Virus record (IMG/VR): IMGVR_UViG_3300015244_001866
Location: 1 to 64,000 of that record
DNA: 64,000 nucleotides
Source: a virus
Reading direction: 5' to 3' (one strand)
Shown here: piece by piece, positions 1-64,000 of the stretch
Numbering within the stretch: the stretch's first letter is position 1
Layout: every line of letters begins with the position of its first letter
Notes under the pieces: model-generated
The model's database searches: none
Seen by the model: only the letters and a program-made list of their open reading frames with translations
Told to the model about the DNA's origin: nothing
Made by a program: the position numbers and the translations under genes

Positions 1-220
1 AAGACATAGCTCGTGGTACAGGCCAACCGCCACTGTAATGCTATAACGCTAAGTGACACATGTTCGACTCGGATAATGTTTAAATCTTTGCCCTCTCCGG
101 GCAAAGTGTGACTGAACGATCTGGATAATAGCTTAAACACTTCGTGTTAATTCAACACTTTCTGATGAGATAATAGCTTCAAGCGAAGCGCAGAAGCAAT
201 TGAGCGTTAGCTCAATTTTT
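1..220 (+). other. Structured non-coding element, truncated at the window edge (candidate ncRNA 3' end, terminator or origin-like hairpin cluster)
   Basis: No ORF in the track. Hairpins: CTTTGCCC/GGGCAAAG (86-106), AACAC/GTGTT (136-148), GCTTC...GAAGC enclosing GCGAAGC (177-197), and AATTGAGC/GCTCAATT followed by a T-run (198-220). Confidence 0.5.
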
Positions 221-227
221 ATAAATA
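220..227 (+). promoter_or_regulatory. T4-type late promoter TATAAATA
   Basis: Exact T4 gp55 consensus 24 nt upstream of the ORF at 252, which has a GAGG Shine-Dalgarno. Confidence 0.75.
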
Positions 228-251
228 AATCATATTGTTGAGGATAGTATC

Positions 252-1157
252 ATGAGAATTTTAGACATAGTTGAAGACTTTGAGATCAAAGAAGCACGTA
301 GGAATAACTTTGGAAGAGAAGTTTCAACTGCTCAAGGCCAAGCTCTTGCTGGACAGTTAGCATCTGGTGATCCTAATGCTCAACAAAAACTAGCTCAAGC
401 TAAAAGTGCTCAGGCAACTAATAGTACAGATGCAACAGGTGATACTTTAGGTCAAACTACTCCTCAACAGAGATTAGCGACTAAGAGAGCAACTGCTCCA
501 GTACAGCAGCCTCCAAGACCGGCGGATGTTTCAAATCCTGAATATCAAGCACCGGGTACAGATCTAGCGCAGGCAGACAATATAGGATCTGTAGTTCCTG
601 GTCAAGATCAAGGCTCAAATACGGTTCAAACAACAGCCCCTAAACAGTCTATTATGCAAAGGGCAGGTAATGCACTACAAGGTGTTAGCAATGTAGTTCA
701 ACGGGGTGCGGCCAATGCCAAAGATAATATTCCTGCAATTGCCAACTATGCAGGTGATCTAGCACAAAATACTGCGCCAGGAGTTGGTAATCTAGCCAAG
801 GGCGTAGGCAATGCTGTTAAAGGTATTGGTAGTGGCATTGGCAAAGGTCTACAGGGTGTAGGTAGCGTGGTCAAAGGAGTTGGTGATGTTGCTAGTCAAG
901 CCGCTGGTGGCATAACACAGACCATAGGTGCAGCCGCTGGTGGATTAAAGCACGGTTACCAACAGGCAGGTGGCGGACAGAAATTTGGTTCTGCCATGCG
1001 AGATGTTGCAGGCATTCCTGCCGCAGGAGGTGGATCAGGAGGTGGAGGAACAGGTGGCGCAGGTTCCGGAGCTGGTAACTACGATGACGAAATTTCCAAC
1101 TTAAAAAATACAATTCAACAGATGGATCAAAGACTGCGCAGAGTTGGCGCAGAATAA
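252..1157 (+). CDS. Hypothetical Gly/Ala/Gln-rich virion protein, probably an internal head protein
   Basis: 301-aa ORF with late promoter and SD. N-terminus MRILDIVE has a prohead-protease-type I/L-x-E site; low-complexity body; short C-terminal coiled coil. Confidence 0.6.
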   Translation: MRILDIVEDFEIKEARRNNFGREVSTAQGQALAGQLASGDPNAQQKLAQAKSAQATNSTDATGDTLGQTTPQQRLATKRATAPVQQPPRPADVSNPEYQAPGTDLAQADNIGSVVPGQDQGSNTVQTTAPKQSIMQRAGNALQGVSNVVQRGAANAKDNIPAIANYAGDLAQNTAPGVGNLAKGVGNAVKGIGSGIGKGLQGVGSVVKGVGDVASQAAGGITQTIGAAAGGLKHGYQQAGGGQKFGSAMRDVAGIPAAGGGSGGGGTGGAGSGAGNYDDEISNLKNTIQQMDQRLRRVGAE

Positions 1158-1385
1158 TTAAAAGAACGGAAGCCCAGTTTCTTTAGTCATATCTAGATTT
1201 TCTTTAATAATATCAGATATAACTTCTCTATCTTCATAGGTCAATTGATACGCTTCGTCAATACTAAGACTGCCGCGCATGAACCATGCTAATTTAAAAA
1301 TTTCTTTCTTTATGGCTTTTGCCTCTTGCTCCATTTCTTTAACTACCTCATCAATTTGAGAGATAGTCAGAGGCAAAAGCCTCAT
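1158..1385 (-). CDS. Small tail/baseplate-hub assembly chaperone (gp51-like); possibly the frameshifted C-terminal extension of the upstream gp26-like protein
   Basis: 75 aa, directly downstream of the gp26-like gene. Helical motif LAWFMRGSLSIDEAYQLTYEDR. Its ATG overlaps the restored gp26 stop codon. Confidence 0.6.
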   Translation of the reverse strand: MRLLPLTISQIDEVVKEMEQEAKAIKKEIFKLAWFMRGSLSIDEAYQLTYEDREVISDIIKENLDMTKETGLPFF

Positions 1386-2277
1386 CCGAAAAAATCAGAA
1401 TTATTAAAATTAACAGGTATAGTATAACTTGCAGGTGCGCCTAGGGCCTGCTGTTCTTCACAGGTGCGCCTAGGGCCTGCTGTTCTTCAGTGGTGGTAAA
1501 GGTCAATGGTTTTATATCGTTACGTTCTTTTAATGAAGAAATATGATCTTGTATTTTTTGAAATATTTCTTTATCAACATTATTGACAAATTCTGAAATA
1601 AATTTTAGATCAGTTACTTCAGTTTCGCCTGTTTGAATTTTATAAATTGCATCAGACATTAGATCAACTGTGATTTTGGTTAAATTTTGAAGACTTTCAT
1701 TGAACATGGCAACTTTTTGCTCTTCGCTAGTACTTTCGTCATTGACTGCATTTAATAATCTAGAAGTTTCAAAACTTTTCAAGCTAGTCTGTGCCAGATG
1801 TTTATAGGTCAACGGTTTAACAAAGACTACTAGATCATGACTAATGGCAACTTGTTCAACCCAAATATTATGTCTCTGTTGTTCTAACAACAATCTAAGA
1901 TCTAATTCGTGTTCATCTTCCTCATCTATGTTTGGAATTTTATGTGTAAGCGGTAACCGTTCTCCGTAGGTGGCTAGCCTAATAGCTATTAGTATGGTGT
2001 CAAGGTCTATAGTAGGACAGAACCAAGCATTCTTAATATTAGGCACACAGCTTTGGATCACATCAACCATAGATTGACCATTGAGCAAAGCGTCTGGAGT
2101 TTTAAACATTAGTTCATCTCTAGCGGTCATTGAAAACACAGGAAACTCTCCGTTTTCTGTCATCTGTAATGTACCTTTAGGCCAATACTGTCCCTGACTG
2201 GGCAGTTGAACATATATCTTTGGTTGGCGCATGAAGCCGGCTAAAGGATTTGATTTAGTTGTAGGCATATTTGCCAT
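1382..2277 (-). CDS. gp26: T4 gp26-like baseplate hub/tail assembly protein; C-terminus frameshifted by a 29-bp duplication in this sequence
   Basis: Motifs P-K-I-Y-V-Q-L-P-S-x-G, MTARDE and DLDTILIAIRLATYGE resemble gp26-family proteins. Removing one 29-bp copy restores the ending ...ALGAPASYTIPVNFNNSDFFG-TGA at 1382. Confidence 0.7.
1432..1489. repeat. Exact 29-bp tandem duplication CAGGTGCGCCTAGGGCCTGCTGTTCTTCA x2
   Basis: Copies at 1432-1460 and 1461-1489, read directly. Confidence 0.97.
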
Positions 2278-2288
2278 ATTTGATCTCC

Positions 2289-2324
2289 GATAAATAATAC
2301 TAGGACTGTAGTCTGATATTTATA
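2289..2324. promoter_or_regulatory. Face-to-face late promoters: GATAAATA (+, 2289-2296) and TATAAATA (-, 2317-2324)
   Basis: Both lie in the 74-bp gap between divergent genes. A GGAG SD on the minus strand at 2285-2288 serves the gp26-like gene. Confidence 0.65.
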
Positions 2325-2351
2325 TACATACAAAATGGTGGTTTTTAATCT

Positions 2352-4688
2352 ATGAATGGCGCAACAGAAGCAACACTAGCAGAATTACTGGCCGTAGCAC
2401 AGGCGCAGAATGTTAATTTAATTAACATGCTCAAGGAACTAAAGAAACAAAGTTCATCTGGAGGCGGTGGAGGGGCTGGCGTAATTGGTGCAACTACTGC
2501 CGCTATAAGTAATCTAGGTAGTTCTCTTAATCCAGTTACACTTGCTATTAATGCAGTATCAGGAGCTGCCAATATATTGTCTAATGTGATTAGCGGACTA
2601 GCCGGTCTTGTTGGAAATTTAATAGGAGTTGTCACGGACCTAGCTGGTAATCTAGTTAATTTTAGTAAAAAAGCGGCGTCAGGCGCGGCTAAACTCAGCG
2701 ACTTTTATGATGCATTTAAAGACTTACCTTTAATGTTAGGTACAGTATCTAGTGTATTTGCAACAATTATAAGATACGCTGAAGACCTTTTAACCAGTTA
2801 TAGGGCGATGACAAAGAATGGAGCCAGTTTCAGTGGTAGTCTTATGGAAATGGCTGGCACTGCTACTCGTGCTAGATTATTCATAGATGAATTTGTTAAA
2901 GTTGTAAAAGCAAACAGCGACATATTTGCCACACTTACTGGTAATGTAGATTCTGGTATAAAGAGATTTGCTGAATATAGCAATATAATGTTAGATCCAA
3001 AGGGTCCCTATGCTAAACGCATGATGGCGTTGGGTTATACCGCAGAAGAAAGTGCTGGGCAGTTGGGATTGTTTATTCAAATGCAGGGCACAATGAATAA
3101 AAAAGGTCTTGAAAATTCAAGACAAGTTGCAGAAGGTGCTACTAAATTTGCAGAAGAAATTGATCTGTATGTTAAACTGTCAGGTAAAGAACGTGCAGAA
3201 GTTGAAAAAAGTCTAAAAGAAAAAGCCTTTGACAAACAATGGCAGTACATGTTGAGAAACATGCGTCCTGAGCAGGTTGCAGAAGCAAATCTTGCACTAC
3301 TTCAAGCATTTGAAGCAGGCGGTAAAGGCATGGAAGACAACGTTAAAATGTCTATAATGACCGGCGGCCGCGTTCAACAGGCTTACACTGATGCTGGAAA
3401 AACATTTGCGGTAATGCAAGGTGAAACAGGACAACGTGCCGTAGATGCTTATAGTAAAACAGTACTTGATGGTACTCTTTCAGAAAAACAACGCTTAGAT
3501 CTTAGAAGAGAATCTGATAGACAACTAGCAGTCAATACTCAAGAGCTAGTTGAAAGATTTGGAGATACCGCAACTATTTTAGGCGCAAATGGTAGCAAAT
3601 ATTTCAGTGCTGAAACTATGGGATATGCTAATGCCCTAAGGAATCAAAAGACTCAGAAGCAAATTACAGAAGAAAATGAGGCCGCACTGAGAAGACAACG
3701 ACAGCAGGGCGTAGGTGATGCTAAAGCACTAGCGCAGGCAGAACAAAATATTCGAGATTTTGGATTAATTATTCGTAATTTAACCAACACAATCATAGGT
3801 CCGTTCTTAGGACCTTTAGTAAAGTTTGGAGAAACTATAACCGGACTCGTTGCAAAATTTGTAGGCAGTAAAGGTTTTACAAAAGCAGTTGGCGACGTAG
3901 CTGACTGGTTTACTAATTTGTTTGATAGCTTGTCAAAAGCACAAACTGGTACAGATATAATACAAATTATTGGTCGCGCAGTAGTTGATGCATTTGGTAA
4001 TATTTGGGCTGTGTTAAAGCCCATATGGGAAGACACTATTAAACCGGGTATGAAACAACTCTGGGAAGACACTGTACCTATAGTTGTAAAATTGTTTAAT
4101 AGAATGATAGAAATTGTTACACCGTACTTTAAAGAATTGGGATTAGCGATTCAAGAAGTTGTTGAAGACTATCTTAAAGCAAGTTCTAAAGGTCTATTTG
4201 GTACATCGGATTCTGCAAACTCCCGTAGAGGACAAGATGCGTATATGGCTAAACCTGAATTTCAGGAATGGTTAAAAAAGAGACAAGCAACTGCCTTAGA
4301 TACTGCTAATCCTGAAATGATACAACGATATAATACAACACGATTGAATAGGGACGCTCTTATACAAGAGTTTATGAAAGAACTAGCAGATAGGGCAGCA
4401 AATAAATTACCGGATACCAAACCTGTAATAAAAAATGATACACGAAGTTTAGGAACTATTGGAAAGACCGGCCAAACTTCAGAGCCTACTGATACTGTAG
4501 TCAGTATTGAAAAAGGCGAACGGGTATTGACACCCGGAGAAACTTCCAGCTATAATAATTTAGAATCAGCATTACAACGGTTAAATAACACTACCGCCCT
4601 GTTATTATTAGCAATGAAAGAAACTGCTGAGAATACTAAACAAAATGTTAGGGCGACTAACAAACTAAGCGGTGATCTTTTTGCCTAA
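2352..4688 (+). CDS. Tape-measure-like / baseplate hub protein
   Basis: 778 aa, helical and Ala/Gly-rich, with periodic W/F residues (DWF, NIW, PIW, QLW) and a C-terminal EKGERVLTP motif. Adjacent to the tail chaperones. Confidence 0.6.
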   Translation: MNGATEATLAELLAVAQAQNVNLINMLKELKKQSSSGGGGGAGVIGATTAAISNLGSSLNPVTLAINAVSGAANILSNVISGLAGLVGNLIGVVTDLAGNLVNFSKKAASGAAKLSDFYDAFKDLPLMLGTVSSVFATIIRYAEDLLTSYRAMTKNGASFSGSLMEMAGTATRARLFIDEFVKVVKANSDIFATLTGNVDSGIKRFAEYSNIMLDPKGPYAKRMMALGYTAEESAGQLGLFIQMQGTMNKKGLENSRQVAEGATKFAEEIDLYVKLSGKERAEVEKSLKEKAFDKQWQYMLRNMRPEQVAEANLALLQAFEAGGKGMEDNVKMSIMTGGRVQQAYTDAGKTFAVMQGETGQRAVDAYSKTVLDGTLSEKQRLDLRRESDRQLAVNTQELVERFGDTATILGANGSKYFSAETMGYANALRNQKTQKQITEENEAALRRQRQQGVGDAKALAQAEQNIRDFGLIIRNLTNTIIGPFLGPLVKFGETITGLVAKFVGSKGFTKAVGDVADWFTNLFDSLSKAQTGTDIIQIIGRAVVDAFGNIWAVLKPIWEDTIKPGMKQLWEDTVPIVVKLFNRMIEIVTPYFKELGLAIQEVVEDYLKASSKGLFGTSDSANSRRGQDAYMAKPEFQEWLKKRQATALDTANPEMIQRYNTTRLNRDALIQEFMKELADRAANKLPDTKPVIKNDTRSLGTIGKTGQTSEPTDTVVSIEKGERVLTPGETSSYNNLESALQRLNNTTALLLLAMKETAENTKQNVRATNKLSGDLFA

Positions 4689-4694
4689 AATACT

Positions 4695-6410
4695 ATGAGT
4701 TGGAAACGTTACTTTACCCCTGTACAAACAAATGGACAACTAAGTCCTATTAGCGGTGCCAACTTTGGTGCTTCTGTTGGAAGAACTAACTATTCAAGCT
4801 ATTTGCCTGATGTATATACCGGTCATCCTAATCGTCTAGAACGTTACGGACAGTATGATACTATGGACTTGGACAGCGAAGTTAATGCTGCCTTGGATAT
4901 TCTTGCTGAATTCTGTACGCAGATGAATGATGAGAATAGCACACCCTTTCAAATATTCTTTAAAGAACAGGCTACTAGCACAGAAATTAAAGTTATTAAA
5001 AAATACCTACAGCAGTGGAGCAAACTTAATAAATTTTCAGTACGAATTTTTAAACTTGTACGTAACACTTTCAAATACGGAGACTGTTTCTTTATTAGAG
5101 ATCCAGAAACACAGGCGTGGTTCTATATTGATCCTGCTAAAATTGACAAGATCATAGTAAATGAAAGCGAAGGCAAACAGCCTGAACAGTACGTACTACG
5201 TGACATTAACCCAAATTTTCAAACCCTAGCTACTACGCAGATTAATCCTACTAATCAAAACGTAGCTCCTGGCAGTGCGGCCTATGCCACAAGCGGCGCA
5301 CAACAACGCGGTATGGTAGGTGCATATCCTCAAGGCAGCTCTAGTCGATTTACTGTTAATCAAAATCAGTGGGCTATTGATGCAAAACACGTTATTCATG
5401 TTAGTTTAAGTGAAGGTCTAGATAATAACTTTCCTTTTGGTAACAGCCTATTAGAAAGTATCTTTAAAGTTTATAAACAAAAAGAACTGTTAGAAGATGC
5501 TATCATCATCTATCGCGTGATGCGGGCACCAGAACGTAAAGTTTTCTACATCGATGTAGGTAACATGCCCAGTCACTTGGCCATGAGCTTTGTGGAACGT
5601 GTTAAAAACGAAGTAAATCAACGCAGAATTCCTAGTGTTAGTGGTGGTGGGCAGAGTGTAATGGACAGCAGTTTTAATCCATTAAGCATAACAGAAGACT
5701 ACTATTTTCCTCAGACAGCAGAAGGACGCGGCAGTAAAGTAGATGTACTACAAGGCGGAAGTAATCTAGGAGAAATTGATGATCTTAGATATTTCACTAA
5801 CAAATTGTTTAGAGCCCTGCGTATTCCTAGTAGTTATTTGCCTACTGGCCCTGATGACGGTGGCAGTTCTTTTAATGATGGCAGAGTAGGAACAGCTTAT
5901 ATTCAAGAACTACGATTCAACAAATACTGTGAAAGACTGCAGAGTTTAATGAATGATCAGTTTGACACAGAGTTTAAGATGTACATGAATAACAAAGGAA
6001 TCAATATTGATCCTAATTTATTTGATGTTAAATTTAATCCACCGCAGAATTTTGCCGCATATCGCCAAGCAGAAATGGATGGAGCCAGAGCTAATGTATT
6101 CACTACTATGGCTCAAGTACCACATATTAGCAAGAGATTTGCGCTCAAACGCTTCTTAGGATTGACTGCAGAAGAAGTTGCAGAAAACGAAAAGATGTGG
6201 AGAGAAGAAAATATAGACAAGAATACTAACCTCAGCGCACAGGCAGAGCTACGTTCTGCAGGTATAACTCCTGGAGGGTTGAATTCTGATATGGATACTT
6301 TAGGATCTTCAGGCGAAGCGCCTGTAGGCATGGAAAATGACCTAGACGCTGCCCCAGCGGCATCACCGGCCGCAAGCACTCCAGGTGCTACACTTGGCGC
6401 CCCTTTATAA
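4695..6410 (+). CDS. gp20: Portal protein (T4 gp20-like)
   Basis: Diagnostic motifs LLEDAIIIYRVMRAPERKVFYIDVGNMP, EDYYFP, EIDDLRYF and ALRIPSSYL. Confidence 0.97.
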   Translation: MSWKRYFTPVQTNGQLSPISGANFGASVGRTNYSSYLPDVYTGHPNRLERYGQYDTMDLDSEVNAALDILAEFCTQMNDENSTPFQIFFKEQATSTEIKVIKKYLQQWSKLNKFSVRIFKLVRNTFKYGDCFFIRDPETQAWFYIDPAKIDKIIVNESEGKQPEQYVLRDINPNFQTLATTQINPTNQNVAPGSAAYATSGAQQRGMVGAYPQGSSSRFTVNQNQWAIDAKHVIHVSLSEGLDNNFPFGNSLLESIFKVYKQKELLEDAIIIYRVMRAPERKVFYIDVGNMPSHLAMSFVERVKNEVNQRRIPSVSGGGQSVMDSSFNPLSITEDYYFPQTAEGRGSKVDVLQGGSNLGEIDDLRYFTNKLFRALRIPSSYLPTGPDDGGSSFNDGRVGTAYIQELRFNKYCERLQSLMNDQFDTEFKMYMNNKGINIDPNLFDVKFNPPQNFAAYRQAEMDGARANVFTTMAQVPHISKRFALKRFLGLTAEEVAENEKMWREENIDKNTNLSAQAELRSAGITPGGLNSDMDTLGSSGEAPVGMENDLDAAPAASPAASTPGATLGAPL

Positions 6411-6418
6411 ATATTCAC

Positions 6419-6658
6419 ATGCTACTCAATGAATTTTTATACTTTGATTCTGGAAATCTTGCTCCTAAAGAGAATGATCGCTATAACATCGATAAAGATA
6501 CTAGCGTATTAAAAATCAGCGATCTACGTAAGAGTAGATTAACATTAGGCATGATCAACGACCTGCGCAAGGCAGGGGACGCTCGAGAAAAAGAGACTAA
6601 AGAAGACCTAGAACTAGTACGAGTTATGTATGCAACGCCGGAAGAGCCACCGGCATAA
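6419..6658 (+). CDS. Small hypothetical head-module protein, leaderless
   Basis: 79 aa between the portal and the core protein; TATAAATA-N5-ATG; N-terminus MLLNE. Confidence 0.7.
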   Translation: MLLNEFLYFDSGNLAPKENDRYNIDKDTSVLKISDLRKSRLTLGMINDLRKAGDAREKETKEDLELVRVMYATPEEPPA

Positions 6659-6842
6659 TAAAGCATATTATAATTCTTAAATTTAAAAACTAAATATTTT
6701 TACAAAAATAATCAAAAAAGAGCACACGCTCTGTCAATTTTAGACTAAAACGACTCGTTTTAGGCCTCTTTCACGTATCGAATGTGATCTCCTCTTAAAT
6801 ATACTCGATAGCCTTGCCAATCTAATTAAGGAGATAAACGCA

Positions 6843-7871
6843 ATGTCACAAAAGATGCAACAGCTCTTAGACCTGATTGTCAATGAGGAAATGGATAAGG
6901 CAAATGAATTATTCCATGAAATCGTTGTCGAGAAATCTAGAGATATATATGAAAACCTAATCGCCGAAGAAAGCGATGATGAAGTTGATGAAGCTTCAGA
7001 AGACGATGAACAAGATGAGTCAGTCGAAGAAGCGTCAGAAGACGAATCTGTAGAAGAAGGATTCGGTAGCATGGACGATGAAAGTTCCATGGAAATTGGC
7101 GGTGATGCCAGCGATGATATGGTCGGTGATGTAGGTGACCATGACGCTATGGGCGATGAGCCAGACGGCGGAGACATGAGTGCGCCAGCTGACAAAGCAG
7201 ATATACAAGACTTAGAAGATGCTCTTGCTGAATTAAAAGCTGAATTTGAAGCTCTAATGGGTCAATCAGGCGGCAGCGATGATACCGGTGGTGACATGGA
7301 CATGGACATGGATGCTGACGATGATCAAGATGCAGATGATGATCAAGATGCAGATGATGCTGACGATGATGAAGACGAAAGCATGGGACAACCAATGCGC
7401 GAATACAGAGAAAATGTTGGCGTAAATTGGGATAAAAACTCCATGAAGACTCCGGGTCCAGTTGGTTCTGGTACAGGCGACAAAGCCGGACAAGCAACAG
7501 AAACTAGCAATAGAAGCGTTGTAAGTTCTGGTAAAGGCAAGCCAACAACTGGTGCTGGTGCTGGAAATATTGCCCAAAGCGGTAAAGGCGTAGGCGAAAT
7601 GAGCGGAACAAGCACTAACGCTGACAAAGGCTCACGTGGTCTAGTTGGTTCTACTAAAGGTGAATTTACCAAAGGTGTTGAAAAGAACATTTCTAACAGT
7701 GCTAGTTCAAGCATGAAGAGCGGTTCTTCTCTAAACAAACAAGGTAGTGGTTACCCTAGCAACAACAAGTCTGCTGGCCCAGTTGGTTCCGGAACAGGCG
7801 ACAAAGCAGGACAAACTAGCGTTGGTCAAGTTAAGAGCCCATTAAACGGTGCTCCAAACAGAAACGCTTAA
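6843..7871 (+). CDS. Acidic prohead core / internal scaffold-like protein
   Basis: Lies between portal and protease; very D/E-rich with many V/I/L-x-E sites; SD AAGGAG; internal repeats GPVGSGTGDKAGQ x2 and DDDQDA x2. Confidence 0.7.
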   Translation: MSQKMQQLLDLIVNEEMDKANELFHEIVVEKSRDIYENLIAEESDDEVDEASEDDEQDESVEEASEDESVEEGFGSMDDESSMEIGGDASDDMVGDVGDHDAMGDEPDGGDMSAPADKADIQDLEDALAELKAEFEALMGQSGGSDDTGGDMDMDMDADDDQDADDDQDADDADDDEDESMGQPMREYRENVGVNWDKNSMKTPGPVGSGTGDKAGQATETSNRSVVSSGKGKPTTGAGAGNIAQSGKGVGEMSGTSTNADKGSRGLVGSTKGEFTKGVEKNISNSASSSMKSGSSLNKQGSGYPSNNKSAGPVGSGTGDKAGQTSVGQVKSPLNGAPNRNA

Positions 7872-7884
7872 TTAGAGAACCTGG

Positions 7885-8514
7885 ATGAAACTAAGTTACT
7901 TAAGAGAACACCTAAGTTTTGATCAAGCTCGCGTGGTTTTAGAGTCTGACGACAAAGAAGGTAAGAACCTTTTTCTAAAAGGCATTGCAATACAAGGCGG
8001 AATAAAAAACGCTAACGGAAGAATTTATCCTGTTAGTGAAATTACTAAGGCCGTTAAAACTCTAAATGATCAAGTTGCAAATGGTTACAGTGTTCTTGGA
8101 GAAGTAGATCATCCAGATGATTTAAAAGTAAATTTAGACCGTGTGTCTCACATGATCACAGATATGTGGATGGACGGTCCTAACGGTTACAGTAAGATGA
8201 AAATCTTACCTACACCAATGGGTAACTTAATCCGTACAATGCTCGAAAGCGGTGTAAAACTTGGCGTAAGTTCTAGAGGCAGCGGCAACGTTGATGATAG
8301 AAGCGGCGAAGTAGCAGAATTTGAGATCATTACTGTGGATGTAGTTGCACAGCCCAGTGCACCTGGTGCTTATCCTACACCTGTGTATGAACATTTAATG
8401 AACATGCGCGGTGGTAATAAAGCATTTGTAGTTGCACAAGAAGTAAAAGAAGATCCAAAGGCCCAGAAATATTTGAAGGAAAGTCTCCTTCAAATTATTA
8501 AAGGTCTAAAATAA
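7885..8514 (+). CDS. gp21: Prohead core protease (T4 gp21-like)
   Basis: Motifs KNANGRIYP, GEVDHP, VSH, LGVSSRGSG and DVVAQPSAPGA. Confidence 0.96.
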   Translation: MKLSYLREHLSFDQARVVLESDDKEGKNLFLKGIAIQGGIKNANGRIYPVSEITKAVKTLNDQVANGYSVLGEVDHPDDLKVNLDRVSHMITDMWMDGPNGYSKMKILPTPMGNLIRTMLESGVKLGVSSRGSGNVDDRSGEVAEFEIITVDVVAQPSAPGAYPTPVYEHLMNMRGGNKAFVVAQEVKEDPKAQKYLKESLLQIIKGLK

Positions 8515-8530
8515 GCCCGAGGAGAAATAG

Positions 8531-9625
8531 ATGTTGGACGCATTCAAACAATTAGTAGAATCAGGAACCCTGTCAGAAGAACATACTTCTGCCTTAGAAT
8601 CTGCTTTTACTCAAAAAATTCAAGAGAATCGCGACCAAGTCACAGCAGAACTTCGTGAAGAGTTTGCTACCAAGTATGAACACGATAAAGGTGTCATGGT
8701 TGAAGCAATCGACAGGATGTTAAGCGAAAGATTGGCCGCAGAAATGGCTGAACTTGCGGAAGATAAAAAATCTCTAGTGGAAGCTAAGGTTGCTTATCAA
8801 CGTAAGATGAAAGATGATGCCTCTAAAATGGAATCATTTGTTCTAAAACAGCTTGGTCGTGAGCTGGTTGAATTCAGAAACGATCGTGAAAGAGTATCAG
8901 ATAATTTCTCAAAACTAGAAGGTTTTGTTGTTCATGCCCTAGCTAAAGAAATTAAAGAATTTGCTCAAGACAAACGAGATCTAGCAGAAACGAAAGTTAA
9001 ACTAGTTCGTGAAGCTAAGAGTAAGTTTGGTGAAATTAAGAAACAGTTCATACAACGTTCAGCTAAACTTGTTGAAGCTACAGTAACACAAAAATTGACA
9101 TCTGAGATTAAGCAATTAAAAGAAGATATTGATAGTGCCCGTAACAACAATTTTGGACGTAAGTTGTTTGAAGCATTTGCTCAAGAATACTCATCAAGTT
9201 ATCAAAATGAAAAATCTGAAACAAGTAAATTGTTAAAGATTATCGCTAAGAAAGACTTGGAGCTAGATGAAGCAAAAGAAGCAGTAACAGCCAAAGCAAC
9301 CATTGTTGAATCTAAAGAACGCGAGCTTCGCATTCAGAAAGATCTAGCAGAACGCAAAGCTATTATGAGCGAAATGATGGCTCCGTTGGATGCCAGCAAG
9401 AGAGATGTCATGCAACAACTGTTAGAAAGTGTAAAAACTACTAAACTTGTTGATGCATTTGACAAATACCTACCTGCAGTAATGGAAGGCGATAAGAAAA
9501 GTACAGCTTCACAAAAATCTGTACTGACTGAAGGAACCGCTGTAACAGGAGATCGTGAAGCTGTAACTCACGAGGTAGGCTTCGATAACATATTAGATAT
9601 CCGCAAATTAGCGGGTCTAAAATAA
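8531..9625 (+). CDS. gp22: Prohead core scaffolding protein (T4 gp22-like)
   Basis: Coiled-coil, E/K-rich, between protease and capsid; FGRKLFEAF motif; ends IRKLAGLK. Confidence 0.85.
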   Translation: MLDAFKQLVESGTLSEEHTSALESAFTQKIQENRDQVTAELREEFATKYEHDKGVMVEAIDRMLSERLAAEMAELAEDKKSLVEAKVAYQRKMKDDASKMESFVLKQLGRELVEFRNDRERVSDNFSKLEGFVVHALAKEIKEFAQDKRDLAETKVKLVREAKSKFGEIKKQFIQRSAKLVEATVTQKLTSEIKQLKEDIDSARNNNFGRKLFEAFAQEYSSSYQNEKSETSKLLKIIAKKDLELDEAKEAVTAKATIVESKERELRIQKDLAERKAIMSEMMAPLDASKRDVMQQLLESVKTTKLVDAFDKYLPAVMEGDKKSTASQKSVLTEGTAVTGDREAVTHEVGFDNILDIRKLAGLK

Positions 9626-9646
9626 AAAAATTCAAGGAGACAATAA

Positions 9647-10828
9647 ATGTCACAACTATTAAATGAAAGATGGTCAGAGACCAGAGACGCTCTGCTTGAA
9701 GGCCTATCAGGTAACCGTAAAGCATCTATGCAAGTTTGCTTAGAGAACACACGCAGGTACTTGACAGAAGCCGCCACAGCAGGTGCAACAAGTTCTGGTA
9801 ATGTAGCAACACTAAACCGTGTTATTCTACCAGTTATTCGTCGCGTAATGCCAACTGTTATTGCCAATGAAATCATCGGTGTACAACCAATGACTGGCCC
9901 AGTTGGTCAAATCCACACTCTACGTGTTCGCTATGCTGATACCAGCAGTGGCGATGGCATTGTAGCAGGTGAAGAAGCATTGAGCCCATTCAAGATTGCT
10001 AGTGCTTATTCTGGTAACAACAATGACACAACTCCAAGAGCAAACTCAACAAGTGCTTTAGAAGGTCAACCAGGTAAGCGTATGAGCATTCAGATCTTGA
10101 AAGCATCAGTCGAAGCTAAGAGCCGCAAGCTATCAGCTCGTTGGACTTTTGAGGCTGCTCAAGATGCACAAGCTCAACAAGGTATTGACATCGAAGCTGA
10201 AATCATGGCCGCACTGGCACAAGAAATCACTGCTGAGATTGATCAAGAGATCTTAACAAGCCTACGTTCTTTAGCCAGCGTAGAAGAAACATATGATCAG
10301 TCATTAGTTTCTGGTACAGCTACATTCGTTGGTGACGAGCACGCCGCTCTAGCTATCCAAATCAACCGCGTAAGTAATTTGATTGCTCAAAGAACACGCC
10401 GTGGTGCTGGTAACTGGGCAGTTGTTTCTAATCAGGCATTGACAATTCTACAAAGCGCAACTACTTCTGCTTTTGCTCGCACTACAGAAGGTACTTTTGA
10501 AGCACCTACAAACACTAAGTTTGTTGGTACATTGAATGGTGCAATGAGAATTTATGTTGATGCTTATAAAGTAGATACAGACAGTAACAACCAAATTCTA
10601 ATTGGTTATAAAGGTCCTAGCGAGGCAGATGCTGCCGCGTTCTATTGCCCATATATTCCTTTGATGAGTTCTGGTGTTGTTTTAGATCCAGCTACATTTG
10701 AGCCAGTAGTTGGCTTCCTAACACGCTATGGCTATGTTGAACTAAACAACACAGCTTCTAGCTTAGGCAATGCCGCTGACTACCTAGGTAAAGTAGCTAT
10801 TAACTACAATACAGTAAGCTTCAAGTAA
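9647..10828 (+). CDS. gp23: Major capsid protein (T4 gp23-like)
   Basis: Motifs IGVQPMTGPVGQI, AKSRKLSARWTFEAAQD, EITAEIDQE, AFYCPYIPL and TFEPVVGFLTRYG. Confidence 0.98.
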   Translation: MSQLLNERWSETRDALLEGLSGNRKASMQVCLENTRRYLTEAATAGATSSGNVATLNRVILPVIRRVMPTVIANEIIGVQPMTGPVGQIHTLRVRYADTSSGDGIVAGEEALSPFKIASAYSGNNNDTTPRANSTSALEGQPGKRMSIQILKASVEAKSRKLSARWTFEAAQDAQAQQGIDIEAEIMAALAQEITAEIDQEILTSLRSLASVEETYDQSLVSGTATFVGDEHAALAIQINRVSNLIAQRTRRGAGNWAVVSNQALTILQSATTSAFARTTEGTFEAPTNTKFVGTLNGAMRIYVDAYKVDTDSNNQILIGYKGPSEADAAAFYCPYIPLMSSGVVLDPATFEPVVGFLTRYGYVELNNTASSLGNAADYLGKVAINYNTVSFK

Positions 10829-10847
10829 TCTTAGATTACAAGAAAAC

Positions 10848-10872
10848 AAAGGGCTCTTCGGAGCCCTTTTTT
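10848..10872 (+). terminator. Rho-independent terminator after the major capsid gene
   Basis: AAAGGGCTC-TTCG-GAGCCCTTT followed by a T-run. Confidence 0.92.
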
Positions 10873-10882
10873 ATTTTACCAA

Positions 10883-10963
10883 TAAATATATTGTCTAAAA
10901 AGATTGTAGCGGTGCCAAACCGCGCAGTGGCTAGAACCCGCATTAACTTAAGGAGAAATCAAA
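10883..10963 (+). promoter_or_regulatory. Late promoter plus structured 5' leader
   Basis: TAAATA at 10883; stem GCGGT/ACCGC with loop GCCAA complementary to downstream TGGC; SD AAGGAG. Confidence 0.5.
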
Positions 10964-11503
10964 ATGGCAAAAGGAATGAAAATTGCAAAAGGCAATACAA
11001 TACAAATAGATTCAGCAATTGGTCCAGAAACAGTTACAATTTATTCAGCAACTGGAACTAACACTACAACTTTTCTAGGTGGAGTAGGTGGAGAACCAAC
11101 AGCAGTAACAGCAGTATTAACAATTAAATGTTCATACAAGACATCGGGTGGTATATCAAAGACAGACGGCTTTATTGTTAAACAACGCGGTCGCAAGTTG
11201 TTTGATGTACAGAGCGATTTTGACACAGCTAACCCCTTAGTAAGTACAACTCGTACTCGCGCAACACTGACCGCAGTAGCCGCAGGTAGTCTAGCGGCTA
11301 GTCAAATGAGTATTAAGGCGCTTACCCCATCTGGTATTCTTTTCTACGCAACTAGAATTTCAAACAGATTTGTTTGGAACGGTGATACTCGATATCGTTA
11401 CACAGTAATAGATGCAACACAATTATCTTTTATCAGTACATACGATCTAGGTACAGTAATGCCCGACGGCGTTACCGGTCTAGCACTTGTTGAAGGTCAG
11501 TAA
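10964..11503 (+). CDS. Hypothetical virion protein, possibly capsid decoration
   Basis: 179-aa stand-alone unit right after the capsid gene, with its own promoter, strong SD and terminator. Confidence 0.6.
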   Translation: MAKGMKIAKGNTIQIDSAIGPETVTIYSATGTNTTTFLGGVGGEPTAVTAVLTIKCSYKTSGGISKTDGFIVKQRGRKLFDVQSDFDTANPLVSTTRTRATLTAVAAGSLAASQMSIKALTPSGILFYATRISNRFVWNGDTRYRYTVIDATQLSFISTYDLGTVMPDGVTGLALVEGQ

Positions 11504-11521
11504 TACTTCTTTGATAATGGT

Positions 11522-11548
11522 AAGGGCTCTTAGGAGCCCTTTCTTTTT
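11522..11548 (+). terminator. Rho-independent terminator, near-copy of the capsid terminator
   Basis: AAGGGCTC-TTAG-GAGCCCTT followed by TCTTTTT. Confidence 0.88.
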
Positions 11549-11564
11549 GTAGGTAAATACTCAC

Positions 11565-12065
11565 ATGCCCACTTCTTGGTTTTTTCCCTCTATTGTAACT
11601 GAATATGCTGAAGTTGAAGAACATGTTTCTTGGAACAACGTTGGCAATAATTTTACTCAAATAAACAAAATTTCAACAACTAAGAATCTGTTACACATTG
11701 CTAATCTCTTGGTAAATGATATTAAAATGAAAACAAGATTTTTAATATGTACTGGATTTAATTGGAATAATTTACCTCAAAATATTTCTGGTATAGAAGT
11801 ATATGTTGGTCTTAGACGACAGGGTAGAATAACAGATGATACTATACAATTATATCATAATCAAAGTATCGGTGATAACAAAGCAACTTATGATCTAGCC
11901 GCAGTTAAAACCTACGGAGGAGAAAATGATCTATGGGGACTAGGCTCTATTCCTGCCTCAAATTTAGATGTTAATTTTGGAATAATATTGCGATACCAAA
12001 GTCATCCAAGTTTCCCGCATTCCGCTGCCCCTATAATGGACCATGTTCAATTACGTGTATGGTAA
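11565..12065 (+). CDS. Hypothetical beta-rich virion protein, leaderless
   Basis: 166-aa ORF; TAAATA-N5-ATG; TYGGENDLWG and DHVQLRVW suggest a beta-sandwich. Confidence 0.6.
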   Translation: MPTSWFFPSIVTEYAEVEEHVSWNNVGNNFTQINKISTTKNLLHIANLLVNDIKMKTRFLICTGFNWNNLPQNISGIEVYVGLRRQGRITDDTIQLYHNQSIGDNKATYDLAAVKTYGGENDLWGLGSIPASNLDVNFGIILRYQSHPSFPHSAAPIMDHVQLRVW

Positions 12066-12092
12066 CGATAAATAACTTAAAGGACCATTTTA

Positions 12093-13076
12093 ATGCTAAC
12101 CGATGTAGTTAAAGTAACTGGAAATTACACAATTCGAGCCAATAACGGCACCGTTACAGTTAATGCACCTGAAACTTTTGTTACAGGTAATCTAAGAGTT
12201 GATGGTGATGTGATTCATCTCGGCACATGGACTAGTATTACTGTACAGGATACTATCATTAGAGATAATCTTATTACTTTAAACAGTGGTGAAGTAGGCA
12301 CAGGCATAACTGCCGATGGAAATTTTGCAGGACTTAAAATTGCTCGAGGAAATAATGATGCCAACTCAGTTGCGGCATTTTTTGTTTATCAAGAAGATAC
12401 ATTTACTACACAGTTTGGTACAGCAGAAGGTATTTGGCAATTTGGCGACCTAGGGCAGGTTGGACAAGCTATTAGAGTATCAGCTATTGTAACACCCCCT
12501 CTCCTTGGAACACTAACGATATTTGGTAGTTTTAATCCAGATGGTATGATCAGTGTTAAAGGTACAACTGATTATCATTTAAATGTTACAGACGATGATG
12601 ACATTCCAAATAAGAGATACGTTGATAACCTAATTGGTACGTCTGAATTAGCTAAAAAATTAATTGTTGGTAATACGTTTATTCAGTTAGGTGATAATTC
12701 AATATCAACTACTACTGCTTATTATACTACAACAAATAAAATTGTAGCAGCCTTAGGTGGCGCAGGTAATGTAGTATTAAAACTTGAAGGAACTTCCGCA
12801 CAGTTCTACGGACTAGAGTTACTAGGTACTAGAATTCGAGCAGTAACTAATAATACCAATATTTCTATAGAACCCTCAGGTACAGGCACAGTCTTTGTCA
12901 GTAGCGGAATTCAATTGTTGAACTATGGTGGTCCTTCAGTTGCATCTGGATACACAGGAATATTTTCAACTAGTACAGTAGGTGCTGGTGGTACAGGATT
13001 GTATTATGTAAATAATATTGACTCTGATGAACTAGTAAGTAAAAGACGTAGTATTATCTACGGTATAATTTTTTAA
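12093..13076 (+). CDS. Virion structural protein
   Basis: 327 aa; late promoter at 12069; IRDNLITLNSGE fibre-type motif; Thr/Gly-rich. Confidence 0.65.
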   Translation: MLTDVVKVTGNYTIRANNGTVTVNAPETFVTGNLRVDGDVIHLGTWTSITVQDTIIRDNLITLNSGEVGTGITADGNFAGLKIARGNNDANSVAAFFVYQEDTFTTQFGTAEGIWQFGDLGQVGQAIRVSAIVTPPLLGTLTIFGSFNPDGMISVKGTTDYHLNVTDDDDIPNKRYVDNLIGTSELAKKLIVGNTFIQLGDNSISTTTAYYTTTNKIVAALGGAGNVVLKLEGTSAQFYGLELLGTRIRAVTNNTNISIEPSGTGTVFVSSGIQLLNYGGPSVASGYTGIFSTSTVGAGGTGLYYVNNIDSDELVSKRRSIIYGIIF

Positions 13077-13086
13077 GGTAAGACAT

Positions 13087-13413
13087 ATGGCAATCAATAA
13101 CGTAAATGTAGCTACTACAGGAAGTGTAGTTTTTCTTTCATCGGGTAACCAAGCAATTACTACAATTATTTTTTGTAATAATGATGCATCAACTACGGCA
13201 AATATTAATGTATATGCAGTTCCTTATAATGGCGGCGCTGGTATAGTTGGAACAGGTACAATTATATTAAAGAATCTTTCTTTACCTGCTGAAGAAACAT
13301 TCGTTATGGACACAGAAAAATTAATTTTAGCAAATGGTGATAAGATTGTTGCAACAGCAATAAGTGGCGTAGCTAACAGTGTGGTTGCAACTATAAGCTC
13401 TGTAGGCATATAA
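13087..13413 (+). CDS. Small beta-sandwich virion protein, paralogous to 18949-19332
   Basis: Pattern TTIIFCNN...LSLPAEET...KLILANGDKIVA. Confidence 0.65.
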   Translation: MAINNVNVATTGSVVFLSSGNQAITTIIFCNNDASTTANINVYAVPYNGGAGIVGTGTIILKNLSLPAEETFVMDTEKLILANGDKIVATAISGVANSVVATISSVGI

Positions 13414-14156
13414 TGAAATTTATAAAAAGATTAGCCCTTAATAGAAAAGATCCTATGAGCAATCGATTCGCTGTGCAGGCGGACGATCGTATTGTTACTA
13501 CTAGTAAAGTATCTTTACAACTACCGTCTGGCACCACCGGCGATCGCCCTAGCGGAACAGGTGATGGTAGAGTTCGGTTTAATACAACTAAAAATGAAAC
13601 TGAAATTTATAATGCAAATGGCACAGGACAAAATGCCTGGGATAGTCCTTGGGAACAAGTTTTAACTAATAGACAACATGCTATAACAGTTCAAAATTTA
13701 GGAGTTGGAGATGCACTCAATTCTTTTTTTGGCCCATTAGCCTATGATATTGACACATCAAAGCCACAAAACATTTTAGTTTTTATTGAAAACGTTTGGC
13801 AAACTCCTAATACAAATTATACATTGTTACCAGGAACATTGACTAATACTAGTACGTTTCTTGCTTTGGTTGCTAGTACTGGATCAACAACATTAACCGT
13901 AGCAACATTAACTAACATTATCATTGGGATGACTGTAACCGGCCCTGGATCTCAATTTGCTGGCAACACAACTGTGACTAGTATTGTTACGGCCACTCAA
14001 GCTGTTGGCATTAGCCTAGCAACCTTACAGGCAATATCAACCTCTACGCTGGTAACATTTAGTGAAACCGCAGGAACTTTTATACAATTTGACGGCCCAG
14101 TCCCCTGGGCTAAACCAGTATATGCTATACTGGGCCTCGACGGCTATAGTCCCTAA
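13413..14156 (+). CDS. Virion structural protein
   Basis: LQLPSGTTGDRPS...GRVRFNTT fibre-type motif and an ILVFIENVWQTP domain; translationally coupled (TAATG). Confidence 0.65.
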   Translation: MKFIKRLALNRKDPMSNRFAVQADDRIVTTSKVSLQLPSGTTGDRPSGTGDGRVRFNTTKNETEIYNANGTGQNAWDSPWEQVLTNRQHAITVQNLGVGDALNSFFGPLAYDIDTSKPQNILVFIENVWQTPNTNYTLLPGTLTNTSTFLALVASTGSTTLTVATLTNIIIGMTVTGPGSQFAGNTTVTSIVTATQAVGISLATLQAISTSTLVTFSETAGTFIQFDGPVPWAKPVYAILGLDGYSP

Positions 14157-14180
14157 ACTTTGATAAAACCAGGGTTTCGA

Positions 14181-14281
14181 TAAATACTTCGATGCCGAAT
14201 GGTTTGGCAGATCTAACTGTGGTAAACCCGCAATGTAAGGTGGTTCTCAGGTGAAATACCTGAAGTATAGGAGCTCTTAGC
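14181..14281 (+). promoter_or_regulatory. Late promoter plus ~90-nt structured 5' leader
   Basis: TAAATA at 14181; three hairpins (14193-14209, 14218-14232, 14247-14263); SD AGGAG at 14269. Confidence 0.55.
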
Positions 14282-17200
14282 ATGGCCGTTGGTCGCATAT
14301 CCGGTCCGTTACTCGCGCAGAATTTATTCCGTGATAATGTACCACTGGCCTTTTACAATACTTCAAGTACTGAATCTCCTGTACTTTATCTAGATGTATC
14401 TACTGGTCAAGTAGGCATAAAAAATAATGCGCCGTCGTATAGTTTAGACGTCGGCGGCACAGTTAATGCTTCTGCACTAAGAACTGTATATTCAGGCCCA
14501 GGAACTGGCCAAGCAACTCTTGGTAGAGTGTTTGTTTCAAGCGGAACAATTTCTACAACGTTGGGCGCACTGACAATTAAACCTAGTGGCTCTGAACCTA
14601 CTGTATTAGATTCTGCTGTAACTGCTACAGGTATAGTACGTATAACCGCAGGTATAGATGCTGTAAATTCTTTTACTGGCAGTTTAATTGTCAATGGCGG
14701 CCTCGGTGTTCAAGGCACGTCTTACATACATGGAATTACTAATCTAACTGGCGGCACCAACTCTTTATCACCTCAAGACGGTCAACTTGTAGTCGATGGT
14801 GGAGTAGGCATTAGCCAAGATCTTCGAGTTGGTGGTATCATTTATGGTGTAATTAGCACTTCAACAATTGCTACATTTAGTACCTATGCTGATTACATTA
14901 ACATGACATCAGCAACTGCCGGTGACTATTTTCCAGTACTAGCAGGTGCCACAGGTGGATATATTGCACCTCAAGGTAATACTCAATTTACGTTTCAATT
15001 AGACGCTGGACGATTAAGAACTCCGTTATTGATTGTTACTAGTTCAACAAATTCACTAGGAACTACTAGCGGATCTCTAATAGTCACTGGCGGCGCTGGG
15101 ATCAGCGGTAACTTGTATGTAGGCCAAAAAGTTGTTGTACAAGCAGGCACCCAATCTACAAGTACAACCACAGGCGCACTGACTGTAACAGGTGGTGTTG
15201 GCATAACTGGTAATTTAAATGTAGGTGGGGATATCCATGCAATTGGTAACATCACCGCTGAGGGAAATATACAACTTGGTAATAGTACCGGTACTGATAC
15301 ACTTATTGTTGAAGCAGAAATTGACAGTGACTTAATACCAAAAGTTTCTAGCACCTACAACATTGGTACAGAAACTAATGTATGGAAAACTGGATATTTT
15401 GATCAGTTATATTCAAATATATTAGCCAGTCAATCAGGCGCAGTCTCAATTAATCCTGCTAACAATTTACTTGATGTTAATGCTAATATTAGAGTTAATG
15501 GTACAATGCCATTGGGTACTGCACCAGTTGTTACAAATATTTTATATGTAACAGAAGATGGTAATGACACCAACGATGGCCGAGCTGAAGATGCAAGCCG
15601 TGCTTGCCGTACTATCAGTGGTGCTGTTAGTAGTCCTTATTATACCCCAGGTACCAGTATTCGAGTCGCACCTGGTAAGTACCTTGAACAAAATCCAATC
15701 TTATTACTTCCATATACCAGTATCATTGGTAGTGATTTAAGAACCACAGTCATACAACCAATTAATAAAACACAGGATTTGTTCCATGTACAGAGTGGCT
15801 GCTATATATTTGGAATGCAATTTTTAAATGGACGCAGTGGAGTTCTACCTGGAATTTATGCTAACGGATACAATAGAGGAGCATATACAGTTGCGTTTCC
15901 TCCGCAGGTAGGCGGTGCAAAGATAGACACCTTTCACAGTCCTTATGTGCAGAACTGTACAAATCAAACAGGACCTTGGCTAGCAGACGGAACCATGTTC
16001 CAACCTAATCAAACAGTGCAAGTTCCGTCAGCTGTTGGTACAGGTACTTGGGTATCGAACACAACAACTATGATAGTTAAAGTGAGCACTGGAACAATTA
16101 TTGCTGGAATGAGTATCAACAACGGACAACAAAATCCAGGATTTTTTAATGCCCGAACTTTACTACTAGCAAACAAATCATTTATACAAGAACAAACTGT
16201 TACGTATGTTAATCAAACATATCCAATGTTCGAATATCAACAGGCAAAATGTTTCCGTGATGTTGGTATCATATTAGAAAATGTTGCCTATGACAGTGCA
16301 TTTGGCGGTAATGAAAAATCAGTAGAAGCGGGGCTATCCTATTACAATGGGGTAGCTTCTGTAATATCAGGGCAAGAGCCGCAAACAGTTGCAGCCATTA
16401 ATTATATCAACACACTATCCCAGATTATTATTAGTAATACTACAGCAACTGATTTATTGTCAGGCTCGGGTTTATACCAGCAAGTGATTAATACTGCTCT
16501 AATTGGCGGATCTATATCTTCTCAAAGCATTTCTAATAACATTAACATTATTACAAATATAATAAATTCAGGAACTAATGTAGCTCCAACAATCTATAAG
16601 GGTGCCGGACCAGATGCAGGTAATGTAAGTGCTGAAATACTATTGCAAGCCAACCGAACATTTATTCAAAATGAAGTTATTGCATGGATTACAACCACAT
16701 ACCCTACATTTGTATATAACACATCAACTTGTTATAGAGATGTCGGATTAATTGTTGATGCAGTCAGCCAAGACATATTATTAGGCGGTAACAGCAAGAG
16801 TATAGAGTCGGGATTATCTTACTGGACCGGCGGGTATAATCAAATCTTAGGACAAGAATCTACTACAACCGCGGCCATTTCTCATGCTAAGGATGTGTCA
16901 TTAAGCATCATTGCAAATCAAAGTTACACACCAACTGGAGGAAATACCAGCACACAAATTATTAATACATTCTTCGGAAATGGTTTCTTAGCATCAGACG
17001 CAGTATCGAGAAATTTTGATATTATCAATACAATTATTATAGGAGGTCCTGCGTCTGCTCCTATAAATTATCGTGGCGGCGGACTGTTTGCCTCAACAGG
17101 CGTCCAAATTGAAGAAACAAAATATGCTCCGAGGATACTAACACAAACTTCCTTAGGTAGCAACAATTATCAAATTACCATAGATACTCCCACAATAGGT

Positions 17201-18937
17201 TTTGGCACAAACGCTACGTTGTATTTTGGAAATACAACAGTATATCCATTACTAGATTCTGAAGTTCCAAATTTATGGGCACAGAGAAGAATTGATACCA
17301 ACGGTGGCATGGGCGGCATGTTAGTAGATGGCAGCGTAGTTAGTGATCGTAGTCCTGTAGGATCTATGGTGCTCAATGCTTTTACGCAAGTAAGCCAAGG
17401 CGGTCGAGGCATACATATTATCAATAATGGATATGCACAACTAGTTTCTATCTTTACAATTTTCTGCAATGTTGCAGTTGAAGTAGGTAGCGGCGGCATT
17501 GCCAGTATAACAAATTCTAACAGTAACTTTGGCGATGTTTGTCTAGTAGCCAAGGGCTACGGAAGTAGAGAATTTAGTGGTACTGCATATAATCCATCCT
17601 ACCCAGCATTTATTGACAATGGACAATATTATCCGAATGGATATTTTCCTCAAAATGGAGAAGTATTAATCTTTGTTCCAGACACTGCCAAGAGACCACA
17701 TATTTCTTTAGTAATGGAAGTTGAGCCCTCATTGACCTATGTAAATGATCAAGGATTCCCAGGATTTTTAACAGCCGTACCAAATGTAGCAACCTTGACT
17801 ACAGGTTCAATAACTATTTCAGGAATAACAACTGACGATATAGCCATAGGGCAAACTGTGTATATTAGAGATCAATTTGGTTATCAGAGAGAAAATTCTG
17901 GAACTGGTAATTTATATATAGACACAGGTACTGTGGTAACAGACGTAGGCTATCAAAGCATTACTTTAAGTAAAGGACTAACAGGTGGTGGCGGAGAAGC
18001 TAACAATCCTAACTACTTTACAATATATACTGCGGGCAACGCCTACTATACTGTGTTGTCTAGCGCACTATATGATAATCCGGTGCCTGTAGGTAACAGT
18101 ATGATCTCTGGGCAGATAGTTGCAGAAACTAATGCACTATCATTTATTAATTTCTTAGTTACTAAGGTAATTTCTAACGTAAGCACAGCAACAACATATT
18201 CTACTGCTACTCAAACAATATTGCCGGCCGTAGCAGGCGGGTCAGGATCCCAGTCATTTATTGCCGCTAGACTAGCCATCATAGACAACATACAACAAAA
18301 CGGCGTTGGGGCAGCACCGGCAATAACTACAACAGGAACAATTGCCTCTGGAGCAGGTAGCGCCATAACTTTAATTAAAGCAAATAGAGAATTTATTGCC
18401 CAAGAAACTGTAAGTTACGTGCAATCAGTTTATCCATTATTAAATTTTGATAATAACAAATGTGCTAGAGATGTTAGATTAACCCTACAACAGATAATAT
18501 ATGATTTAGAAACGGGCGGGAACTATTACAGTGTCTATGCAGGACTAAGTTATTGGAGTAGGGCAGGTACATATCACCTGGTACAACTTGGCGAAAATTT
18601 AAGCAATCCTGCACTATTTCAAGACGGCATAACAGTTAATTTCTATCAACGAAGTTACATGAGTGCATCAGGTTATACATTTGAATATGTAGGTGCGGGA
18701 ATGAACTACGGAAGCCTGCCGCAGGTAGGAAGAACGGATCCTGTACAGACTAAAGAAGTGCTACAACTTGATGGCGGAAAAGTATTCTTTACAAGTACAG
18801 ACCAAAATGGAGATTTTAGAATTGGCCCAGGACTGGTAATCAGTCAGGCCACTGGAGTGTTAAGTGGTAGAACATTTACTAAGTCATTGTTTGCTAATCT
18901 TACACCGTTTATATTAGCAATTGAAGCTGGAAGCTAA
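14282..18937 (+). CDS. Large virion structural protein with fibre repeats, a probable beta-helix region and three C-x-R-D helical repeats
   Basis: 1551 aa. N-terminal G(A/S)LxVxGGxGI repeats; YVTEDGNDTNDG...RTI...VAPGKYLE, typical of the start of phage parallel beta-helix domains; KCFRD, TCYRD and KCARD repeats. Confidence 0.75.
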   Translation: MAVGRISGPLLAQNLFRDNVPLAFYNTSSTESPVLYLDVSTGQVGIKNNAPSYSLDVGGTVNASALRTVYSGPGTGQATLGRVFVSSGTISTTLGALTIKPSGSEPTVLDSAVTATGIVRITAGIDAVNSFTGSLIVNGGLGVQGTSYIHGITNLTGGTNSLSPQDGQLVVDGGVGISQDLRVGGIIYGVISTSTIATFSTYADYINMTSATAGDYFPVLAGATGGYIAPQGNTQFTFQLDAGRLRTPLLIVTSSTNSLGTTSGSLIVTGGAGISGNLYVGQKVVVQAGTQSTSTTTGALTVTGGVGITGNLNVGGDIHAIGNITAEGNIQLGNSTGTDTLIVEAEIDSDLIPKVSSTYNIGTETNVWKTGYFDQLYSNILASQSGAVSINPANNLLDVNANIRVNGTMPLGTAPVVTNILYVTEDGNDTNDGRAEDASRACRTISGAVSSPYYTPGTSIRVAPGKYLEQNPILLLPYTSIIGSDLRTTVIQPINKTQDLFHVQSGCYIFGMQFLNGRSGVLPGIYANGYNRGAYTVAFPPQVGGAKIDTFHSPYVQNCTNQTGPWLADGTMFQPNQTVQVPSAVGTGTWVSNTTTMIVKVSTGTIIAGMSINNGQQNPGFFNARTLLLANKSFIQEQTVTYVNQTYPMFEYQQAKCFRDVGIILENVAYDSAFGGNEKSVEAGLSYYNGVASVISGQEPQTVAAINYINTLSQIIISNTTATDLLSGSGLYQQVINTALIGGSISSQSISNNINIITNIINSGTNVAPTIYKGAGPDAGNVSAEILLQANRTFIQNEVIAWITTTYPTFVYNTSTCYRDVGLIVDAVSQDILLGGNSKSIESGLSYWTGGYNQILGQESTTTAAISHAKDVSLSIIANQSYTPTGGNTSTQIINTFFGNGFLASDAVSRNFDIINTIIIGGPASAPINYRGGGLFASTGVQIEETKYAPRILTQTSLGSNNYQITIDTPTIGFGTNATLYFGNTTVYPLLDSEVPNLWAQRRIDTNGGMGGMLVDGSVVSDRSPVGSMVLNAFTQVSQGGRGIHIINNGYAQLVSIFTIFCNVAVEVGSGGIASITNSNSNFGDVCLVAKGYGSREFSGTAYNPSYPAFIDNGQYYPNGYFPQNGEVLIFVPDTAKRPHISLVMEVEPSLTYVNDQGFPGFLTAVPNVATLTTGSITISGITTDDIAIGQTVYIRDQFGYQRENSGTGNLYIDTGTVVTDVGYQSITLSKGLTGGGGEANNPNYFTIYTAGNAYYTVLSSALYDNPVPVGNSMISGQIVAETNALSFINFLVTKVISNVSTATTYSTATQTILPAVAGGSGSQSFIAARLAIIDNIQQNGVGAAPAITTTGTIASGAGSAITLIKANREFIAQETVSYVQSVYPLLNFDNNKCARDVRLTLQQIIYDLETGGNYYSVYAGLSYWSRAGTYHLVQLGENLSNPALFQDGITVNFYQRSYMSASGYTFEYVGAGMNYGSLPQVGRTDPVQTKEVLQLDGGKVFFTSTDQNGDFRIGPGLVISQATGVLSGRTFTKSLFANLTPFILAIEAGS

Positions 18938-18948
18938 AAGGAAATATT

Positions 18949-19332
18949 ATGGCATTAATACCATTAAACACATTTAAAACAAAAACTGCGGTATTAACTA
19001 CTAATACCACAGCCACAATCTATACAGCTCCTATTGGAGTAACCAGTATTATTTTAATGGCACAGGTAGCAAATATTACTACACAGACTCATACAATTAC
19101 CTTTAGCCATCATAGAAGACTAGCAGTATTAGCTGACAGTCAAGGTAACGGATCGCAGGCAGCTGACACTACTACAGAAATGATTAAAAATTTTGCAATT
19201 CCGGCCAGCGACTCAGCTAGTATGACTACTGGAAAAATGATTATTGAAAGTTTAGACAGTATTAGAGCCAGTGCATCATCAAACAATGTATTAAAAATTA
19301 CATTGAGCGTACTAGAGACAGCAAATGCCTAA
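18949..19332 (+). CDS. Small beta-sandwich virion protein
   Basis: 127 aa; IYTAPIGVTSIILMAQVAN...KMIIESLDSIRA. Confidence 0.65.
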   Translation: MALIPLNTFKTKTAVLTTNTTATIYTAPIGVTSIILMAQVANITTQTHTITFSHHRRLAVLADSQGNGSQAADTTTEMIKNFAIPASDSASMTTGKMIIESLDSIRASASSNNVLKITLSVLETANA

Positions 19333-22300
19333 ACTATTATCGGGACAAATACTTAGAGACGGGGGCAGCGGGCAATTTATTACATTGCCTGGCGCTCAGC
19401 CTGCTCTTGGTCCTAGTCCATCTACTGGTACTGGTTTTACACTTATTACTGATGCGGCAGGTGTAACTAGTTACAGTAATATTCTAGGTAACATTGTTTT
19501 TTCTAATGGTACACTAACAAACTATGTAACAAACCAAGACTTCCAAGTTGGCACATCTGGCACAGGCACATTTAAGATACATGCGCCTACGCAGTTTTTA
19601 AATTCAGTTTTATTTGCAAACTCACTGACATTTGTAGATTTATTAGCATCCGGACTGGTAAGATTTAATTCAGGAGTTAATTCAACTGCATCAAATAACG
19701 GAACCCTAGTAGTTGATGGCGGCGTTGGAATTACCAAAGACGTATTCATTGACGGCATACTTGATGTACAAGATGGGTTGAATGTGCATGGTACTGTTGA
19801 GTTAAGTCCGGCTGGCTATAGTGTAACTATTTCCCCATCTAGCGGTGGACTATTAACTATTAGTCCAAGCGCAATTGGATCAATTAATAATTTAACAGTC
19901 GGCGCCCTTACTCCACAGTCTGGCAAGTTTACCACATTAGAAGCCAGTGGCGATACCCTAATCACCTCTCTAACCAGCAGTACTAGTACTGCTACAGGTG
20001 CATTGGTTGTTAGAGGTGGAGTTGGAGTTGGTGCTGATCTAAATGCTAGTAGAATTTTTGATAACGCAAATAGAGTTATTAGTCAAGCCTATGTTGGTCC
20101 TGGTCTAAGTATCAGTACTAATACCGGCCCTGTAGTCACACTAACTAATACCGGCGTATTGAGTTTAATTGCAGGCACTGGAACTTTTGTCAGTAATACT
20201 ACAGGTAACGTTACTATTTGGACCTACGGAAATACATTCCAGCAGGTAACTGAGCAGGGAAATACTACTACACTGCCTGTTTATTTTAACAATACAATAA
20301 ATGCTACAGCTACTAATACTGGTAGTATTATTATTGCAGGCGGAGTAGGAATTGCTAAAGATATATTTATTGGTGGAAATATATATGCTAACAATTTAAA
20401 TCCTTCACAGATATATGCTTATACTGCAACTTTTACTTCAACACAGATAACTGGTCTAGCAGGTAATACTACTACCTTGTCAAGTAATGCACTATATGTA
20501 GCAGGCGGTACTGGAGTTCAAGGTAACTTAACAGTAGGCGGTAGCGGATTCTTCTACGGAAACTTAACAGTATTTGGAACTTTGACCACTGTAGTCAGCA
20601 GTGTAGCAGACATAGGTAGAAAAGTACTAGCATTATCTACCAGTGCTGGCCCTTCAATACTAGCCATTGATAGCGGAATAACTGTTGGACCAATTAGCAG
20701 TCCTTTTGTCAAATTCTTATTTGACGGTGTTAATAATTGGAAGAGTACAGGTAACGTAATTCCTAGCACCAACGGTGGATATGACCTAGGAACTTCTGCA
20801 AATAATTGGAACGACCTATTTGTTCAATTTGCTAGAGTAACTGACGGCACAAATGCAACTAACACTACATCTGGAGCACTAACTGTTGTTGGTGGTGCCG
20901 GCATTGGTCGTAACTTATATGTTGGCGGACAAGCAAGAATATTAAATGATATTGATAGTTCTAGCACTTCAACCGGCGCCTTAACAGTAGTTGGCGGCAT
21001 AGGTGTTGGCGGTTCTGCTTATGTCGGTAATATACTAAGAGTATTTGGTACAAGTAATTCTACTAGCACTCAAACAGGCGCATTGATTGTTAGTGGTGGT
21101 GCTGGTTTTGCTACTGATGTATATGCTCGCAATTTCTTTGATGCTGGCGGCAATCGTGTATTAACTACTAGTTCTATTGCTGAGTTTGGTGTTACAAGAA
21201 TAATTGGCGGCACAGATACTGCGGTGAGTACTGCAACTGGTCAACTGGTAATTTGGAATACTAGCACACTACAGACAGTTACCAGCAGAGGTAGTACAAC
21301 TACTGTTGCAATCACTATTAATAACGGCACCAACGCTACAAACAGCGCCACTGGTGCCTTGATTGTTGCTGGCGGAGTTGGTATTGCTAAAGATTTATTT
21401 GTTGGCGGTAATGCTATTATATACGGCAACGCTACATTTAATGGTACAGTAACCAATGTATTTTCTACCAATACGGTCTATACTGATAATGTAATAGAAT
21501 TACATAAACCTACCACAGGTACATGGTCAGTTAATGACGGAAAAGACATTGGATTAAAATTTAGTTTTTATTCAACAGTTAGTACCAGTGCATTTTTAGG
21601 TCGAGCTAACGATACAGGTTATTTAGAGTGGTACGGAACCGGAGTTGAAACTAACGGATCAACATTTAGCGGAACCTACGGAGTATTTAAAACTGGTATA
21701 GTTAACCTTGTTGGAGGAGTTGAATCATCAAGTACAGCCACTGGCACACTGATTGTTTCAGGCGGAGCTGGAGTTGGCGGAAACTTGTATGCTAAGGCGG
21801 TATATTCTAATGGAAGTCCTGTATTAACTGCCGCATCCTTAGCAGGATTTGGTATCAGTTATATAACCGCTGGAACAGACACAGCTATATCAACCAGCAC
21901 CGGTGACGTAAGAATTTGGAACACTTCTACGCTCCAGACTGTGGTCAGTAGAGGAAACACTTCAAATATTGCGATTAATATTACCAGTACCGCATCTAGT
22001 ACAAGTACAAATACTGGGGCATTAGTTGTTGCAGGAGGTCTAGGTATTGGTGCAGATGTCTGGGTACAAGGAATTATTCATGCCGCCGCCATAGATGCCG
22101 CTAGTCTCAGCTCGTCTGTTGATGCAACTTTTGTCAATGTCAATGCTACTGGCAGAATTATTACTACTACTGATTTAGATTATCCAATACAAATCAACAG
22201 TGATGCTGATACTACCAGCACCTTCTATTCAATAAATGCAAATTCTGGAACTAATGCCTCAGCTGGACTAGTTATAGAAAACAATGTTAATAACAGGGTA

Positions 22301-23314
22301 GAATTAATACTCAGTAGTTCAAACAGATCATTTAACGGGTTTGGTACAGGCACAGCCTACTTATTCTTAAGTGATAATATAGATAAGTTCGGTATTGGTA
22401 ATAATGCTGAATTAAATTTCTACACTCAAGGTGCTGGCAATCTTGTACAACCTGCCTTGCAATTGGGAACAACTGGCACAATTACCGTAACTGATACCAT
22501 ACGAATTGTTAGCAATCAATCAAGTCCAGTGCCTACTTCTAATCTATCATTAGAATCCAATGCAGTTGCCGGTAGCGTTGGTATTACATTAAAGAATACC
22601 AGCATCAATGGACAAAGCTATACCTTAGATGTTGGAGGAAATAATAGATCTGGCCAGGGCGGCAGTGCTATTAATGAAGGTAATTTTACACTAAAAGACA
22701 ATGCAGGCACAGGAACCTACAGATTAGTTGTTACTAAAAATACAGGAAATTTACTTGTAGGATTTGATACCAATTATAATAATAATAAACTACAGGTAAA
22801 TGGCAGTGCATATTTTAGTAAGAGTGTTATTGCTACTACGGGTACTTTTCAAGATTTAAATATTTCTGGTACTAGTACAATCTATGCAGAACTGACAGTA
22901 ATTAACAATTTTATTGCTGAAAATACTTCAACATTTAAAGGACCAACGACCTTTGAAATAACTGCTACATTTAATAAATCTGTGATAATTGGTAGTAGCA
23001 TACAACAAACAATAGCAACTCCTATAAATACAACGAATCCAACATCGATTGATAGCTACAATGCATCGCTGTATAGATCTTCAAGGAGTTTAGTGCAGAT
23101 AACTGAAGGAAGTGTATTCCACTTGGTAGAAGTTGTGTTACTGCATGATGATTCTGGAACAGTTTATAAGAGTGAATACGGTATTCTATCAACCGGAGAT
23201 CAGTTAGGAGATTTTTCTGCAAGTATAGTAAGCGGTCAAGTTGTATTGTATTTTACTGCCTATACTTCAACAGCAAAAAATATTAACGTGGTGCGAACCG
23301 CAATCGGTGTTTAA
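19325..23314 (+). CDS. Long Gly/Thr-rich tail fibre-like protein
   Basis: 1329 aa. Many STxTGALxVxGGxGxG repeats and GTDTAVS...WNTSTLQT modules; C-terminal YRS...LHD...VYKSEYG domain. Confidence 0.8.
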   Translation: MPKLLSGQILRDGGSGQFITLPGAQPALGPSPSTGTGFTLITDAAGVTSYSNILGNIVFSNGTLTNYVTNQDFQVGTSGTGTFKIHAPTQFLNSVLFANSLTFVDLLASGLVRFNSGVNSTASNNGTLVVDGGVGITKDVFIDGILDVQDGLNVHGTVELSPAGYSVTISPSSGGLLTISPSAIGSINNLTVGALTPQSGKFTTLEASGDTLITSLTSSTSTATGALVVRGGVGVGADLNASRIFDNANRVISQAYVGPGLSISTNTGPVVTLTNTGVLSLIAGTGTFVSNTTGNVTIWTYGNTFQQVTEQGNTTTLPVYFNNTINATATNTGSIIIAGGVGIAKDIFIGGNIYANNLNPSQIYAYTATFTSTQITGLAGNTTTLSSNALYVAGGTGVQGNLTVGGSGFFYGNLTVFGTLTTVVSSVADIGRKVLALSTSAGPSILAIDSGITVGPISSPFVKFLFDGVNNWKSTGNVIPSTNGGYDLGTSANNWNDLFVQFARVTDGTNATNTTSGALTVVGGAGIGRNLYVGGQARILNDIDSSSTSTGALTVVGGIGVGGSAYVGNILRVFGTSNSTSTQTGALIVSGGAGFATDVYARNFFDAGGNRVLTTSSIAEFGVTRIIGGTDTAVSTATGQLVIWNTSTLQTVTSRGSTTTVAITINNGTNATNSATGALIVAGGVGIAKDLFVGGNAIIYGNATFNGTVTNVFSTNTVYTDNVIELHKPTTGTWSVNDGKDIGLKFSFYSTVSTSAFLGRANDTGYLEWYGTGVETNGSTFSGTYGVFKTGIVNLVGGVESSSTATGTLIVSGGAGVGGNLYAKAVYSNGSPVLTAASLAGFGISYITAGTDTAISTSTGDVRIWNTSTLQTVVSRGNTSNIAINITSTASSTSTNTGALVVAGGLGIGADVWVQGIIHAAAIDAASLSSSVDATFVNVNATGRIITTTDLDYPIQINSDADTTSTFYSINANSGTNASAGLVIENNVNNRVELILSSSNRSFNGFGTGTAYLFLSDNIDKFGIGNNAELNFYTQGAGNLVQPALQLGTTGTITVTDTIRIVSNQSSPVPTSNLSLESNAVAGSVGITLKNTSINGQSYTLDVGGNNRSGQGGSAINEGNFTLKDNAGTGTYRLVVTKNTGNLLVGFDTNYNNNKLQVNGSAYFSKSVIATTGTFQDLNISGTSTIYAELTVINNFIAENTSTFKGPTTFEITATFNKSVIIGSSIQQTIATPINTTNPTSIDSYNASLYRSSRSLVQITEGSVFHLVEVVLLHDDSGTVYKSEYGILSTGDQLGDFSASIVSGQVVLYFTAYTSTAKNINVVRTAIGV

Positions 23315-23326
23315 GGATAACAAAAA

Positions 23327-26300
23327 ATGTCAATTTCAAAAGATTTTATAGTTAAGTCAGGTTTACAGGTACAGGGTGCTAACGGCACTGTATCTACCAA
23401 CACGGGTGCTTTGCAAGTAGGTGGCGGCGCAGGTATTGCAGGCAGTGTGTTTGTTGCAGGAACTGGTACATTTGGCACAACTAATCCTGGCGTAGGATCT
23501 ACTACTTCAGTAACTCTTCAAACCCTACAGGTCAAAGGTGGTGGGTTTGGCGTCGTAGGCGACAGCTACATCAATGGAAATATTGGCGTCACCGGAGTAA
23601 CCAATGTTACTAATAGTCTTGCTTCAACTTCAACAAATAGTGGCGCACTAACTGTAGTAGGGGGAATCGGAGTAGGCGGTGATGGTTATTTTGGCGGACA
23701 ACTATTTTCTCAGAACGCAGGCGTTATTACCACAGCCAGTCTTGGTGTATATGGCGTTACTGCGCTGTTTGCAGGTACAGATACCGCAGTCAGTGCCAAT
23801 ACAGGTACTGTAACAGTTTGGAATACCAGCACACTACAGACAATCACCAATAGAGGCAGTACAACTACTAATGCTATCTATGTCAATAATAATACCAATG
23901 CATCATCGACAAATTCTGGTGCATTACAGGTAATAAATGGCGGTGCCGGCATTGGTGGAAACATTTATGTTGGCGGCATTGTCACTGGAAATTCTCTAAG
24001 TGTTGCAACCACAGCAGGTTTTTATAGCACAACAGATGCTACTAGTATTAACACAGGCTCTGTGGTCATTGCAGGCGGCCTAGCTGTTGCTAAGACTATC
24101 TATGCATTAAATGAAGTTATTATCAGTGCTAACGCAAGCATATCAGCAGTAGCATCTAACGCATTGGCCGTTACGGCAGGCGGTCTAGGCGTTGCGGGCA
24201 CAGCATTTATTCAAGGTAACACACTTATATCTAGCACCACTACCAGTGCTAATACTAACAGCGGTCAAGCATTATTGGTCACAGGTGGGGTTGGAGTTGG
24301 AGGTAATTTATACGCTTCAAATCTCATTGCGTCTTCAACAGTTAAGGCAACTTCGGGCGGAGCTGGCTCACTACAAGTAGCTGGCGGTGGATATTTTGCC
24401 GACAACCTAGTAGTCATGGGAACTGCGGCCAGTACCGGTACAACTTCAAGTAATGCACTATATGTAGCAGGCGGTGCTGGTATTGAAGGATCGTTATTTG
24501 TTGGCGGACCAGTAACATTCTCTAGTCCAGTAACATTTAATGGTACAGCAACTTACGTTCTAAGTACAAACACATTCTATACTGACAACATGTTAGAATT
24601 GCATACTCCTCCAGGTGGAGTTAGTGTGCCATGGACAGTTGATGATGGTAAAGATATTGGTCTACGTTTCCATTATTATAGTGGCGCTGATCAGAATGCC
24701 GCACTGGTACTTGATGCAACTTCAAAAGAACTACATTGGTACAGTAGCGGTGCTGAAGACCTAAGCGGTAATTTTGGCGGTACTGCTACGTATGGTATTT
24801 TTAGAACCGGAGCATTGGTATTAACCACTGGCACAGTTGCTACCAGTACTTTAACTGGTGCGCTACAGGTACAAGGTGGTATTGGTATCAACGGTGCTTC
24901 GTATTTTGCTGGTATTGGAGGCAGTGCAAGTACAAGTTCTGCCAGCGGACAAGGCTTAGTTATTGCCGCTAACGGCCTAGGAGTTACTGGCGGAAGTTAT
25001 TTTGCCAGCGGGCTTGGTATTGGTGGCGCCGGACTAACTGTAGTCAATGGTGCAAACATTGGCACAGTATTAACCATAGCTGGCGGAACAGCCAGCTTTG
25101 TCTCTACTAATACACAAGGTCTAGTTGTAGGTGGTGGTGGCATTGGAGTTACAGGTGACTCTTATGTCAATGGCGCGGTACAAATTTCAGGAATTACCAC
25201 AGTAACCAATGTTACAAATGCTACCAGCACTAATACAGGTGCATTGAACGTTGCTGGCGGACTAGGGGTTGGTAAAGATCTATATGTAGGCGGTACGGTA
25301 TTTGGTAATCTAACTGGTACGGTCAGTACAGCTAGTAATCTAGCAGGAGGGCTAGCAGGAGGTATTCCGTATCAACAGGCTCCTGGCAGTACAGTATTCA
25401 TACCAATTGGCAGCAACGGCTCTGTATTGACCAGCAACGGCTCTACAGCAACTTGGTCAGCACTGGGTGGTGTTGCCGCAGGTACTGCAACTAATGCAAT
25501 TAATGTAGCTATCACAACCACTAATATCAGTGCTAGTTATAATGTGCTGTTTGCCAGCAGTACTACTGGATTCCAAACAGTTTTTGGTGATACCGGACTT
25601 ACATTTAATCCTAATACAGACTCATTAACTGTGTCTGGTACGGCTGATGCTACAAGTACTACAACAGGTGCATTGGTAGTCAGCGGTGCAGTAGGCGTAG
25701 GCAGGAGTTTGTTTGTTGGCTCAACTGCAACAATTTTAGGCGCAGTTAAAATATGGGATGCCACAGTAGGAACAAATACCACTACTGGCGCACTGACAGT
25801 TGCAGGCAGTATTGGGTCTGGACCAATTTATGCCACACAGTTATATGATTCTGGAAACAGAGCAGTAACATCTGTAGTACTATCTGCAGGCAATCCTAGT
25901 ATTGGCATCAACACTGTTTCTAGTCTAGGCACATCAACTAGCTTTACTATTACTAATCTAGGTGTTACAGCACTTTCAGGTACTACCTATATTGGTGTTA
26001 GCAGTTCGACTGGTTCAGTAACACTGACAAATCTAGGTGTCCAAACTCTAACAGCAGGTACAGACACTGCGGTCAGTGCTAGCACAGGCACAATAGTAGT
26101 ATGGAACACCAGCACACTACAGACAATTACTGATCGTGGCTATACAACTACTAATTTAATCAGTATAACAAATACCACACAGGCAACTACTACAACTAAC
26201 GGTGCTTTAACAGTTGCCGGCGGTGCTGGCCTACAAGGTAACTTATATGTCGGCGGTACTGTAGTTAGGACAGGCAACGTATCAACAAGCGGTTGGCTGG

Positions 26301-27031
26301 CTAATGGTGTTGGATTCTCAAGTCCTTCTGCAACCTACACTGATACTAGTTTAACTGGTGCACAGGCCACTGCTACAATACATAGTTTTGGCGCACCAAC
26401 AATTGCCGCAACAGGTGGAACACCTACCTACGCAGATGCCGCAACATTATATATTGGTGGTAGTCCAATTGCTGGCAGTGGCGCTATAATTACCAATCCA
26501 TGGAGTTTGTTAGTTGGTAGTGGCAACGTAAAAATTCTAGCTGGAACGACTAATAATAGCACTAGCTCAGGAGCACTACAGGTTGTTGGAGGTGCAGGAT
26601 TTGGTGGGGCAATCACTGCCGGCGGTTCAGTAACTGCGGGAACAGCAGTTTCCGGAGCAGTGGTAAACGGCTTCATAACAAATAATACATTAATTGCAAC
26701 CTATGTCAGTACTGTCATAGGCACTACTTCAACACAGAACTTAGATACATGGAGTACTAGCTCATATCGAACAGCCAAATATATGGTTCAAATGGTAGAT
26801 ACAGCCTTTACTCCGCAACGTGTTCATGCTACAGAAATTATGATGTTCCATGACGGTGCTGGAAACGTTTATAAGAGCGAATACGGTATTGTCACTAACC
26901 TAGGAGAGCTAGGTACATTTGATGCCTCTATAACTGGCGGCAATGTACAGCTTACTATGACTCCGAGTTTCCCAACATTAACGCCTAGTTCATTATTTGT
27001 TAAGGTGTATAGAACAGCAATTACATCTTAA
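23327..27031 (+). CDS. Long Gly/Thr-rich tail fibre-like protein
   Basis: 1234 aa; same repeats and C-terminal YRTAKY...HDG...VYKSEYG domain as the previous gene; N-terminal DFIVKSGL. Confidence 0.8.
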   Translation: MSISKDFIVKSGLQVQGANGTVSTNTGALQVGGGAGIAGSVFVAGTGTFGTTNPGVGSTTSVTLQTLQVKGGGFGVVGDSYINGNIGVTGVTNVTNSLASTSTNSGALTVVGGIGVGGDGYFGGQLFSQNAGVITTASLGVYGVTALFAGTDTAVSANTGTVTVWNTSTLQTITNRGSTTTNAIYVNNNTNASSTNSGALQVINGGAGIGGNIYVGGIVTGNSLSVATTAGFYSTTDATSINTGSVVIAGGLAVAKTIYALNEVIISANASISAVASNALAVTAGGLGVAGTAFIQGNTLISSTTTSANTNSGQALLVTGGVGVGGNLYASNLIASSTVKATSGGAGSLQVAGGGYFADNLVVMGTAASTGTTSSNALYVAGGAGIEGSLFVGGPVTFSSPVTFNGTATYVLSTNTFYTDNMLELHTPPGGVSVPWTVDDGKDIGLRFHYYSGADQNAALVLDATSKELHWYSSGAEDLSGNFGGTATYGIFRTGALVLTTGTVATSTLTGALQVQGGIGINGASYFAGIGGSASTSSASGQGLVIAANGLGVTGGSYFASGLGIGGAGLTVVNGANIGTVLTIAGGTASFVSTNTQGLVVGGGGIGVTGDSYVNGAVQISGITTVTNVTNATSTNTGALNVAGGLGVGKDLYVGGTVFGNLTGTVSTASNLAGGLAGGIPYQQAPGSTVFIPIGSNGSVLTSNGSTATWSALGGVAAGTATNAINVAITTTNISASYNVLFASSTTGFQTVFGDTGLTFNPNTDSLTVSGTADATSTTTGALVVSGAVGVGRSLFVGSTATILGAVKIWDATVGTNTTTGALTVAGSIGSGPIYATQLYDSGNRAVTSVVLSAGNPSIGINTVSSLGTSTSFTITNLGVTALSGTTYIGVSSSTGSVTLTNLGVQTLTAGTDTAVSASTGTIVVWNTSTLQTITDRGYTTTNLISITNTTQATTTTNGALTVAGGAGLQGNLYVGGTVVRTGNVSTSGWLANGVGFSSPSATYTDTSLTGAQATATIHSFGAPTIAATGGTPTYADAATLYIGGSPIAGSGAIITNPWSLLVGSGNVKILAGTTNNSTSSGALQVVGGAGFGGAITAGGSVTAGTAVSGAVVNGFITNNTLIATYVSTVIGTTSTQNLDTWSTSSYRTAKYMVQMVDTAFTPQRVHATEIMMFHDGAGNVYKSEYGIVTNLGELGTFDASITGGNVQLTMTPSFPTLTPSSLFVKVYRTAITS

Positions 27032-27095
27032 CGGACGTAATTGATTTTGAATAAATATTGGTTAGTAACTAGCCTATTGGTGGAAAGGGAAACTA

Positions 27096-29996
27096 ATGGC
27101 ACTGAATAATGATTTTATCGTCAAGAATGGCCTTGTGGTCAAAACCACAGCCACGATTCTTAGCGGAATAAATTCTATTTCTACAAATTCAGGTGCCTTA
27201 GTAATCACAGGCGGCGTTGGCATAGGTGGTAGTTTATATGTTGGCGGCACAATATTTGGCACAATCATAGGCGGCATAACTACCGCTACTAATCTTGCAG
27301 GCGGCCTTGCTGGCTACATACCAATACAATCTGCCTCAGGACAAACTGCCTACATTCAAACAGGTACAGCTGGCTTTGTTCTGCAGATGCAGATTAATAA
27401 TACTGCTACCTGGGTCAGTACAAGTAGTCTAGGTATCAGTGGCGGAGGCAGTGCTTCTGCTGGTAATGCGGCAACTCCTGTTTCTTCAGGCACAGTCTAT
27501 GCAGTGACTACTGGCTCATTAGCCAATGTGAATAATGTGGCTCTAGGCTGGCAGTCTGGTGTGTCAATGACCACCGGTACATTTAATAATTCTCATGGTT
27601 ATCAAGCTCTATACAGTAACACCGTAGGCAGTTCTAACGCTGCCATTGGCGTTCAGGCCCTCTACAGCAACACTGGCGGTAATTTTAATACTGCTATTGG
27701 TACCTGCGCTCTATACGCTAATACTACCGGTGCATGTAACCTTGCTATTGGACATCAAGCTCTCCTCTGCAATACCAGCGGTGTTGCAAATATTGCTGTA
27801 GGTTTCCAAGCACTACTGGCTAATACAACTGGCGTGGGAAATATTGCAATAGGGTATGCAGCATTAACGGCAAACACCATAGCATGTCAAAATACCGCAA
27901 TTGGATGTTTTGCATTATGGGGCAATACCACTGGTTGCAACAACTTTGCTGTTGGTTATCTTTCACTGGCAACAAACAGTGGTGGTCAAAGTAATACCGC
28001 AATTGGCGGAAATGCCTTAAGATTTAATACAACTGGCAATGGCAACGTAGCAATTGGCTACACTGCCTTACAAGGAAACACTACCGGTAGCAACAACTTT
28101 GCAGTCGGTTGCTGTGCTATGAAGTCTGGTGCAAATACTGGATGGAATAATACAGCGTTTGGTTACGGTGCGCTGTTTGCCAACATATCCGGGTGTAATA
28201 ACGTTGCTATTGGATCGAATGCATTAAATTTAAACACTGGCGGCAGCAATAATATTGCTATCGGGTGTAAAGCATTGTGTTGTAATACAACTGGTAGACA
28301 TAATCTTGCATTAGGGTCTTTTGCTCTTGGTGCAAACAATGATGGCGTTGATAACATTGCCCTCGGTAACTGCTCGTTATATGCAAACATCAGCGGTTGT
28401 GGTAATATTGCAATAGGTTATGGAACATTAAAATCCACCACCACCAGCAACAACAACATTGCAATTGGAAGTGGCTCACAATGTTCTTTTGTTGGAACTG
28501 TGGGAAGTAATATAGCCATAGGCTGCGGAACTCTCAAGTGCAACACTACTGGTTTTAGTAACACGGCTATTGGCACAGGGGCACTACGAGATCAGACTTT
28601 TGCAACAGAAAATACCGCAGTAGGATACGGTGCAATGAGTAGCAATCTCACTGGCACCGGCAACGTTGCAGTCGGAGTCTGCGCACTAAATTCAAACCAA
28701 AGTGGTTTTAGTAACACAGCTATTGGTTCTTACGCCCTGAACAAAAATCTTAGCGGCCACTCTCATGTAGCAATGGGCTCATACGCATTACAATGTCAAA
28801 CTGGCGGATCTCACAACATTGCTTTAGGATTTGCATCTGCTAACTCAAGTACAACTGCTTGTTTTAATATTTCGTTAGGGTCGTATGCGTTAAATGATAA
28901 TTGTACAGGAAATAATAATATTGGTTTAGGCTATCGATCACTGTTTAACACATTAAATGTTTCTTGCAATATGGGTATTGGCGTAGAAACATTATTTGAT
29001 AATACAACTGGGGTTGGAAACATAGCCATAGGGTATCGGTCAGGATGTGCAATTACTACAGGTAGTTACAATGTGGTCATTGGTGGCAGTACTGGTAGCG
29101 GTATAGCGGCAAGTAATTGTAACATCATTATTTCTGATGGCTTTGGCACTGAAAGAATTACTGTTTCTTCTACAGGTACAGTTTCAATTACATCTGCACT
29201 ACAGAGCACCAGTTCAGTAGCGGGTAACGCACTGGTGGTTACAGGCGGTGTAGGTGTACAGGGCAGTCTGTATGTCGATGGTCCTGTTAATTTTAATAAC
29301 AATGTTATATTTGGCGGAACCAGCACCTATGTGCTCAGTACTAATACAGTCTATACTGACAATGTCATTGAGTTACACGCTCCGGGATCTGTGAGCAACA
29401 CCTGGTCAGTTGATGACGGTAAAGACATTGGCCTAAGAATACACTACTATTCAGGCGCAGATAAAAATGGTGCACTGGTATTAGCCAATAATTCAAAATA
29501 TCTAGAATGGTATAGTGATGCTACAGAAAGTATCACAGGCACCTTTACCAACAGAACTTATGGTACTTTCAAGACCGGCGGCATTCAATTAGTAGGCGGA
29601 ACCAGTTCTACTTCAGTGACCACAGGTGATCTAACAGTTACTGGCGGTGTTGGAGTAGCCAAGAATTTATATGTAAATGGCAGTTTGATATTAAATGGTG
29701 CACCTGTTACCACACAGCAGGCCCTAAACACCTATGAATTTACTGCCACCAGCGGGCAGACAAGTTTTCCAATCTCTGGAGGTTACAGTGTAAGTCAAAT
29801 TGAAGTATTCAGTAACGGTGTGTTAATGAATTCGGGAGACTATACTGCTACAAACGGATCGACGGTGGTCTTTACTTCAGGTAGAATTAGTGGCGATATT
29901 GTACAGATACGTACATTTAACACCTTTACAGTGGCCAGTTCTGTAATGGCCAGTGTGGCCTATGCAACGGCCATTTCAACAGCTATGGCAATGTGA
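27096..29996 (+). CDS. Fibre protein with central Cys-rich YadA-head-like beta-roll repeats
   Basis: 966 aa; N-terminal DFIVKNGL; tandem 17-aa N-x-A-I-G-x-x-A-L-x-x-N-T-x-G repeats; C-terminal FTATSGQTSF...VFSNGV domain. Confidence 0.8.
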   Translation: MALNNDFIVKNGLVVKTTATILSGINSISTNSGALVITGGVGIGGSLYVGGTIFGTIIGGITTATNLAGGLAGYIPIQSASGQTAYIQTGTAGFVLQMQINNTATWVSTSSLGISGGGSASAGNAATPVSSGTVYAVTTGSLANVNNVALGWQSGVSMTTGTFNNSHGYQALYSNTVGSSNAAIGVQALYSNTGGNFNTAIGTCALYANTTGACNLAIGHQALLCNTSGVANIAVGFQALLANTTGVGNIAIGYAALTANTIACQNTAIGCFALWGNTTGCNNFAVGYLSLATNSGGQSNTAIGGNALRFNTTGNGNVAIGYTALQGNTTGSNNFAVGCCAMKSGANTGWNNTAFGYGALFANISGCNNVAIGSNALNLNTGGSNNIAIGCKALCCNTTGRHNLALGSFALGANNDGVDNIALGNCSLYANISGCGNIAIGYGTLKSTTTSNNNIAIGSGSQCSFVGTVGSNIAIGCGTLKCNTTGFSNTAIGTGALRDQTFATENTAVGYGAMSSNLTGTGNVAVGVCALNSNQSGFSNTAIGSYALNKNLSGHSHVAMGSYALQCQTGGSHNIALGFASANSSTTACFNISLGSYALNDNCTGNNNIGLGYRSLFNTLNVSCNMGIGVETLFDNTTGVGNIAIGYRSGCAITTGSYNVVIGGSTGSGIAASNCNIIISDGFGTERITVSSTGTVSITSALQSTSSVAGNALVVTGGVGVQGSLYVDGPVNFNNNVIFGGTSTYVLSTNTVYTDNVIELHAPGSVSNTWSVDDGKDIGLRIHYYSGADKNGALVLANNSKYLEWYSDATESITGTFTNRTYGTFKTGGIQLVGGTSSTSVTTGDLTVTGGVGVAKNLYVNGSLILNGAPVTTQQALNTYEFTATSGQTSFPISGGYSVSQIEVFSNGVLMNSGDYTATNGSTVVFTSGRISGDIVQIRTFNTFTVASSVMASVAYATAISTAMAM

Positions 29997-30032
29997 GTAA
30001 ATATATGAATATGGACAAGGAAATAAACTAAA

Positions 30033-33000
30033 ATGCCTGTTTCACCAAGTAATCCGTTATCAACACTGTTTAATTCTGGTGGACAGGCCTGTGTAAGAGA
30101 CTCTACAGTTTCAACAGGAACCACCACTGGTGCTCTTACGGTTGTAGGTGGTGTAGGTGTTGGCGGTAATCTAAACGTTGGCTGCCAACTGACTGTGGGC
30201 TATGGCGCCTTAAGAAGGAGTACAGGGCTAGCCAATCTAGCCATAGGTACCTGTGCATTATATTGCAACATTACCGGAGGCAATAATGTTGCAATTGGAT
30301 GTAACGCATTAAGTGCTAACTTGTGCGGCAATAACAACATTGCCATAGGCACCGGTACATTAAGATTAAATATTCACGGTTCAAATAACCTTGCCATTGG
30401 ATGCTTTGCACTAACAAATAATACCACAGGTTGTAGCAACGTTGCTATCGGAGCCTTCGCACTTTATTCAAATACAACTGGTATTGACAATATTGCTATT
30501 GGTACTTCGGCATTATTCTGTAATAGTGGTGCTGGTGGTTTTCAAAACATCGGAATAGGTCAATTTGCTCTTTATAGGTCCACGTCTGGCATTGGCAACG
30601 TTGCCATTGGTGCATGTGCTCTTCTATGTTATCAAGGCGGAGGGGCAGATGGCATGGTTGCAGTTGGTTATCTTGCCGCCGCTCTTGCAAGAGGCGGTTG
30701 TCAAAATGTTGCAGTTGGTTCACAAGCTCTCTATTGTATCACTGATGGTTGTAAAAACGTTGCAATTGGTACTAGTGCTCTTGCATACGCTTGTAATAAT
30801 AGCAACAATACCGCAATTGGTACTAGTGCTCTCCTCTATAATTGCAACAACAACAATACCGCAATTGGTTCTCAAGCACTCTGTTATAATACTTTTGGCC
30901 ATAGTAACGTTGCTATTGGTAACGGTGCATTGTCTTCCAATACTAATGGTAGTTATAATATTGGTATTGGCCTTGGTGCTGGAAGCGCAATTACTACTGG
31001 ATCTTTTAATGTTGTCATAGGCTCAACATCAAGCAGTCAAATTGCTACAGGCAGTTGCTATGTGGTCATAGCTGACGGTACTGGTACTGTTCGACAAGTA
31101 TGGTCCGGTACCGGTGCTCTAAGCATAGGCCCAACTTATACTAATGTAGGTACTAGCGGACAGGTATTATGCAGTCAAGGACCTGGTAGTCCTCCTGCCT
31201 GGGCCACTGTCAGTGCTGGCGGCGGCATAGGTTCTGCACTGCCAACATCAACTGGTACAGTATTTGCCTATACACCGATAACAAATTGTAATATTTCTTT
31301 AGGTTATTGTTCTGGTAATATCACTACCACTGGTAATAATAATATTGCCATAGGTGTCTGTGCTCTAGTGGCCAATACCACTGGGTACGGAAACGTTGCG
31401 ATTGGCGGCTGTGGTTCACTGAGTTTAAACAACACTGGTTATCAAAACGTTGCAATAGGCCAATATAGTTTATGTGCCAATACTTTTGGTCATAATAACG
31501 TTGCCATCGGCGCCCGTGCTCTATATAATAATGCTAGCGGTAATTATAACATAGGCATAGGATATTATGCGTATTCTGGCATTAACGGCAATAGCAATAT
31601 TGCTATTGGTAATATTACTCAGTTTGGTGGTGGCGGAGGTGGTTATGGAAATATTTCGCTAGGCGACTGCACATTACGGAACAACACTGCCGGCTGTCAT
31701 AATTTTGCAGTCGGCTTGAATGCCCTTTATAATAATACAACCGGTTTACATAACTTTGCTGTTGGTTACTGCACACTGCATGCCAACACAGGAGGCAGTA
31801 GCAACGTAGCAATTGGTCTATGTTCGCTACGTGCAAATATTGCCGGAAATAGTAACATTGCTATCGGCGAATTGGCATTATTCTGCAATATTACTAGCCA
31901 TAATATTGCATTGGGTTATCGCACCCTTTACTCTAACACAGGCGGTAATCTTAATATTGCTATAGGATGTTGTGCTTTATATGCCAATGTCACTGGCATT
32001 AGTAATCTTGCCATCGGCCATCACGCACTTGCTTCAAACGTTTCTGGTTGTGCTAATATTGCCATCGGAACTTGTGCTTTATATTGCAATAGCTATGGAA
32101 TACGAAACTTGGCTCTGGGACAAGGCGCATTACAGGCTAATATCAGTGGATGCCAAAACACCGCAATTGGACATACTGCACTGTGTTCAAACGTCTCTGG
32201 AACACATAATGTTGCTATCGGTAATGCCGCAGGCGAAGGTATACTCGGAGGTAAAAATGTTGCCATAGGACCATATACACTCCAAGATTCTGGTCTTAAT
32301 TCCAGCAATATAGCCATTGGTTATGGCTCTTTACAAAAATCTGTTAGTAGTTGCGGCAACGTTGCTATTGGCGACAGTTCGTTGAGATGCAATTTAACTG
32401 GCTGTGCCAACGTTGCTATCGGACACTCTGCACTAACTAATAATCAAGCTGGTTGCAATAACGTTGCCATTGGATATCACACTCTTTACTGTAATACTGG
32501 GGGAAGTCGCAATGTAGTAATAGGCCTTAGTGCTGGATGCTTTATTACTACAGGCTCATATAATGTAGTCATTGGTAATACAGCCACAGGTGAGTTATCT
32601 ACGGCCAGTTGCTATGTGGTCATAGCTGATGGACGCGGTTGTATTAGAGAGGTATGGTCGGGTACTGGTGCACTAAGCGTTGGTGCCAGCTACACCAACG
32701 TAGGTACTAGCGGACAGGTATTATGCAGTCAGGGACCTGGTAGTCCTCCTGCCTGGGCTACTGTCAGTGTTAATGTGGGTATAGGTAGTGCAACCCCAAC
32801 TACCACTGGCACTGTGTATGCTTATACACCCGTTACAAATTGTAATATTTCTCTAGGCTACTGCTCAGGTAACGTTACTACCACTGGCGCACATAACGTT
32901 GCCATAGGTAAAGGTGCGTTAATTGCCAACACTACTGGCAAAAACAACATTGCCATTGGTTGTGCGGCATTATTCTGCAATACTTCTGGAATTAATAACA

Positions 33001-36000
33001 TTGCATTAGGCCAGTATGGTTTGTGTGCTAATACTACTGGCGAAAATAACTTTGGCGCAGGTTATGGTGTTCTTACCTGCAACACCTCAGGCTCTAATAA
33101 CATTGCTATTGGCTGTGGTACATTAAAATCCAATACCACAGGCTCTAATAACATTGCATTAGGCCGGTTTAGTTTATGTATTAATACTACCGGCTCAAAT
33201 AACTTTGCCGCTGGATACGGTACTCTTAGAACTAATACTGGTTCTCAAAATATTGCCATTGGATTCTGTGCCCTTGCCGCTAATATAACCGGTACTAATA
33301 ATTTTGCACTGGGTCATCAAGCACTAGCCGCAAATACTAGTGGTAGTAATAACGTTGCCATAGGCACTGGTACACTGGCCGCAAACACGCTAGGTACTGA
33401 CAATTTTGCCATGGGATATCTGTCACTATGCAGTAACACCAGCGGCAGTAATAATATTGCTCTAGGTAACTCTGCGTTACTATCAAATACTATCGGATCT
33501 CATAACTTTGCAGCCGGTAATTTAGCACTAAGAAATAACTCAACCGGCATAAGCAACACAGCTATTGGTCAATTTGCCCTCTACAATAATACCACTGGCG
33601 TTAATAACACCGCTATTGGTGCTTGTTCTCTCTACAATAATACTATTGGAACAAGCAATGTTGCTATTGGTGTTGGCTCTCTCCAATGTAATACCACCGG
33701 TATTGATAATACTGCTATTGGTTGTCTTGCACTCTTTTCTAACACAAGCGGTATTAATAATATAGCATTAGGAAACACGGCACTAAGGAATAATACCACA
33801 GGTGTTAATAATATTGCCATAGGTACCGGTACACTGGCCGCAAATACCCTAGGCTCAAATAACTTTGCCGCTGGATGTCTTGCCCTTTGTTCAAATATCT
33901 CTGGTAATAGTAATTTTGCAGTAGGTGCTAGTGCGTTAAAATCAAATACTAGCGGTAACAATAATATTGCCATTGGTACCGGTACACTGGCCGCAAATAC
34001 CCTAGGCTCAAATAACTTTGCCGCTGGATGTCTTGCCCTTTGTTCAAATATCTCTGGTAATAGTAATTTTGCAGTAGGTGCTAGTGCGTTAAAATCAAAT
34101 ACTAGCGGTAACAATAATATTGCCATTGGTGGCTTTGCCCTCAGTTGTACTAATACTGGTTCTCATAATACTGCTCTAGGTACTGGTACACTTCAATATG
34201 GTTCAACCGGTTGCAACAATTTTGCCGTAGGCTGTCAAGCCCTTAATAATGCCTGCGGATCCAATAATTTTGCAGTGGGACCAGGAGTCTTATACGGATG
34301 TAATGTTAGCTATGGCGCAACTAACACAGGCAATAACAATATAGGTATTGGTTATCAAACATTACTTTTTACTCAAGCTGGTAATAATAATGTTGGTTTT
34401 GGATGTAGCGTATTAAGATATAATACTGCTGGGTCAAGTAATATTGCCATAGGCGCCTGCGCACTTGTTTTCAACTGTGCATCTAATAATATTGCCATAG
34501 GCAGTAGTACTTTATATTCAAATACTATAGGTACAAATAATATTGCTTTTGGAAATCAGGCGCTGACTAAGAATACAACTGGATGTAGTAACGTAGCTAT
34601 CGGAGCCTGCGCACTTTTTTGCAATACCATTGGAAATAATAACACCGCTATTGGGTGTAATGCATTGTGTTTTAATACCACAGGTATTAATAATATTGCC
34701 ATTGGCAACGGTTCATTAACTGCCAACACTATCGGCTACGGTAACACAGCGTTGGGAAGTCAAGCATTATTCTGCAATACTACAGGCAAGAATAACGTTG
34801 CTATCGGCACTGAGGCACTATGTCTAAACATTACCGGTATTAATAACGTTGCAATTGGAAATCTTGCATTAAGATGTAACTGTGCCTCTAATAACGTTGC
34901 AATAGGTATTAACGTCCTAGCTAAAAATACCGTAGGTTGTAGTAACTTTGGCGCTGTTCAAGGCGCATTATACGGTAACCTAACAGGTTGTAACAATACC
35001 GCTATTGGTCTATGCGCTTTATGTGCTAACACCTACGGTCATAACAACGTTGCCATTGGTTCAATAGCAATGTGTCTTAACACCAGCGGTTCAGATAACT
35101 TTGCTGTTGGATTTAATTCACTAGGTGCAAACTTAACCGGAACTAGTAACGTAGCAATTGGCAGCTATGCGTTGTCCGGTAACCAAAACGGTATTCAAAA
35201 CGTTGCAATCGGCAAATGTGCAATGCAGTCTGCGGTTGGTGGCTTACGAAACGTAGCAATTGGCGAACAGGCATTGACCTTTAATTGCGGCAACTATAAC
35301 TTTGCTGTCGGTTATCAAGCGTTGTACTTTAACTTAACTGGTAACAATAACTTTGCTGTTGGCTATCAAGCATTGTTCAATAATAAAATTGGAAACAATA
35401 ACATTGCTATAGGGTGTGCGCTATGTGCTAACACAGCTGGTAACTATAACGTTGCACTTGGACTGTGTGCATTAAATTCTAACACGACTGGTAATAGTAA
35501 TTTTGCAGTAGGTGCTAGTGCGTTAGTATCAAATACTAGCGGTAACAATAATATTGCCATAGGCACTGGCACATTGTCCGCAAATACCCTGGGCTCAAAT
35601 AACTTTGCCGCTGGATGCCTTGCCCTTTGTTCAAATATTTCTGGTTGTAGCAATGTTGCTATAGGTTTTTGTGCATTAACTGCCAATACTACCGGTGTTG
35701 GTAATCTAGCATTAGGATATGGTGCATTAAAAACCAACGTCAGCGGATGTGCAAATACCGCAATTGGCTGTCTTGCACTATCATTAAACAACTCAGGTGT
35801 TAATAATATTGCCATTGGAGATAAGGCGTTATGCACTAATACCTACGGTGGTAATAACATAGCTATTGGTTGTGCCGCATTGATATTAAACACCACAGGA
35901 TGCAATAATATAGCGTTAGGATGGGCGTCGTTATCAAACAACACTAGCGGAAATAATAACATAGGCATCGGTTTCTTTGCAGGTATAAGCAATAAGACTG

Positions 36001-37520
36001 GCAATAATAATATAGCCATTGGTTGTCTTGCCCTCTGTGGAAATACAGCCAGCAATAATATTGCATTAGGCACGTGTGCTCTAAGATGCAATCTAACTGG
36101 TTGTGATAACATTGCAATAGGCTATGGCGCACTACTTTTAAATACCTACGGTAATAATAATACTGCCATTGGTTGCTACACCCTCTGCGCCAATACTACT
36201 GGTTGTCATAACACTGCTATTGGCGCAGGTGCGCTTCGTGCAAATACCTCTGGAAGAAACAACATTGCCATAGGCACTGGTACACTGGCCGCAAATACCC
36301 TAGGCTCAAATAACTTTGCCGCAGGTTGTAAAGCACTGGGCAACAATTCTACTGGTTGTAGCAATGTTGCTATAGGTTTTTGTGCATTAATATCAAACAC
36401 CACTGGAAGTAATAATACAGCTATTGGCTACGGTTCATTAAGTACAAATACCAGCGGCACTGATAATATTGCCATAGGATTTGGCGCACTTCGTTTAAAT
36501 AATGCCGGCGCTAATAATGTAGCGTTAGGACAAACTGCCCTATGTAATAACACATCTGGGGGGAATAATGTAGCCATTGGATACGGTACGTTAAAATGTA
36601 ATACTACTAATTATAATAACATTGCTATTGGTTGTAAAGCATTAAACTGCGCTACTGGTCAAAATAACATAGCATTTGGCGTATGTGCAGGCTACTGGAT
36701 CAATACTGGTTCAAACAATGTAGTCATAGGCGGTACAGGCACTATAGAACTGGCCAATAGCTGTTGCTATGTGGTCCTAGCTGATGGCACTGGAACAGTT
36801 AAGCAGGTATGGTCAGGTACAGGTGCTCTAAGTGTTGGTGCTAGTTACACCAATGTAGGTACCACAGGTCAAGTATTATGCAGTCAAGGACCTGGACTAC
36901 CTCCTGCCTGGGCCACAGTCAGTGCTGGAACCAGTCTAAGTCCAACTACAGGTACTATCAACCTTTCAGAACAGATTGTTAATGCGGCAACTACTACTTT
37001 TGCCATTGTAGGCGGCTACAGTGTAGGAAAAATACAGGTATTTGCCAACGGTATTAATTTGGCCAACAACGATTTTACCGCTACTGACGGTACCTACGTG
37101 GTATTAAACAGGGCAAGAAACGTTAATGATGTCATGCGATTTCAAGCATTTACAAATGGCTTTTCATCTACTAGTACCGCAGTTTATTCTGTAAATGAGT
37201 TTCCGGCATCGGCAAATCAAAGTGTATTTACTGCCACTTACAACGTTGGGGCAACTGAAGTATTTTTAAACGGTATACAGCTTGCTCAATCTGATTATGC
37301 CGCGGCAAACGGAACAACCATTGTTCTAACAACGGGATCTGGAGTAGTTGCAGGATCTAGATTGCGGGTTATGAGTTTTAACACCTTAAATGTTGTAGGA
37401 GCTCTGCCATTATCTGGCGGAACTGTAGTGGGAACAGTAAATGTTCAAGGAACCCTACAACAACAAGGAACACCTATATTAGCCCTACAGGCAGCCATGT
37501 CGCTGGCTTTGGGTAGTTAA
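30033..37520 (+). CDS. Giant Cys-rich fibre protein with YadA-head-like repeats
   Basis: 2495 aa; three blocks of NxAIG repeats separated by a conserved connector; two C-terminal V(F)xNG domains; ends AAMSLALGS. Confidence 0.82.
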   Translation: MPVSPSNPLSTLFNSGGQACVRDSTVSTGTTTGALTVVGGVGVGGNLNVGCQLTVGYGALRRSTGLANLAIGTCALYCNITGGNNVAIGCNALSANLCGNNNIAIGTGTLRLNIHGSNNLAIGCFALTNNTTGCSNVAIGAFALYSNTTGIDNIAIGTSALFCNSGAGGFQNIGIGQFALYRSTSGIGNVAIGACALLCYQGGGADGMVAVGYLAAALARGGCQNVAVGSQALYCITDGCKNVAIGTSALAYACNNSNNTAIGTSALLYNCNNNNTAIGSQALCYNTFGHSNVAIGNGALSSNTNGSYNIGIGLGAGSAITTGSFNVVIGSTSSSQIATGSCYVVIADGTGTVRQVWSGTGALSIGPTYTNVGTSGQVLCSQGPGSPPAWATVSAGGGIGSALPTSTGTVFAYTPITNCNISLGYCSGNITTTGNNNIAIGVCALVANTTGYGNVAIGGCGSLSLNNTGYQNVAIGQYSLCANTFGHNNVAIGARALYNNASGNYNIGIGYYAYSGINGNSNIAIGNITQFGGGGGGYGNISLGDCTLRNNTAGCHNFAVGLNALYNNTTGLHNFAVGYCTLHANTGGSSNVAIGLCSLRANIAGNSNIAIGELALFCNITSHNIALGYRTLYSNTGGNLNIAIGCCALYANVTGISNLAIGHHALASNVSGCANIAIGTCALYCNSYGIRNLALGQGALQANISGCQNTAIGHTALCSNVSGTHNVAIGNAAGEGILGGKNVAIGPYTLQDSGLNSSNIAIGYGSLQKSVSSCGNVAIGDSSLRCNLTGCANVAIGHSALTNNQAGCNNVAIGYHTLYCNTGGSRNVVIGLSAGCFITTGSYNVVIGNTATGELSTASCYVVIADGRGCIREVWSGTGALSVGASYTNVGTSGQVLCSQGPGSPPAWATVSVNVGIGSATPTTTGTVYAYTPVTNCNISLGYCSGNVTTTGAHNVAIGKGALIANTTGKNNIAIGCAALFCNTSGINNIALGQYGLCANTTGENNFGAGYGVLTCNTSGSNNIAIGCGTLKSNTTGSNNIALGRFSLCINTTGSNNFAAGYGTLRTNTGSQNIAIGFCALAANITGTNNFALGHQALAANTSGSNNVAIGTGTLAANTLGTDNFAMGYLSLCSNTSGSNNIALGNSALLSNTIGSHNFAAGNLALRNNSTGISNTAIGQFALYNNTTGVNNTAIGACSLYNNTIGTSNVAIGVGSLQCNTTGIDNTAIGCLALFSNTSGINNIALGNTALRNNTTGVNNIAIGTGTLAANTLGSNNFAAGCLALCSNISGNSNFAVGASALKSNTSGNNNIAIGTGTLAANTLGSNNFAAGCLALCSNISGNSNFAVGASALKSNTSGNNNIAIGGFALSCTNTGSHNTALGTGTLQYGSTGCNNFAVGCQALNNACGSNNFAVGPGVLYGCNVSYGATNTGNNNIGIGYQTLLFTQAGNNNVGFGCSVLRYNTAGSSNIAIGACALVFNCASNNIAIGSSTLYSNTIGTNNIAFGNQALTKNTTGCSNVAIGACALFCNTIGNNNTAIGCNALCFNTTGINNIAIGNGSLTANTIGYGNTALGSQALFCNTTGKNNVAIGTEALCLNITGINNVAIGNLALRCNCASNNVAIGINVLAKNTVGCSNFGAVQGALYGNLTGCNNTAIGLCALCANTYGHNNVAIGSIAMCLNTSGSDNFAVGFNSLGANLTGTSNVAIGSYALSGNQNGIQNVAIGKCAMQSAVGGLRNVAIGEQALTFNCGNYNFAVGYQALYFNLTGNNNFAVGYQALFNNKIGNNNIAIGCALCANTAGNYNVALGLCALNSNTTGNSNFAVGASALVSNTSGNNNIAIGTGTLSANTLGSNNFAAGCLALCSNISGCSNVAIGFCALTANTTGVGNLALGYGALKTNVSGCANTAIGCLALSLNNSGVNNIAIGDKALCTNTYGGNNIAIGCAALILNTTGCNNIALGWASLSNNTSGNNNIGIGFFAGISNKTGNNNIAIGCLALCGNTASNNIALGTCALRCNLTGCDNIAIGYGALLLNTYGNNNTAIGCYTLCANTTGCHNTAIGAGALRANTSGRNNIAIGTGTLAANTLGSNNFAAGCKALGNNSTGCSNVAIGFCALISNTTGSNNTAIGYGSLSTNTSGTDNIAIGFGALRLNNAGANNVALGQTALCNNTSGGNNVAIGYGTLKCNTTNYNNIAIGCKALNCATGQNNIAFGVCAGYWINTGSNNVVIGGTGTIELANSCCYVVLADGTGTVKQVWSGTGALSVGASYTNVGTTGQVLCSQGPGLPPAWATVSAGTSLSPTTGTINLSEQIVNAATTTFAIVGGYSVGKIQVFANGINLANNDFTATDGTYVVLNRARNVNDVMRFQAFTNGFSSTSTAVYSVNEFPASANQSVFTATYNVGATEVFLNGIQLAQSDYAAANGTTIVLTTGSGVVAGSRLRVMSFNTLNVVGALPLSGGTVVGTVNVQGTLQQQGTPILALQAAMSLALGS
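33822..34127. repeat. Exact in-frame 153-bp tandem duplication (51 aa, three beta-roll turns)
   Basis: Copies start at 33822 and 33975; diverged copies near 35490-35690 and 36260-36390. Confidence 0.93.
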
Positions 37521-37557
37521 TATAGATAAGTAATAGAAATATTGGAGATTTTTAGTT

Positions 37558-40500
37558 ATGGCTAAACAGCTTATAAGAACATACACATTTGCACCAGGAT
37601 CACCTGGCATTATTGTCATTCCTGGCAAATGGGATTTAAATCAAATTTTACTGATAACTAACGCAACTCGCAATGTGTTTTTGTATAATTTTGCAGATGC
37701 TACCTATTCAGGCACCAGTGTGAGTTTCAGCAGAGCTAACAGTACTGCTTTTCCTACCACACTGAATAATACTGATGGACTAACAACTATTACCCTAACT
37801 GGTAATACATCAGCGCAGTCCGCTAGTGATAACCTCCAAATATTTGTAGAGCGCAATGAAGTAATTACTCGACCATGGCCCATGGGCACAGATGCGTTTG
37901 AACGTACTCGTGTTGCCGCCCCTAAGGCCATGATTGATGCTGACTTTGAATACGGACTGCAACCCACTAAATGGCAAACGCTTGAAACTTTAAGAAATTA
38001 TCCAAGTTTCTATGAAGTTCCAGGAACTGAAATTTCAAACATTTCAATCACCACAAATGCATCGGGCGGCCCCACTGGCTCGGCTACCAGCGCTAGCTTA
38101 ATAACCATAGTTACGCCTAGCCCGCACTATCTAACAGCTGGTACTGCAATTGCTGTCAAAGGCCTGCTCAGCGGCGTCACTGCCTTTAGTCGAGCAGAAG
38201 GTAGTTTCTTAATTAACACTGTGCCCAACGGTAATGCAATAACCTATTTTGCCAAGGGCAAAGTAGGCACAACCGACGGAGAAAGGCTGGACACTGTATA
38301 TGCTCAAATTAGACGTGCGGCTCTATTTACTGGGTCGGCCATCAGCACAGGCACATTTAGTATCATTGGTGGCGGTGTTAGCTCGACTGCTACCATACAG
38401 GTAAGCTTCCCTACTGACCACGGCCTGTTTCCGGGTGCTACCATTTACACACAGCTTAATAGCGACAACGGCAGTAACAATCACGTACTGGCACAAGGTT
38501 CATTTTTTGTAACTACAGTTACCAATACTTCAACCGTACAATACTCGGCCAGAGCCCCTGGAAGTATCACTGGAACTCCGATTGGCGTGGTATATGCTCG
38601 TCCGGACTGTTTCTTTCAACATAGACCATTTGACGGTGGAGTCCAACTCGGCACAGGCAATCCTACCTACATGACCAGTGCGGTACGTATGAGTAAAAAA
38701 TACATACGTTACCAGTCAGGTAAGTCTATTAACTACAACACCGGCGCCCTATTTGCTCCAAACTATGACATTAGAAGTATCACAGCCACTAATACCATTG
38801 TAGGTAGTACAGTGTTTGTGACCACAGATGATGTTGATCACGGCCTACAACCCACTGCTGTAATACAGCTTCAAGGCGTAACAACCACCGGTTACAATGT
38901 CACTGCCACAGTGACCAGTGTTATTGATGAACGAACATTTACCTATATAACTAACACTGCACTAAGTGCCACTACCGCAGTTCTTGGAACTCCTTGCTTG
39001 ATGAGTCATGTGTCCTGGCATGGTTCAACTGTTCGTGCAGGCACATTTGATGAACAAAATGGCATGTTCTGGCAATATGACGGTTCACAAATGGCCCTGG
39101 GACAGCGCACTAGTACGCTACAGACAGCAGGAACAATTACAGTTATACCAGATTCAAATTTAATTGTTGGCCAAAACACTCGATTTACAGATCAATTAGT
39201 TGCGGGAGATCGTGTGGTAATTCGAGGAATGACACACTCAGTAAGTAAGGTTACCAGCGCCACTTGGTTAAGTGTAACGCCTGACTATAGAGGTATAACT
39301 ACCAGCACTGGTGTAAAGATGCTTAAAACTAGAGATATTTTATATCCTCAAAACCAATGGAATCTTGATCGTTGCGACGGTACCAATGGAGTATATAATC
39401 CCAGTGGATACCTATTACTGCCCAATAAAATGCAGATGATTGGCATGCAATGGACATGGTACGGTGCTGGATTTATTGACTGGATGCTACGGGGCCCAGA
39501 CGGAAATTACCTCACTGTACATCGCCAAAAAAACTCTAACGTTAATACCGAGGCCTATATGCGTTCCGGTAACATGCCTGTGCGCTACGAAGTTATCAAT
39601 GAAGGGGCACGTAGTCAAATTACTACAGATATAAGTTCGGCCGCAGTTGCCATGACTGTTACTGATGTTACCTATTTTCCTAACACTGGTACTGTGTATA
39701 TTGATAACGAGCTAATATCTTTTACAGGTAAGAATACTACCACTAGTCAATTAACTGGTCTAACTCGCGGAACTACATTGGGCTTATATGCAGGTGGCAC
39801 AACTAGGACATTTTCAGCAGCCGGTGCTGTAGCACACACTACCAACACCGGAGTCATGCTGATAAGTCAAACTGCAACACCTACTATTAGTCACTGGGGT
39901 AGTGCTATGTTACAAGATGGCGGATTTGATGAGGATCGCGGTTATATCTTTAACTATCAAGCTAGTAACATCTCCGCCCAGCTACGAAAGACCACTGCAT
40001 TTGCTATTCGATTAGCACCTAGTGTGAGTAACGCCCTAGTTGGTGATCTTGGACAGCGTGAATTGATTAATCGAGCACAGTTGTTATTGCAGAGTGTTGC
40101 GGTAACTGCAGGTGCTGCCGGAGCTAACCAAGCTATTGTAGTTGAGGGAGTATTAAATCCCAGTAACTATCCAACAACAGCCACTAATATTGTTTGGAAA
40201 ACATTAACTTCTGGCGGCCAACCTAGCTTTAGCCAAATTGCTGACGGTCGTGACATTGCATGGGACAATACGGCTACAATTCTTGGTGTGTCATTTACTG
40301 GTGTCGCCAACGTTACTGGCACAGTTACAGTATCAGTTAATACCACAGCCACTATAAGGATTGGTGATTCTTTTGTATCAACTGGCACAGCAGGCGGAAC
40401 AATTATTACAGCCATAGGGGCAGGGGTTTTAACGTTGAGTCAACCATTACCATCTGCGGTTGGCGCTGGACAGTCTATAACCGTTACGAGAAACCAATTT

Positions 40501-40716
40501 GCAACTCCGGGTGAAACAATCTTCTCATTCATTAATAGTCCATCCGGAACTGATTCGTTAGATCTAAGTGCCCTGAAAGAATTAACAAACACACCATTAG
40601 GCGGAAGAGGAGCATTTCCTAATGGACCAGACGTATTGGCTATCAATGTTTATGTTACACAGGGACAAAATATTCTCTCTAACCTAGTTCTACGTTGGGG
40701 TGAAGCACAGGCCTAA
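37558..40716 (+). CDS. Large virion structural protein
   Basis: 1052 aa; DAFERTRV...MIDADFEYGLQPTKW, YIRYQSGK and WYGAG motifs; SD GGAG; TAAGTA promoter variant at 37527. Confidence 0.75.
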   Translation: MAKQLIRTYTFAPGSPGIIVIPGKWDLNQILLITNATRNVFLYNFADATYSGTSVSFSRANSTAFPTTLNNTDGLTTITLTGNTSAQSASDNLQIFVERNEVITRPWPMGTDAFERTRVAAPKAMIDADFEYGLQPTKWQTLETLRNYPSFYEVPGTEISNISITTNASGGPTGSATSASLITIVTPSPHYLTAGTAIAVKGLLSGVTAFSRAEGSFLINTVPNGNAITYFAKGKVGTTDGERLDTVYAQIRRAALFTGSAISTGTFSIIGGGVSSTATIQVSFPTDHGLFPGATIYTQLNSDNGSNNHVLAQGSFFVTTVTNTSTVQYSARAPGSITGTPIGVVYARPDCFFQHRPFDGGVQLGTGNPTYMTSAVRMSKKYIRYQSGKSINYNTGALFAPNYDIRSITATNTIVGSTVFVTTDDVDHGLQPTAVIQLQGVTTTGYNVTATVTSVIDERTFTYITNTALSATTAVLGTPCLMSHVSWHGSTVRAGTFDEQNGMFWQYDGSQMALGQRTSTLQTAGTITVIPDSNLIVGQNTRFTDQLVAGDRVVIRGMTHSVSKVTSATWLSVTPDYRGITTSTGVKMLKTRDILYPQNQWNLDRCDGTNGVYNPSGYLLLPNKMQMIGMQWTWYGAGFIDWMLRGPDGNYLTVHRQKNSNVNTEAYMRSGNMPVRYEVINEGARSQITTDISSAAVAMTVTDVTYFPNTGTVYIDNELISFTGKNTTTSQLTGLTRGTTLGLYAGGTTRTFSAAGAVAHTTNTGVMLISQTATPTISHWGSAMLQDGGFDEDRGYIFNYQASNISAQLRKTTAFAIRLAPSVSNALVGDLGQRELINRAQLLLQSVAVTAGAAGANQAIVVEGVLNPSNYPTTATNIVWKTLTSGGQPSFSQIADGRDIAWDNTATILGVSFTGVANVTGTVTVSVNTTATIRIGDSFVSTGTAGGTIITAIGAGVLTLSQPLPSAVGAGQSITVTRNQFATPGETIFSFINSPSGTDSLDLSALKELTNTPLGGRGAFPNGPDVLAINVYVTQGQNILSNLVLRWGEAQA

Positions 40717-40752
40717 AATTTGGGTAAATACTCTAAAAGCGGAGCAAATACA

Positions 40753-40821
40753 ATGGCCAAGGCCTACAGTTGGTTACAATCTAATAAAATTCACACTCTC
40801 CTAGTGGAGTGCGACCTATGA
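40753..40821 (+). CDS. Putative 22-aa upstream peptide MAKAYSWLQSNKIHTLLVECDL
   Basis: TAAATA (40725), then GGAG (40741), then ATG (40753); its TGA overlaps the next ATG (ATGA). Confidence 0.4.
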   Translation: MAKAYSWLQSNKIHTLLVECDL

Positions 40822-42932
40822 CCATTGCACAAGATATCAGTTTTATACTCAATACTGGTACGGTAAACAGCGTTTCTTTGGGTTGTTGCTCACTAGGCGC
40901 TGCCTCAAGTGGTTGCAATAACGTTGCTATTGGCGTTTGTTCTCTATCAACTAACACTGCTGGGTCAAATAATATTGCACTTGGCCAATGCGCCCTAAAA
41001 TCAAATACCGCTGGTTGCAGTAACATTGCACTTGGCTTGAGTAATCTCTTCTCAAATACCACTGGCTGCAATAACATTGCAATTGGCCATTGTTCTCTTT
41101 ATTCAAATACCATAGGTGCATTGAACATTGCTATCGGGTGCGAGGGCATGTTCTGCAATACCACCGGCTTTGGTAATATTGCTGTTGGACATTGTACTCT
41201 TCGATTTAATAACAGTGGTAGTCAAAATCTTGCTTTAGGTGCTCTGGCACTGCGTGCCAACACCTACGGCGATAAAAATATTGCCATAGGTGGTCTTGCC
41301 CTAAGATCAAATACCACCGGCAACCATAATATTGCCATGGGCTACGGAGCCCTCTACGGAAATACTACTGGTGGATTGAACATTGCTATTGGTTGTTGTG
41401 CAATGCGGACAGGTAGTAGCGGCAACTCAAATATTGCCATTGGCTACGGTAGTAACTTCTGCAACACTTACGGAAGTTGCAACATCAGCATTGGTCATTG
41501 CACCTTGTTCCGTAACAGAACTGGGTGTAATAACGTTGCAATTGGATGTCTTACTTTACAAGGCAACTCAGGCGGCTATAATAATATAGGCATTGGCGCC
41601 TGCGCCATTCAATCTAATACCACCGGCTACGGCAACATTGCAATTGGTGATGGCGCTCTGGGCGGTGCTGGTGCTGGATTAGCTCTTAATTCACGCAATA
41701 CAGTGATTGGTACGAACGCCATGAGAAGAACTACCTGTAACTGTAATAACGTGGCGGTCGGGTTTGCGGCTTTCTTTTGTAACACTACAGGATGTGGTAA
41801 TACAGCCATAGGGACCTCCGCTCTTTGTTTTAATACCAGCGGTCTGTGTAACATTGCTATAGGAAATGGAGCAGCCCTCTGTACGACCATTGGGTCTTAT
41901 AATGTTGTTATAGGAAGTACCACCAGTGTAGAAATTGCCACTAGTAATTGTTATGTGGTCCTAGCTGATGGTGCTGGAACAGTTCGACAAGTATGGTCAG
42001 GTACCGGTGCTCTAAGCATAGGCCCAACTTATACTAATTTTGGTACTGCTGGACAAGTCTTGTGCAGTAACGGTCCCATGAGTCCTCCTGCTTGGGCCAC
42101 TGTGGCCAGTTCTGGTGGAGGTAGTGCCGCTGGTAATTTTGTTGAAGCTGGCCTATTCAGTACCAGTGTGAGCAATCAAGTAGGTTATTCAGTACCAGGC
42201 GACTCTTTTACCACAACCTATATTACCACAGGTACAGGCATTATTGCCACCATGCCCAGCACTACAGGCACTAGATATATCATACACAGCCTGCACATTA
42301 CAAATACTGCGGCCAGTGATGCTGAAATTACGGGCAGATTTGAACATACTATGGGCACTGGCGGGTCAAGCTCAACCTCAATAACTATTGATCACGTTAG
42401 TTTCTTTGCCAGCAGACTACCTGTACCCAGCGGATCAGCAGTTGAACTGTTTAAGAAACCACAAATTTTATATCCTAACGATATTGTAAGACTACAGGCC
42501 ACCAGCGCCAACGGTGGCGGTGGTGTTAATAATCAACTTTTTGCCTATATGATCTATGAGTCATCTACAGACTACACTTATCAATCAGGCAACTATAATC
42601 TAGCCAGTGCCAGCCCCGCTAATATATACACCAGCCAACTAAGCACTGGTACCACCACAGCCACAGCCTATCCCAGCATTATTGAAAGTGTGCGAGTAAC
42701 CAACTATTCCAACGTGGCTGACTATAGGATTACAGTATTTTGGACTAACTCTGCAAACGTAATTCAAAGTTATTTGGCCTACAACATGTTAATACCCGCA
42801 TATTCTACAGTTGAAATACTTGAAAAAGTAAAACGCATAACCTCAGGCGATATCATTAAGGCCGTTCCCGAAGCTCCTAACGTGCTAAGTATTCAAGTTA
42901 GCAGTAAGATACTTACTTCTACCTTTATTTAA
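40818..42932 (+). CDS. Cys-rich beta-roll fibre protein with two C-terminal small beta-sandwich domains
   Basis: Likely start is ATG 40818 (GGAG at 40806; MTIA, as at 62010). NxAIG repeats; connector shared with the 2495-aa protein. Confidence 0.78.
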   Translation: MTIAQDISFILNTGTVNSVSLGCCSLGAASSGCNNVAIGVCSLSTNTAGSNNIALGQCALKSNTAGCSNIALGLSNLFSNTTGCNNIAIGHCSLYSNTIGALNIAIGCEGMFCNTTGFGNIAVGHCTLRFNNSGSQNLALGALALRANTYGDKNIAIGGLALRSNTTGNHNIAMGYGALYGNTTGGLNIAIGCCAMRTGSSGNSNIAIGYGSNFCNTYGSCNISIGHCTLFRNRTGCNNVAIGCLTLQGNSGGYNNIGIGACAIQSNTTGYGNIAIGDGALGGAGAGLALNSRNTVIGTNAMRRTTCNCNNVAVGFAAFFCNTTGCGNTAIGTSALCFNTSGLCNIAIGNGAALCTTIGSYNVVIGSTTSVEIATSNCYVVLADGAGTVRQVWSGTGALSIGPTYTNFGTAGQVLCSNGPMSPPAWATVASSGGGSAAGNFVEAGLFSTSVSNQVGYSVPGDSFTTTYITTGTGIIATMPSTTGTRYIIHSLHITNTAASDAEITGRFEHTMGTGGSSSTSITIDHVSFFASRLPVPSGSAVELFKKPQILYPNDIVRLQATSANGGGGVNNQLFAYMIYESSTDYTYQSGNYNLASASPANIYTSQLSTGTTTATAYPSIIESVRVTNYSNVADYRITVFWTNSANVIQSYLAYNMLIPAYSTVEILEKVKRITSGDIIKAVPEAPNVLSIQVSSKILTSTFI

Positions 42933-42941
42933 AGGTCAATA

Positions 42942-43598
42942 ATGAGTTTAATGATAGCATTACCCTGTTACGGTGGACAGGTTTCCGAAAAAACTACCAG
43001 CGGGTTGTTCAATTTAGGTAAAATGTTAGTAAGGAATGATATTCCCCACGGCCTACTGACACTGGCAAATTCAAGTTTAATATCGCAGGGCCGCAGTAAG
43101 ATAGCCAATTTTTTTGTAAATAATACTGACTATGATTATCTGTTCTTTTTAGACAGTGACATAGGCTTTGATCCTAGCGATGTATTAAAATTAATGCATC
43201 TAGGAAAGACAATCAGCTGTGCGGCCTATCCTATGAAAACTATACCCGTTAGATACAATTATACACTCAGTCGTCCGGAACAACGTGACGGAGGTCTAGT
43301 CAAAATTGACAGCATGGGTCTAGGTTTTGCCATGATTCATCGACGGGTATTTTTAGACATTGCTAGAAAATACGGAGAAGAATTATTCTATATACCAGAT
43401 GATGGTTCTAGCAATGTACCTCACACACAAGAAGAAAAGACCAATAGCTATCATTACTTTTTAGAAATGCGTAACAGCACTGGTTATATGGCTGAAGATA
43501 TCAGCTTTTTTACTCGAGCAAGTTCAGTAGGACATGATGCATGGTTAGACACTGAGATTGAATTGTGCCATATTGGCAATCACGTTTTTAGAGCATAA
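42942..43598 (+). CDS. Glycosyltransferase, GT-A fold
   Basis: MIALPCY N-terminal strand, YLFFLDSDI (DxD), GLGFAMIHR, AEDISFF and LCHIG. Confidence 0.8.
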   Translation: MSLMIALPCYGGQVSEKTTSGLFNLGKMLVRNDIPHGLLTLANSSLISQGRSKIANFFVNNTDYDYLFFLDSDIGFDPSDVLKLMHLGKTISCAAYPMKTIPVRYNYTLSRPEQRDGGLVKIDSMGLGFAMIHRRVFLDIARKYGEELFYIPDDGSSNVPHTQEEKTNSYHYFLEMRNSTGYMAEDISFFTRASSVGHDAWLDTEIELCHIGNHVFRA

Positions 43599-43603
43599 CA
43601 ACT

Positions 43604-46600
43604 ATGGGGCAACGGGGAGCATTTATACTTGGCCAGGTGCATAACAAACAGTTAAGCACATATACTCAACTTACATCTGGTGAAGGCACTATTGGAAATA
43701 CTGGTACTTTATATACCAGTATCAACACTTGGGATCTTGGAAACTCTGGTACCTACGGATGGTGGGGTAGTGGCACAGCGGCGCCGGTTCCTACTACTGT
43801 TAGTACAGTAGACCGAATAGATTTTGCCAATGATAGTCCTACTAGTTCTAGCGTTCGTGGACCACTAACTTCAACAAGATATGCTATTGCAGCCGCAGGC
43901 AACGCCAACTACGGATGGTTTAGCGGTGGCTATACGCCATCCGCACCTACCAGCGACGTTCAAAGAATTGACTATGCTAATGATAGTCCTGTTAGTTCCA
44001 GTCTTCGTGGCAACCTATTAATAAACAATACTCGACATGGCGCCGTAAGCAATGCTAATTATGTTTGGTGGGGAGGGGGTCGCACACCGGCCGGGAAATC
44101 AAGTGTTTATCGACTAGATGTTGCTAATGACAGTCCCACTTCTCCTACCCAGCGAGGTCCTCTCTCTGCCGGGGGATATAATCTAGGATCAACTGGTAAT
44201 GCCAACTATGGTTGGTTTGTTGGTCTAAACCCAAGTTACGATGGCACCGCTTCGTCTTTTGTGTGTCGAATAGACTACTCAAATGATAGTCCTGCTACTG
44301 GTAGTACTCGTAGTCCGTTAGCTTCAACAAGATATAAACGTTTTGCCGTTAGCAATGCCAACTATGGATGGTTTGGTGGTACTGTAAATATCTCAGCTAA
44401 TACTACTACAGTAGAACGTATAGACTTTTCCAACGATAGCCCTACATCAGGTAGCATTCGTGGACCTCTTAGCGCGGTATCGTATCATAGTGGTGCAAGT
44501 AATGCCAACTATGGATGGTTTGGGGGAGGACTCGGATATCTCCCAGGTGTTGCCCATGTCAGTACTGTTGATCGTCTAGATTTTGCCAATGATACCGCAA
44601 CCGGTAGTATAAGAGGTCCGCTAAGTGTAGCAAAAAGAGGAGGATCTCAATCTTCTACCTCAAACTATGTTAAAACAACATCTCCGAACCTACAATATCC
44701 TACACAGGCGCTGGGATCCAATCAACCTGTGGCAGGCTATGGTTGGTATGGGGGTGGATCTAATGCTGGCTCTACTGGTGCAGTGTCTTATGTAGACCGT
44801 ATAGACTTTTCCAACGATAGTCCTACCACAACTAGTGCTCGTGGATTCTTAAGTGCTGTTAGGGTTAGCATGGGGGCCACTGGCAATGCCAACTATGGGT
44901 GGTTTGGCGGCGGTAGCGGGAATCCAACCACTACAAAACTTAGTTCCGTAAACCGCATAGACTACTCAAACGATAGTCCTACTTCAGGCAGCCCCCGTGG
45001 ATTTTTAAGTGTAGCTAGGTCGAATTTGTCGGCCACTGGCAATGCCAACTATGGTTGGTGGGTTGGTGGCTTTCTTCCTGCTCCTAGCGTTGGAACTAGT
45101 TATGTTGATCGTATAGATTTTTCAAACGACAGTCCTACTACTGCCAGCCCCCGCGGTCCGTTAGGTGTAGCAACTATATATTCAACAGCTGCCACAGGCA
45201 ATGCTAATTATGGTTGGTTTATGGGCGGATATACCAGTCAAGTGCATAGAATTGACTTTAGTAATGATAGTCCTGCTACGTCAAGTTTAAGGGGGTTGAT
45301 GCCTGCGGTATACGGAAATCGAGCCGCTACAGGAAATGCAAATTATGGATGGTTTGCTGGCGGAGCACAACCAGGCGCAGTAAGTACAGTCAATCGTATA
45401 GATTTTAGCAATGACAGCCCCACTGCCGCCAGCATTAGAGGTCTGTTAAGTTCAGCCCGACAGCAACTAAGTGCCGCTGGTAATGCCTACTATGGTTGGT
45501 TTAGTGGAGGTGTACCTCCGGCTGGCGTTAGTACTGTTGACCGTATAGATTACAGTAATGATAGCCCAACAAGCGCCAGCCCTCGTGGATTCCTAAGTAG
45601 TGCTAGGTATGGTCACGGAGGTACTTCAAACTATGTAAAACCCAGTATTGGTCAAATTAAACTGGCTGATCCGTTTGTCGGCGGTGGCGGCCCCACTGTA
45701 GGTACCTACGGATGGTGGGGCGGTGGTTCAGCAAACCCAGTACCCAGCATAACCAGTATTATAGATCGTATAGATTGGGCCAATGACAGCCCTGCCACTG
45801 CCAGTGTTCGTGGTCCGATGATTTCAGCTCGCTATCACTTTGCTGCCGCAGGAAACGCCAACTATGGATGGTTCGCAGGCGGAATGGCGCCAAGCGATAC
45901 CAGTAATATTCAAAGAATTACCTATGCCAACGATAGTCCCGGTGCATCTGAAACTCGAGGCCCCCTACCGGTGAATAATAGTCGTTTTACCGCTGTGAGT
46001 AATGCAAACTATGTTTGGTTTGCTGGGGGACAAAATGGTGCGTTGTCAAGCGTCCATCGATTAGATGCTTCAAATGATAGTCCAACAAGCGCCAGTATTC
46101 GTGGTCCTCTTTCTGCCGTTGGATATAATCTAGGATCAACTGGCAATAGTAACTATGGGTGGTTTGCTGGTGTTGGCTCCGGCGTAAGGTCCACGGTCAA
46201 CCGTATAGACTATTCAAATGACAGTCCAACAAGCGCCAGCATTCGTGGTCCTTTAGTTTCAGCTCGATATAAATTTGCTGCCGTATCTAATGCCAACTAC
46301 GGATGGTTTGCTGGAGTTAATACTTTTACTGGTACACCTAGTACAATACAACGTATAGATTTTGCCAACGACCTTGTCACATCTGTTCTTCGTGGAAATC
46401 TTACTGCTGGATCATATAAGAGTGCTTCAGGTAACGCCAACTACGGATGGTTTGGTGGTGGACTTGATGGATCATCTAACATTGTCAGTACTGTTGATCG
46501 TCTAGATTTTGCCAATGATTCTGCAACCGGTAGTGTAAGAGGTCCGCTAAGTGTAGCAAAAAGAGGAGGAAGTCAGAGTTCTACTTCAAATTATCTTAAA

Positions 46601-47602
46601 AATTCACCACAGGTTAATATTGCCCGATATTTCAAAGGCAGTGGTACAGCGGATAATTCTTCAGTATATACCTCTATTAACGTTGGTATCTACGGCTGGT
46701 TTGCTGGCGGCAACTCCCTTCTTTCTAGTATCAGTAGAATTGATTTTGCCAATGACAGTCCTACCGTTGGCACAGCTCGCGGCATATTAAGTGTTAGTAG
46801 AGTCCGTCCAGGAAGTGCGGGTAATGCTAATTATGGGTGGTTTGGTGGTGGATATACCTCAGGTAATGCGTCTCTAAGCACGGTTGATCGACTCGACTAT
46901 GCCAATGATAGCCCTGCTACCAGTATTCGCGGTCAATTGACCATTGCCCGGCAGGCCCCAGGAGCTACTGGTAATGCCAATTATGGCTGGTTTATAGGAG
47001 GATTTGCCCCTGGTGCTCCTCTTACAAAAAGCAGTATAGATCGCATAGACTATGCCAATGACAGCCCTACCTCGGCTGGTGCTAGGGGCCTACTACCACT
47101 ACAGGCTTCGCAAGGCAGCGCCACAGGTAATGCTAACTATGGATGGTATGCTGGTGGCAATTCTGGAGGACCTGTTATCTTTGGTATGAGCATAGTCCAA
47201 CGAATAGATTTTTCAAATGACAGTGCCACTGCTGTTTATCGAGGCCCGTTGAGTTCGACTAGATATGCGTTAGGAGCAACGGGCAATAGTAATTATGGCT
47301 GGTTTGCAGGCGGCACTGTTCCCGGACCTGCGCAAACAAGTAGGGTAGAACGTATAGATTATTCCAACGATAGCCCTACGTTGGCTATGATTCGAGGACC
47401 ATTAACTGCAACTAAAGTTTTAGGCGGAGTTGCAGGTAATGCTAATTATGGTTGGTTTGGCGGCGCACAAGTTCCTGGCGGACCTTTAAGTAATGTAGAC
47501 CGCATAGATTACTCAAACGATAGCCCTACAAGTGCCAGTCCTCGTGGATTTTTAAACGTTGCAAGAGGAGAACCTGGCGCAACATCAAACTACGTACGAT
47601 AA
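43604..47602 (+). CDS. Four-propeller Kelch-like repeat protein 1 (24 blades)
   Basis: ~48-aa repeats GNANYGWFxGG...VDRIDFxNDSP...RGPL in four groups of six, separated by unique linkers. Confidence 0.82.
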   Translation: MGQRGAFILGQVHNKQLSTYTQLTSGEGTIGNTGTLYTSINTWDLGNSGTYGWWGSGTAAPVPTTVSTVDRIDFANDSPTSSSVRGPLTSTRYAIAAAGNANYGWFSGGYTPSAPTSDVQRIDYANDSPVSSSLRGNLLINNTRHGAVSNANYVWWGGGRTPAGKSSVYRLDVANDSPTSPTQRGPLSAGGYNLGSTGNANYGWFVGLNPSYDGTASSFVCRIDYSNDSPATGSTRSPLASTRYKRFAVSNANYGWFGGTVNISANTTTVERIDFSNDSPTSGSIRGPLSAVSYHSGASNANYGWFGGGLGYLPGVAHVSTVDRLDFANDTATGSIRGPLSVAKRGGSQSSTSNYVKTTSPNLQYPTQALGSNQPVAGYGWYGGGSNAGSTGAVSYVDRIDFSNDSPTTTSARGFLSAVRVSMGATGNANYGWFGGGSGNPTTTKLSSVNRIDYSNDSPTSGSPRGFLSVARSNLSATGNANYGWWVGGFLPAPSVGTSYVDRIDFSNDSPTTASPRGPLGVATIYSTAATGNANYGWFMGGYTSQVHRIDFSNDSPATSSLRGLMPAVYGNRAATGNANYGWFAGGAQPGAVSTVNRIDFSNDSPTAASIRGLLSSARQQLSAAGNAYYGWFSGGVPPAGVSTVDRIDYSNDSPTSASPRGFLSSARYGHGGTSNYVKPSIGQIKLADPFVGGGGPTVGTYGWWGGGSANPVPSITSIIDRIDWANDSPATASVRGPMISARYHFAAAGNANYGWFAGGMAPSDTSNIQRITYANDSPGASETRGPLPVNNSRFTAVSNANYVWFAGGQNGALSSVHRLDASNDSPTSASIRGPLSAVGYNLGSTGNSNYGWFAGVGSGVRSTVNRIDYSNDSPTSASIRGPLVSARYKFAAVSNANYGWFAGVNTFTGTPSTIQRIDFANDLVTSVLRGNLTAGSYKSASGNANYGWFGGGLDGSSNIVSTVDRLDFANDSATGSVRGPLSVAKRGGSQSSTSNYLKNSPQVNIARYFKGSGTADNSSVYTSINVGIYGWFAGGNSLLSSISRIDFANDSPTVGTARGILSVSRVRPGSAGNANYGWFGGGYTSGNASLSTVDRLDYANDSPATSIRGQLTIARQAPGATGNANYGWFIGGFAPGAPLTKSSIDRIDYANDSPTSAGARGLLPLQASQGSATGNANYGWYAGGNSGGPVIFGMSIVQRIDFSNDSATAVYRGPLSSTRYALGATGNSNYGWFAGGTVPGPAQTSRVERIDYSNDSPTLAMIRGPLTATKVLGGVAGNANYGWFGGAQVPGGPLSNVDRIDYSNDSPTSASPRGFLNVARGEPGATSNYVR

Positions 47603-47638
47603 TTTTTCACCGCTAGTGATACATCATTAAATAGCACT

Positions 47639-48280
47639 ATGATGCTAGAAAAAAATATCATAGTTATAGATGATTTTCATGACAACCCCAGTGAAGTAAG
47701 ACAATTTGCTCTTTCCAGAGAGTATCCTACACCTAAAAATCATACCTATCCCGGACTCAATAGTACCAGATCGTTAGATGGAATATATTATAATGACAAA
47801 ATGCATGACCGAATACAGTCAGCTATAGGTCGCACCGTGATTCCCCAGTCTCCTGACAAAACTGGAGGAGACTGCGGATATTTTAGAATTAGTCTAGCCG
47901 CGGACAGTTTTGAACAAGACATACATGTTGATCCAGGCAGTGATTGGGGCGGAGTTTTATTCTTAAACATAGGCAGCCAATGCGATCCTGAATCTGGAAC
48001 CAGCTTTTGGAGACACAAAAAATTTGGTTCAGAACGTGTGCCAATGACTCCAGAAGAAGGCAAGATCTATGGATACAGTGATTATGAAGAACTTAGATCT
48101 AACATTATCTACGGCGATGGTCTAGATCGAAGTCTATGGGATAGATATTGTTTTGTTCCTATGAAATATAATCGACTGGTTTTATTCAGTCCCTATCTAT
48201 GGCACAGTCATGGAACCAACTTTGGCGACAGCATAGAAAATGGTCGCCTTGTACAACTATTTTTTTACTCATATGGATAA
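47639..48280 (+). CDS. 2OG-Fe(II) oxygenase-fold protein (DUF6445-like), leaderless
   Basis: IIVIDDFHDNP...YPG; HVD...WGGVLFL...GTSFW...YNRLVLF...WH...RLVQLFF gives an HxD...H triad plus Arg. Confidence 0.8.
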   Translation: MMLEKNIIVIDDFHDNPSEVRQFALSREYPTPKNHTYPGLNSTRSLDGIYYNDKMHDRIQSAIGRTVIPQSPDKTGGDCGYFRISLAADSFEQDIHVDPGSDWGGVLFLNIGSQCDPESGTSFWRHKKFGSERVPMTPEEGKIYGYSDYEELRSNIIYGDGLDRSLWDRYCFVPMKYNRLVLFSPYLWHSHGTNFGDSIENGRLVQLFFYSYG

Positions 48281-48830
48281 AGAATTCAAAAATTACTACG
48301 TGCCAAATTTTCCAATATCGCGTGTTACCAACGAAGCCATGGATGGATGGATACATAATCCCAACGATCAAAAATATCGTTATGGTTTTATAGAAGGCAT
48401 ACTTGAGCATATTGAAAATACAGGCTATTGCGAACCTGTAAGAATTGCCATAAACTCAGATATAGACATTGCCGCTGGTCCATGTGGCCTCGCTAGATTT
48501 TATGGATTTAAACACTACAAGAAAGCCACACATATTCCAGCATTGGTAAACACTAGAGAACTCAAAGATTGGTTTGGACCAGACGTTAGAGAAATAACCA
48601 CAGAAGAAGAATTTTACAGCCTGTTCTTATTCAAACCCCATCAGGTTAGTTTTGAACTCAACGGACAGATCATCTGGTGGAACAAACGTCCTGATCCAGA
48701 AACTGCTCGACGCACTATGAAAATTAAAAACATTGACAGATGGGTACGTTCAATTATGGAACCAGAAGAAGTGGCTCGACTAGAAGCACAGGAAAGAAGC
48801 ACTAGGTCTAACCGAGCATTTTTACTATGA
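48273..48830 (+). CDS. Hypothetical protein
   Basis: The track ORF starts at 48240; ATG 48273, overlapping the upstream gene end by 8 nt, is the more plausible start. No family recognised. Confidence 0.6.
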   Translation: MDKEFKNYYVPNFPISRVTNEAMDGWIHNPNDQKYRYGFIEGILEHIENTGYCEPVRIAINSDIDIAAGPCGLARFYGFKHYKKATHIPALVNTRELKDWFGPDVREITTEEEFYSLFLFKPHQVSFELNGQIIWWNKRPDPETARRTMKIKNIDRWVRSIMEPEEVARLEAQERSTRSNRAFLL

Positions 48831-49651
48831 GGCAGTATTTTTTTATGTCTGGACTGCCTAGAAGCGGTAGCACCCTGCTTGGTGCTCTACTGAATCAGCA
48901 TCCTGAACTACACTGTGGTGCTATCAGTCCTGTGCTAGAAATAATGTATCACACTGAGCAGTATTTTAAAACCAGCGAGCAGTACAATGCCTACCCCAAA
49001 CCAGATCAAGCACATAAAATTGTCAGTAGCGTCATAGACAATTTTTATTCAGATATAGAAAAGCCATATATTGTAGATAAAAGTCGAGCTTGGCCAAACA
49101 ATGTAGAAAGAATTACACAGTATATTACACCTAACGTTAAAATTATTTGTCCTGTGCGTTCTGTTGTGAATATCTTGGCTAGTTTTATTGCTCTAATACA
49201 TCGTAATCCTGACGAAGTCAGCTATATTGACAAGGAATTAATTAACAAAGGCGTAAGTATAAATGATGTTAATCGTTGCCGTTACTTAATGAGTTCTGAT
49301 GGAATAATTGATCAAAGCCTATATGCTTTTAGCCAAGGATTTGCCAAGGGTAAAGAATCTAATCTGCTGTTAGTAGAGTACGAAGATCTAGTCAGCAACA
49401 CACAACAGACCATGGATCGCATTTATGCGTGGTTGGCTATCCCCAGTCACCAGCATGACCTAGAAAATATAGACAATAAATACAGGGAAGATGATGCGGT
49501 TTATGATCTAAAAGACATGCACGAAGTTAGGCCCAAAGTTGAAAAAACAGCTAGAAGACCTGAAGAAATACTGAGTGCAGATATTATAGAACAATACAAA
49601 GGCCTAGACTTTTGGAGAAAACCTAAAATCATCAAAAATTTTATTCTCTAA
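48827..49651 (+). CDS. PAPS-dependent sulfotransferase family protein
   Basis: 5'-PSB loop SGLPRSGSTLL, DKSR, KIICPVR...ILAS (3'-PB) and VEYEDLV. Confidence 0.88.
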   Translation: MRQYFFMSGLPRSGSTLLGALLNQHPELHCGAISPVLEIMYHTEQYFKTSEQYNAYPKPDQAHKIVSSVIDNFYSDIEKPYIVDKSRAWPNNVERITQYITPNVKIICPVRSVVNILASFIALIHRNPDEVSYIDKELINKGVSINDVNRCRYLMSSDGIIDQSLYAFSQGFAKGKESNLLLVEYEDLVSNTQQTMDRIYAWLAIPSHQHDLENIDNKYREDDAVYDLKDMHEVRPKVEKTARRPEEILSADIIEQYKGLDFWRKPKIIKNFIL

Positions 49652-49660
49652 ACTGGGGCT

Positions 49661-52600
49661 ATGGCTGATTCAAACAGAAAAGGTGCGTTTTTATTATCTG
49701 ATGTACGTCAGCGAAGTCTTGACGGCTTTTGGGAAACAGTTCAAACAAACGCACAGTTTGGATGGGCCGCTGGCGGACAAACTAGCCCATCTCTGGCTAA
49801 CAGGATCAGTACTGTTGACCGTATAGATTTTGCCAATGATACTGTTACTGCCAGTATTCGAGGGCGTCTATCGGTGGGCCGAAGACAGCTAGCTGGAGTT
49901 AGCAATGCTAATTATGGTTGGTTTATTGGAGGTTTAACTCCAGCTCCTGCGGCCATTAGTCTTGTAGACCGTGTAGATTTTGCCAATGATAGTCCTACTT
50001 CAGCTACTACTCGAGGCCCGATAACTGCAACTACCTATGGTGGAAGCGCAGTAGGTAATCAGTATTTTGGTTGGCATGCAGGAGGGCTCACACCTACTAT
50101 AACATCTACGGTGACAAGAATAGCCTGGGCCAGTGACAGTCCCACAGCAGCCAGTGTTCGCGGACCTTTAAATCAAACATCCTATTCTCAGGCCGCAGTG
50201 TCTAATAATGTATATGGCTGGTGGGCTGGCGGATATGTTCCGGCAGCAACCAGTGTAGTGGGTCGTATCGATTTTAGCAATGATAGTCCCACAGCGGCCA
50301 CAGTCAGAGGTCCGTTGAGTCTAGTAAGAACACAACTAGCAGGCGCGGCCAATTCTAACTATGCCTGGTTTGCAGGGGGCCAACCTAGTCCCTATTCAAG
50401 AGTAGATAGAGTAGATTTTAGTAATGACACCCTAGTGGCAGTAGTTAGAGGAAACCTATCCACAGCCAAATACACACAGGCGGCCACTGGTAATCAAAAT
50501 TATGCTTGGTTTACTGGAGGTTATAATCCTGGAACTATTAGCACGGTAGACCGTATTGACTATAGTAATGACAGTCCTGCAAGTGCTAGTCCCCGTGGAT
50601 TCATTGCGACACGTAGTAGTCATGCCGCAGTAGCAGGTATAGCAAACCTACCGCAATATCCTACTCAGATGTCTCTGGGTACTAATCAACCACTAGCAGG
50701 ATATGGTTGGTTTGGTGGCGGGTACAATGCTGTTGGAGTTGTGTCTTATGTAGACCGTATAGACTTTTCCAACGATAGTCCTACTAGTGCTAGTCCTCGT
50801 ACAAATATTGATTTTCGGGCGTACATGGGCGCCACAGGCAATGCCAATTACGGATGGTTTGCTGGAGGTAGTCCTGGGCCGTTAAGCTCAGTAGCTCGTA
50901 TAGATTACTCTAATGACAGTCCTGCGGGTGCCAGCCCCCGCGGTCCGTTAAACTTTTCCCTCTTGCGTAGTGCTGCCACTGGCAATAGTAACTATGGGTG
51001 GTTTGCGAGTGGCAGGAATACACCCCTCACGCCTACCGCCGGATTTAGTCTTGTCGACCGTATAGATTACAGTAATGATAGTCCTACAAGTGCCAGTCCT
51101 CGTGGATTATTAAGTCAAGCTAGGTATGGATCAGCTGCCACAGGTAATGCTAATTATGGGTGGTGGGCTGGCGGATACGGGACACCGGTCCACAGTCAAA
51201 TAGAAAGAATTGACTTTAGTAATGATAGCCCTGCCGCATCAAGTTTAAGGGGTTTACAGCCTCAAGGATTGGGAGGTCAGGCTGCTACAAGTAACGCAAA
51301 TTACGGTTGGTTTGGCGGCGCCGGCTTAAACCCGGTAGGCGGGCCATTAAGTGTGGTAAATCGTATAGATTTTAGCAATGACAGCCCCACTGCCGCCAGT
51401 CCTCGAGGCCTATTAAGTGTAGCTAGGGGGTCGTTATCAGCCGCAGGTAATGCCAACTATGGATGGTTTAGTGGAGGTGGGCCGGGACCTACTGCTCCTT
51501 TTATTTCTAGTATTGTAGACCGTATAGATTACAGTAATGATAGTCCAACAAGCGCCAGTCCTCGTGGATTATTAAGTCAAGCTAGGACCGGGCTCGGAGG
51601 TACTTCAAACTACGTCAAGCCCAGTATTGGTCAAATTAAACTGGCTGATCCGTTTATTGGCGGTCTTACTGACGGTACCTATGGCTGGTTTGGCGGTGGT
51701 TACGCCGCAGGAGCTCCGTCGGTCATCTATAGCCGAATCGATCGTATTGATTTTTCAAATGATAGTCCTGCTACTGCTAGTGTTCGAGGAATATTAAATG
51801 TCCAACGAAGAGATCTTGCCGCTACAGGTAATGCCAACTATGGCTGGTTTGTAGCCGGCAGAGATCCAACATTCCGTTCTAGTATTGACCGCGTATCTTG
51901 GGCCAATGATAGTCCTACCAGTGCCAGTGCCCGTGGATTTTTAAGCTCAGAGAGAATACGCCATACAGGCACCGGTAATGCCAACTACGGCTGGTTTGCT
52001 GGCGGACAAACAAGTAGTCCAGGCGCCATTTCTACTGTAGATCGTATAGACTACGCTAATGATAGTCCTACTAATACTACTATCCGTGGTCCATTATCAA
52101 GTATTCGACTCTGGCCTATGGCTACCGCTAATGCCAATTATGGATGGTTTGGTGGCGGGTACAATGCCGCATTTTTTAGCCTAGTAGACCGCATAGATTT
52201 TTCAAACGATAGCCCCACTGCGGCTAGTCCTCGTGGCGTATTGAGTTCAGCTAGATATAAAATATCTGCAACCAGCAATGCCAACTACGGTTGGTTTGTT
52301 GGAGGAATTATCCTTGGCGGTAGTTTAGTTAGTACTGTAGATCGTATAGATTTTTCAAATGATTCGCCTACTTCCGCTAGCCCTCGAGGCCCACTAACCG
52401 CAATCAGATATCAACAGGCTGGTGCTGGAAATATAGGCTACGGCTGGCATGGGGGCGGATTCACTCCGGGCGGCAATCAAAGTTCGGTAGAACGAATAAA
52501 TTACTCTAATGATAGTCCTACATCCGCTAGTGTTCGAGGACCATTGAGTGTAAGTCGTTATTCGTTAGGTGCTTCTTCAAATTATGTTAAGTTACCACCG

Positions 52601-53545
52601 CAGATTAATGTTGCACAATATAACATAGGAACAGCTAGAGCAAGTACCGGTGCCGGTACATTTGGATGGTTCAGTGGCGGCGCTCCTGGTACATATTCAA
52701 ACGTAGATCGCATTGATTTTGCCAATGACACAGCGTCACCTAGTGCTCGAGGCAACTTGCCGTTTGGAATGTTTTTCCATGCTTCCGCAGGTAATGCTAA
52801 CTATGGATGGTTAGCATGTGGCAATAATCCCGCTAACAATAGTCTCGTACATCGAATAGATTACGCAAATGATAGTCCAACTAGTGCTAGCCCTCGCGGA
52901 CCGCTGACTGTTGGTAGATCTGTTCCTATTGCCACAGCCAATAGTAACTATGGATGGTTTGCTGGTGGCGTACCGGGACCATTAAGCACAGTAGACCGAA
53001 TAGATTTCGCCAACGACAGTCCTGTTATTTCTGGCATTCGTGGTCCGTTGTCCTTTGCTCGTGGATACTCTGCGGCAACAGGCAATGCTAATTACGCATG
53101 GTTCAACGGTGGCGAACTTAATATTTCTACCGTAGATCGAATAGATTACGCAAATGATAGTCCAACTAGTGCTAGCCCTCGCGGACCGTTAAGCAACTCA
53201 GTTAGTTATTCCGGCGCAGGCATAGGAAATGCCAACTATGGATGGTTTGCTGGTGGCCAAACGCCTGGTAATCCAGGAGGAAATGCTACTGTGAGTCGTA
53301 TAGATTTTGCCAACGACACCACTACTGGAACTGCACGGGGTCTGTTAGCTATTGCTAGATATCAATTAGCTGCCGCCGGTAATGCTAACTATGGATGGTT
53401 TGCCGCTGGAAGTAATACAGGAGCAGATTTTAGCCATGTAGATCGCATAGATTTTGCTAATGATAGTCCTACATCCTCTTCTCCACGTTCTGTATTACCG
53501 TTTGTTCGTCGTGGAGGTGCTGGCACATCAAACTATGTAGCATAA
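49661..53545 (+). CDS. Four-propeller Kelch-like repeat protein 2 (24 blades)
   Basis: Same repeat and linker architecture as 43604-47602. Confidence 0.82.
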   Translation: MADSNRKGAFLLSDVRQRSLDGFWETVQTNAQFGWAAGGQTSPSLANRISTVDRIDFANDTVTASIRGRLSVGRRQLAGVSNANYGWFIGGLTPAPAAISLVDRVDFANDSPTSATTRGPITATTYGGSAVGNQYFGWHAGGLTPTITSTVTRIAWASDSPTAASVRGPLNQTSYSQAAVSNNVYGWWAGGYVPAATSVVGRIDFSNDSPTAATVRGPLSLVRTQLAGAANSNYAWFAGGQPSPYSRVDRVDFSNDTLVAVVRGNLSTAKYTQAATGNQNYAWFTGGYNPGTISTVDRIDYSNDSPASASPRGFIATRSSHAAVAGIANLPQYPTQMSLGTNQPLAGYGWFGGGYNAVGVVSYVDRIDFSNDSPTSASPRTNIDFRAYMGATGNANYGWFAGGSPGPLSSVARIDYSNDSPAGASPRGPLNFSLLRSAATGNSNYGWFASGRNTPLTPTAGFSLVDRIDYSNDSPTSASPRGLLSQARYGSAATGNANYGWWAGGYGTPVHSQIERIDFSNDSPAASSLRGLQPQGLGGQAATSNANYGWFGGAGLNPVGGPLSVVNRIDFSNDSPTAASPRGLLSVARGSLSAAGNANYGWFSGGGPGPTAPFISSIVDRIDYSNDSPTSASPRGLLSQARTGLGGTSNYVKPSIGQIKLADPFIGGLTDGTYGWFGGGYAAGAPSVIYSRIDRIDFSNDSPATASVRGILNVQRRDLAATGNANYGWFVAGRDPTFRSSIDRVSWANDSPTSASARGFLSSERIRHTGTGNANYGWFAGGQTSSPGAISTVDRIDYANDSPTNTTIRGPLSSIRLWPMATANANYGWFGGGYNAAFFSLVDRIDFSNDSPTAASPRGVLSSARYKISATSNANYGWFVGGIILGGSLVSTVDRIDFSNDSPTSASPRGPLTAIRYQQAGAGNIGYGWHGGGFTPGGNQSSVERINYSNDSPTSASVRGPLSVSRYSLGASSNYVKLPPQINVAQYNIGTARASTGAGTFGWFSGGAPGTYSNVDRIDFANDTASPSARGNLPFGMFFHASAGNANYGWLACGNNPANNSLVHRIDYANDSPTSASPRGPLTVGRSVPIATANSNYGWFAGGVPGPLSTVDRIDFANDSPVISGIRGPLSFARGYSAATGNANYAWFNGGELNISTVDRIDYANDSPTSASPRGPLSNSVSYSGAGIGNANYGWFAGGQTPGNPGGNATVSRIDFANDTTTGTARGLLAIARYQLAAAGNANYGWFAAGSNTGADFSHVDRIDFANDSPTSSSPRSVLPFVRRGGAGTSNYVA

Positions 53546-53581
53546 TTTTTTGTCAGTATAATATCAGCATTAAATACCTAT

Positions 53582-54502
53582 ATGAAATCAGGCGCTACAG
53601 AAAGCAATTACGTTTATCTTTCTAAATATTTAGAATTTCCCAAAGAAGTTCATGTCAGTCATAGCCCACAAAAACTTGCTGTCAGCACTGCCCCTATTAA
53701 GATCATTTGGAGTCAGCACAGTTATGATCAACCATGTTATCTTAATTTTGATCATACCACGGTGGACTGTATAGTTTGTCCTAGCCAGTGGCTAAAACAG
53801 CAATTTGTAAAATATCATAAAATTCCAGAACATAAACTTGTGGTAATACCAAATGGGGTCAGTGACAAATTTAAATACAGCGAAAAGAAAACCAAAACTC
53901 TAATACACACCAGCATACCTTATAAAGGCCTGGCACTATTAACTAAAATATTTCCCTTGGTTAGACAGGCACACCCTGACTGCGAACTCAAGATATTTTC
54001 AAGCATGAGCCTCTACAGTGAAGTTACTGAAGATCCCTATGTTGAAGTTTATTCACAATTAATTAGGATGCCGGGTGTGCTGTATAATCCAGCGGTAGAC
54101 AGTGACCTCTTAGTTGAACACTATCAATCTTCGGCACTGTTTGTGCATCCAAACATTTGGGAAGAAACAGCCTGCGTTAGCCTAATGGAAGCACAGAGAT
54201 CAGGGTGCTATCCTATCCTCAGCGATATAGGAGCTCTTTCAGAAACCAGCGGAGAATTAGCCACGCTGGTGCCTATGGATGGAGTTCAAACCACAAGCGG
54301 GTGGCGAGTCACAGACCACTTTATAAATACCTTCGCACAGGCAGTTATTGATGCGTTGGATCATTTTGATAAAAATCGTAGTTTCTATGACGAAATATCA
54401 AGACAGTGTGCGCTACATGCCGCTCGCAATCATGATTGGTCTGTGGTAGCAGAACAATGGAAAAAATTATTAAGGAATCTAGATGAAAAAGTCAGACGTT
54501 AA
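53582..54502 (+). CDS. Glycosyltransferase, GT-B fold (GT4-like), leaderless
   Basis: IVCPSQW, VIPNG, HTSIPYKGL and EETACVSLMEA (E-X7-E), followed by GALSET. Confidence 0.88.
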   Translation: MKSGATESNYVYLSKYLEFPKEVHVSHSPQKLAVSTAPIKIIWSQHSYDQPCYLNFDHTTVDCIVCPSQWLKQQFVKYHKIPEHKLVVIPNGVSDKFKYSEKKTKTLIHTSIPYKGLALLTKIFPLVRQAHPDCELKIFSSMSLYSEVTEDPYVEVYSQLIRMPGVLYNPAVDSDLLVEHYQSSALFVHPNIWEETACVSLMEAQRSGCYPILSDIGALSETSGELATLVPMDGVQTTSGWRVTDHFINTFAQAVIDALDHFDKNRSFYDEISRQCALHAARNHDWSVVAEQWKKLLRNLDEKVRR

Positions 54503-55466
54503 AATTGTAACAGGCGAAGAAGCCATTAAAGAAGACAGCGGATATCTTGAACAGGTGTTCAAAGAAATCTACAAATGGGAAGAAGAAGACAAAGAACTTG
54601 CACAAGGTCGTTCAAATTTTCAAATTGAAAAATTCTTCTTACTAGATGCACATACAATACCGGCTGCGTTTCAAGCCGCACTGAAAAATCGTCGTGTTAT
54701 GGCAGAAGGATTTATGCAGAAGATTCTAGAAATGAAAGAAAAACAACGAGAGTTTGACTACAAGTGGAAAGGCAAAGATCCCAATGAACCGCAATTTTGG
54801 AAAACACATGGCCCAGGTGGCGGTGGCGAAAAACTCTGCTGGTATGATCTAGACAAACTACAGTTAGAAAACTATATCAAGACCAGTGAATTAGAAATTC
54901 GTGATCGAGTATATCAAATTGAGTTCTTAGATAAGATCCTAAATCGCTTGGTTGAAATTAACGGCGGCCCTATCAGCAGAGATCAATTCAACGAAGAAGA
55001 TCATATCTATTGGGAACGTCGATTTGCTGAGCAGGCCTTTGACAACATCATGCAGAGTCGTACGGGAATTGACCTAGGTACTATCCATAGTATGCGCCGT
55101 GCCACAGCACCTACACTGCTCGACGATGATATTAATCGTTGTAAAAATGGATTTCCGAGTCTCGGCGATGCCATGGATCCTGCACGTAACATGGATTTCC
55201 TTGTTGAACTACAGAAGAAAATTACTGACGGTTACGAGGAAATTACTGAAAAGAACATGGACGATGGCCTACCACATCAACGCAGTCGTCGTTACGAGCT
55301 AGACCATCAACAACGAGCACTGTTAGAACGTCAAAAACAAGAGTTGACCAACAATGATCGCGGCAGTAATGTACCTACAACACCTGCACAAGATGCACAT
55401 ACTCGAGCAGAAGGTTTTAAAAACAGTCTGTATAACAGTGACGCAGGAATGAAACTGTACAAGTAA
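54483..55466 (+). CDS. Hypothetical charged helical protein, possible assembly chaperone
   Basis: 327 aa, E/K-rich; GRSNFQIEKF and YWERRF; no catalytic motif recognised. Confidence 0.65.
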   Translation: MKKSDVKIVTGEEAIKEDSGYLEQVFKEIYKWEEEDKELAQGRSNFQIEKFFLLDAHTIPAAFQAALKNRRVMAEGFMQKILEMKEKQREFDYKWKGKDPNEPQFWKTHGPGGGGEKLCWYDLDKLQLENYIKTSELEIRDRVYQIEFLDKILNRLVEINGGPISRDQFNEEDHIYWERRFAEQAFDNIMQSRTGIDLGTIHSMRRATAPTLLDDDINRCKNGFPSLGDAMDPARNMDFLVELQKKITDGYEEITEKNMDDGLPHQRSRRYELDHQQRALLERQKQELTNNDRGSNVPTTPAQDAHTRAEGFKNSLYNSDAGMKLYK

Positions 55467-55467
55467 A

Positions 55468-56049
55468 ATGAAACAGAGACTAGTTTCAGCGGATCGTTTC
55501 TATGACGATCCGTATTCATTTAGAAAACAGGCATTGGCTGCAGAATACAGCGGCAATATTAGTACAGCATCGTATCTTACAGAAGAAGCCATGGCTAAAT
55601 TTAGTCATATGGCGCAGGCTAATTTAGAACCGGTAGCTGACTCACTGTCTGGACACTTTGTAAAAACATTAGCTGACACTGAGATTAAACCCGTAAATGC
55701 CATACCCTTAGCCGACTGGGTAGGCCTAGTATATCTCACACTGCCAACACAGGCAGAAGGCAGTCCTGCATTGAGTCTTTATACACACAAAAAAACAGGT
55801 TTAGAATCTGTACCCACTGATATAGAATTTAGACTGGGAAATTGGACCTGCTTAGATGAAATATTAGAAGGTTTTGTAGGTGTGGATGGACTAAATGAAT
55901 CTGCATGGACTACTTGGTACACCCTGTATCAACGATGGAATCGAGTTATATTGTTTGATGCTCGCTGCTGGCATCAAGAACTACAAGGATTTGGAGACAC
56001 TATAAATAACTGTAGATTATACCAGTTATTTTATCTAAGGAATAGATAA
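55468..56049 (+). CDS. DUF6445-like oxygenase paralog lacking the HxD motif
   Basis: Aligns by eye to 47639-48280 (DRFYDDP, DWVGLVYL, WNRVILF, WH, GFGD, RLYQLF), but HVD is replaced by NAI. Confidence 0.72.
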   Translation: MKQRLVSADRFYDDPYSFRKQALAAEYSGNISTASYLTEEAMAKFSHMAQANLEPVADSLSGHFVKTLADTEIKPVNAIPLADWVGLVYLTLPTQAEGSPALSLYTHKKTGLESVPTDIEFRLGNWTCLDEILEGFVGVDGLNESAWTTWYTLYQRWNRVILFDARCWHQELQGFGDTINNCRLYQLFYLRNR

Positions 56050-59000
56050 GTGTCATTAAACAACCCTCAGATTACCAGTTATAGAGATACATTTCTCTTA
56101 GATGCAACGCACTCTCGTAGATTAAACAACGATTGGCCTGATGGCAGTCCTTCAAACCCTGGAACTTATGGTTGGTTTGGGGGCGGATATGTTCCCGGGG
56201 CTTCTAGTACCGTGGATCGTATAGATTTTGCCAATGATAGTCCTACAAGTGCTAGCCCCCGCGGCCTGTTAAGTCAAGCTAGGGGATATATATCAGCCAC
56301 GGGTAACGCAAGCTACGGATGGTTTGCTGGTGGAACTGCTGCCCCTGGCTCAATCAGTACCGTAAACCGCATTGACTATAGTAATGATAGTCCTACAAGT
56401 GCTAGTGTTCGAGGACCATTATTAATAGCTCGTCATGCGTTAGCCGCTACAGGTAACGCAAATTATGGATGGTTTGGTGGTGGACAAATTCCCACTCCTA
56501 ACTTCATGGCAAGTAATGTAGAACGAATAGACTATAGTAACGATAGTCCTACAAGTGCCAGCCCTCGTGGATTTTTAAGTCTAGCCAGAACGGAGCCCGG
56601 GGCTACTAGTAATGCCAACTACGGATGGTGGGCTGGTGGCTGGTTTCCAGGCAGCCCGGCTACTTATACCACAATAGACCGTGTTGATTTTTCTAATGAC
56701 AGTCCTGCCTCTGCCAGTCCTCGAAATCCTTTATTATCTCAAACAAAACTCGGCACGGCGGGGTTTGGCAATGCTAACTTTGGATGGTTTGCTGGCGGCG
56801 ATGGCGGCGGACCGGTCTCGCCTGCCGCATCGTCATATGTTGATAGAATAGATTACAGTAATGATAGTTCTACTGCAGGGACCAGTATTCGGGGATCGTT
56901 AATAGTGGCCAGAAGCCGGGCAGCCGGTTCAGCAAATTCTGCATTCGGATGGGTAGGTGGCGGCTGGGTGCCGGGCTCGAGAAGTTGGGTTGAAAGAATT
57001 GATTTTGCCAATGATACAGTAAGTGCAACTACTAGGGGCCCGTTGAGCCAGACTCGATATGGGTTAGGCGGCACATCAAACTATGTTAAAACTGTTCCCA
57101 GCACACTGTATCCTACACAGAATTCTCTGGGTACTAATCAACCACTAGCAGGCTATGGTTGGATGGCCGGCGGACTAACTCCTACCGCTGTATCTAGTGT
57201 AGACCGTATTGATTTTGCCAATGATTCGCCTACCACCACCAGTTCTCGAGCACCGTTAAACAGAACACATAGAAGAGATGCAGCCGCTGTGAGCAACGGC
57301 AACTATGGTTGGTTTGGGGGAGGCTATGGGCCCGCCGCAAACAACAGTACTATTGACCGTGTTGATTTTGCCAACGACCTTGTTAATTCGCAAAATCGAG
57401 GATTATTAAACAACAGTAAAATTTATTCAGCAGCCACAGGTAATTCCAACTATGGTTGGTTCTTTGGCGGTGTTAATCCGGGCTCAACTCCTCAAAATGT
57501 CAGAATAGACCGTATAGACTACAGTAATGATCTAGTTCTTGCCAGCATACGCGGTGCGCTCCCTCCAATTACCGCGGCATGGCAACAAGGATCTGCAGGT
57601 AATGCCAACTACGGTTGGTTTGCTGGCGGCTATCAAGGTGTACCTCCGGCGACTCGAGTTGCCAGCATATATAGATATGATTATTCTAATGATAGCCCCA
57701 CCTCTGCCAGTCCCCGTGGCAGTTTGTCTTTAGCACGAACTTTACTTGCTGGTACCGGCAATGCCAACTATGGTTGGTTTGCTGGTGGAAATACCCCAGC
57801 GGCTCCTATAAATAAAAGTACCGTTGACCGTATAGACTATTCAAATGACACTGGAACTGCCAGCATCCGCGGACCTCTAACTGCGGCCAAAGGCTGGGTA
57901 ACGGCCACAGGCAATGCCAACTACGGATGGTGGTTTGGTGGCGCAGTCGGGTCAGCAATAAGCAATATAGACCGTATAGATTTTGCCAACGATTCGCCTA
58001 CAGCGGCCACAGCACGTGGTTTTCTAAGCAGTGCCAGATATAGAACTGCTGGTGCTGTATCCAACTATGTCGGGCCCAGTATTGGTCAAATTAAACTAGC
58101 TGAGCCGTTTATTGGCGGTCGTACTGACGGTACCTATGGCTGGTGGGCAGGTGGTACTGACGGTACCAATTCCCTAAGTACCATAGATCGCGTTGATTTT
58201 GCCAATGACAGTCCTACTGCCTCTAGTCCTCGTGGTATACTAACTCAAGTTCGAACAGCTATAGGATCTGCAAGTAATTCTAATTATGGGTGGTATGCCG
58301 GAGGCACCCTTCCTGCTCCATCAAGTTCTCGTGTAGATCGTATTGATTTTGCCAATGACAGTCCTACATCTGCCTCTATTCGCGGAGGATTATCAGTAGC
58401 AAGATTTGGATTAGCTGGCATAGGTACTGCCAATTATGGATGGTTTGGTGGTGGAAAACCCTCGGCTGCTGGTGGTACTAGTGTAGTAGACCGCGTGGAT
58501 TTTGCCAATGATAGTCCTACCACTGCCAGCGTTCGTGGACCACTAACTTCAACTAGATACTCTCTCTCTGGCACCAGCAATGCCAACTATGGATGGTGGG
58601 CAGGTGGCATGACATCAATTACAGCAATTACTACAGTTAATAGGCACGATTTTGCTAACGATACTATTACAGTCAGCACTCGAGGCCCATTAACTTCAGC
58701 GGCCTATATAATGGGCAGTGCAGGAAATCAAAATTATGGTTGGTTTGGTGGCGGGTACACCACTGTGCCAATAGCAACTGTACAACGTATCGATTTTGCC
58801 AACGATAGTCCTACTTCTGCCTCTACTAGAACATCATTGCCCGCCGCTCGACAAAACCTGTCAGCAGCCGGTACTAGTGCCTACGGCTGGTGGGCAGGCG
58901 GACAAAGAAATACTCCCACTCTATACTACAGTATAGTTACTCGTATTGACTTTGCCTCTGATACTACATTAACTGCTCGAGGAAATATTAGCACTCGAAC

Positions 59001-60057
59001 CGCAGGTGCGGCAACATCAAACTATGTTAAGTCACCGCCACAGATTAATATACCAACCTACTATAAAGGCAGTGGCAGTGTAGGCACACAAGGACCTCAA
59101 ATAGATAGCCTGTCCTTGACTCAATCTTATCCATACAATACCATAGGTACTTATGGTTGGTTTGGTGGTGGAATTGCCCCACCCGTGGCAGCATCTCTTG
59201 GAACAATTGATAGGATAGATTTTTCAAACGACAGCCCAACGGCAGCTACCGTTAGAGGCGCATTAACTACAACAAGGGTAAACCTTTCAGCCGTAAGTAA
59301 TACTAATTACGGGTGGTGGGGTGGAGGGTACACTGTGCCACTAGCTTATTTGAGTTCAGTAGAAAGAATTGATTTTTCAAATGACAGTCCTACTTCAGCA
59401 AGCCCAAGAGGTCCACTGGCAGTTATTTCTGTATCTGGCGCAGCCACAGGAAATGCAAATTATGGATGGTGGGCAGGCGGCATTACTCCTACTGTAACTT
59501 CAAATGTTCAAAGAATTAATTATGCTAATGACAGCCCCACTTCAGCGGATCTAAGAAACCCGCTGGATACAAATTTAAATGGTGCCGGGGCAGTATCAAA
59601 TAGCAATTACGGATGGTTTGGTGGGGGCAGTACAGTTAATACGCCTAGTTCACCAATTAGTTCTATTAGGAGAATTGATTTCAGCAATGATAGTTCCTGT
59701 AGGGTTAGAGGATCATTAAGTGCAGTCAAAATAGCGCCAAGTCATGCAGGCAACTCAAATTATGGATGGTTTATGGGATCCATCGTACCCGCATCATGTA
59801 CATCGACTGTTGAGCGAATTGACTATAGTAATGACCTTGTATCGACATCAATAAGAGGCACATTGCCCGCAGTCACGGGATCAGGCGGAGGAACTGGAAA
59901 TTCAAACTATGGATGGAATGGTGGTGGTGGCGCCACCGCCGTCGTCACAGTATATAGAATAGATTACAGTAATGATAGTCCTACGGCGGCTTCGACTAGG
60001 GGTGGGCTAAGTCAAGCTAGGATACATTTAAGAGCAGTTTCAAACTATGTAAGATAA
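56050..60057 (+). CDS. Four-propeller Kelch-like repeat protein 3 (24 blades)
   Basis: GTG start abutting the upstream stop codon; same architecture as the other two. Confidence 0.82.
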   Translation: MSLNNPQITSYRDTFLLDATHSRRLNNDWPDGSPSNPGTYGWFGGGYVPGASSTVDRIDFANDSPTSASPRGLLSQARGYISATGNASYGWFAGGTAAPGSISTVNRIDYSNDSPTSASVRGPLLIARHALAATGNANYGWFGGGQIPTPNFMASNVERIDYSNDSPTSASPRGFLSLARTEPGATSNANYGWWAGGWFPGSPATYTTIDRVDFSNDSPASASPRNPLLSQTKLGTAGFGNANFGWFAGGDGGGPVSPAASSYVDRIDYSNDSSTAGTSIRGSLIVARSRAAGSANSAFGWVGGGWVPGSRSWVERIDFANDTVSATTRGPLSQTRYGLGGTSNYVKTVPSTLYPTQNSLGTNQPLAGYGWMAGGLTPTAVSSVDRIDFANDSPTTTSSRAPLNRTHRRDAAAVSNGNYGWFGGGYGPAANNSTIDRVDFANDLVNSQNRGLLNNSKIYSAATGNSNYGWFFGGVNPGSTPQNVRIDRIDYSNDLVLASIRGALPPITAAWQQGSAGNANYGWFAGGYQGVPPATRVASIYRYDYSNDSPTSASPRGSLSLARTLLAGTGNANYGWFAGGNTPAAPINKSTVDRIDYSNDTGTASIRGPLTAAKGWVTATGNANYGWWFGGAVGSAISNIDRIDFANDSPTAATARGFLSSARYRTAGAVSNYVGPSIGQIKLAEPFIGGRTDGTYGWWAGGTDGTNSLSTIDRVDFANDSPTASSPRGILTQVRTAIGSASNSNYGWYAGGTLPAPSSSRVDRIDFANDSPTSASIRGGLSVARFGLAGIGTANYGWFGGGKPSAAGGTSVVDRVDFANDSPTTASVRGPLTSTRYSLSGTSNANYGWWAGGMTSITAITTVNRHDFANDTITVSTRGPLTSAAYIMGSAGNQNYGWFGGGYTTVPIATVQRIDFANDSPTSASTRTSLPAARQNLSAAGTSAYGWWAGGQRNTPTLYYSIVTRIDFASDTTLTARGNISTRTAGAATSNYVKSPPQINIPTYYKGSGSVGTQGPQIDSLSLTQSYPYNTIGTYGWFGGGIAPPVAASLGTIDRIDFSNDSPTAATVRGALTTTRVNLSAVSNTNYGWWGGGYTVPLAYLSSVERIDFSNDSPTSASPRGPLAVISVSGAATGNANYGWWAGGITPTVTSNVQRINYANDSPTSADLRNPLDTNLNGAGAVSNSNYGWFGGGSTVNTPSSPISSIRRIDFSNDSSCRVRGSLSAVKIAPSHAGNSNYGWFMGSIVPASCTSTVERIDYSNDLVSTSIRGTLPAVTGSGGGTGNSNYGWNGGGGATAVVTVYRIDYSNDSPTAASTRGGLSQARIHLRAVSNYVR

Positions 60058-60092
60058 TTTTTATCACTGATAGTTCATCATTAAATAGCACT

Positions 60093-60767
60093 ATGATGCA
60101 ACCTAACCTACTTTCCAATATTTTAATTAAAGAAAATGTAATTACTAAAGAAGGTATTAATTTTCTCTTAGACTATATGCGGACTTCTAAAAAAGAAGAC
60201 CTCTCAGTTTTTGATCCGGACAAGTCTAACGAAACTAGGGGCACCGAATGGGTCACTGATAAAAAATTCCGAGATACTCAGGTCTGTATTATAACTCCGC
60301 CTGTATTTGATCAAATAGAAGATCTCATGAAAAACATTGTTCGCAATGTAATCAATCCATTTTACGGATTTGAAGTCAAGGACAGCGAAGTACCACAACT
60401 ACTGCACTACGGTATAGGAGGACACTACCTGCCACACATCGACGGCTATGCCGAATGGACCAATCCAGATGGTACCAAACAGTGGCGCAAGAGTGTTGAT
60501 CGTGATCTAAGTTTTGTACTATATCTTAATAACGACTTTCAAGGAGGAGATTTTATCTTTCCCGGCCTCAATATTAAAATTAGACCCAAACCAGGAATGA
60601 TGATTGCCTTCCCCAGCACCCCAGAATATATACACGGTGTAGAACCAGTGACACAGGGCACCAGATTTAGCATTGTCACATGGATGACAGTCAAAGGATT
60701 TCCTACCATAGCTGATGAAGAACAAGAATTTCAAAAGAAATATGGACATATGATTAATAAGAAATGA
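60093..60767 (+). CDS. Prolyl 4-hydroxylase-like 2OG-Fe(II) oxygenase, leaderless
   Basis: QLLHYGIGGHYLPHID, RDLSFVLYLNNDFQGGDF and FPS...HGVEPVTQGTRFSIVTW. Confidence 0.9.
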   Translation: MMQPNLLSNILIKENVITKEGINFLLDYMRTSKKEDLSVFDPDKSNETRGTEWVTDKKFRDTQVCIITPPVFDQIEDLMKNIVRNVINPFYGFEVKDSEVPQLLHYGIGGHYLPHIDGYAEWTNPDGTKQWRKSVDRDLSFVLYLNNDFQGGDFIFPGLNIKIRPKPGMMIAFPSTPEYIHGVEPVTQGTRFSIVTWMTVKGFPTIADEEQEFQKKYGHMINKK

Positions 60768-61333
60768 GAGATTTAAAAGACTACATCTTATATCTACCTA
60801 ATTTTCTTCCTGTAGAATTATGTAACACAGTGGTAGATACATATCAAGACAGTAAGAGTTGGAAACAACACAGTTGGTATAATGCTAAAGAAGATCGTTT
60901 CAATCAATATTCACATGACTGTTATATACTAGCTCCCCAAGAATCACTCGAAACTGCCGCCGTGGCCAAATATCTAGACGCGGCCTCAGATGAAGCTATT
61001 AAACAATATTGTAAAAAGTTCGCTGTTGAAGGCATGATAAAAAATCGCACCTTTCCTAGATTAAATAGGTATGATGTTGATACACATATGAGTCCGCACT
61101 TTGATCATATACAGAGTATTTTTGATGGTGAAGAAAAAGGCATACCTATTCTCAGCGTCATAGGTAATCTAAATAGAAACTACGTGGGCGGCGAATTAAA
61201 ATTTTTTAGACAAGATATGTTATTAATGAACGTAGGAGATCTTGTGGTGTTTCCAAGTTGTTTCCTATACACGCATGAAGTCACTGCCGTAGAGCAGGGC
61301 ACTCGATACAGTTATGTTAGTTGGGCCTATTAA
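60764..61333 (+). CDS. Prolyl 4-hydroxylase-like 2OG-Fe(II) oxygenase
   Basis: NRY...HFDHI, LN.NYVGGEL and FPSCFLYTHEV...GTRYSYVSW. Confidence 0.88.
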   Translation: MRDLKDYILYLPNFLPVELCNTVVDTYQDSKSWKQHSWYNAKEDRFNQYSHDCYILAPQESLETAAVAKYLDAASDEAIKQYCKKFAVEGMIKNRTFPRLNRYDVDTHMSPHFDHIQSIFDGEEKGIPILSVIGNLNRNYVGGELKFFRQDMLLMNVGDLVVFPSCFLYTHEVTAVEQGTRYSYVSWAY

Positions 61334-61969
61334 ATGATCACAGTTATATTACCAAGTTTTGCCAGAGATACACTGAACAGAAGTCTCCAAAGTCTTATAA
61401 ATCAAACCAATCCTAATTGGTCCTGTCAGCTGGGACTGGATGGCTACTCTGCCCCCAGCGGAGGATCACAGTTTTTACTCAGTGGAAATCAGGTGCCTTT
61501 TCCCCTGTTGCAAGATTCTAGAATTAAGACAACCTACATACCACAGAAACTAGGCAACAAATACTACAGACAAGTTGAAACAGGCAACGGACAAGGCGGG
61601 CTAGTCCGAAACATTTTAATTGACAAGGCAGATACTGAATGGATTACATTTCTAGATGACGATGATACTTTTCACCCAGAATGCATACAGCGTTGCTATG
61701 ATGAAATTAATCAGGGTGGCTACGACTGCTACATACTAAAAAGAGCCTACGACCCGGGTTATCAGCAGGTAATTCCGCCTAGAGACTGTACAGAGCTGGA
61801 ACTAGGTAAGGTTAGCACTAGTTTTTTAGTAAATGTAGGGTTCCTAAGACAGCATGGCATAATATTTGTCAATGATAAATTTGAAGATTATATCTATGCT
61901 AAAATGATCGAAAGTGCGGGCGGGCGAATAAAATTCAGTGAGCATATAACTTATCACGTAGAGTTTTGA
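61334..61969 (+). CDS. Glycosyltransferase family 2-like
   Basis: ITVILPS, SLINQT, RN, WITFLDDDD and FED motifs. Confidence 0.85.
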   Translation: MITVILPSFARDTLNRSLQSLINQTNPNWSCQLGLDGYSAPSGGSQFLLSGNQVPFPLLQDSRIKTTYIPQKLGNKYYRQVETGNGQGGLVRNILIDKADTEWITFLDDDDTFHPECIQRCYDEINQGGYDCYILKRAYDPGYQQVIPPRDCTELELGKVSTSFLVNVGFLRQHGIIFVNDKFEDYIYAKMIESAGGRIKFSEHITYHVEF

Positions 61970-62009
61970 TTTTTGCTTGGTAAATACATACTACCGGAGT
62001 TAATTTCGA

Positions 62010-63890
62010 ATGACCATAGCATTTAATCTTGCTACACTACTGCTGACAACCAGCACCCAGGCTATTGCTACAGCCAGTACCGCTACAAATCTAAGTGGTG
62101 GAGTTGCCAATCAGATACCATATCAAACTGCTCCAGGGCAAACTAGCTATCTTACCGCAGGGACAGCAGGTCAGTTACTTTCAGTAGTTTCAGGTGCGCT
62201 AACCTGGGTCAGCACCAGTAGTCTAGGTATCGGTGGAGGGGGCGGCGCTACATTAAATGCTAGATGTGAATTTTTAGTTATTAGTCCAGCAGGTTCTTCT
62301 ACTGGCATTGGTAACATTGCCATAGGATGTTGTGCTCTTACTGGCAACACCACTGGCGCTTGTAACGTGGCACTTGGAGTGCTTGCACTAGGTAACAACA
62401 ACAGTGGCGTTGGCAACGTTGCTATTGGTACTAATGCACTACGTTGTAACATTACTGGATCTAATAGCGTTGCCATTGGGTACGGTGCTTTACTTGCTAG
62501 CCAGCATGGTACCCCTAACATTGCTATCGGGTGTTGTGCCCTCTATAGCAGTACAACTGGCAACGGTCGAAATGTAGCCATAGGAGGAGACGCTGCCAAA
62601 AGTAACACTACTGGATGTGATAATACCGCAGTTGGATGGCAAGCAATGTACGGAAATACCTCTGGTAGAACAAATGCTGCCTTCGGTTATGGCGCAATGC
62701 GCAACAACAAAACGGGCTATGGTAGCACAGCCATTGGCGCGGCAGCTCTGTGTAATAATGTACTCGGAGATACTAACACTGCTGTTGGAGGTATAGCCCT
62801 TCAAGGCATGGCCAGCGGTACCGCTAACACTGCCATCGGACATAAAGCCATGGGGGTCTGTTTAGGTACTCGAAACTGCAACACAGCACTAGGTAGCTGT
62901 GCAGGAATGTATATCACTACAGGACTATGTAATGTGTTTGTGGGAAATTTTGCTGGTAGCGGACTTACTACGGCATGCGGAAATACATTTGTTGGTGTAA
63001 GCTCAGGTGGGACCGTATCAACTGGAAATGACAATGTATTCGTTGGCAGAAGCGGTCAAGGAGCCATATCATTAGGTACTCCCTGCAGAAATATAGCCAT
63101 AGGCTACGGCTCTTTAAATTGTATGAATGGTCTCGGTAATATTGGTATTGGATCTAGTGCTGTAAGAGGACTAGGTGCCAACTCCACCGGTAATTATAAT
63201 GTTGCCATAGGTTACGATAATATGTACGGGGGACCAACTACTGGTTGTAGCAATATTGCCATAGGTGGAAGAGGTGCAATGTACAATATTACAAGTGGAA
63301 ATTGTAATATTGCTTTTGGATACGGCGCTTTGAGAACACTGACCATCGGTAATAGCAATATTGGTATTGGTGAACAAGCCCTGTGTGGAAACACCAGTTC
63401 ATGTAATGTAGCCATTGGAGGACTTGCTGGATGTTGTAACACCGCGGGCAGTAACAATATATTCGTTGGATATAATGCCCAACCTTCGGGCGGCACTAAT
63501 AATAATACCATCACGCTAGGTAATGCTTCAATTGCCTGTATTCGAGCGCAGATATCGACTATCACTGCGTTCTCTGACTGTCGTGATAAAACCAATATCT
63601 GTAATATACCTGTGGGATTAGATTTTATTCGTGCGCTAAGGCCTGTTAAGTTTGAATGGAACATGCGTGGTAATCCTACCGACGGCAAAAAAGGCACAGA
63701 CGAAGCAGGATTTCTTGCACAAGAACTAGACGAAGCTATACAAAAATTTGACGCCGAATGGATGCGATTGGTCAGTAAAGACAATCCTGAACGTTGGGAA
63801 GCAACCATTGGAAAACTTTTACCAGTTGTAGTTCGAGCAGTACAAGAACTTGCCGATCGAATGGAAGCTGTAGAAAAGAAAATCAATTAA
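62010..63890 (+). CDS. Cys-rich beta-roll tail fibre with C-terminal intramolecular chaperone (Peptidase S74-like)
   Basis: NxAIG repeats, then SDCRDKTNI...GLDFIRALRPVKFEW...GFLAQEL and a terminal coiled coil. Confidence 0.88.
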   Translation: MTIAFNLATLLLTTSTQAIATASTATNLSGGVANQIPYQTAPGQTSYLTAGTAGQLLSVVSGALTWVSTSSLGIGGGGGATLNARCEFLVISPAGSSTGIGNIAIGCCALTGNTTGACNVALGVLALGNNNSGVGNVAIGTNALRCNITGSNSVAIGYGALLASQHGTPNIAIGCCALYSSTTGNGRNVAIGGDAAKSNTTGCDNTAVGWQAMYGNTSGRTNAAFGYGAMRNNKTGYGSTAIGAAALCNNVLGDTNTAVGGIALQGMASGTANTAIGHKAMGVCLGTRNCNTALGSCAGMYITTGLCNVFVGNFAGSGLTTACGNTFVGVSSGGTVSTGNDNVFVGRSGQGAISLGTPCRNIAIGYGSLNCMNGLGNIGIGSSAVRGLGANSTGNYNVAIGYDNMYGGPTTGCSNIAIGGRGAMYNITSGNCNIAFGYGALRTLTIGNSNIGIGEQALCGNTSSCNVAIGGLAGCCNTAGSNNIFVGYNAQPSGGTNNNTITLGNASIACIRAQISTITAFSDCRDKTNICNIPVGLDFIRALRPVKFEWNMRGNPTDGKKGTDEAGFLAQELDEAIQKFDAEWMRLVSKDNPERWEATIGKLLPVVVRAVQELADRMEAVEKKIN

Positions 63891-63911
63891 TTTTTCAGCA
63901 AATTATATACC

Positions 63912-63951
63912 TATAAATATCTTGACATTAACTGGTCAGTTATTTTATAAT
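63912..63951 (+). promoter_or_regulatory. Tandem late (TATAAATA) and sigma70-consensus (TTGACA-N18-TATAAT) promoters
   Basis: TATAAATA 63912-63919, TTGACA 63922-63927, TATAAT 63946-63951. Confidence 0.75.
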
Positions 63952-63959
63952 AGGTACAT

Positions 63960-64000
63960 ATGAAAAAAATCATTTACATCGATGGCGGTGCAGGCCGCGT
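63960..64000 (+). CDS. 5' fragment of a gene (MKKIIYIDGGAGR), possibly a GT-B/GT9-like glycosyltransferase
   Basis: Only 13 codons visible; a beta-strand followed by a GGxG loop fits a Rossmann-like start. Confidence 0.4.
   Translation, partial: MKKIIYIDGGAGR

What the first reader, a model, noticed from the sequence alone, without database searches (positions are those of the whole stretch)
27480..42110. Cysteine-loaded YadA-like beta-roll fibres: Cys placed systematically at variable repeat positions
Seen: in four proteins (27096, 30033, 40818, 62010) the 17-aa repeat N-x-A-I-G-x-x-A-L-x-x-N-x-x-G-x-x carries roughly one Cys per repeat, mostly right after AIG, after AL or after the last G. 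I count about 26 Cys in the 626-aa protein. I see none in the neighbouring 1329-aa and 1234-aa fibres or in the flanks of the 966-aa protein. Cys also replaces residues in shared non-repeat motifs (GQVLCSQG vs GSVLTSNG; GNLNVGC vs GNLNVGG; SDCRDK). Known: cellular YadA/Hia-type heads are Cys-poor, and phage fibres fold in a reducing cytoplasm. Inference: these are exposed thiols selected as attachment sites (for example S-glycosylation by a nearby GT such as 42942, 61334 or the gene starting at 63960), as metal-binding ladders, or as post-lysis disulfide cross-links.
Basis: partly seen in the sequence, partly recalled or inferred. Interest (0 to 1): 0.8.

Follow-up and report, generated by a model that had tools for sequence, protein, structure and literature searches.

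The report
Cysteine-studded phage fibres with sugar transferase
Four tail-fibre proteins of a giant uncultured phage carry about one exposed cysteine per 17-residue repeat, and across many phages such fibres go together with one heptosyltransferase-like enzyme, so the phage probably sugar-coats its fibres, perhaps through a sugar-sulfur bond never shown on a virus.

Summary
Four ORFs (966, 2495, 707 and 626 aa) hold 194 Cys. In their 17-aa repeats Cys makes up 5.6% of residues, against 0.17% in the other virion proteins. It sits only at the variable positions 6, 7, 10, 11 and 16.

The phage is a Rak2-like jumbo myovirus. Close relatives are 322-353 kb, and every repeat fibre in them is Cys-rich.

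- **Class:** among homologues the Cys content falls into two classes. In an unbiased viral sample, 56 of 71 loci have under 0.5% and 6 have 2% or more.
- **Placement:** Cys are placed independently. CxxC and CC are avoided. Single sites turn over as fast as other variable sites, while the totals persist.
- **Exposure:** a trimer model puts positions 7, 10, 11 and 16 outside the subunit interface.
- **Enzyme link:** Cys-rich fibres co-occur with one GT9-like enzyme, here the gene starting at 63960, right after the 626-aa fibre. It is found in 9 of 10 Cys-rich viral records and in 0 of 21 Cys-poor ones. Its model matches WaaC, WaaF and TibC.

Best reading: fibre glycosylation like AIDA-I/Aah, probably with heptose and possibly on Cys. 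No chemistry shows this. Ordered disulfide or metal ladders are disfavoured.

The scan had noted this pairing before on other DNA. I read those notes only after my own test.

The parts
27096..29996 (+). 966-aa fibre with 24 Cys, all between residues 204 and 675. The 17-aa repeat array spans about aa 147-663 (nt about 27534-29084). Both flanks are Cys-free.
30033..37520 (+). 2495-aa fibre with 117 Cys. It is three concatenated repeat modules, each ending in a ...GQVLCSQGPG(S/L)PPAWATV junction. The repeat arrays span about nt 30210-36752.
40809..42932 (+). 707-aa fibre with 28 Cys (GTG start at 40809; ATG at 40818). The repeat array spans about aa 21-370. Residues 17-300 were modelled as a beta-solenoid, and residues 116-300 of the protein (100-284 of the modelled segment) as a trimer.
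42942..43598 (+). 218-aa distant GT-A (GT2-like) glycosyltransferase directly after the 707-aa fibre. Homologues lie next to Cys-rich fibres in L011, L023 and L024.
61334..61969 (+). 211-aa GT2 glycosyltransferase directly before the 626-aa fibre. It shows no association with Cys-rich fibres in the loci sampled.
62010..63890 (+). 626-aa fibre with 25 Cys. The repeat array spans about aa 97-490.
63573..63746 (+). Peptidase_S74 intramolecular-chaperone domain of the 626-aa fibre (aa 522-579), with Cys inside the SDCRDK motif.
   Evidence: E 6.9e-09, 36.3 bits against a cut-off of 22
63960..64000 (+). Start of the 311-aa GT9-like (heptosyltransferase-like, GT-B) gene. It runs on to base 64892 of the contig, beyond the window. 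It is followed by carbamoyltransferase, sulfotransferase, GT-A, a GmhB-like phosphatase, GT1/GT4 and a kinase-adenylyltransferase fusion.

Best explanation
The four proteins are trimeric beta-solenoid tail fibres of a Rak2-like jumbo myovirus. One 17-residue repeat forms one rung. Scaffold positions 2, 4 and 5, flanked by 6 and 17, pack the three chains together. Positions 7, 10, 11 and 16 point outward and change very fast. In this phage, and in a recurrent minority of phages, selection keeps a high density of Cys (10-20% per site) on that outer surface but does not fix particular sites.

This trait is inherited together with a dedicated GT9-like GT-B glycosyltransferase, usually encoded right beside a Cys-rich fibre gene (here at 63960). 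I propose that this enzyme glycosylates the fibres in the cytoplasm before or during assembly. This is how the heptosyltransferases Aah and TibC hyper-glycosylate the beta-helix repeats of AIDA-I and TibA. I propose that the sugar is an NDP-heptose, possibly further carbamoylated or sulfated, and that the scattered thiols are the acceptor sites, giving S-linked glycans.

Shown here: the Cys pattern, its predicted exposure, its turnover, the co-occurrence with the enzyme, and the enzyme's fold. Inferred: that the enzyme acts on the fibres, that the sugar is heptose, and that the link is to sulfur.
For: 1. Cys occurs only at variable positions, at 0.89 per rung, in all four proteins. The same pattern holds in 53 Cys-rich homologues with 1938 units.
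2. Cys content falls into two classes rather than a gradient: 124 of 149 best homologues are under 0.5% and 16 are at 3-6.5%. In an unbiased viral sample, 56 of 71 are under 0.5% and 6 are at 2% or more.
3. It is a trait of the whole genome. All 13 repeat fibres of three close relatives (MCP 89-92% identical) are Cys-rich, while adjacent fibres without the repeat have 0 Cys.
4. Selection acts on density, not on sites. In orthologous fibres, individual Cys are kept in 7-42% of cases, against 12-28% for other variable residues and 68-78% for the scaffold. Totals stay at 31-46.
5. Cys are spaced apart: CxxC z=-3.5 and CC z=-3.0 in 87 non-redundant proteins. This fits bulky independent adducts.
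6. The trimer model scores ipSAE 0.91 against a best control of 0.00, with 98% contact agreement between runs and partner pLDDT of at least 86. In the tool's calibration, 20 of 30 proteins solved as pairs and 1 of 23 solved as single chains reached this mark. These counts hold only roughly here, because the job used three copies and my own alignment. The interface is positions 17, 2, 4, 5 and 6; positions 7, 10, 11 and 16 are not in it.
7. The GT9-like gene is present in 8 of 20 Cys-rich loci and 0 of 57 Cys-poor loci, in 3 of 6 against 0 of 56 in the unbiased subset, and in 9 of 10 against 0 of 21 whole viral records (p=5e-7).
8. In the reverse direction, 36 of 93 GT9-like loci hold a repeat fibre within 8 kb, and 30 of those 36 are Cys-rich, against a base rate of 6 in 71.
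9. The pairing holds across three enzyme subtypes only about 20% identical to each other, and across different phage types, including a 57-kb phage with no gp23 match.
10. The enzyme model (pLDDT 85) matches only GT9 heptosyltransferases and TibC at E 1e-10 to 7e-8; the next match is at 1.6e-5. The donor-site motif D-S/T-x-x-x-H is kept.
11. Pointers to heptose: a GmhB-like phosphatase and a kinase-adenylyltransferase fusion in the same island. In cultured cyanophages P-SSM2, S-SSM7 and S-CAM1 the homologous enzyme sits beside carbamoyltransferase, phosphoheptose isomerase, kinase, nucleotidyltransferase and heptose epimerase genes, with proteins of 8-12% Cys just upstream.
12. Ser and Tyr are the residues most depleted where Cys is gained.
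13. Precedent: TibC and AAH heptosylate Ser on beta-helix adhesins (PMC4358343).
Against: No chemical evidence exists for any modification. No GT9-family enzyme is known to use a thiol acceptor. The known S-glycosyltransferases that I recall (SunS and ThuS of the glycocins) are GT2 enzymes; that is from memory and was not checked here.

The co-occurrence could reflect shared ancestry of a fibre-plus-island module. After collapsing related loci the count is about 4 of 16 against 0 of 57 (p=0.002). Cys-poor loci are mostly small SU10-like podoviruses (30 SU10_adaptor hits), so phage type is a confounder.

Several close relatives of the enzyme have no Cys-rich gene within 8 kb (L180-L186), although one of those genomes has Cys-rich fibres 10-30 kb away. 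One Cys-rich record lacks the enzyme in the 46% of its genome that is held.

The enzyme could act on conserved Thr or Ser, on another virion protein such as the Kelch propellers, or on host LPS. No phosphoheptose isomerase was found in the two complete relatives.
Confidence: 0.42

Rival explanations
1. The thiols stay free in the cell and oxidise after lysis. They form haphazard intra-fibre, inter-fibre or fibre-to-host disulfides that stiffen, bundle or anchor the fibres. The GT9-like enzyme does something else.
For: Disulfide-linked tail fibres exist: cyanophage Pam3 attaches its fibres to the baseplate by disulfides that DTT breaks (PMC9942802). Hundreds of exposed thiols in oxic water would oxidise unless capped. 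Positions 6 and 17 lie at the predicted subunit interface.
Against: No Cys pair is enriched within a rung or between adjacent rungs in the window. In 87 proteins the closest pairs are avoided, and the interface pair (17 followed by 6) is depleted at z=-2.2. Single Cys are not conserved between orthologues. No sulfhydryl oxidase turned up, but that search had no working control. This reading does not explain the link to the GT9-like gene.
Confidence: 0.18
2. The GT9-like enzyme O-glycosylates Ser/Thr of the fibres, as the autotransporter heptosyltransferases do, or modifies other virion proteins or host LPS. The Cys have a separate role, or travel with the enzyme only because both belong to one mobile fibre module.
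For: All characterised GT9 and autotransporter-heptosyltransferase enzymes use oxygen acceptors. Every repeat carries conserved Thr/Ser (N-T-T/S-G). The island also lies beside Kelch-propeller proteins that other notes of this scan tie to the same enzymes.
Against: Thr and Ser are equally present in Cys-poor fibres, which lack the enzyme. In a 57-kb phage lineage the enzyme sits between Cys-rich fibre genes. The enzyme also neighbours Cys-rich proteins that have a variant repeat or none: L189 and L192 at 10% Cys, L264, and the cyanophage proteins at 8-12% Cys.
Confidence: 0.2
3. The Cys form metal-binding sites (Fe, Zn, Cu or other soft metals) along the fibre.
For: Thiolates bind soft metals, and the density is very high. 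Same-position stacking at position 7 is slightly enriched in the large set (z=2.5).
Against: The classic chelating spacings are depleted: CxxC z=-3.5 and CC z=-3.0. In the window, same-position stacks number 9 against about 17 expected. Sites are not conserved. The number of Cys per unit fits independent placement: 54 units with none and 55 with one.
Confidence: 0.06
4. There is no function. Cys is merely tolerated at free surface positions because of habitat or mutation bias.
For: Cys is one nucleotide away from Tyr, Ser, Phe, Arg and Gly codons, and these are common at the variable sites. Cys exchanges mostly with these residues.
Against: A frequency of 13-21% per site is several times the roughly 3% expected for two codons out of 61 (inference). 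The phage's other virion proteins, including other fibres, hold 0-0.5% Cys. The distribution falls into two classes and persists despite fast turnover.
Confidence: 0.05

Closest known systems
Bacterial autotransporter heptosyltransferases (Aah, TibC) with their adhesins AIDA-I and TibA
   Same: A dedicated GT-B enzyme of the heptosyltransferase fold is encoded beside a long repeat beta-solenoid adhesin and decorates many repeat positions in the cytoplasm (PMC4358343). TibC is among the top fold matches of the phage enzyme (E 1.6e-9). A hyper-glycosylated TibA fragment is among the fold matches of the fibre model (Z 11.6, rmsd 4.6 A over 188 residues, one of many beta-helices).
   Different: The setting is a phage fibre, not a secreted autotransporter. 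The period is 17 aa and the fibre is trimeric. The enzyme is about 310 aa with a single Cys, so it has no iron-finger, and no heptosyltransferase family of NCBIfam reaches its cut-off. The residue that co-varies with the enzyme is Cys, not Ser.
YadA-type heads of trimeric autotransporter adhesins
   Same: The repeat is of the N-x-A-I-G type and is predicted to form a trimeric parallel solenoid with the A-I-G strand at the trimer core.
   Different: There is no Pfam match. The period is 17 rather than 14 residues. There is no membrane anchor. One of the four fibres ends in a phage S74 chaperone domain. Cys-rich.
Virion glycosylation in mycobacteriophages (Freeman et al. 2023, as cited in PMC12619734)
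   Same: Phage-encoded glycosyltransferases decorate the phage's own virion proteins.
   Different: There the glycans sit on the C-terminal ends of the capsid and tail-tube subunits. No Cys-laden repeats and no GT9-like enzyme are involved.
S-glycosylated glycocins (sublancin, glycocin F, pallidocin)
   Same: They are the known cases of enzymatic sugar-to-cysteine bonds in bacteria.
   Different: They are small peptides with one or two sites, made by GT2-type enzymes (the GT2 assignment is from memory and was not tested here).
Disulfide-attached tail fibres of cyanophage Pam3
   Same: Cys on phage tail parts with a shown role outside the cell (PMC9942802).
   Different: Pam3 has a few conserved Cys that form defined bonds between fibre and baseplate, not hundreds of unconserved surface Cys.

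Membership tests
YadA-like head (Pfam YadA_head / Hep_Hag) | Sequence match to the Pfam repeat model | tested here: not met
   None of the repeat regions of the four proteins matches any Pfam family at E<=0.01. The only hit is Peptidase_S74 at the C-terminus of the 626-aa protein.
YadA-like head (Pfam YadA_head / Hep_Hag) | 14-residue repeat period | tested here: not met
   Of the anchor spacings, 142 are exactly 17 residues, with a few of 16 or 18.
YadA-like head (Pfam YadA_head / Hep_Hag) | Trimer of parallel beta-rolls packed round a threefold axis | tested here: inconclusive
   The trimer model passes: ipSAE 0.91 against a best control of 0.00, contact agreement of at least 98%, pLDDT of at least 86. 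In calibration 20 of 30 solved pairs and 1 of 23 single chains reached the mark, and these counts hold only roughly here. It is a model, not a structure. Handedness was not read. Fold matches are generic beta-helices; the UspA1 head gives Z 11.6 with rmsd 7.1 over 217 residues.
Fibres with a Peptidase_S74 intramolecular chaperone | C-terminal S74 domain with the S-D-x-R-x-K motif | tested here: met
   626-aa protein, residues 522-579, 36.3 bits against a cut-off of 22; SDCRDK at residue 522. The domain is absent from the other three fibres.
GT9 glycosyltransferases (LPS heptosyltransferases WaaC, WaaF, WaaQ) | Pfam Glyco_transf_9 domain and GT-B fold | tested here: met
   PF01075 at 33.4 bits against a cut-off of 22. 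The fold matches are 3tov, 1psw and 2h1h at E 1e-10 to 1.5e-9.
GT9 glycosyltransferases (LPS heptosyltransferases WaaC, WaaF, WaaQ) | Orthology to a named LPS heptosyltransferase (NCBIfam equivalog cut-offs) | tested here: not met
   The best hit is 30.9 bits against a cut-off of 467 (RfaQ). All hits lie far below their cut-offs.
GT9 glycosyltransferases (LPS heptosyltransferases WaaC, WaaF, WaaQ) | Donor-binding motif (D-T-G-x-x-H in WaaC) | tested here: met
   The invariant D224-S225-x-x-Q228-H229 aligns to WaaC's V-D-T-G-L-S-H.
GT9 glycosyltransferases (LPS heptosyltransferases WaaC, WaaF, WaaQ) | N-terminal catalytic base (Asp13 of WaaC) | tested here: inconclusive
   hhalign aligned only the C-terminal lobe. 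No residue-level structural alignment was available.
Bacterial autotransporter heptosyltransferases (TibC, Aah) | Match to a curated family model at its cut-off | tested here: not met
   No such family is listed for the enzyme at E<=0.01 in NCBIfam. A profile search of the PDB found WaaC but not TibC at E<=1.
Bacterial autotransporter heptosyltransferases (TibC, Aah) | Iron-finger of four conserved Cys that supports the dodecamer | tested here: not met
   The window's enzyme has one Cys in 311 aa. The feature is described in PMC4358343.
Bacterial autotransporter heptosyltransferases (TibC, Aah) | Encoded beside its repeat beta-solenoid substrate | tested here: met
   The gene pair [Cys-rich fibre][GT9-like] occurs here and in L013, L018, L066, L088 and HTVC111P.
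Bacterial autotransporter heptosyltransferases (TibC, Aah) | Transfers heptose from ADP-heptose to the adhesin | not testable with these tools
   There are only pointers: a GmhB-like phosphatase and a kinase-adenylyltransferase fusion nearby, and heptose-pathway genes beside the homologue in P-SSM2, S-SSM7 and S-CAM1.

The most novel reading that the evidence does not exclude
Phage tail fibres are hyper-glycosylated on cysteine. A phage-specific branch of the GT9 heptosyltransferase fold would transfer a heptose-type sugar to dozens or hundreds of surface thiols per fibre. That would give a glycan coat, resistant to glycosidases, on a fast-evolving receptor-binding surface. It would be the first S-glycosylated virion, the first S-glycosyltransferase of this fold, and protein S-glycosylation on a scale far beyond the one or two sites of glycocins.
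Probability: 0.3. Interest if true: 0.9.

Novelty: new variant of a known kind. Interest (0 to 1): 0.7.

Why it matters
Extracellular proteins normally avoid free cysteine. Homologous fibres hold almost none, yet a recurrent class of aquatic phages keeps one per 17 residues on the exposed, fast-evolving face of its host-recognition fibres.

The tight two-way link to one heptosyltransferase-like enzyme turns an oddity of composition into a testable hypothesis of virion modification. If the sugar is on sulfur, this is a new kind of protein glycosylation in viruses. Such a coat could affect host range, resistance to proteases and glycosidases, and particle stability in water.

The test is within reach. 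Cultured phages carry the enzyme: Pelagibacter phages HTVC111P and HTVC112P, where it follows a fibre with moderate Cys (1.9% of repeat residues), and cyanophages P-SSM2, S-SSM7 and S-CAM1, where it follows small proteins of 8-12% Cys that lack the repeat. The pair could also be co-expressed in E. coli.

Tried and rejected
- **Fibre identity.** Megablast of the fibre region against phage records found nothing. Sequence search of the PDB with two fibres found nothing useful. Foldseek of the fibre monomer against the PDB found nothing at E<=0.001. The wide structural search gave only generic beta-helices.
- **Thiol enzymes.** The search for an Erv1/ALR sulfhydryl oxidase found nothing, but the control did not ring either, so it shows nothing. 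Thioredoxin is present only in one complete record and tells us nothing here.
- **Orthologue.** P0211 has the same length as the 966-aa fibre but proved not to be its orthologue.
- **Cys-free controls.** The search for related loci with Cys-free homologues found no loci. I replaced these with a Cys-neutral DNA pattern scan.
- **Heptose pathway.** Phosphoheptose isomerase (SIS_2) was not found in this contig or its complete relatives.
- **Catalytic base.** A profile alignment to E. coli WaaC covered only the donor lobe, so the catalytic base could not be compared.
- **Ideas I raised but did not test.** A diversity-generating retroelement, lanthionine or radical-SAM cross-links, and a recoded Cys codon. 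No reverse transcriptase or lanthipeptide enzyme appeared among the ORFs of the 92-kb contig that I scanned. One radical-SAM hit turned up among the 68 flank ORFs of other Cys-rich loci.
Full report
**What the window is.** The window is the first 64 kb of a 91,951-bp uncultured viral contig that CheckV rates at 25% complete. It encodes a T4-type portal, prohead protease and gp23 capsid protein. Further along the contig are gp15, large terminase, gp32 and a RecA/UvsX-like recombinase. The capsid protein is 67-70% identical to those of Rak2-like jumbo phages such as Phosso, CBB and GAP32. It is 89-92% identical to three uncultured records of 259, 322 (terminal repeats, complete) and 353 kb. So this is a jumbo myovirus of roughly 320-350 kb. 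Between 14 and 64 kb lies a row of about eleven very large fibre-like genes, interleaved with small tailoring enzymes.

- Four ORFs carry 24, 117, 28 and 25 Cys. Most other large virion ORFs carry 0-3, and the 1551-aa protein carries 8 (0.5%).
- The four are exactly the ORFs that contain a 17-residue repeat, N-x-A-I-G-x-x-A-L-x-x-N-T-x-G-x-N. The Cys-free neighbours do not have this repeat.
- In 142 exact units, Cys fills 13-21% of each of positions 6, 7, 10, 11 and 16. It is absent or nearly absent (0-1%) at the eleven scaffold positions.
- Cys makes up 5.6% of repeat residues, against 0.17% in the other virion proteins (p about 4e-91).

**Comparison with homologues.** The repeat family is huge: 41,470 cluster representatives at E<=0.001. 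Among the 149 best hits, 124 have under 0.5% Cys in their repeats and 16 have 3-6.5%, with almost nothing in between. That query was itself Cys-rich, so I drew a neutral sample. I scanned viral contigs for the DNA pattern of N-T-T-G-x-x-N-T-A-I-G, which holds no Cys codon. Of 71 loci, 56 have under 0.5% Cys (45 have none) and 6 have 2% or more.

The Cys-rich form is therefore a discrete minority class. In 53 such proteins from elsewhere (1938 units), Cys again occupies only positions 6, 7, 10, 11, 16 and 17. It mainly displaces Tyr, Ser and acidic residues. Cys-rich fibres occur in phages whose capsid proteins are only 33-38% identical to this one, and in a 57-kb phage with no gp23 match at all.

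In the three close relatives, all 13 repeat fibres are Cys-rich (2.8-7.4% of repeat residues). They are scattered over the genome, and a neighbouring 1349-aa fibre without the repeat has no Cys. The trait belongs to the phage, not to one gene.

**How the Cys are arranged.**
- In the window, no pair of Cys positions within a unit or between successive units is enriched. Same-position stacks number 9 against about 17 expected. The number of Cys per unit (54, 55, 27 and 6 units with 0, 1, 2 and 3) fits independent placement.
- In 87 non-redundant Cys-rich proteins (2812 units), the strongest signals are avoidance of C-x-x-C (positions 7 and 10, z=-3.5) and of adjacent C-C (10 and 11, z=-3.0; 16 and 17, z=-2.2).
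- Five orthologous fibres sit at one genomic position, beside enzymes 63-95% identical. In them a given Cys is retained in 7-42% of pairwise comparisons. Other variable residues are retained in 12-28% and scaffold residues in 68-78%. Each protein still keeps 31-46 Cys.

So the outer surface is hypervariable, and what is maintained is Cys density, not Cys sites. This argues against designed disulfides and against fixed metal sites. It fits many equivalent, mutually spaced sites.

**Fold and exposure.**
- An AlphaFold2 model of residues 17-300 of the 707-aa protein (86-sequence alignment, pLDDT 72, pTM 0.72) is a solenoid with one short strand (positions 2-4) per 17-residue rung.
- Foldseek found no solved relative. 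A wider structural search gave only generic beta-helices at Z 10-14.5. Among them were autotransporter passengers, tailspikes, the glycosylated TibA fragment (Z 11.6, rmsd 4.6, 188 aligned) and the UspA1 head (Z 11.6, rmsd 7.1, 217 aligned).
- Three copies of residues 100-284 of that segment were predicted as a trimer. The score was 0.91 against 0.00 for the best of three controls. The runs agreed in at least 98% of contacts, and partner pLDDT was at least 86. In the tool's calibration, 20 of 30 proteins solved as pairs of one chain and 1 of 23 solved as single chains reached this mark. Those counts hold only roughly here, because the job had three copies and used my own alignment. This supports binding but does not show it.
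- The named interface residues map to repeat positions 17, 2, 4, 5 and 6. Positions 7, 10, 11 and 16 are not in it.
- The S74 chaperone domain of the 626-aa fibre independently points to a trimeric fibre (established knowledge of that domain).

**The enzyme link.** I clustered the ORFs that flank Cys-rich fibres. Three families recur: a roughly 300-aa GT9-like protein, a 218-aa distant GT-A (the gene at 42942), and a sulfotransferase.
- Pfam tallies of flank ORFs show glycosyltransferases and sulfotransferases near Cys-rich fibres. Among the 25 families listed, almost none occur near Cys-poor fibres. The Cys-poor loci are mostly SU10-like podoviruses.
- A profile of the GT9-like family hits 8 of 20 Cys-rich loci and 0 of 57 Cys-poor loci over the whole fetched DNA. 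Within the neutral sample alone the figures are 3 of 6 against 0 of 56 (p=5e-4).
- At the level of whole viral records, the figures are 9 of 10 against 0 of 21 (p=5e-7).
- In the reverse direction, of 93 viral loci found with two GT9-like queries, 36 hold a 17-aa-repeat ORF within 8 kb. Of these, 30 are Cys-rich and three more have 1-2%. Others hold Cys-rich proteins that my pattern missed, such as an N-T-F-I-G variant in L264 and proteins of 10% Cys in L189 and L192.
- The usual layout is the enzyme directly beside a Cys-rich fibre gene. In this contig it starts at 63960, 70 bases after the 626-aa fibre.
- The three enzyme subtypes are only about 20% identical to each other, so the pairing is old.
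- Caveats. Several of the Cys-rich loci belong to one lineage; after collapsing them the count is about 4 of 16 against 0 of 57 (p=0.002). Phage type is a confounder. Some relatives of the enzyme have no Cys-rich gene within 8 kb.

**What the enzyme is.** It matches Pfam Glyco_transf_9 above the cut-off. In NCBIfam it gives only weak hits to LPS heptosyltransferases. Its model (34 sequences, pLDDT 85, pTM 0.85) has as its only strong fold matches a Veillonella GT9 enzyme, WaaF, WaaC and the autotransporter heptosyltransferase TibC, at E 1e-10 to 7e-8. The next match is at 1.6e-5. The donor-site motif of WaaC is kept. It has one Cys, so it lacks TibC's iron-finger. It is therefore not a member of that family.

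Downstream lie a carbamoyltransferase, a sulfotransferase, a second GT-A, a HAD phosphatase whose best match is GmhB, a GT1/GT4, and a P-loop kinase fused to an adenylyltransferase-like domain. In the cultured cyanophages P-SSM2, S-SSM7 and S-CAM1, the homologue (35-37% identical) is followed by the same carbamoyltransferase. After it come genes annotated as nucleotidyltransferase and carbohydrate kinase (heptose kinase/adenylyltransferase in S-CAM1), phosphoheptose isomerase (P-SSM2 and S-SSM7) and a sugar epimerase (P-SSM2 and S-CAM1). It is preceded by two or three proteins of 260-356 aa with 8-12% Cys. This points to a heptose donor and widens the link between the enzyme and Cys-rich proteins.

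**Reading.** The closest working analogy is AIDA-I/Aah and TibA/TibC. There a heptosyltransferase encoded beside a repeat beta-helix adhesin adds heptose to many Ser residues (PMC4358343). Here the residue that appears together with the enzyme is Cys. It is exposed, spaced out and interchangeable between sites, which is what one expects of acceptor sites for a bulky adduct. I therefore favour glycosylation of the fibres by the GT9-like enzyme, with S-linkage as the leading but unproven possibility. I put about 0.4 on modification with Cys involved and about 0.3 on S-glycosylation proper. Free thiols that oxidise after lysis, O-glycosylation with an unrelated role for Cys, metal binding, and neutrality are the rivals, in that order.

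**Literature and the scan.** Full-text searches found no description of Cys-rich phage fibres or of S-glycosylated virions. Known neighbours are the disulfide-attached fibres of Pam3, mycobacteriophage virion glycosylation (cited in PMC12619734) and S-glycosylated glycocins. Within this scan, at least seven earlier follow-ups on other genomes reached the same pairing and the same analogy. I read them only after my own co-occurrence test, so the two lines agree. They are not independent evidence, because they draw on the same databases.

- the neutral sample and the reverse test;
- the mapping of the trimer interface onto repeat positions;
- the avoidance of CxxC and CC;
- the turnover of Cys sites among orthologues;
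- the finding that every repeat fibre in three near-complete relatives is Cys-rich;
- the identification of cultured carriers.

Noticed in passing
L189:535-4653 and L192:3325-7491 (viral contigs found with the GT9-like query): Proteins of 1373 and 1389 aa with 136 and 146 Cys (about 10%) and no visible 17-aa repeat. Each lies one small ORF upstream of a GT9-like gene 57-58% identical to the window's.
   Followed up: partly
L285:5979-8845 (P-SSM2 genes 304 and 306), L286:4917-7310 (S-SSM7 genes 114-116), L287:5320-8120 (S-CAM1): In cultured cyanophages, two or three paralogous proteins of 260-356 aa with 8-12% Cys and a W-x-V-P-x-G-V...W-G-A-G-G-G motif sit just upstream of the GT9-like homologue. 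That homologue is followed by a carbamoyltransferase and genes annotated as an NDP-heptose pathway.
   Followed up: partly
L055:2533-5849 (Pelagibacter phage HTVC111P gp52-gp53; HTVC112P likewise): The 'putative glycosyl transferase' gp53 of this cultured pelagiphage belongs to the GT9-like family (E 3.7e-79 against my profile). It directly follows a tail fibre with 9 Cys in 463 repeat residues. This is a possible laboratory model.
   Followed up: partly
window 30033-37520: The 2495-aa gene is three fibre modules joined head to tail. Each ends in a near-identical junction (SYNVVIG ... YVV(I/L)ADG.G ... VWSGTGALS ... GQVLCSQGPG(S/L)PPAWATV). A roughly 50-aa stretch is repeated exactly in tandem around residues 1264-1363, which suggests recent internal duplication.
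   Followed up: no
contig 68160-70584 (L009:4160-6584), beyond the window: A GmhB-like HAD phosphatase, a GT1/GT4 and a 286-aa fusion of a P-loop kinase with an adenylyltransferase-like domain may form a partial NDP-heptose route built from non-standard parts. No phosphoheptose isomerase was found in the complete relatives.
   Followed up: partly
L193, L197, L203, L214, L215 (orthologous fibres upstream of the L023-type GT9-like gene): Fibres are only 50-64% identical where the neighbouring enzyme is 63-95% identical. Variable repeat positions keep 12-28% identity and scaffold positions 68-78%. This looks like strong diversifying change on the outer face.
   Followed up: partly
L088:7173-8072: A GIY-YIG/NUMOD homing-endonuclease-like gene lies between a Cys-rich fibre gene and the GT9-like gene of a complete 364.7-kb phage record.
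   Followed up: no
window repeat positions 12-14 in all four fibres: Positions 12-14 read N-x-T/S in about two thirds of units (N-T-T, N-T-S, N-I-S). This is the N-glycosylation sequon. It is conserved in Cys-poor homologues too, so it may be purely structural.
   Followed up: no
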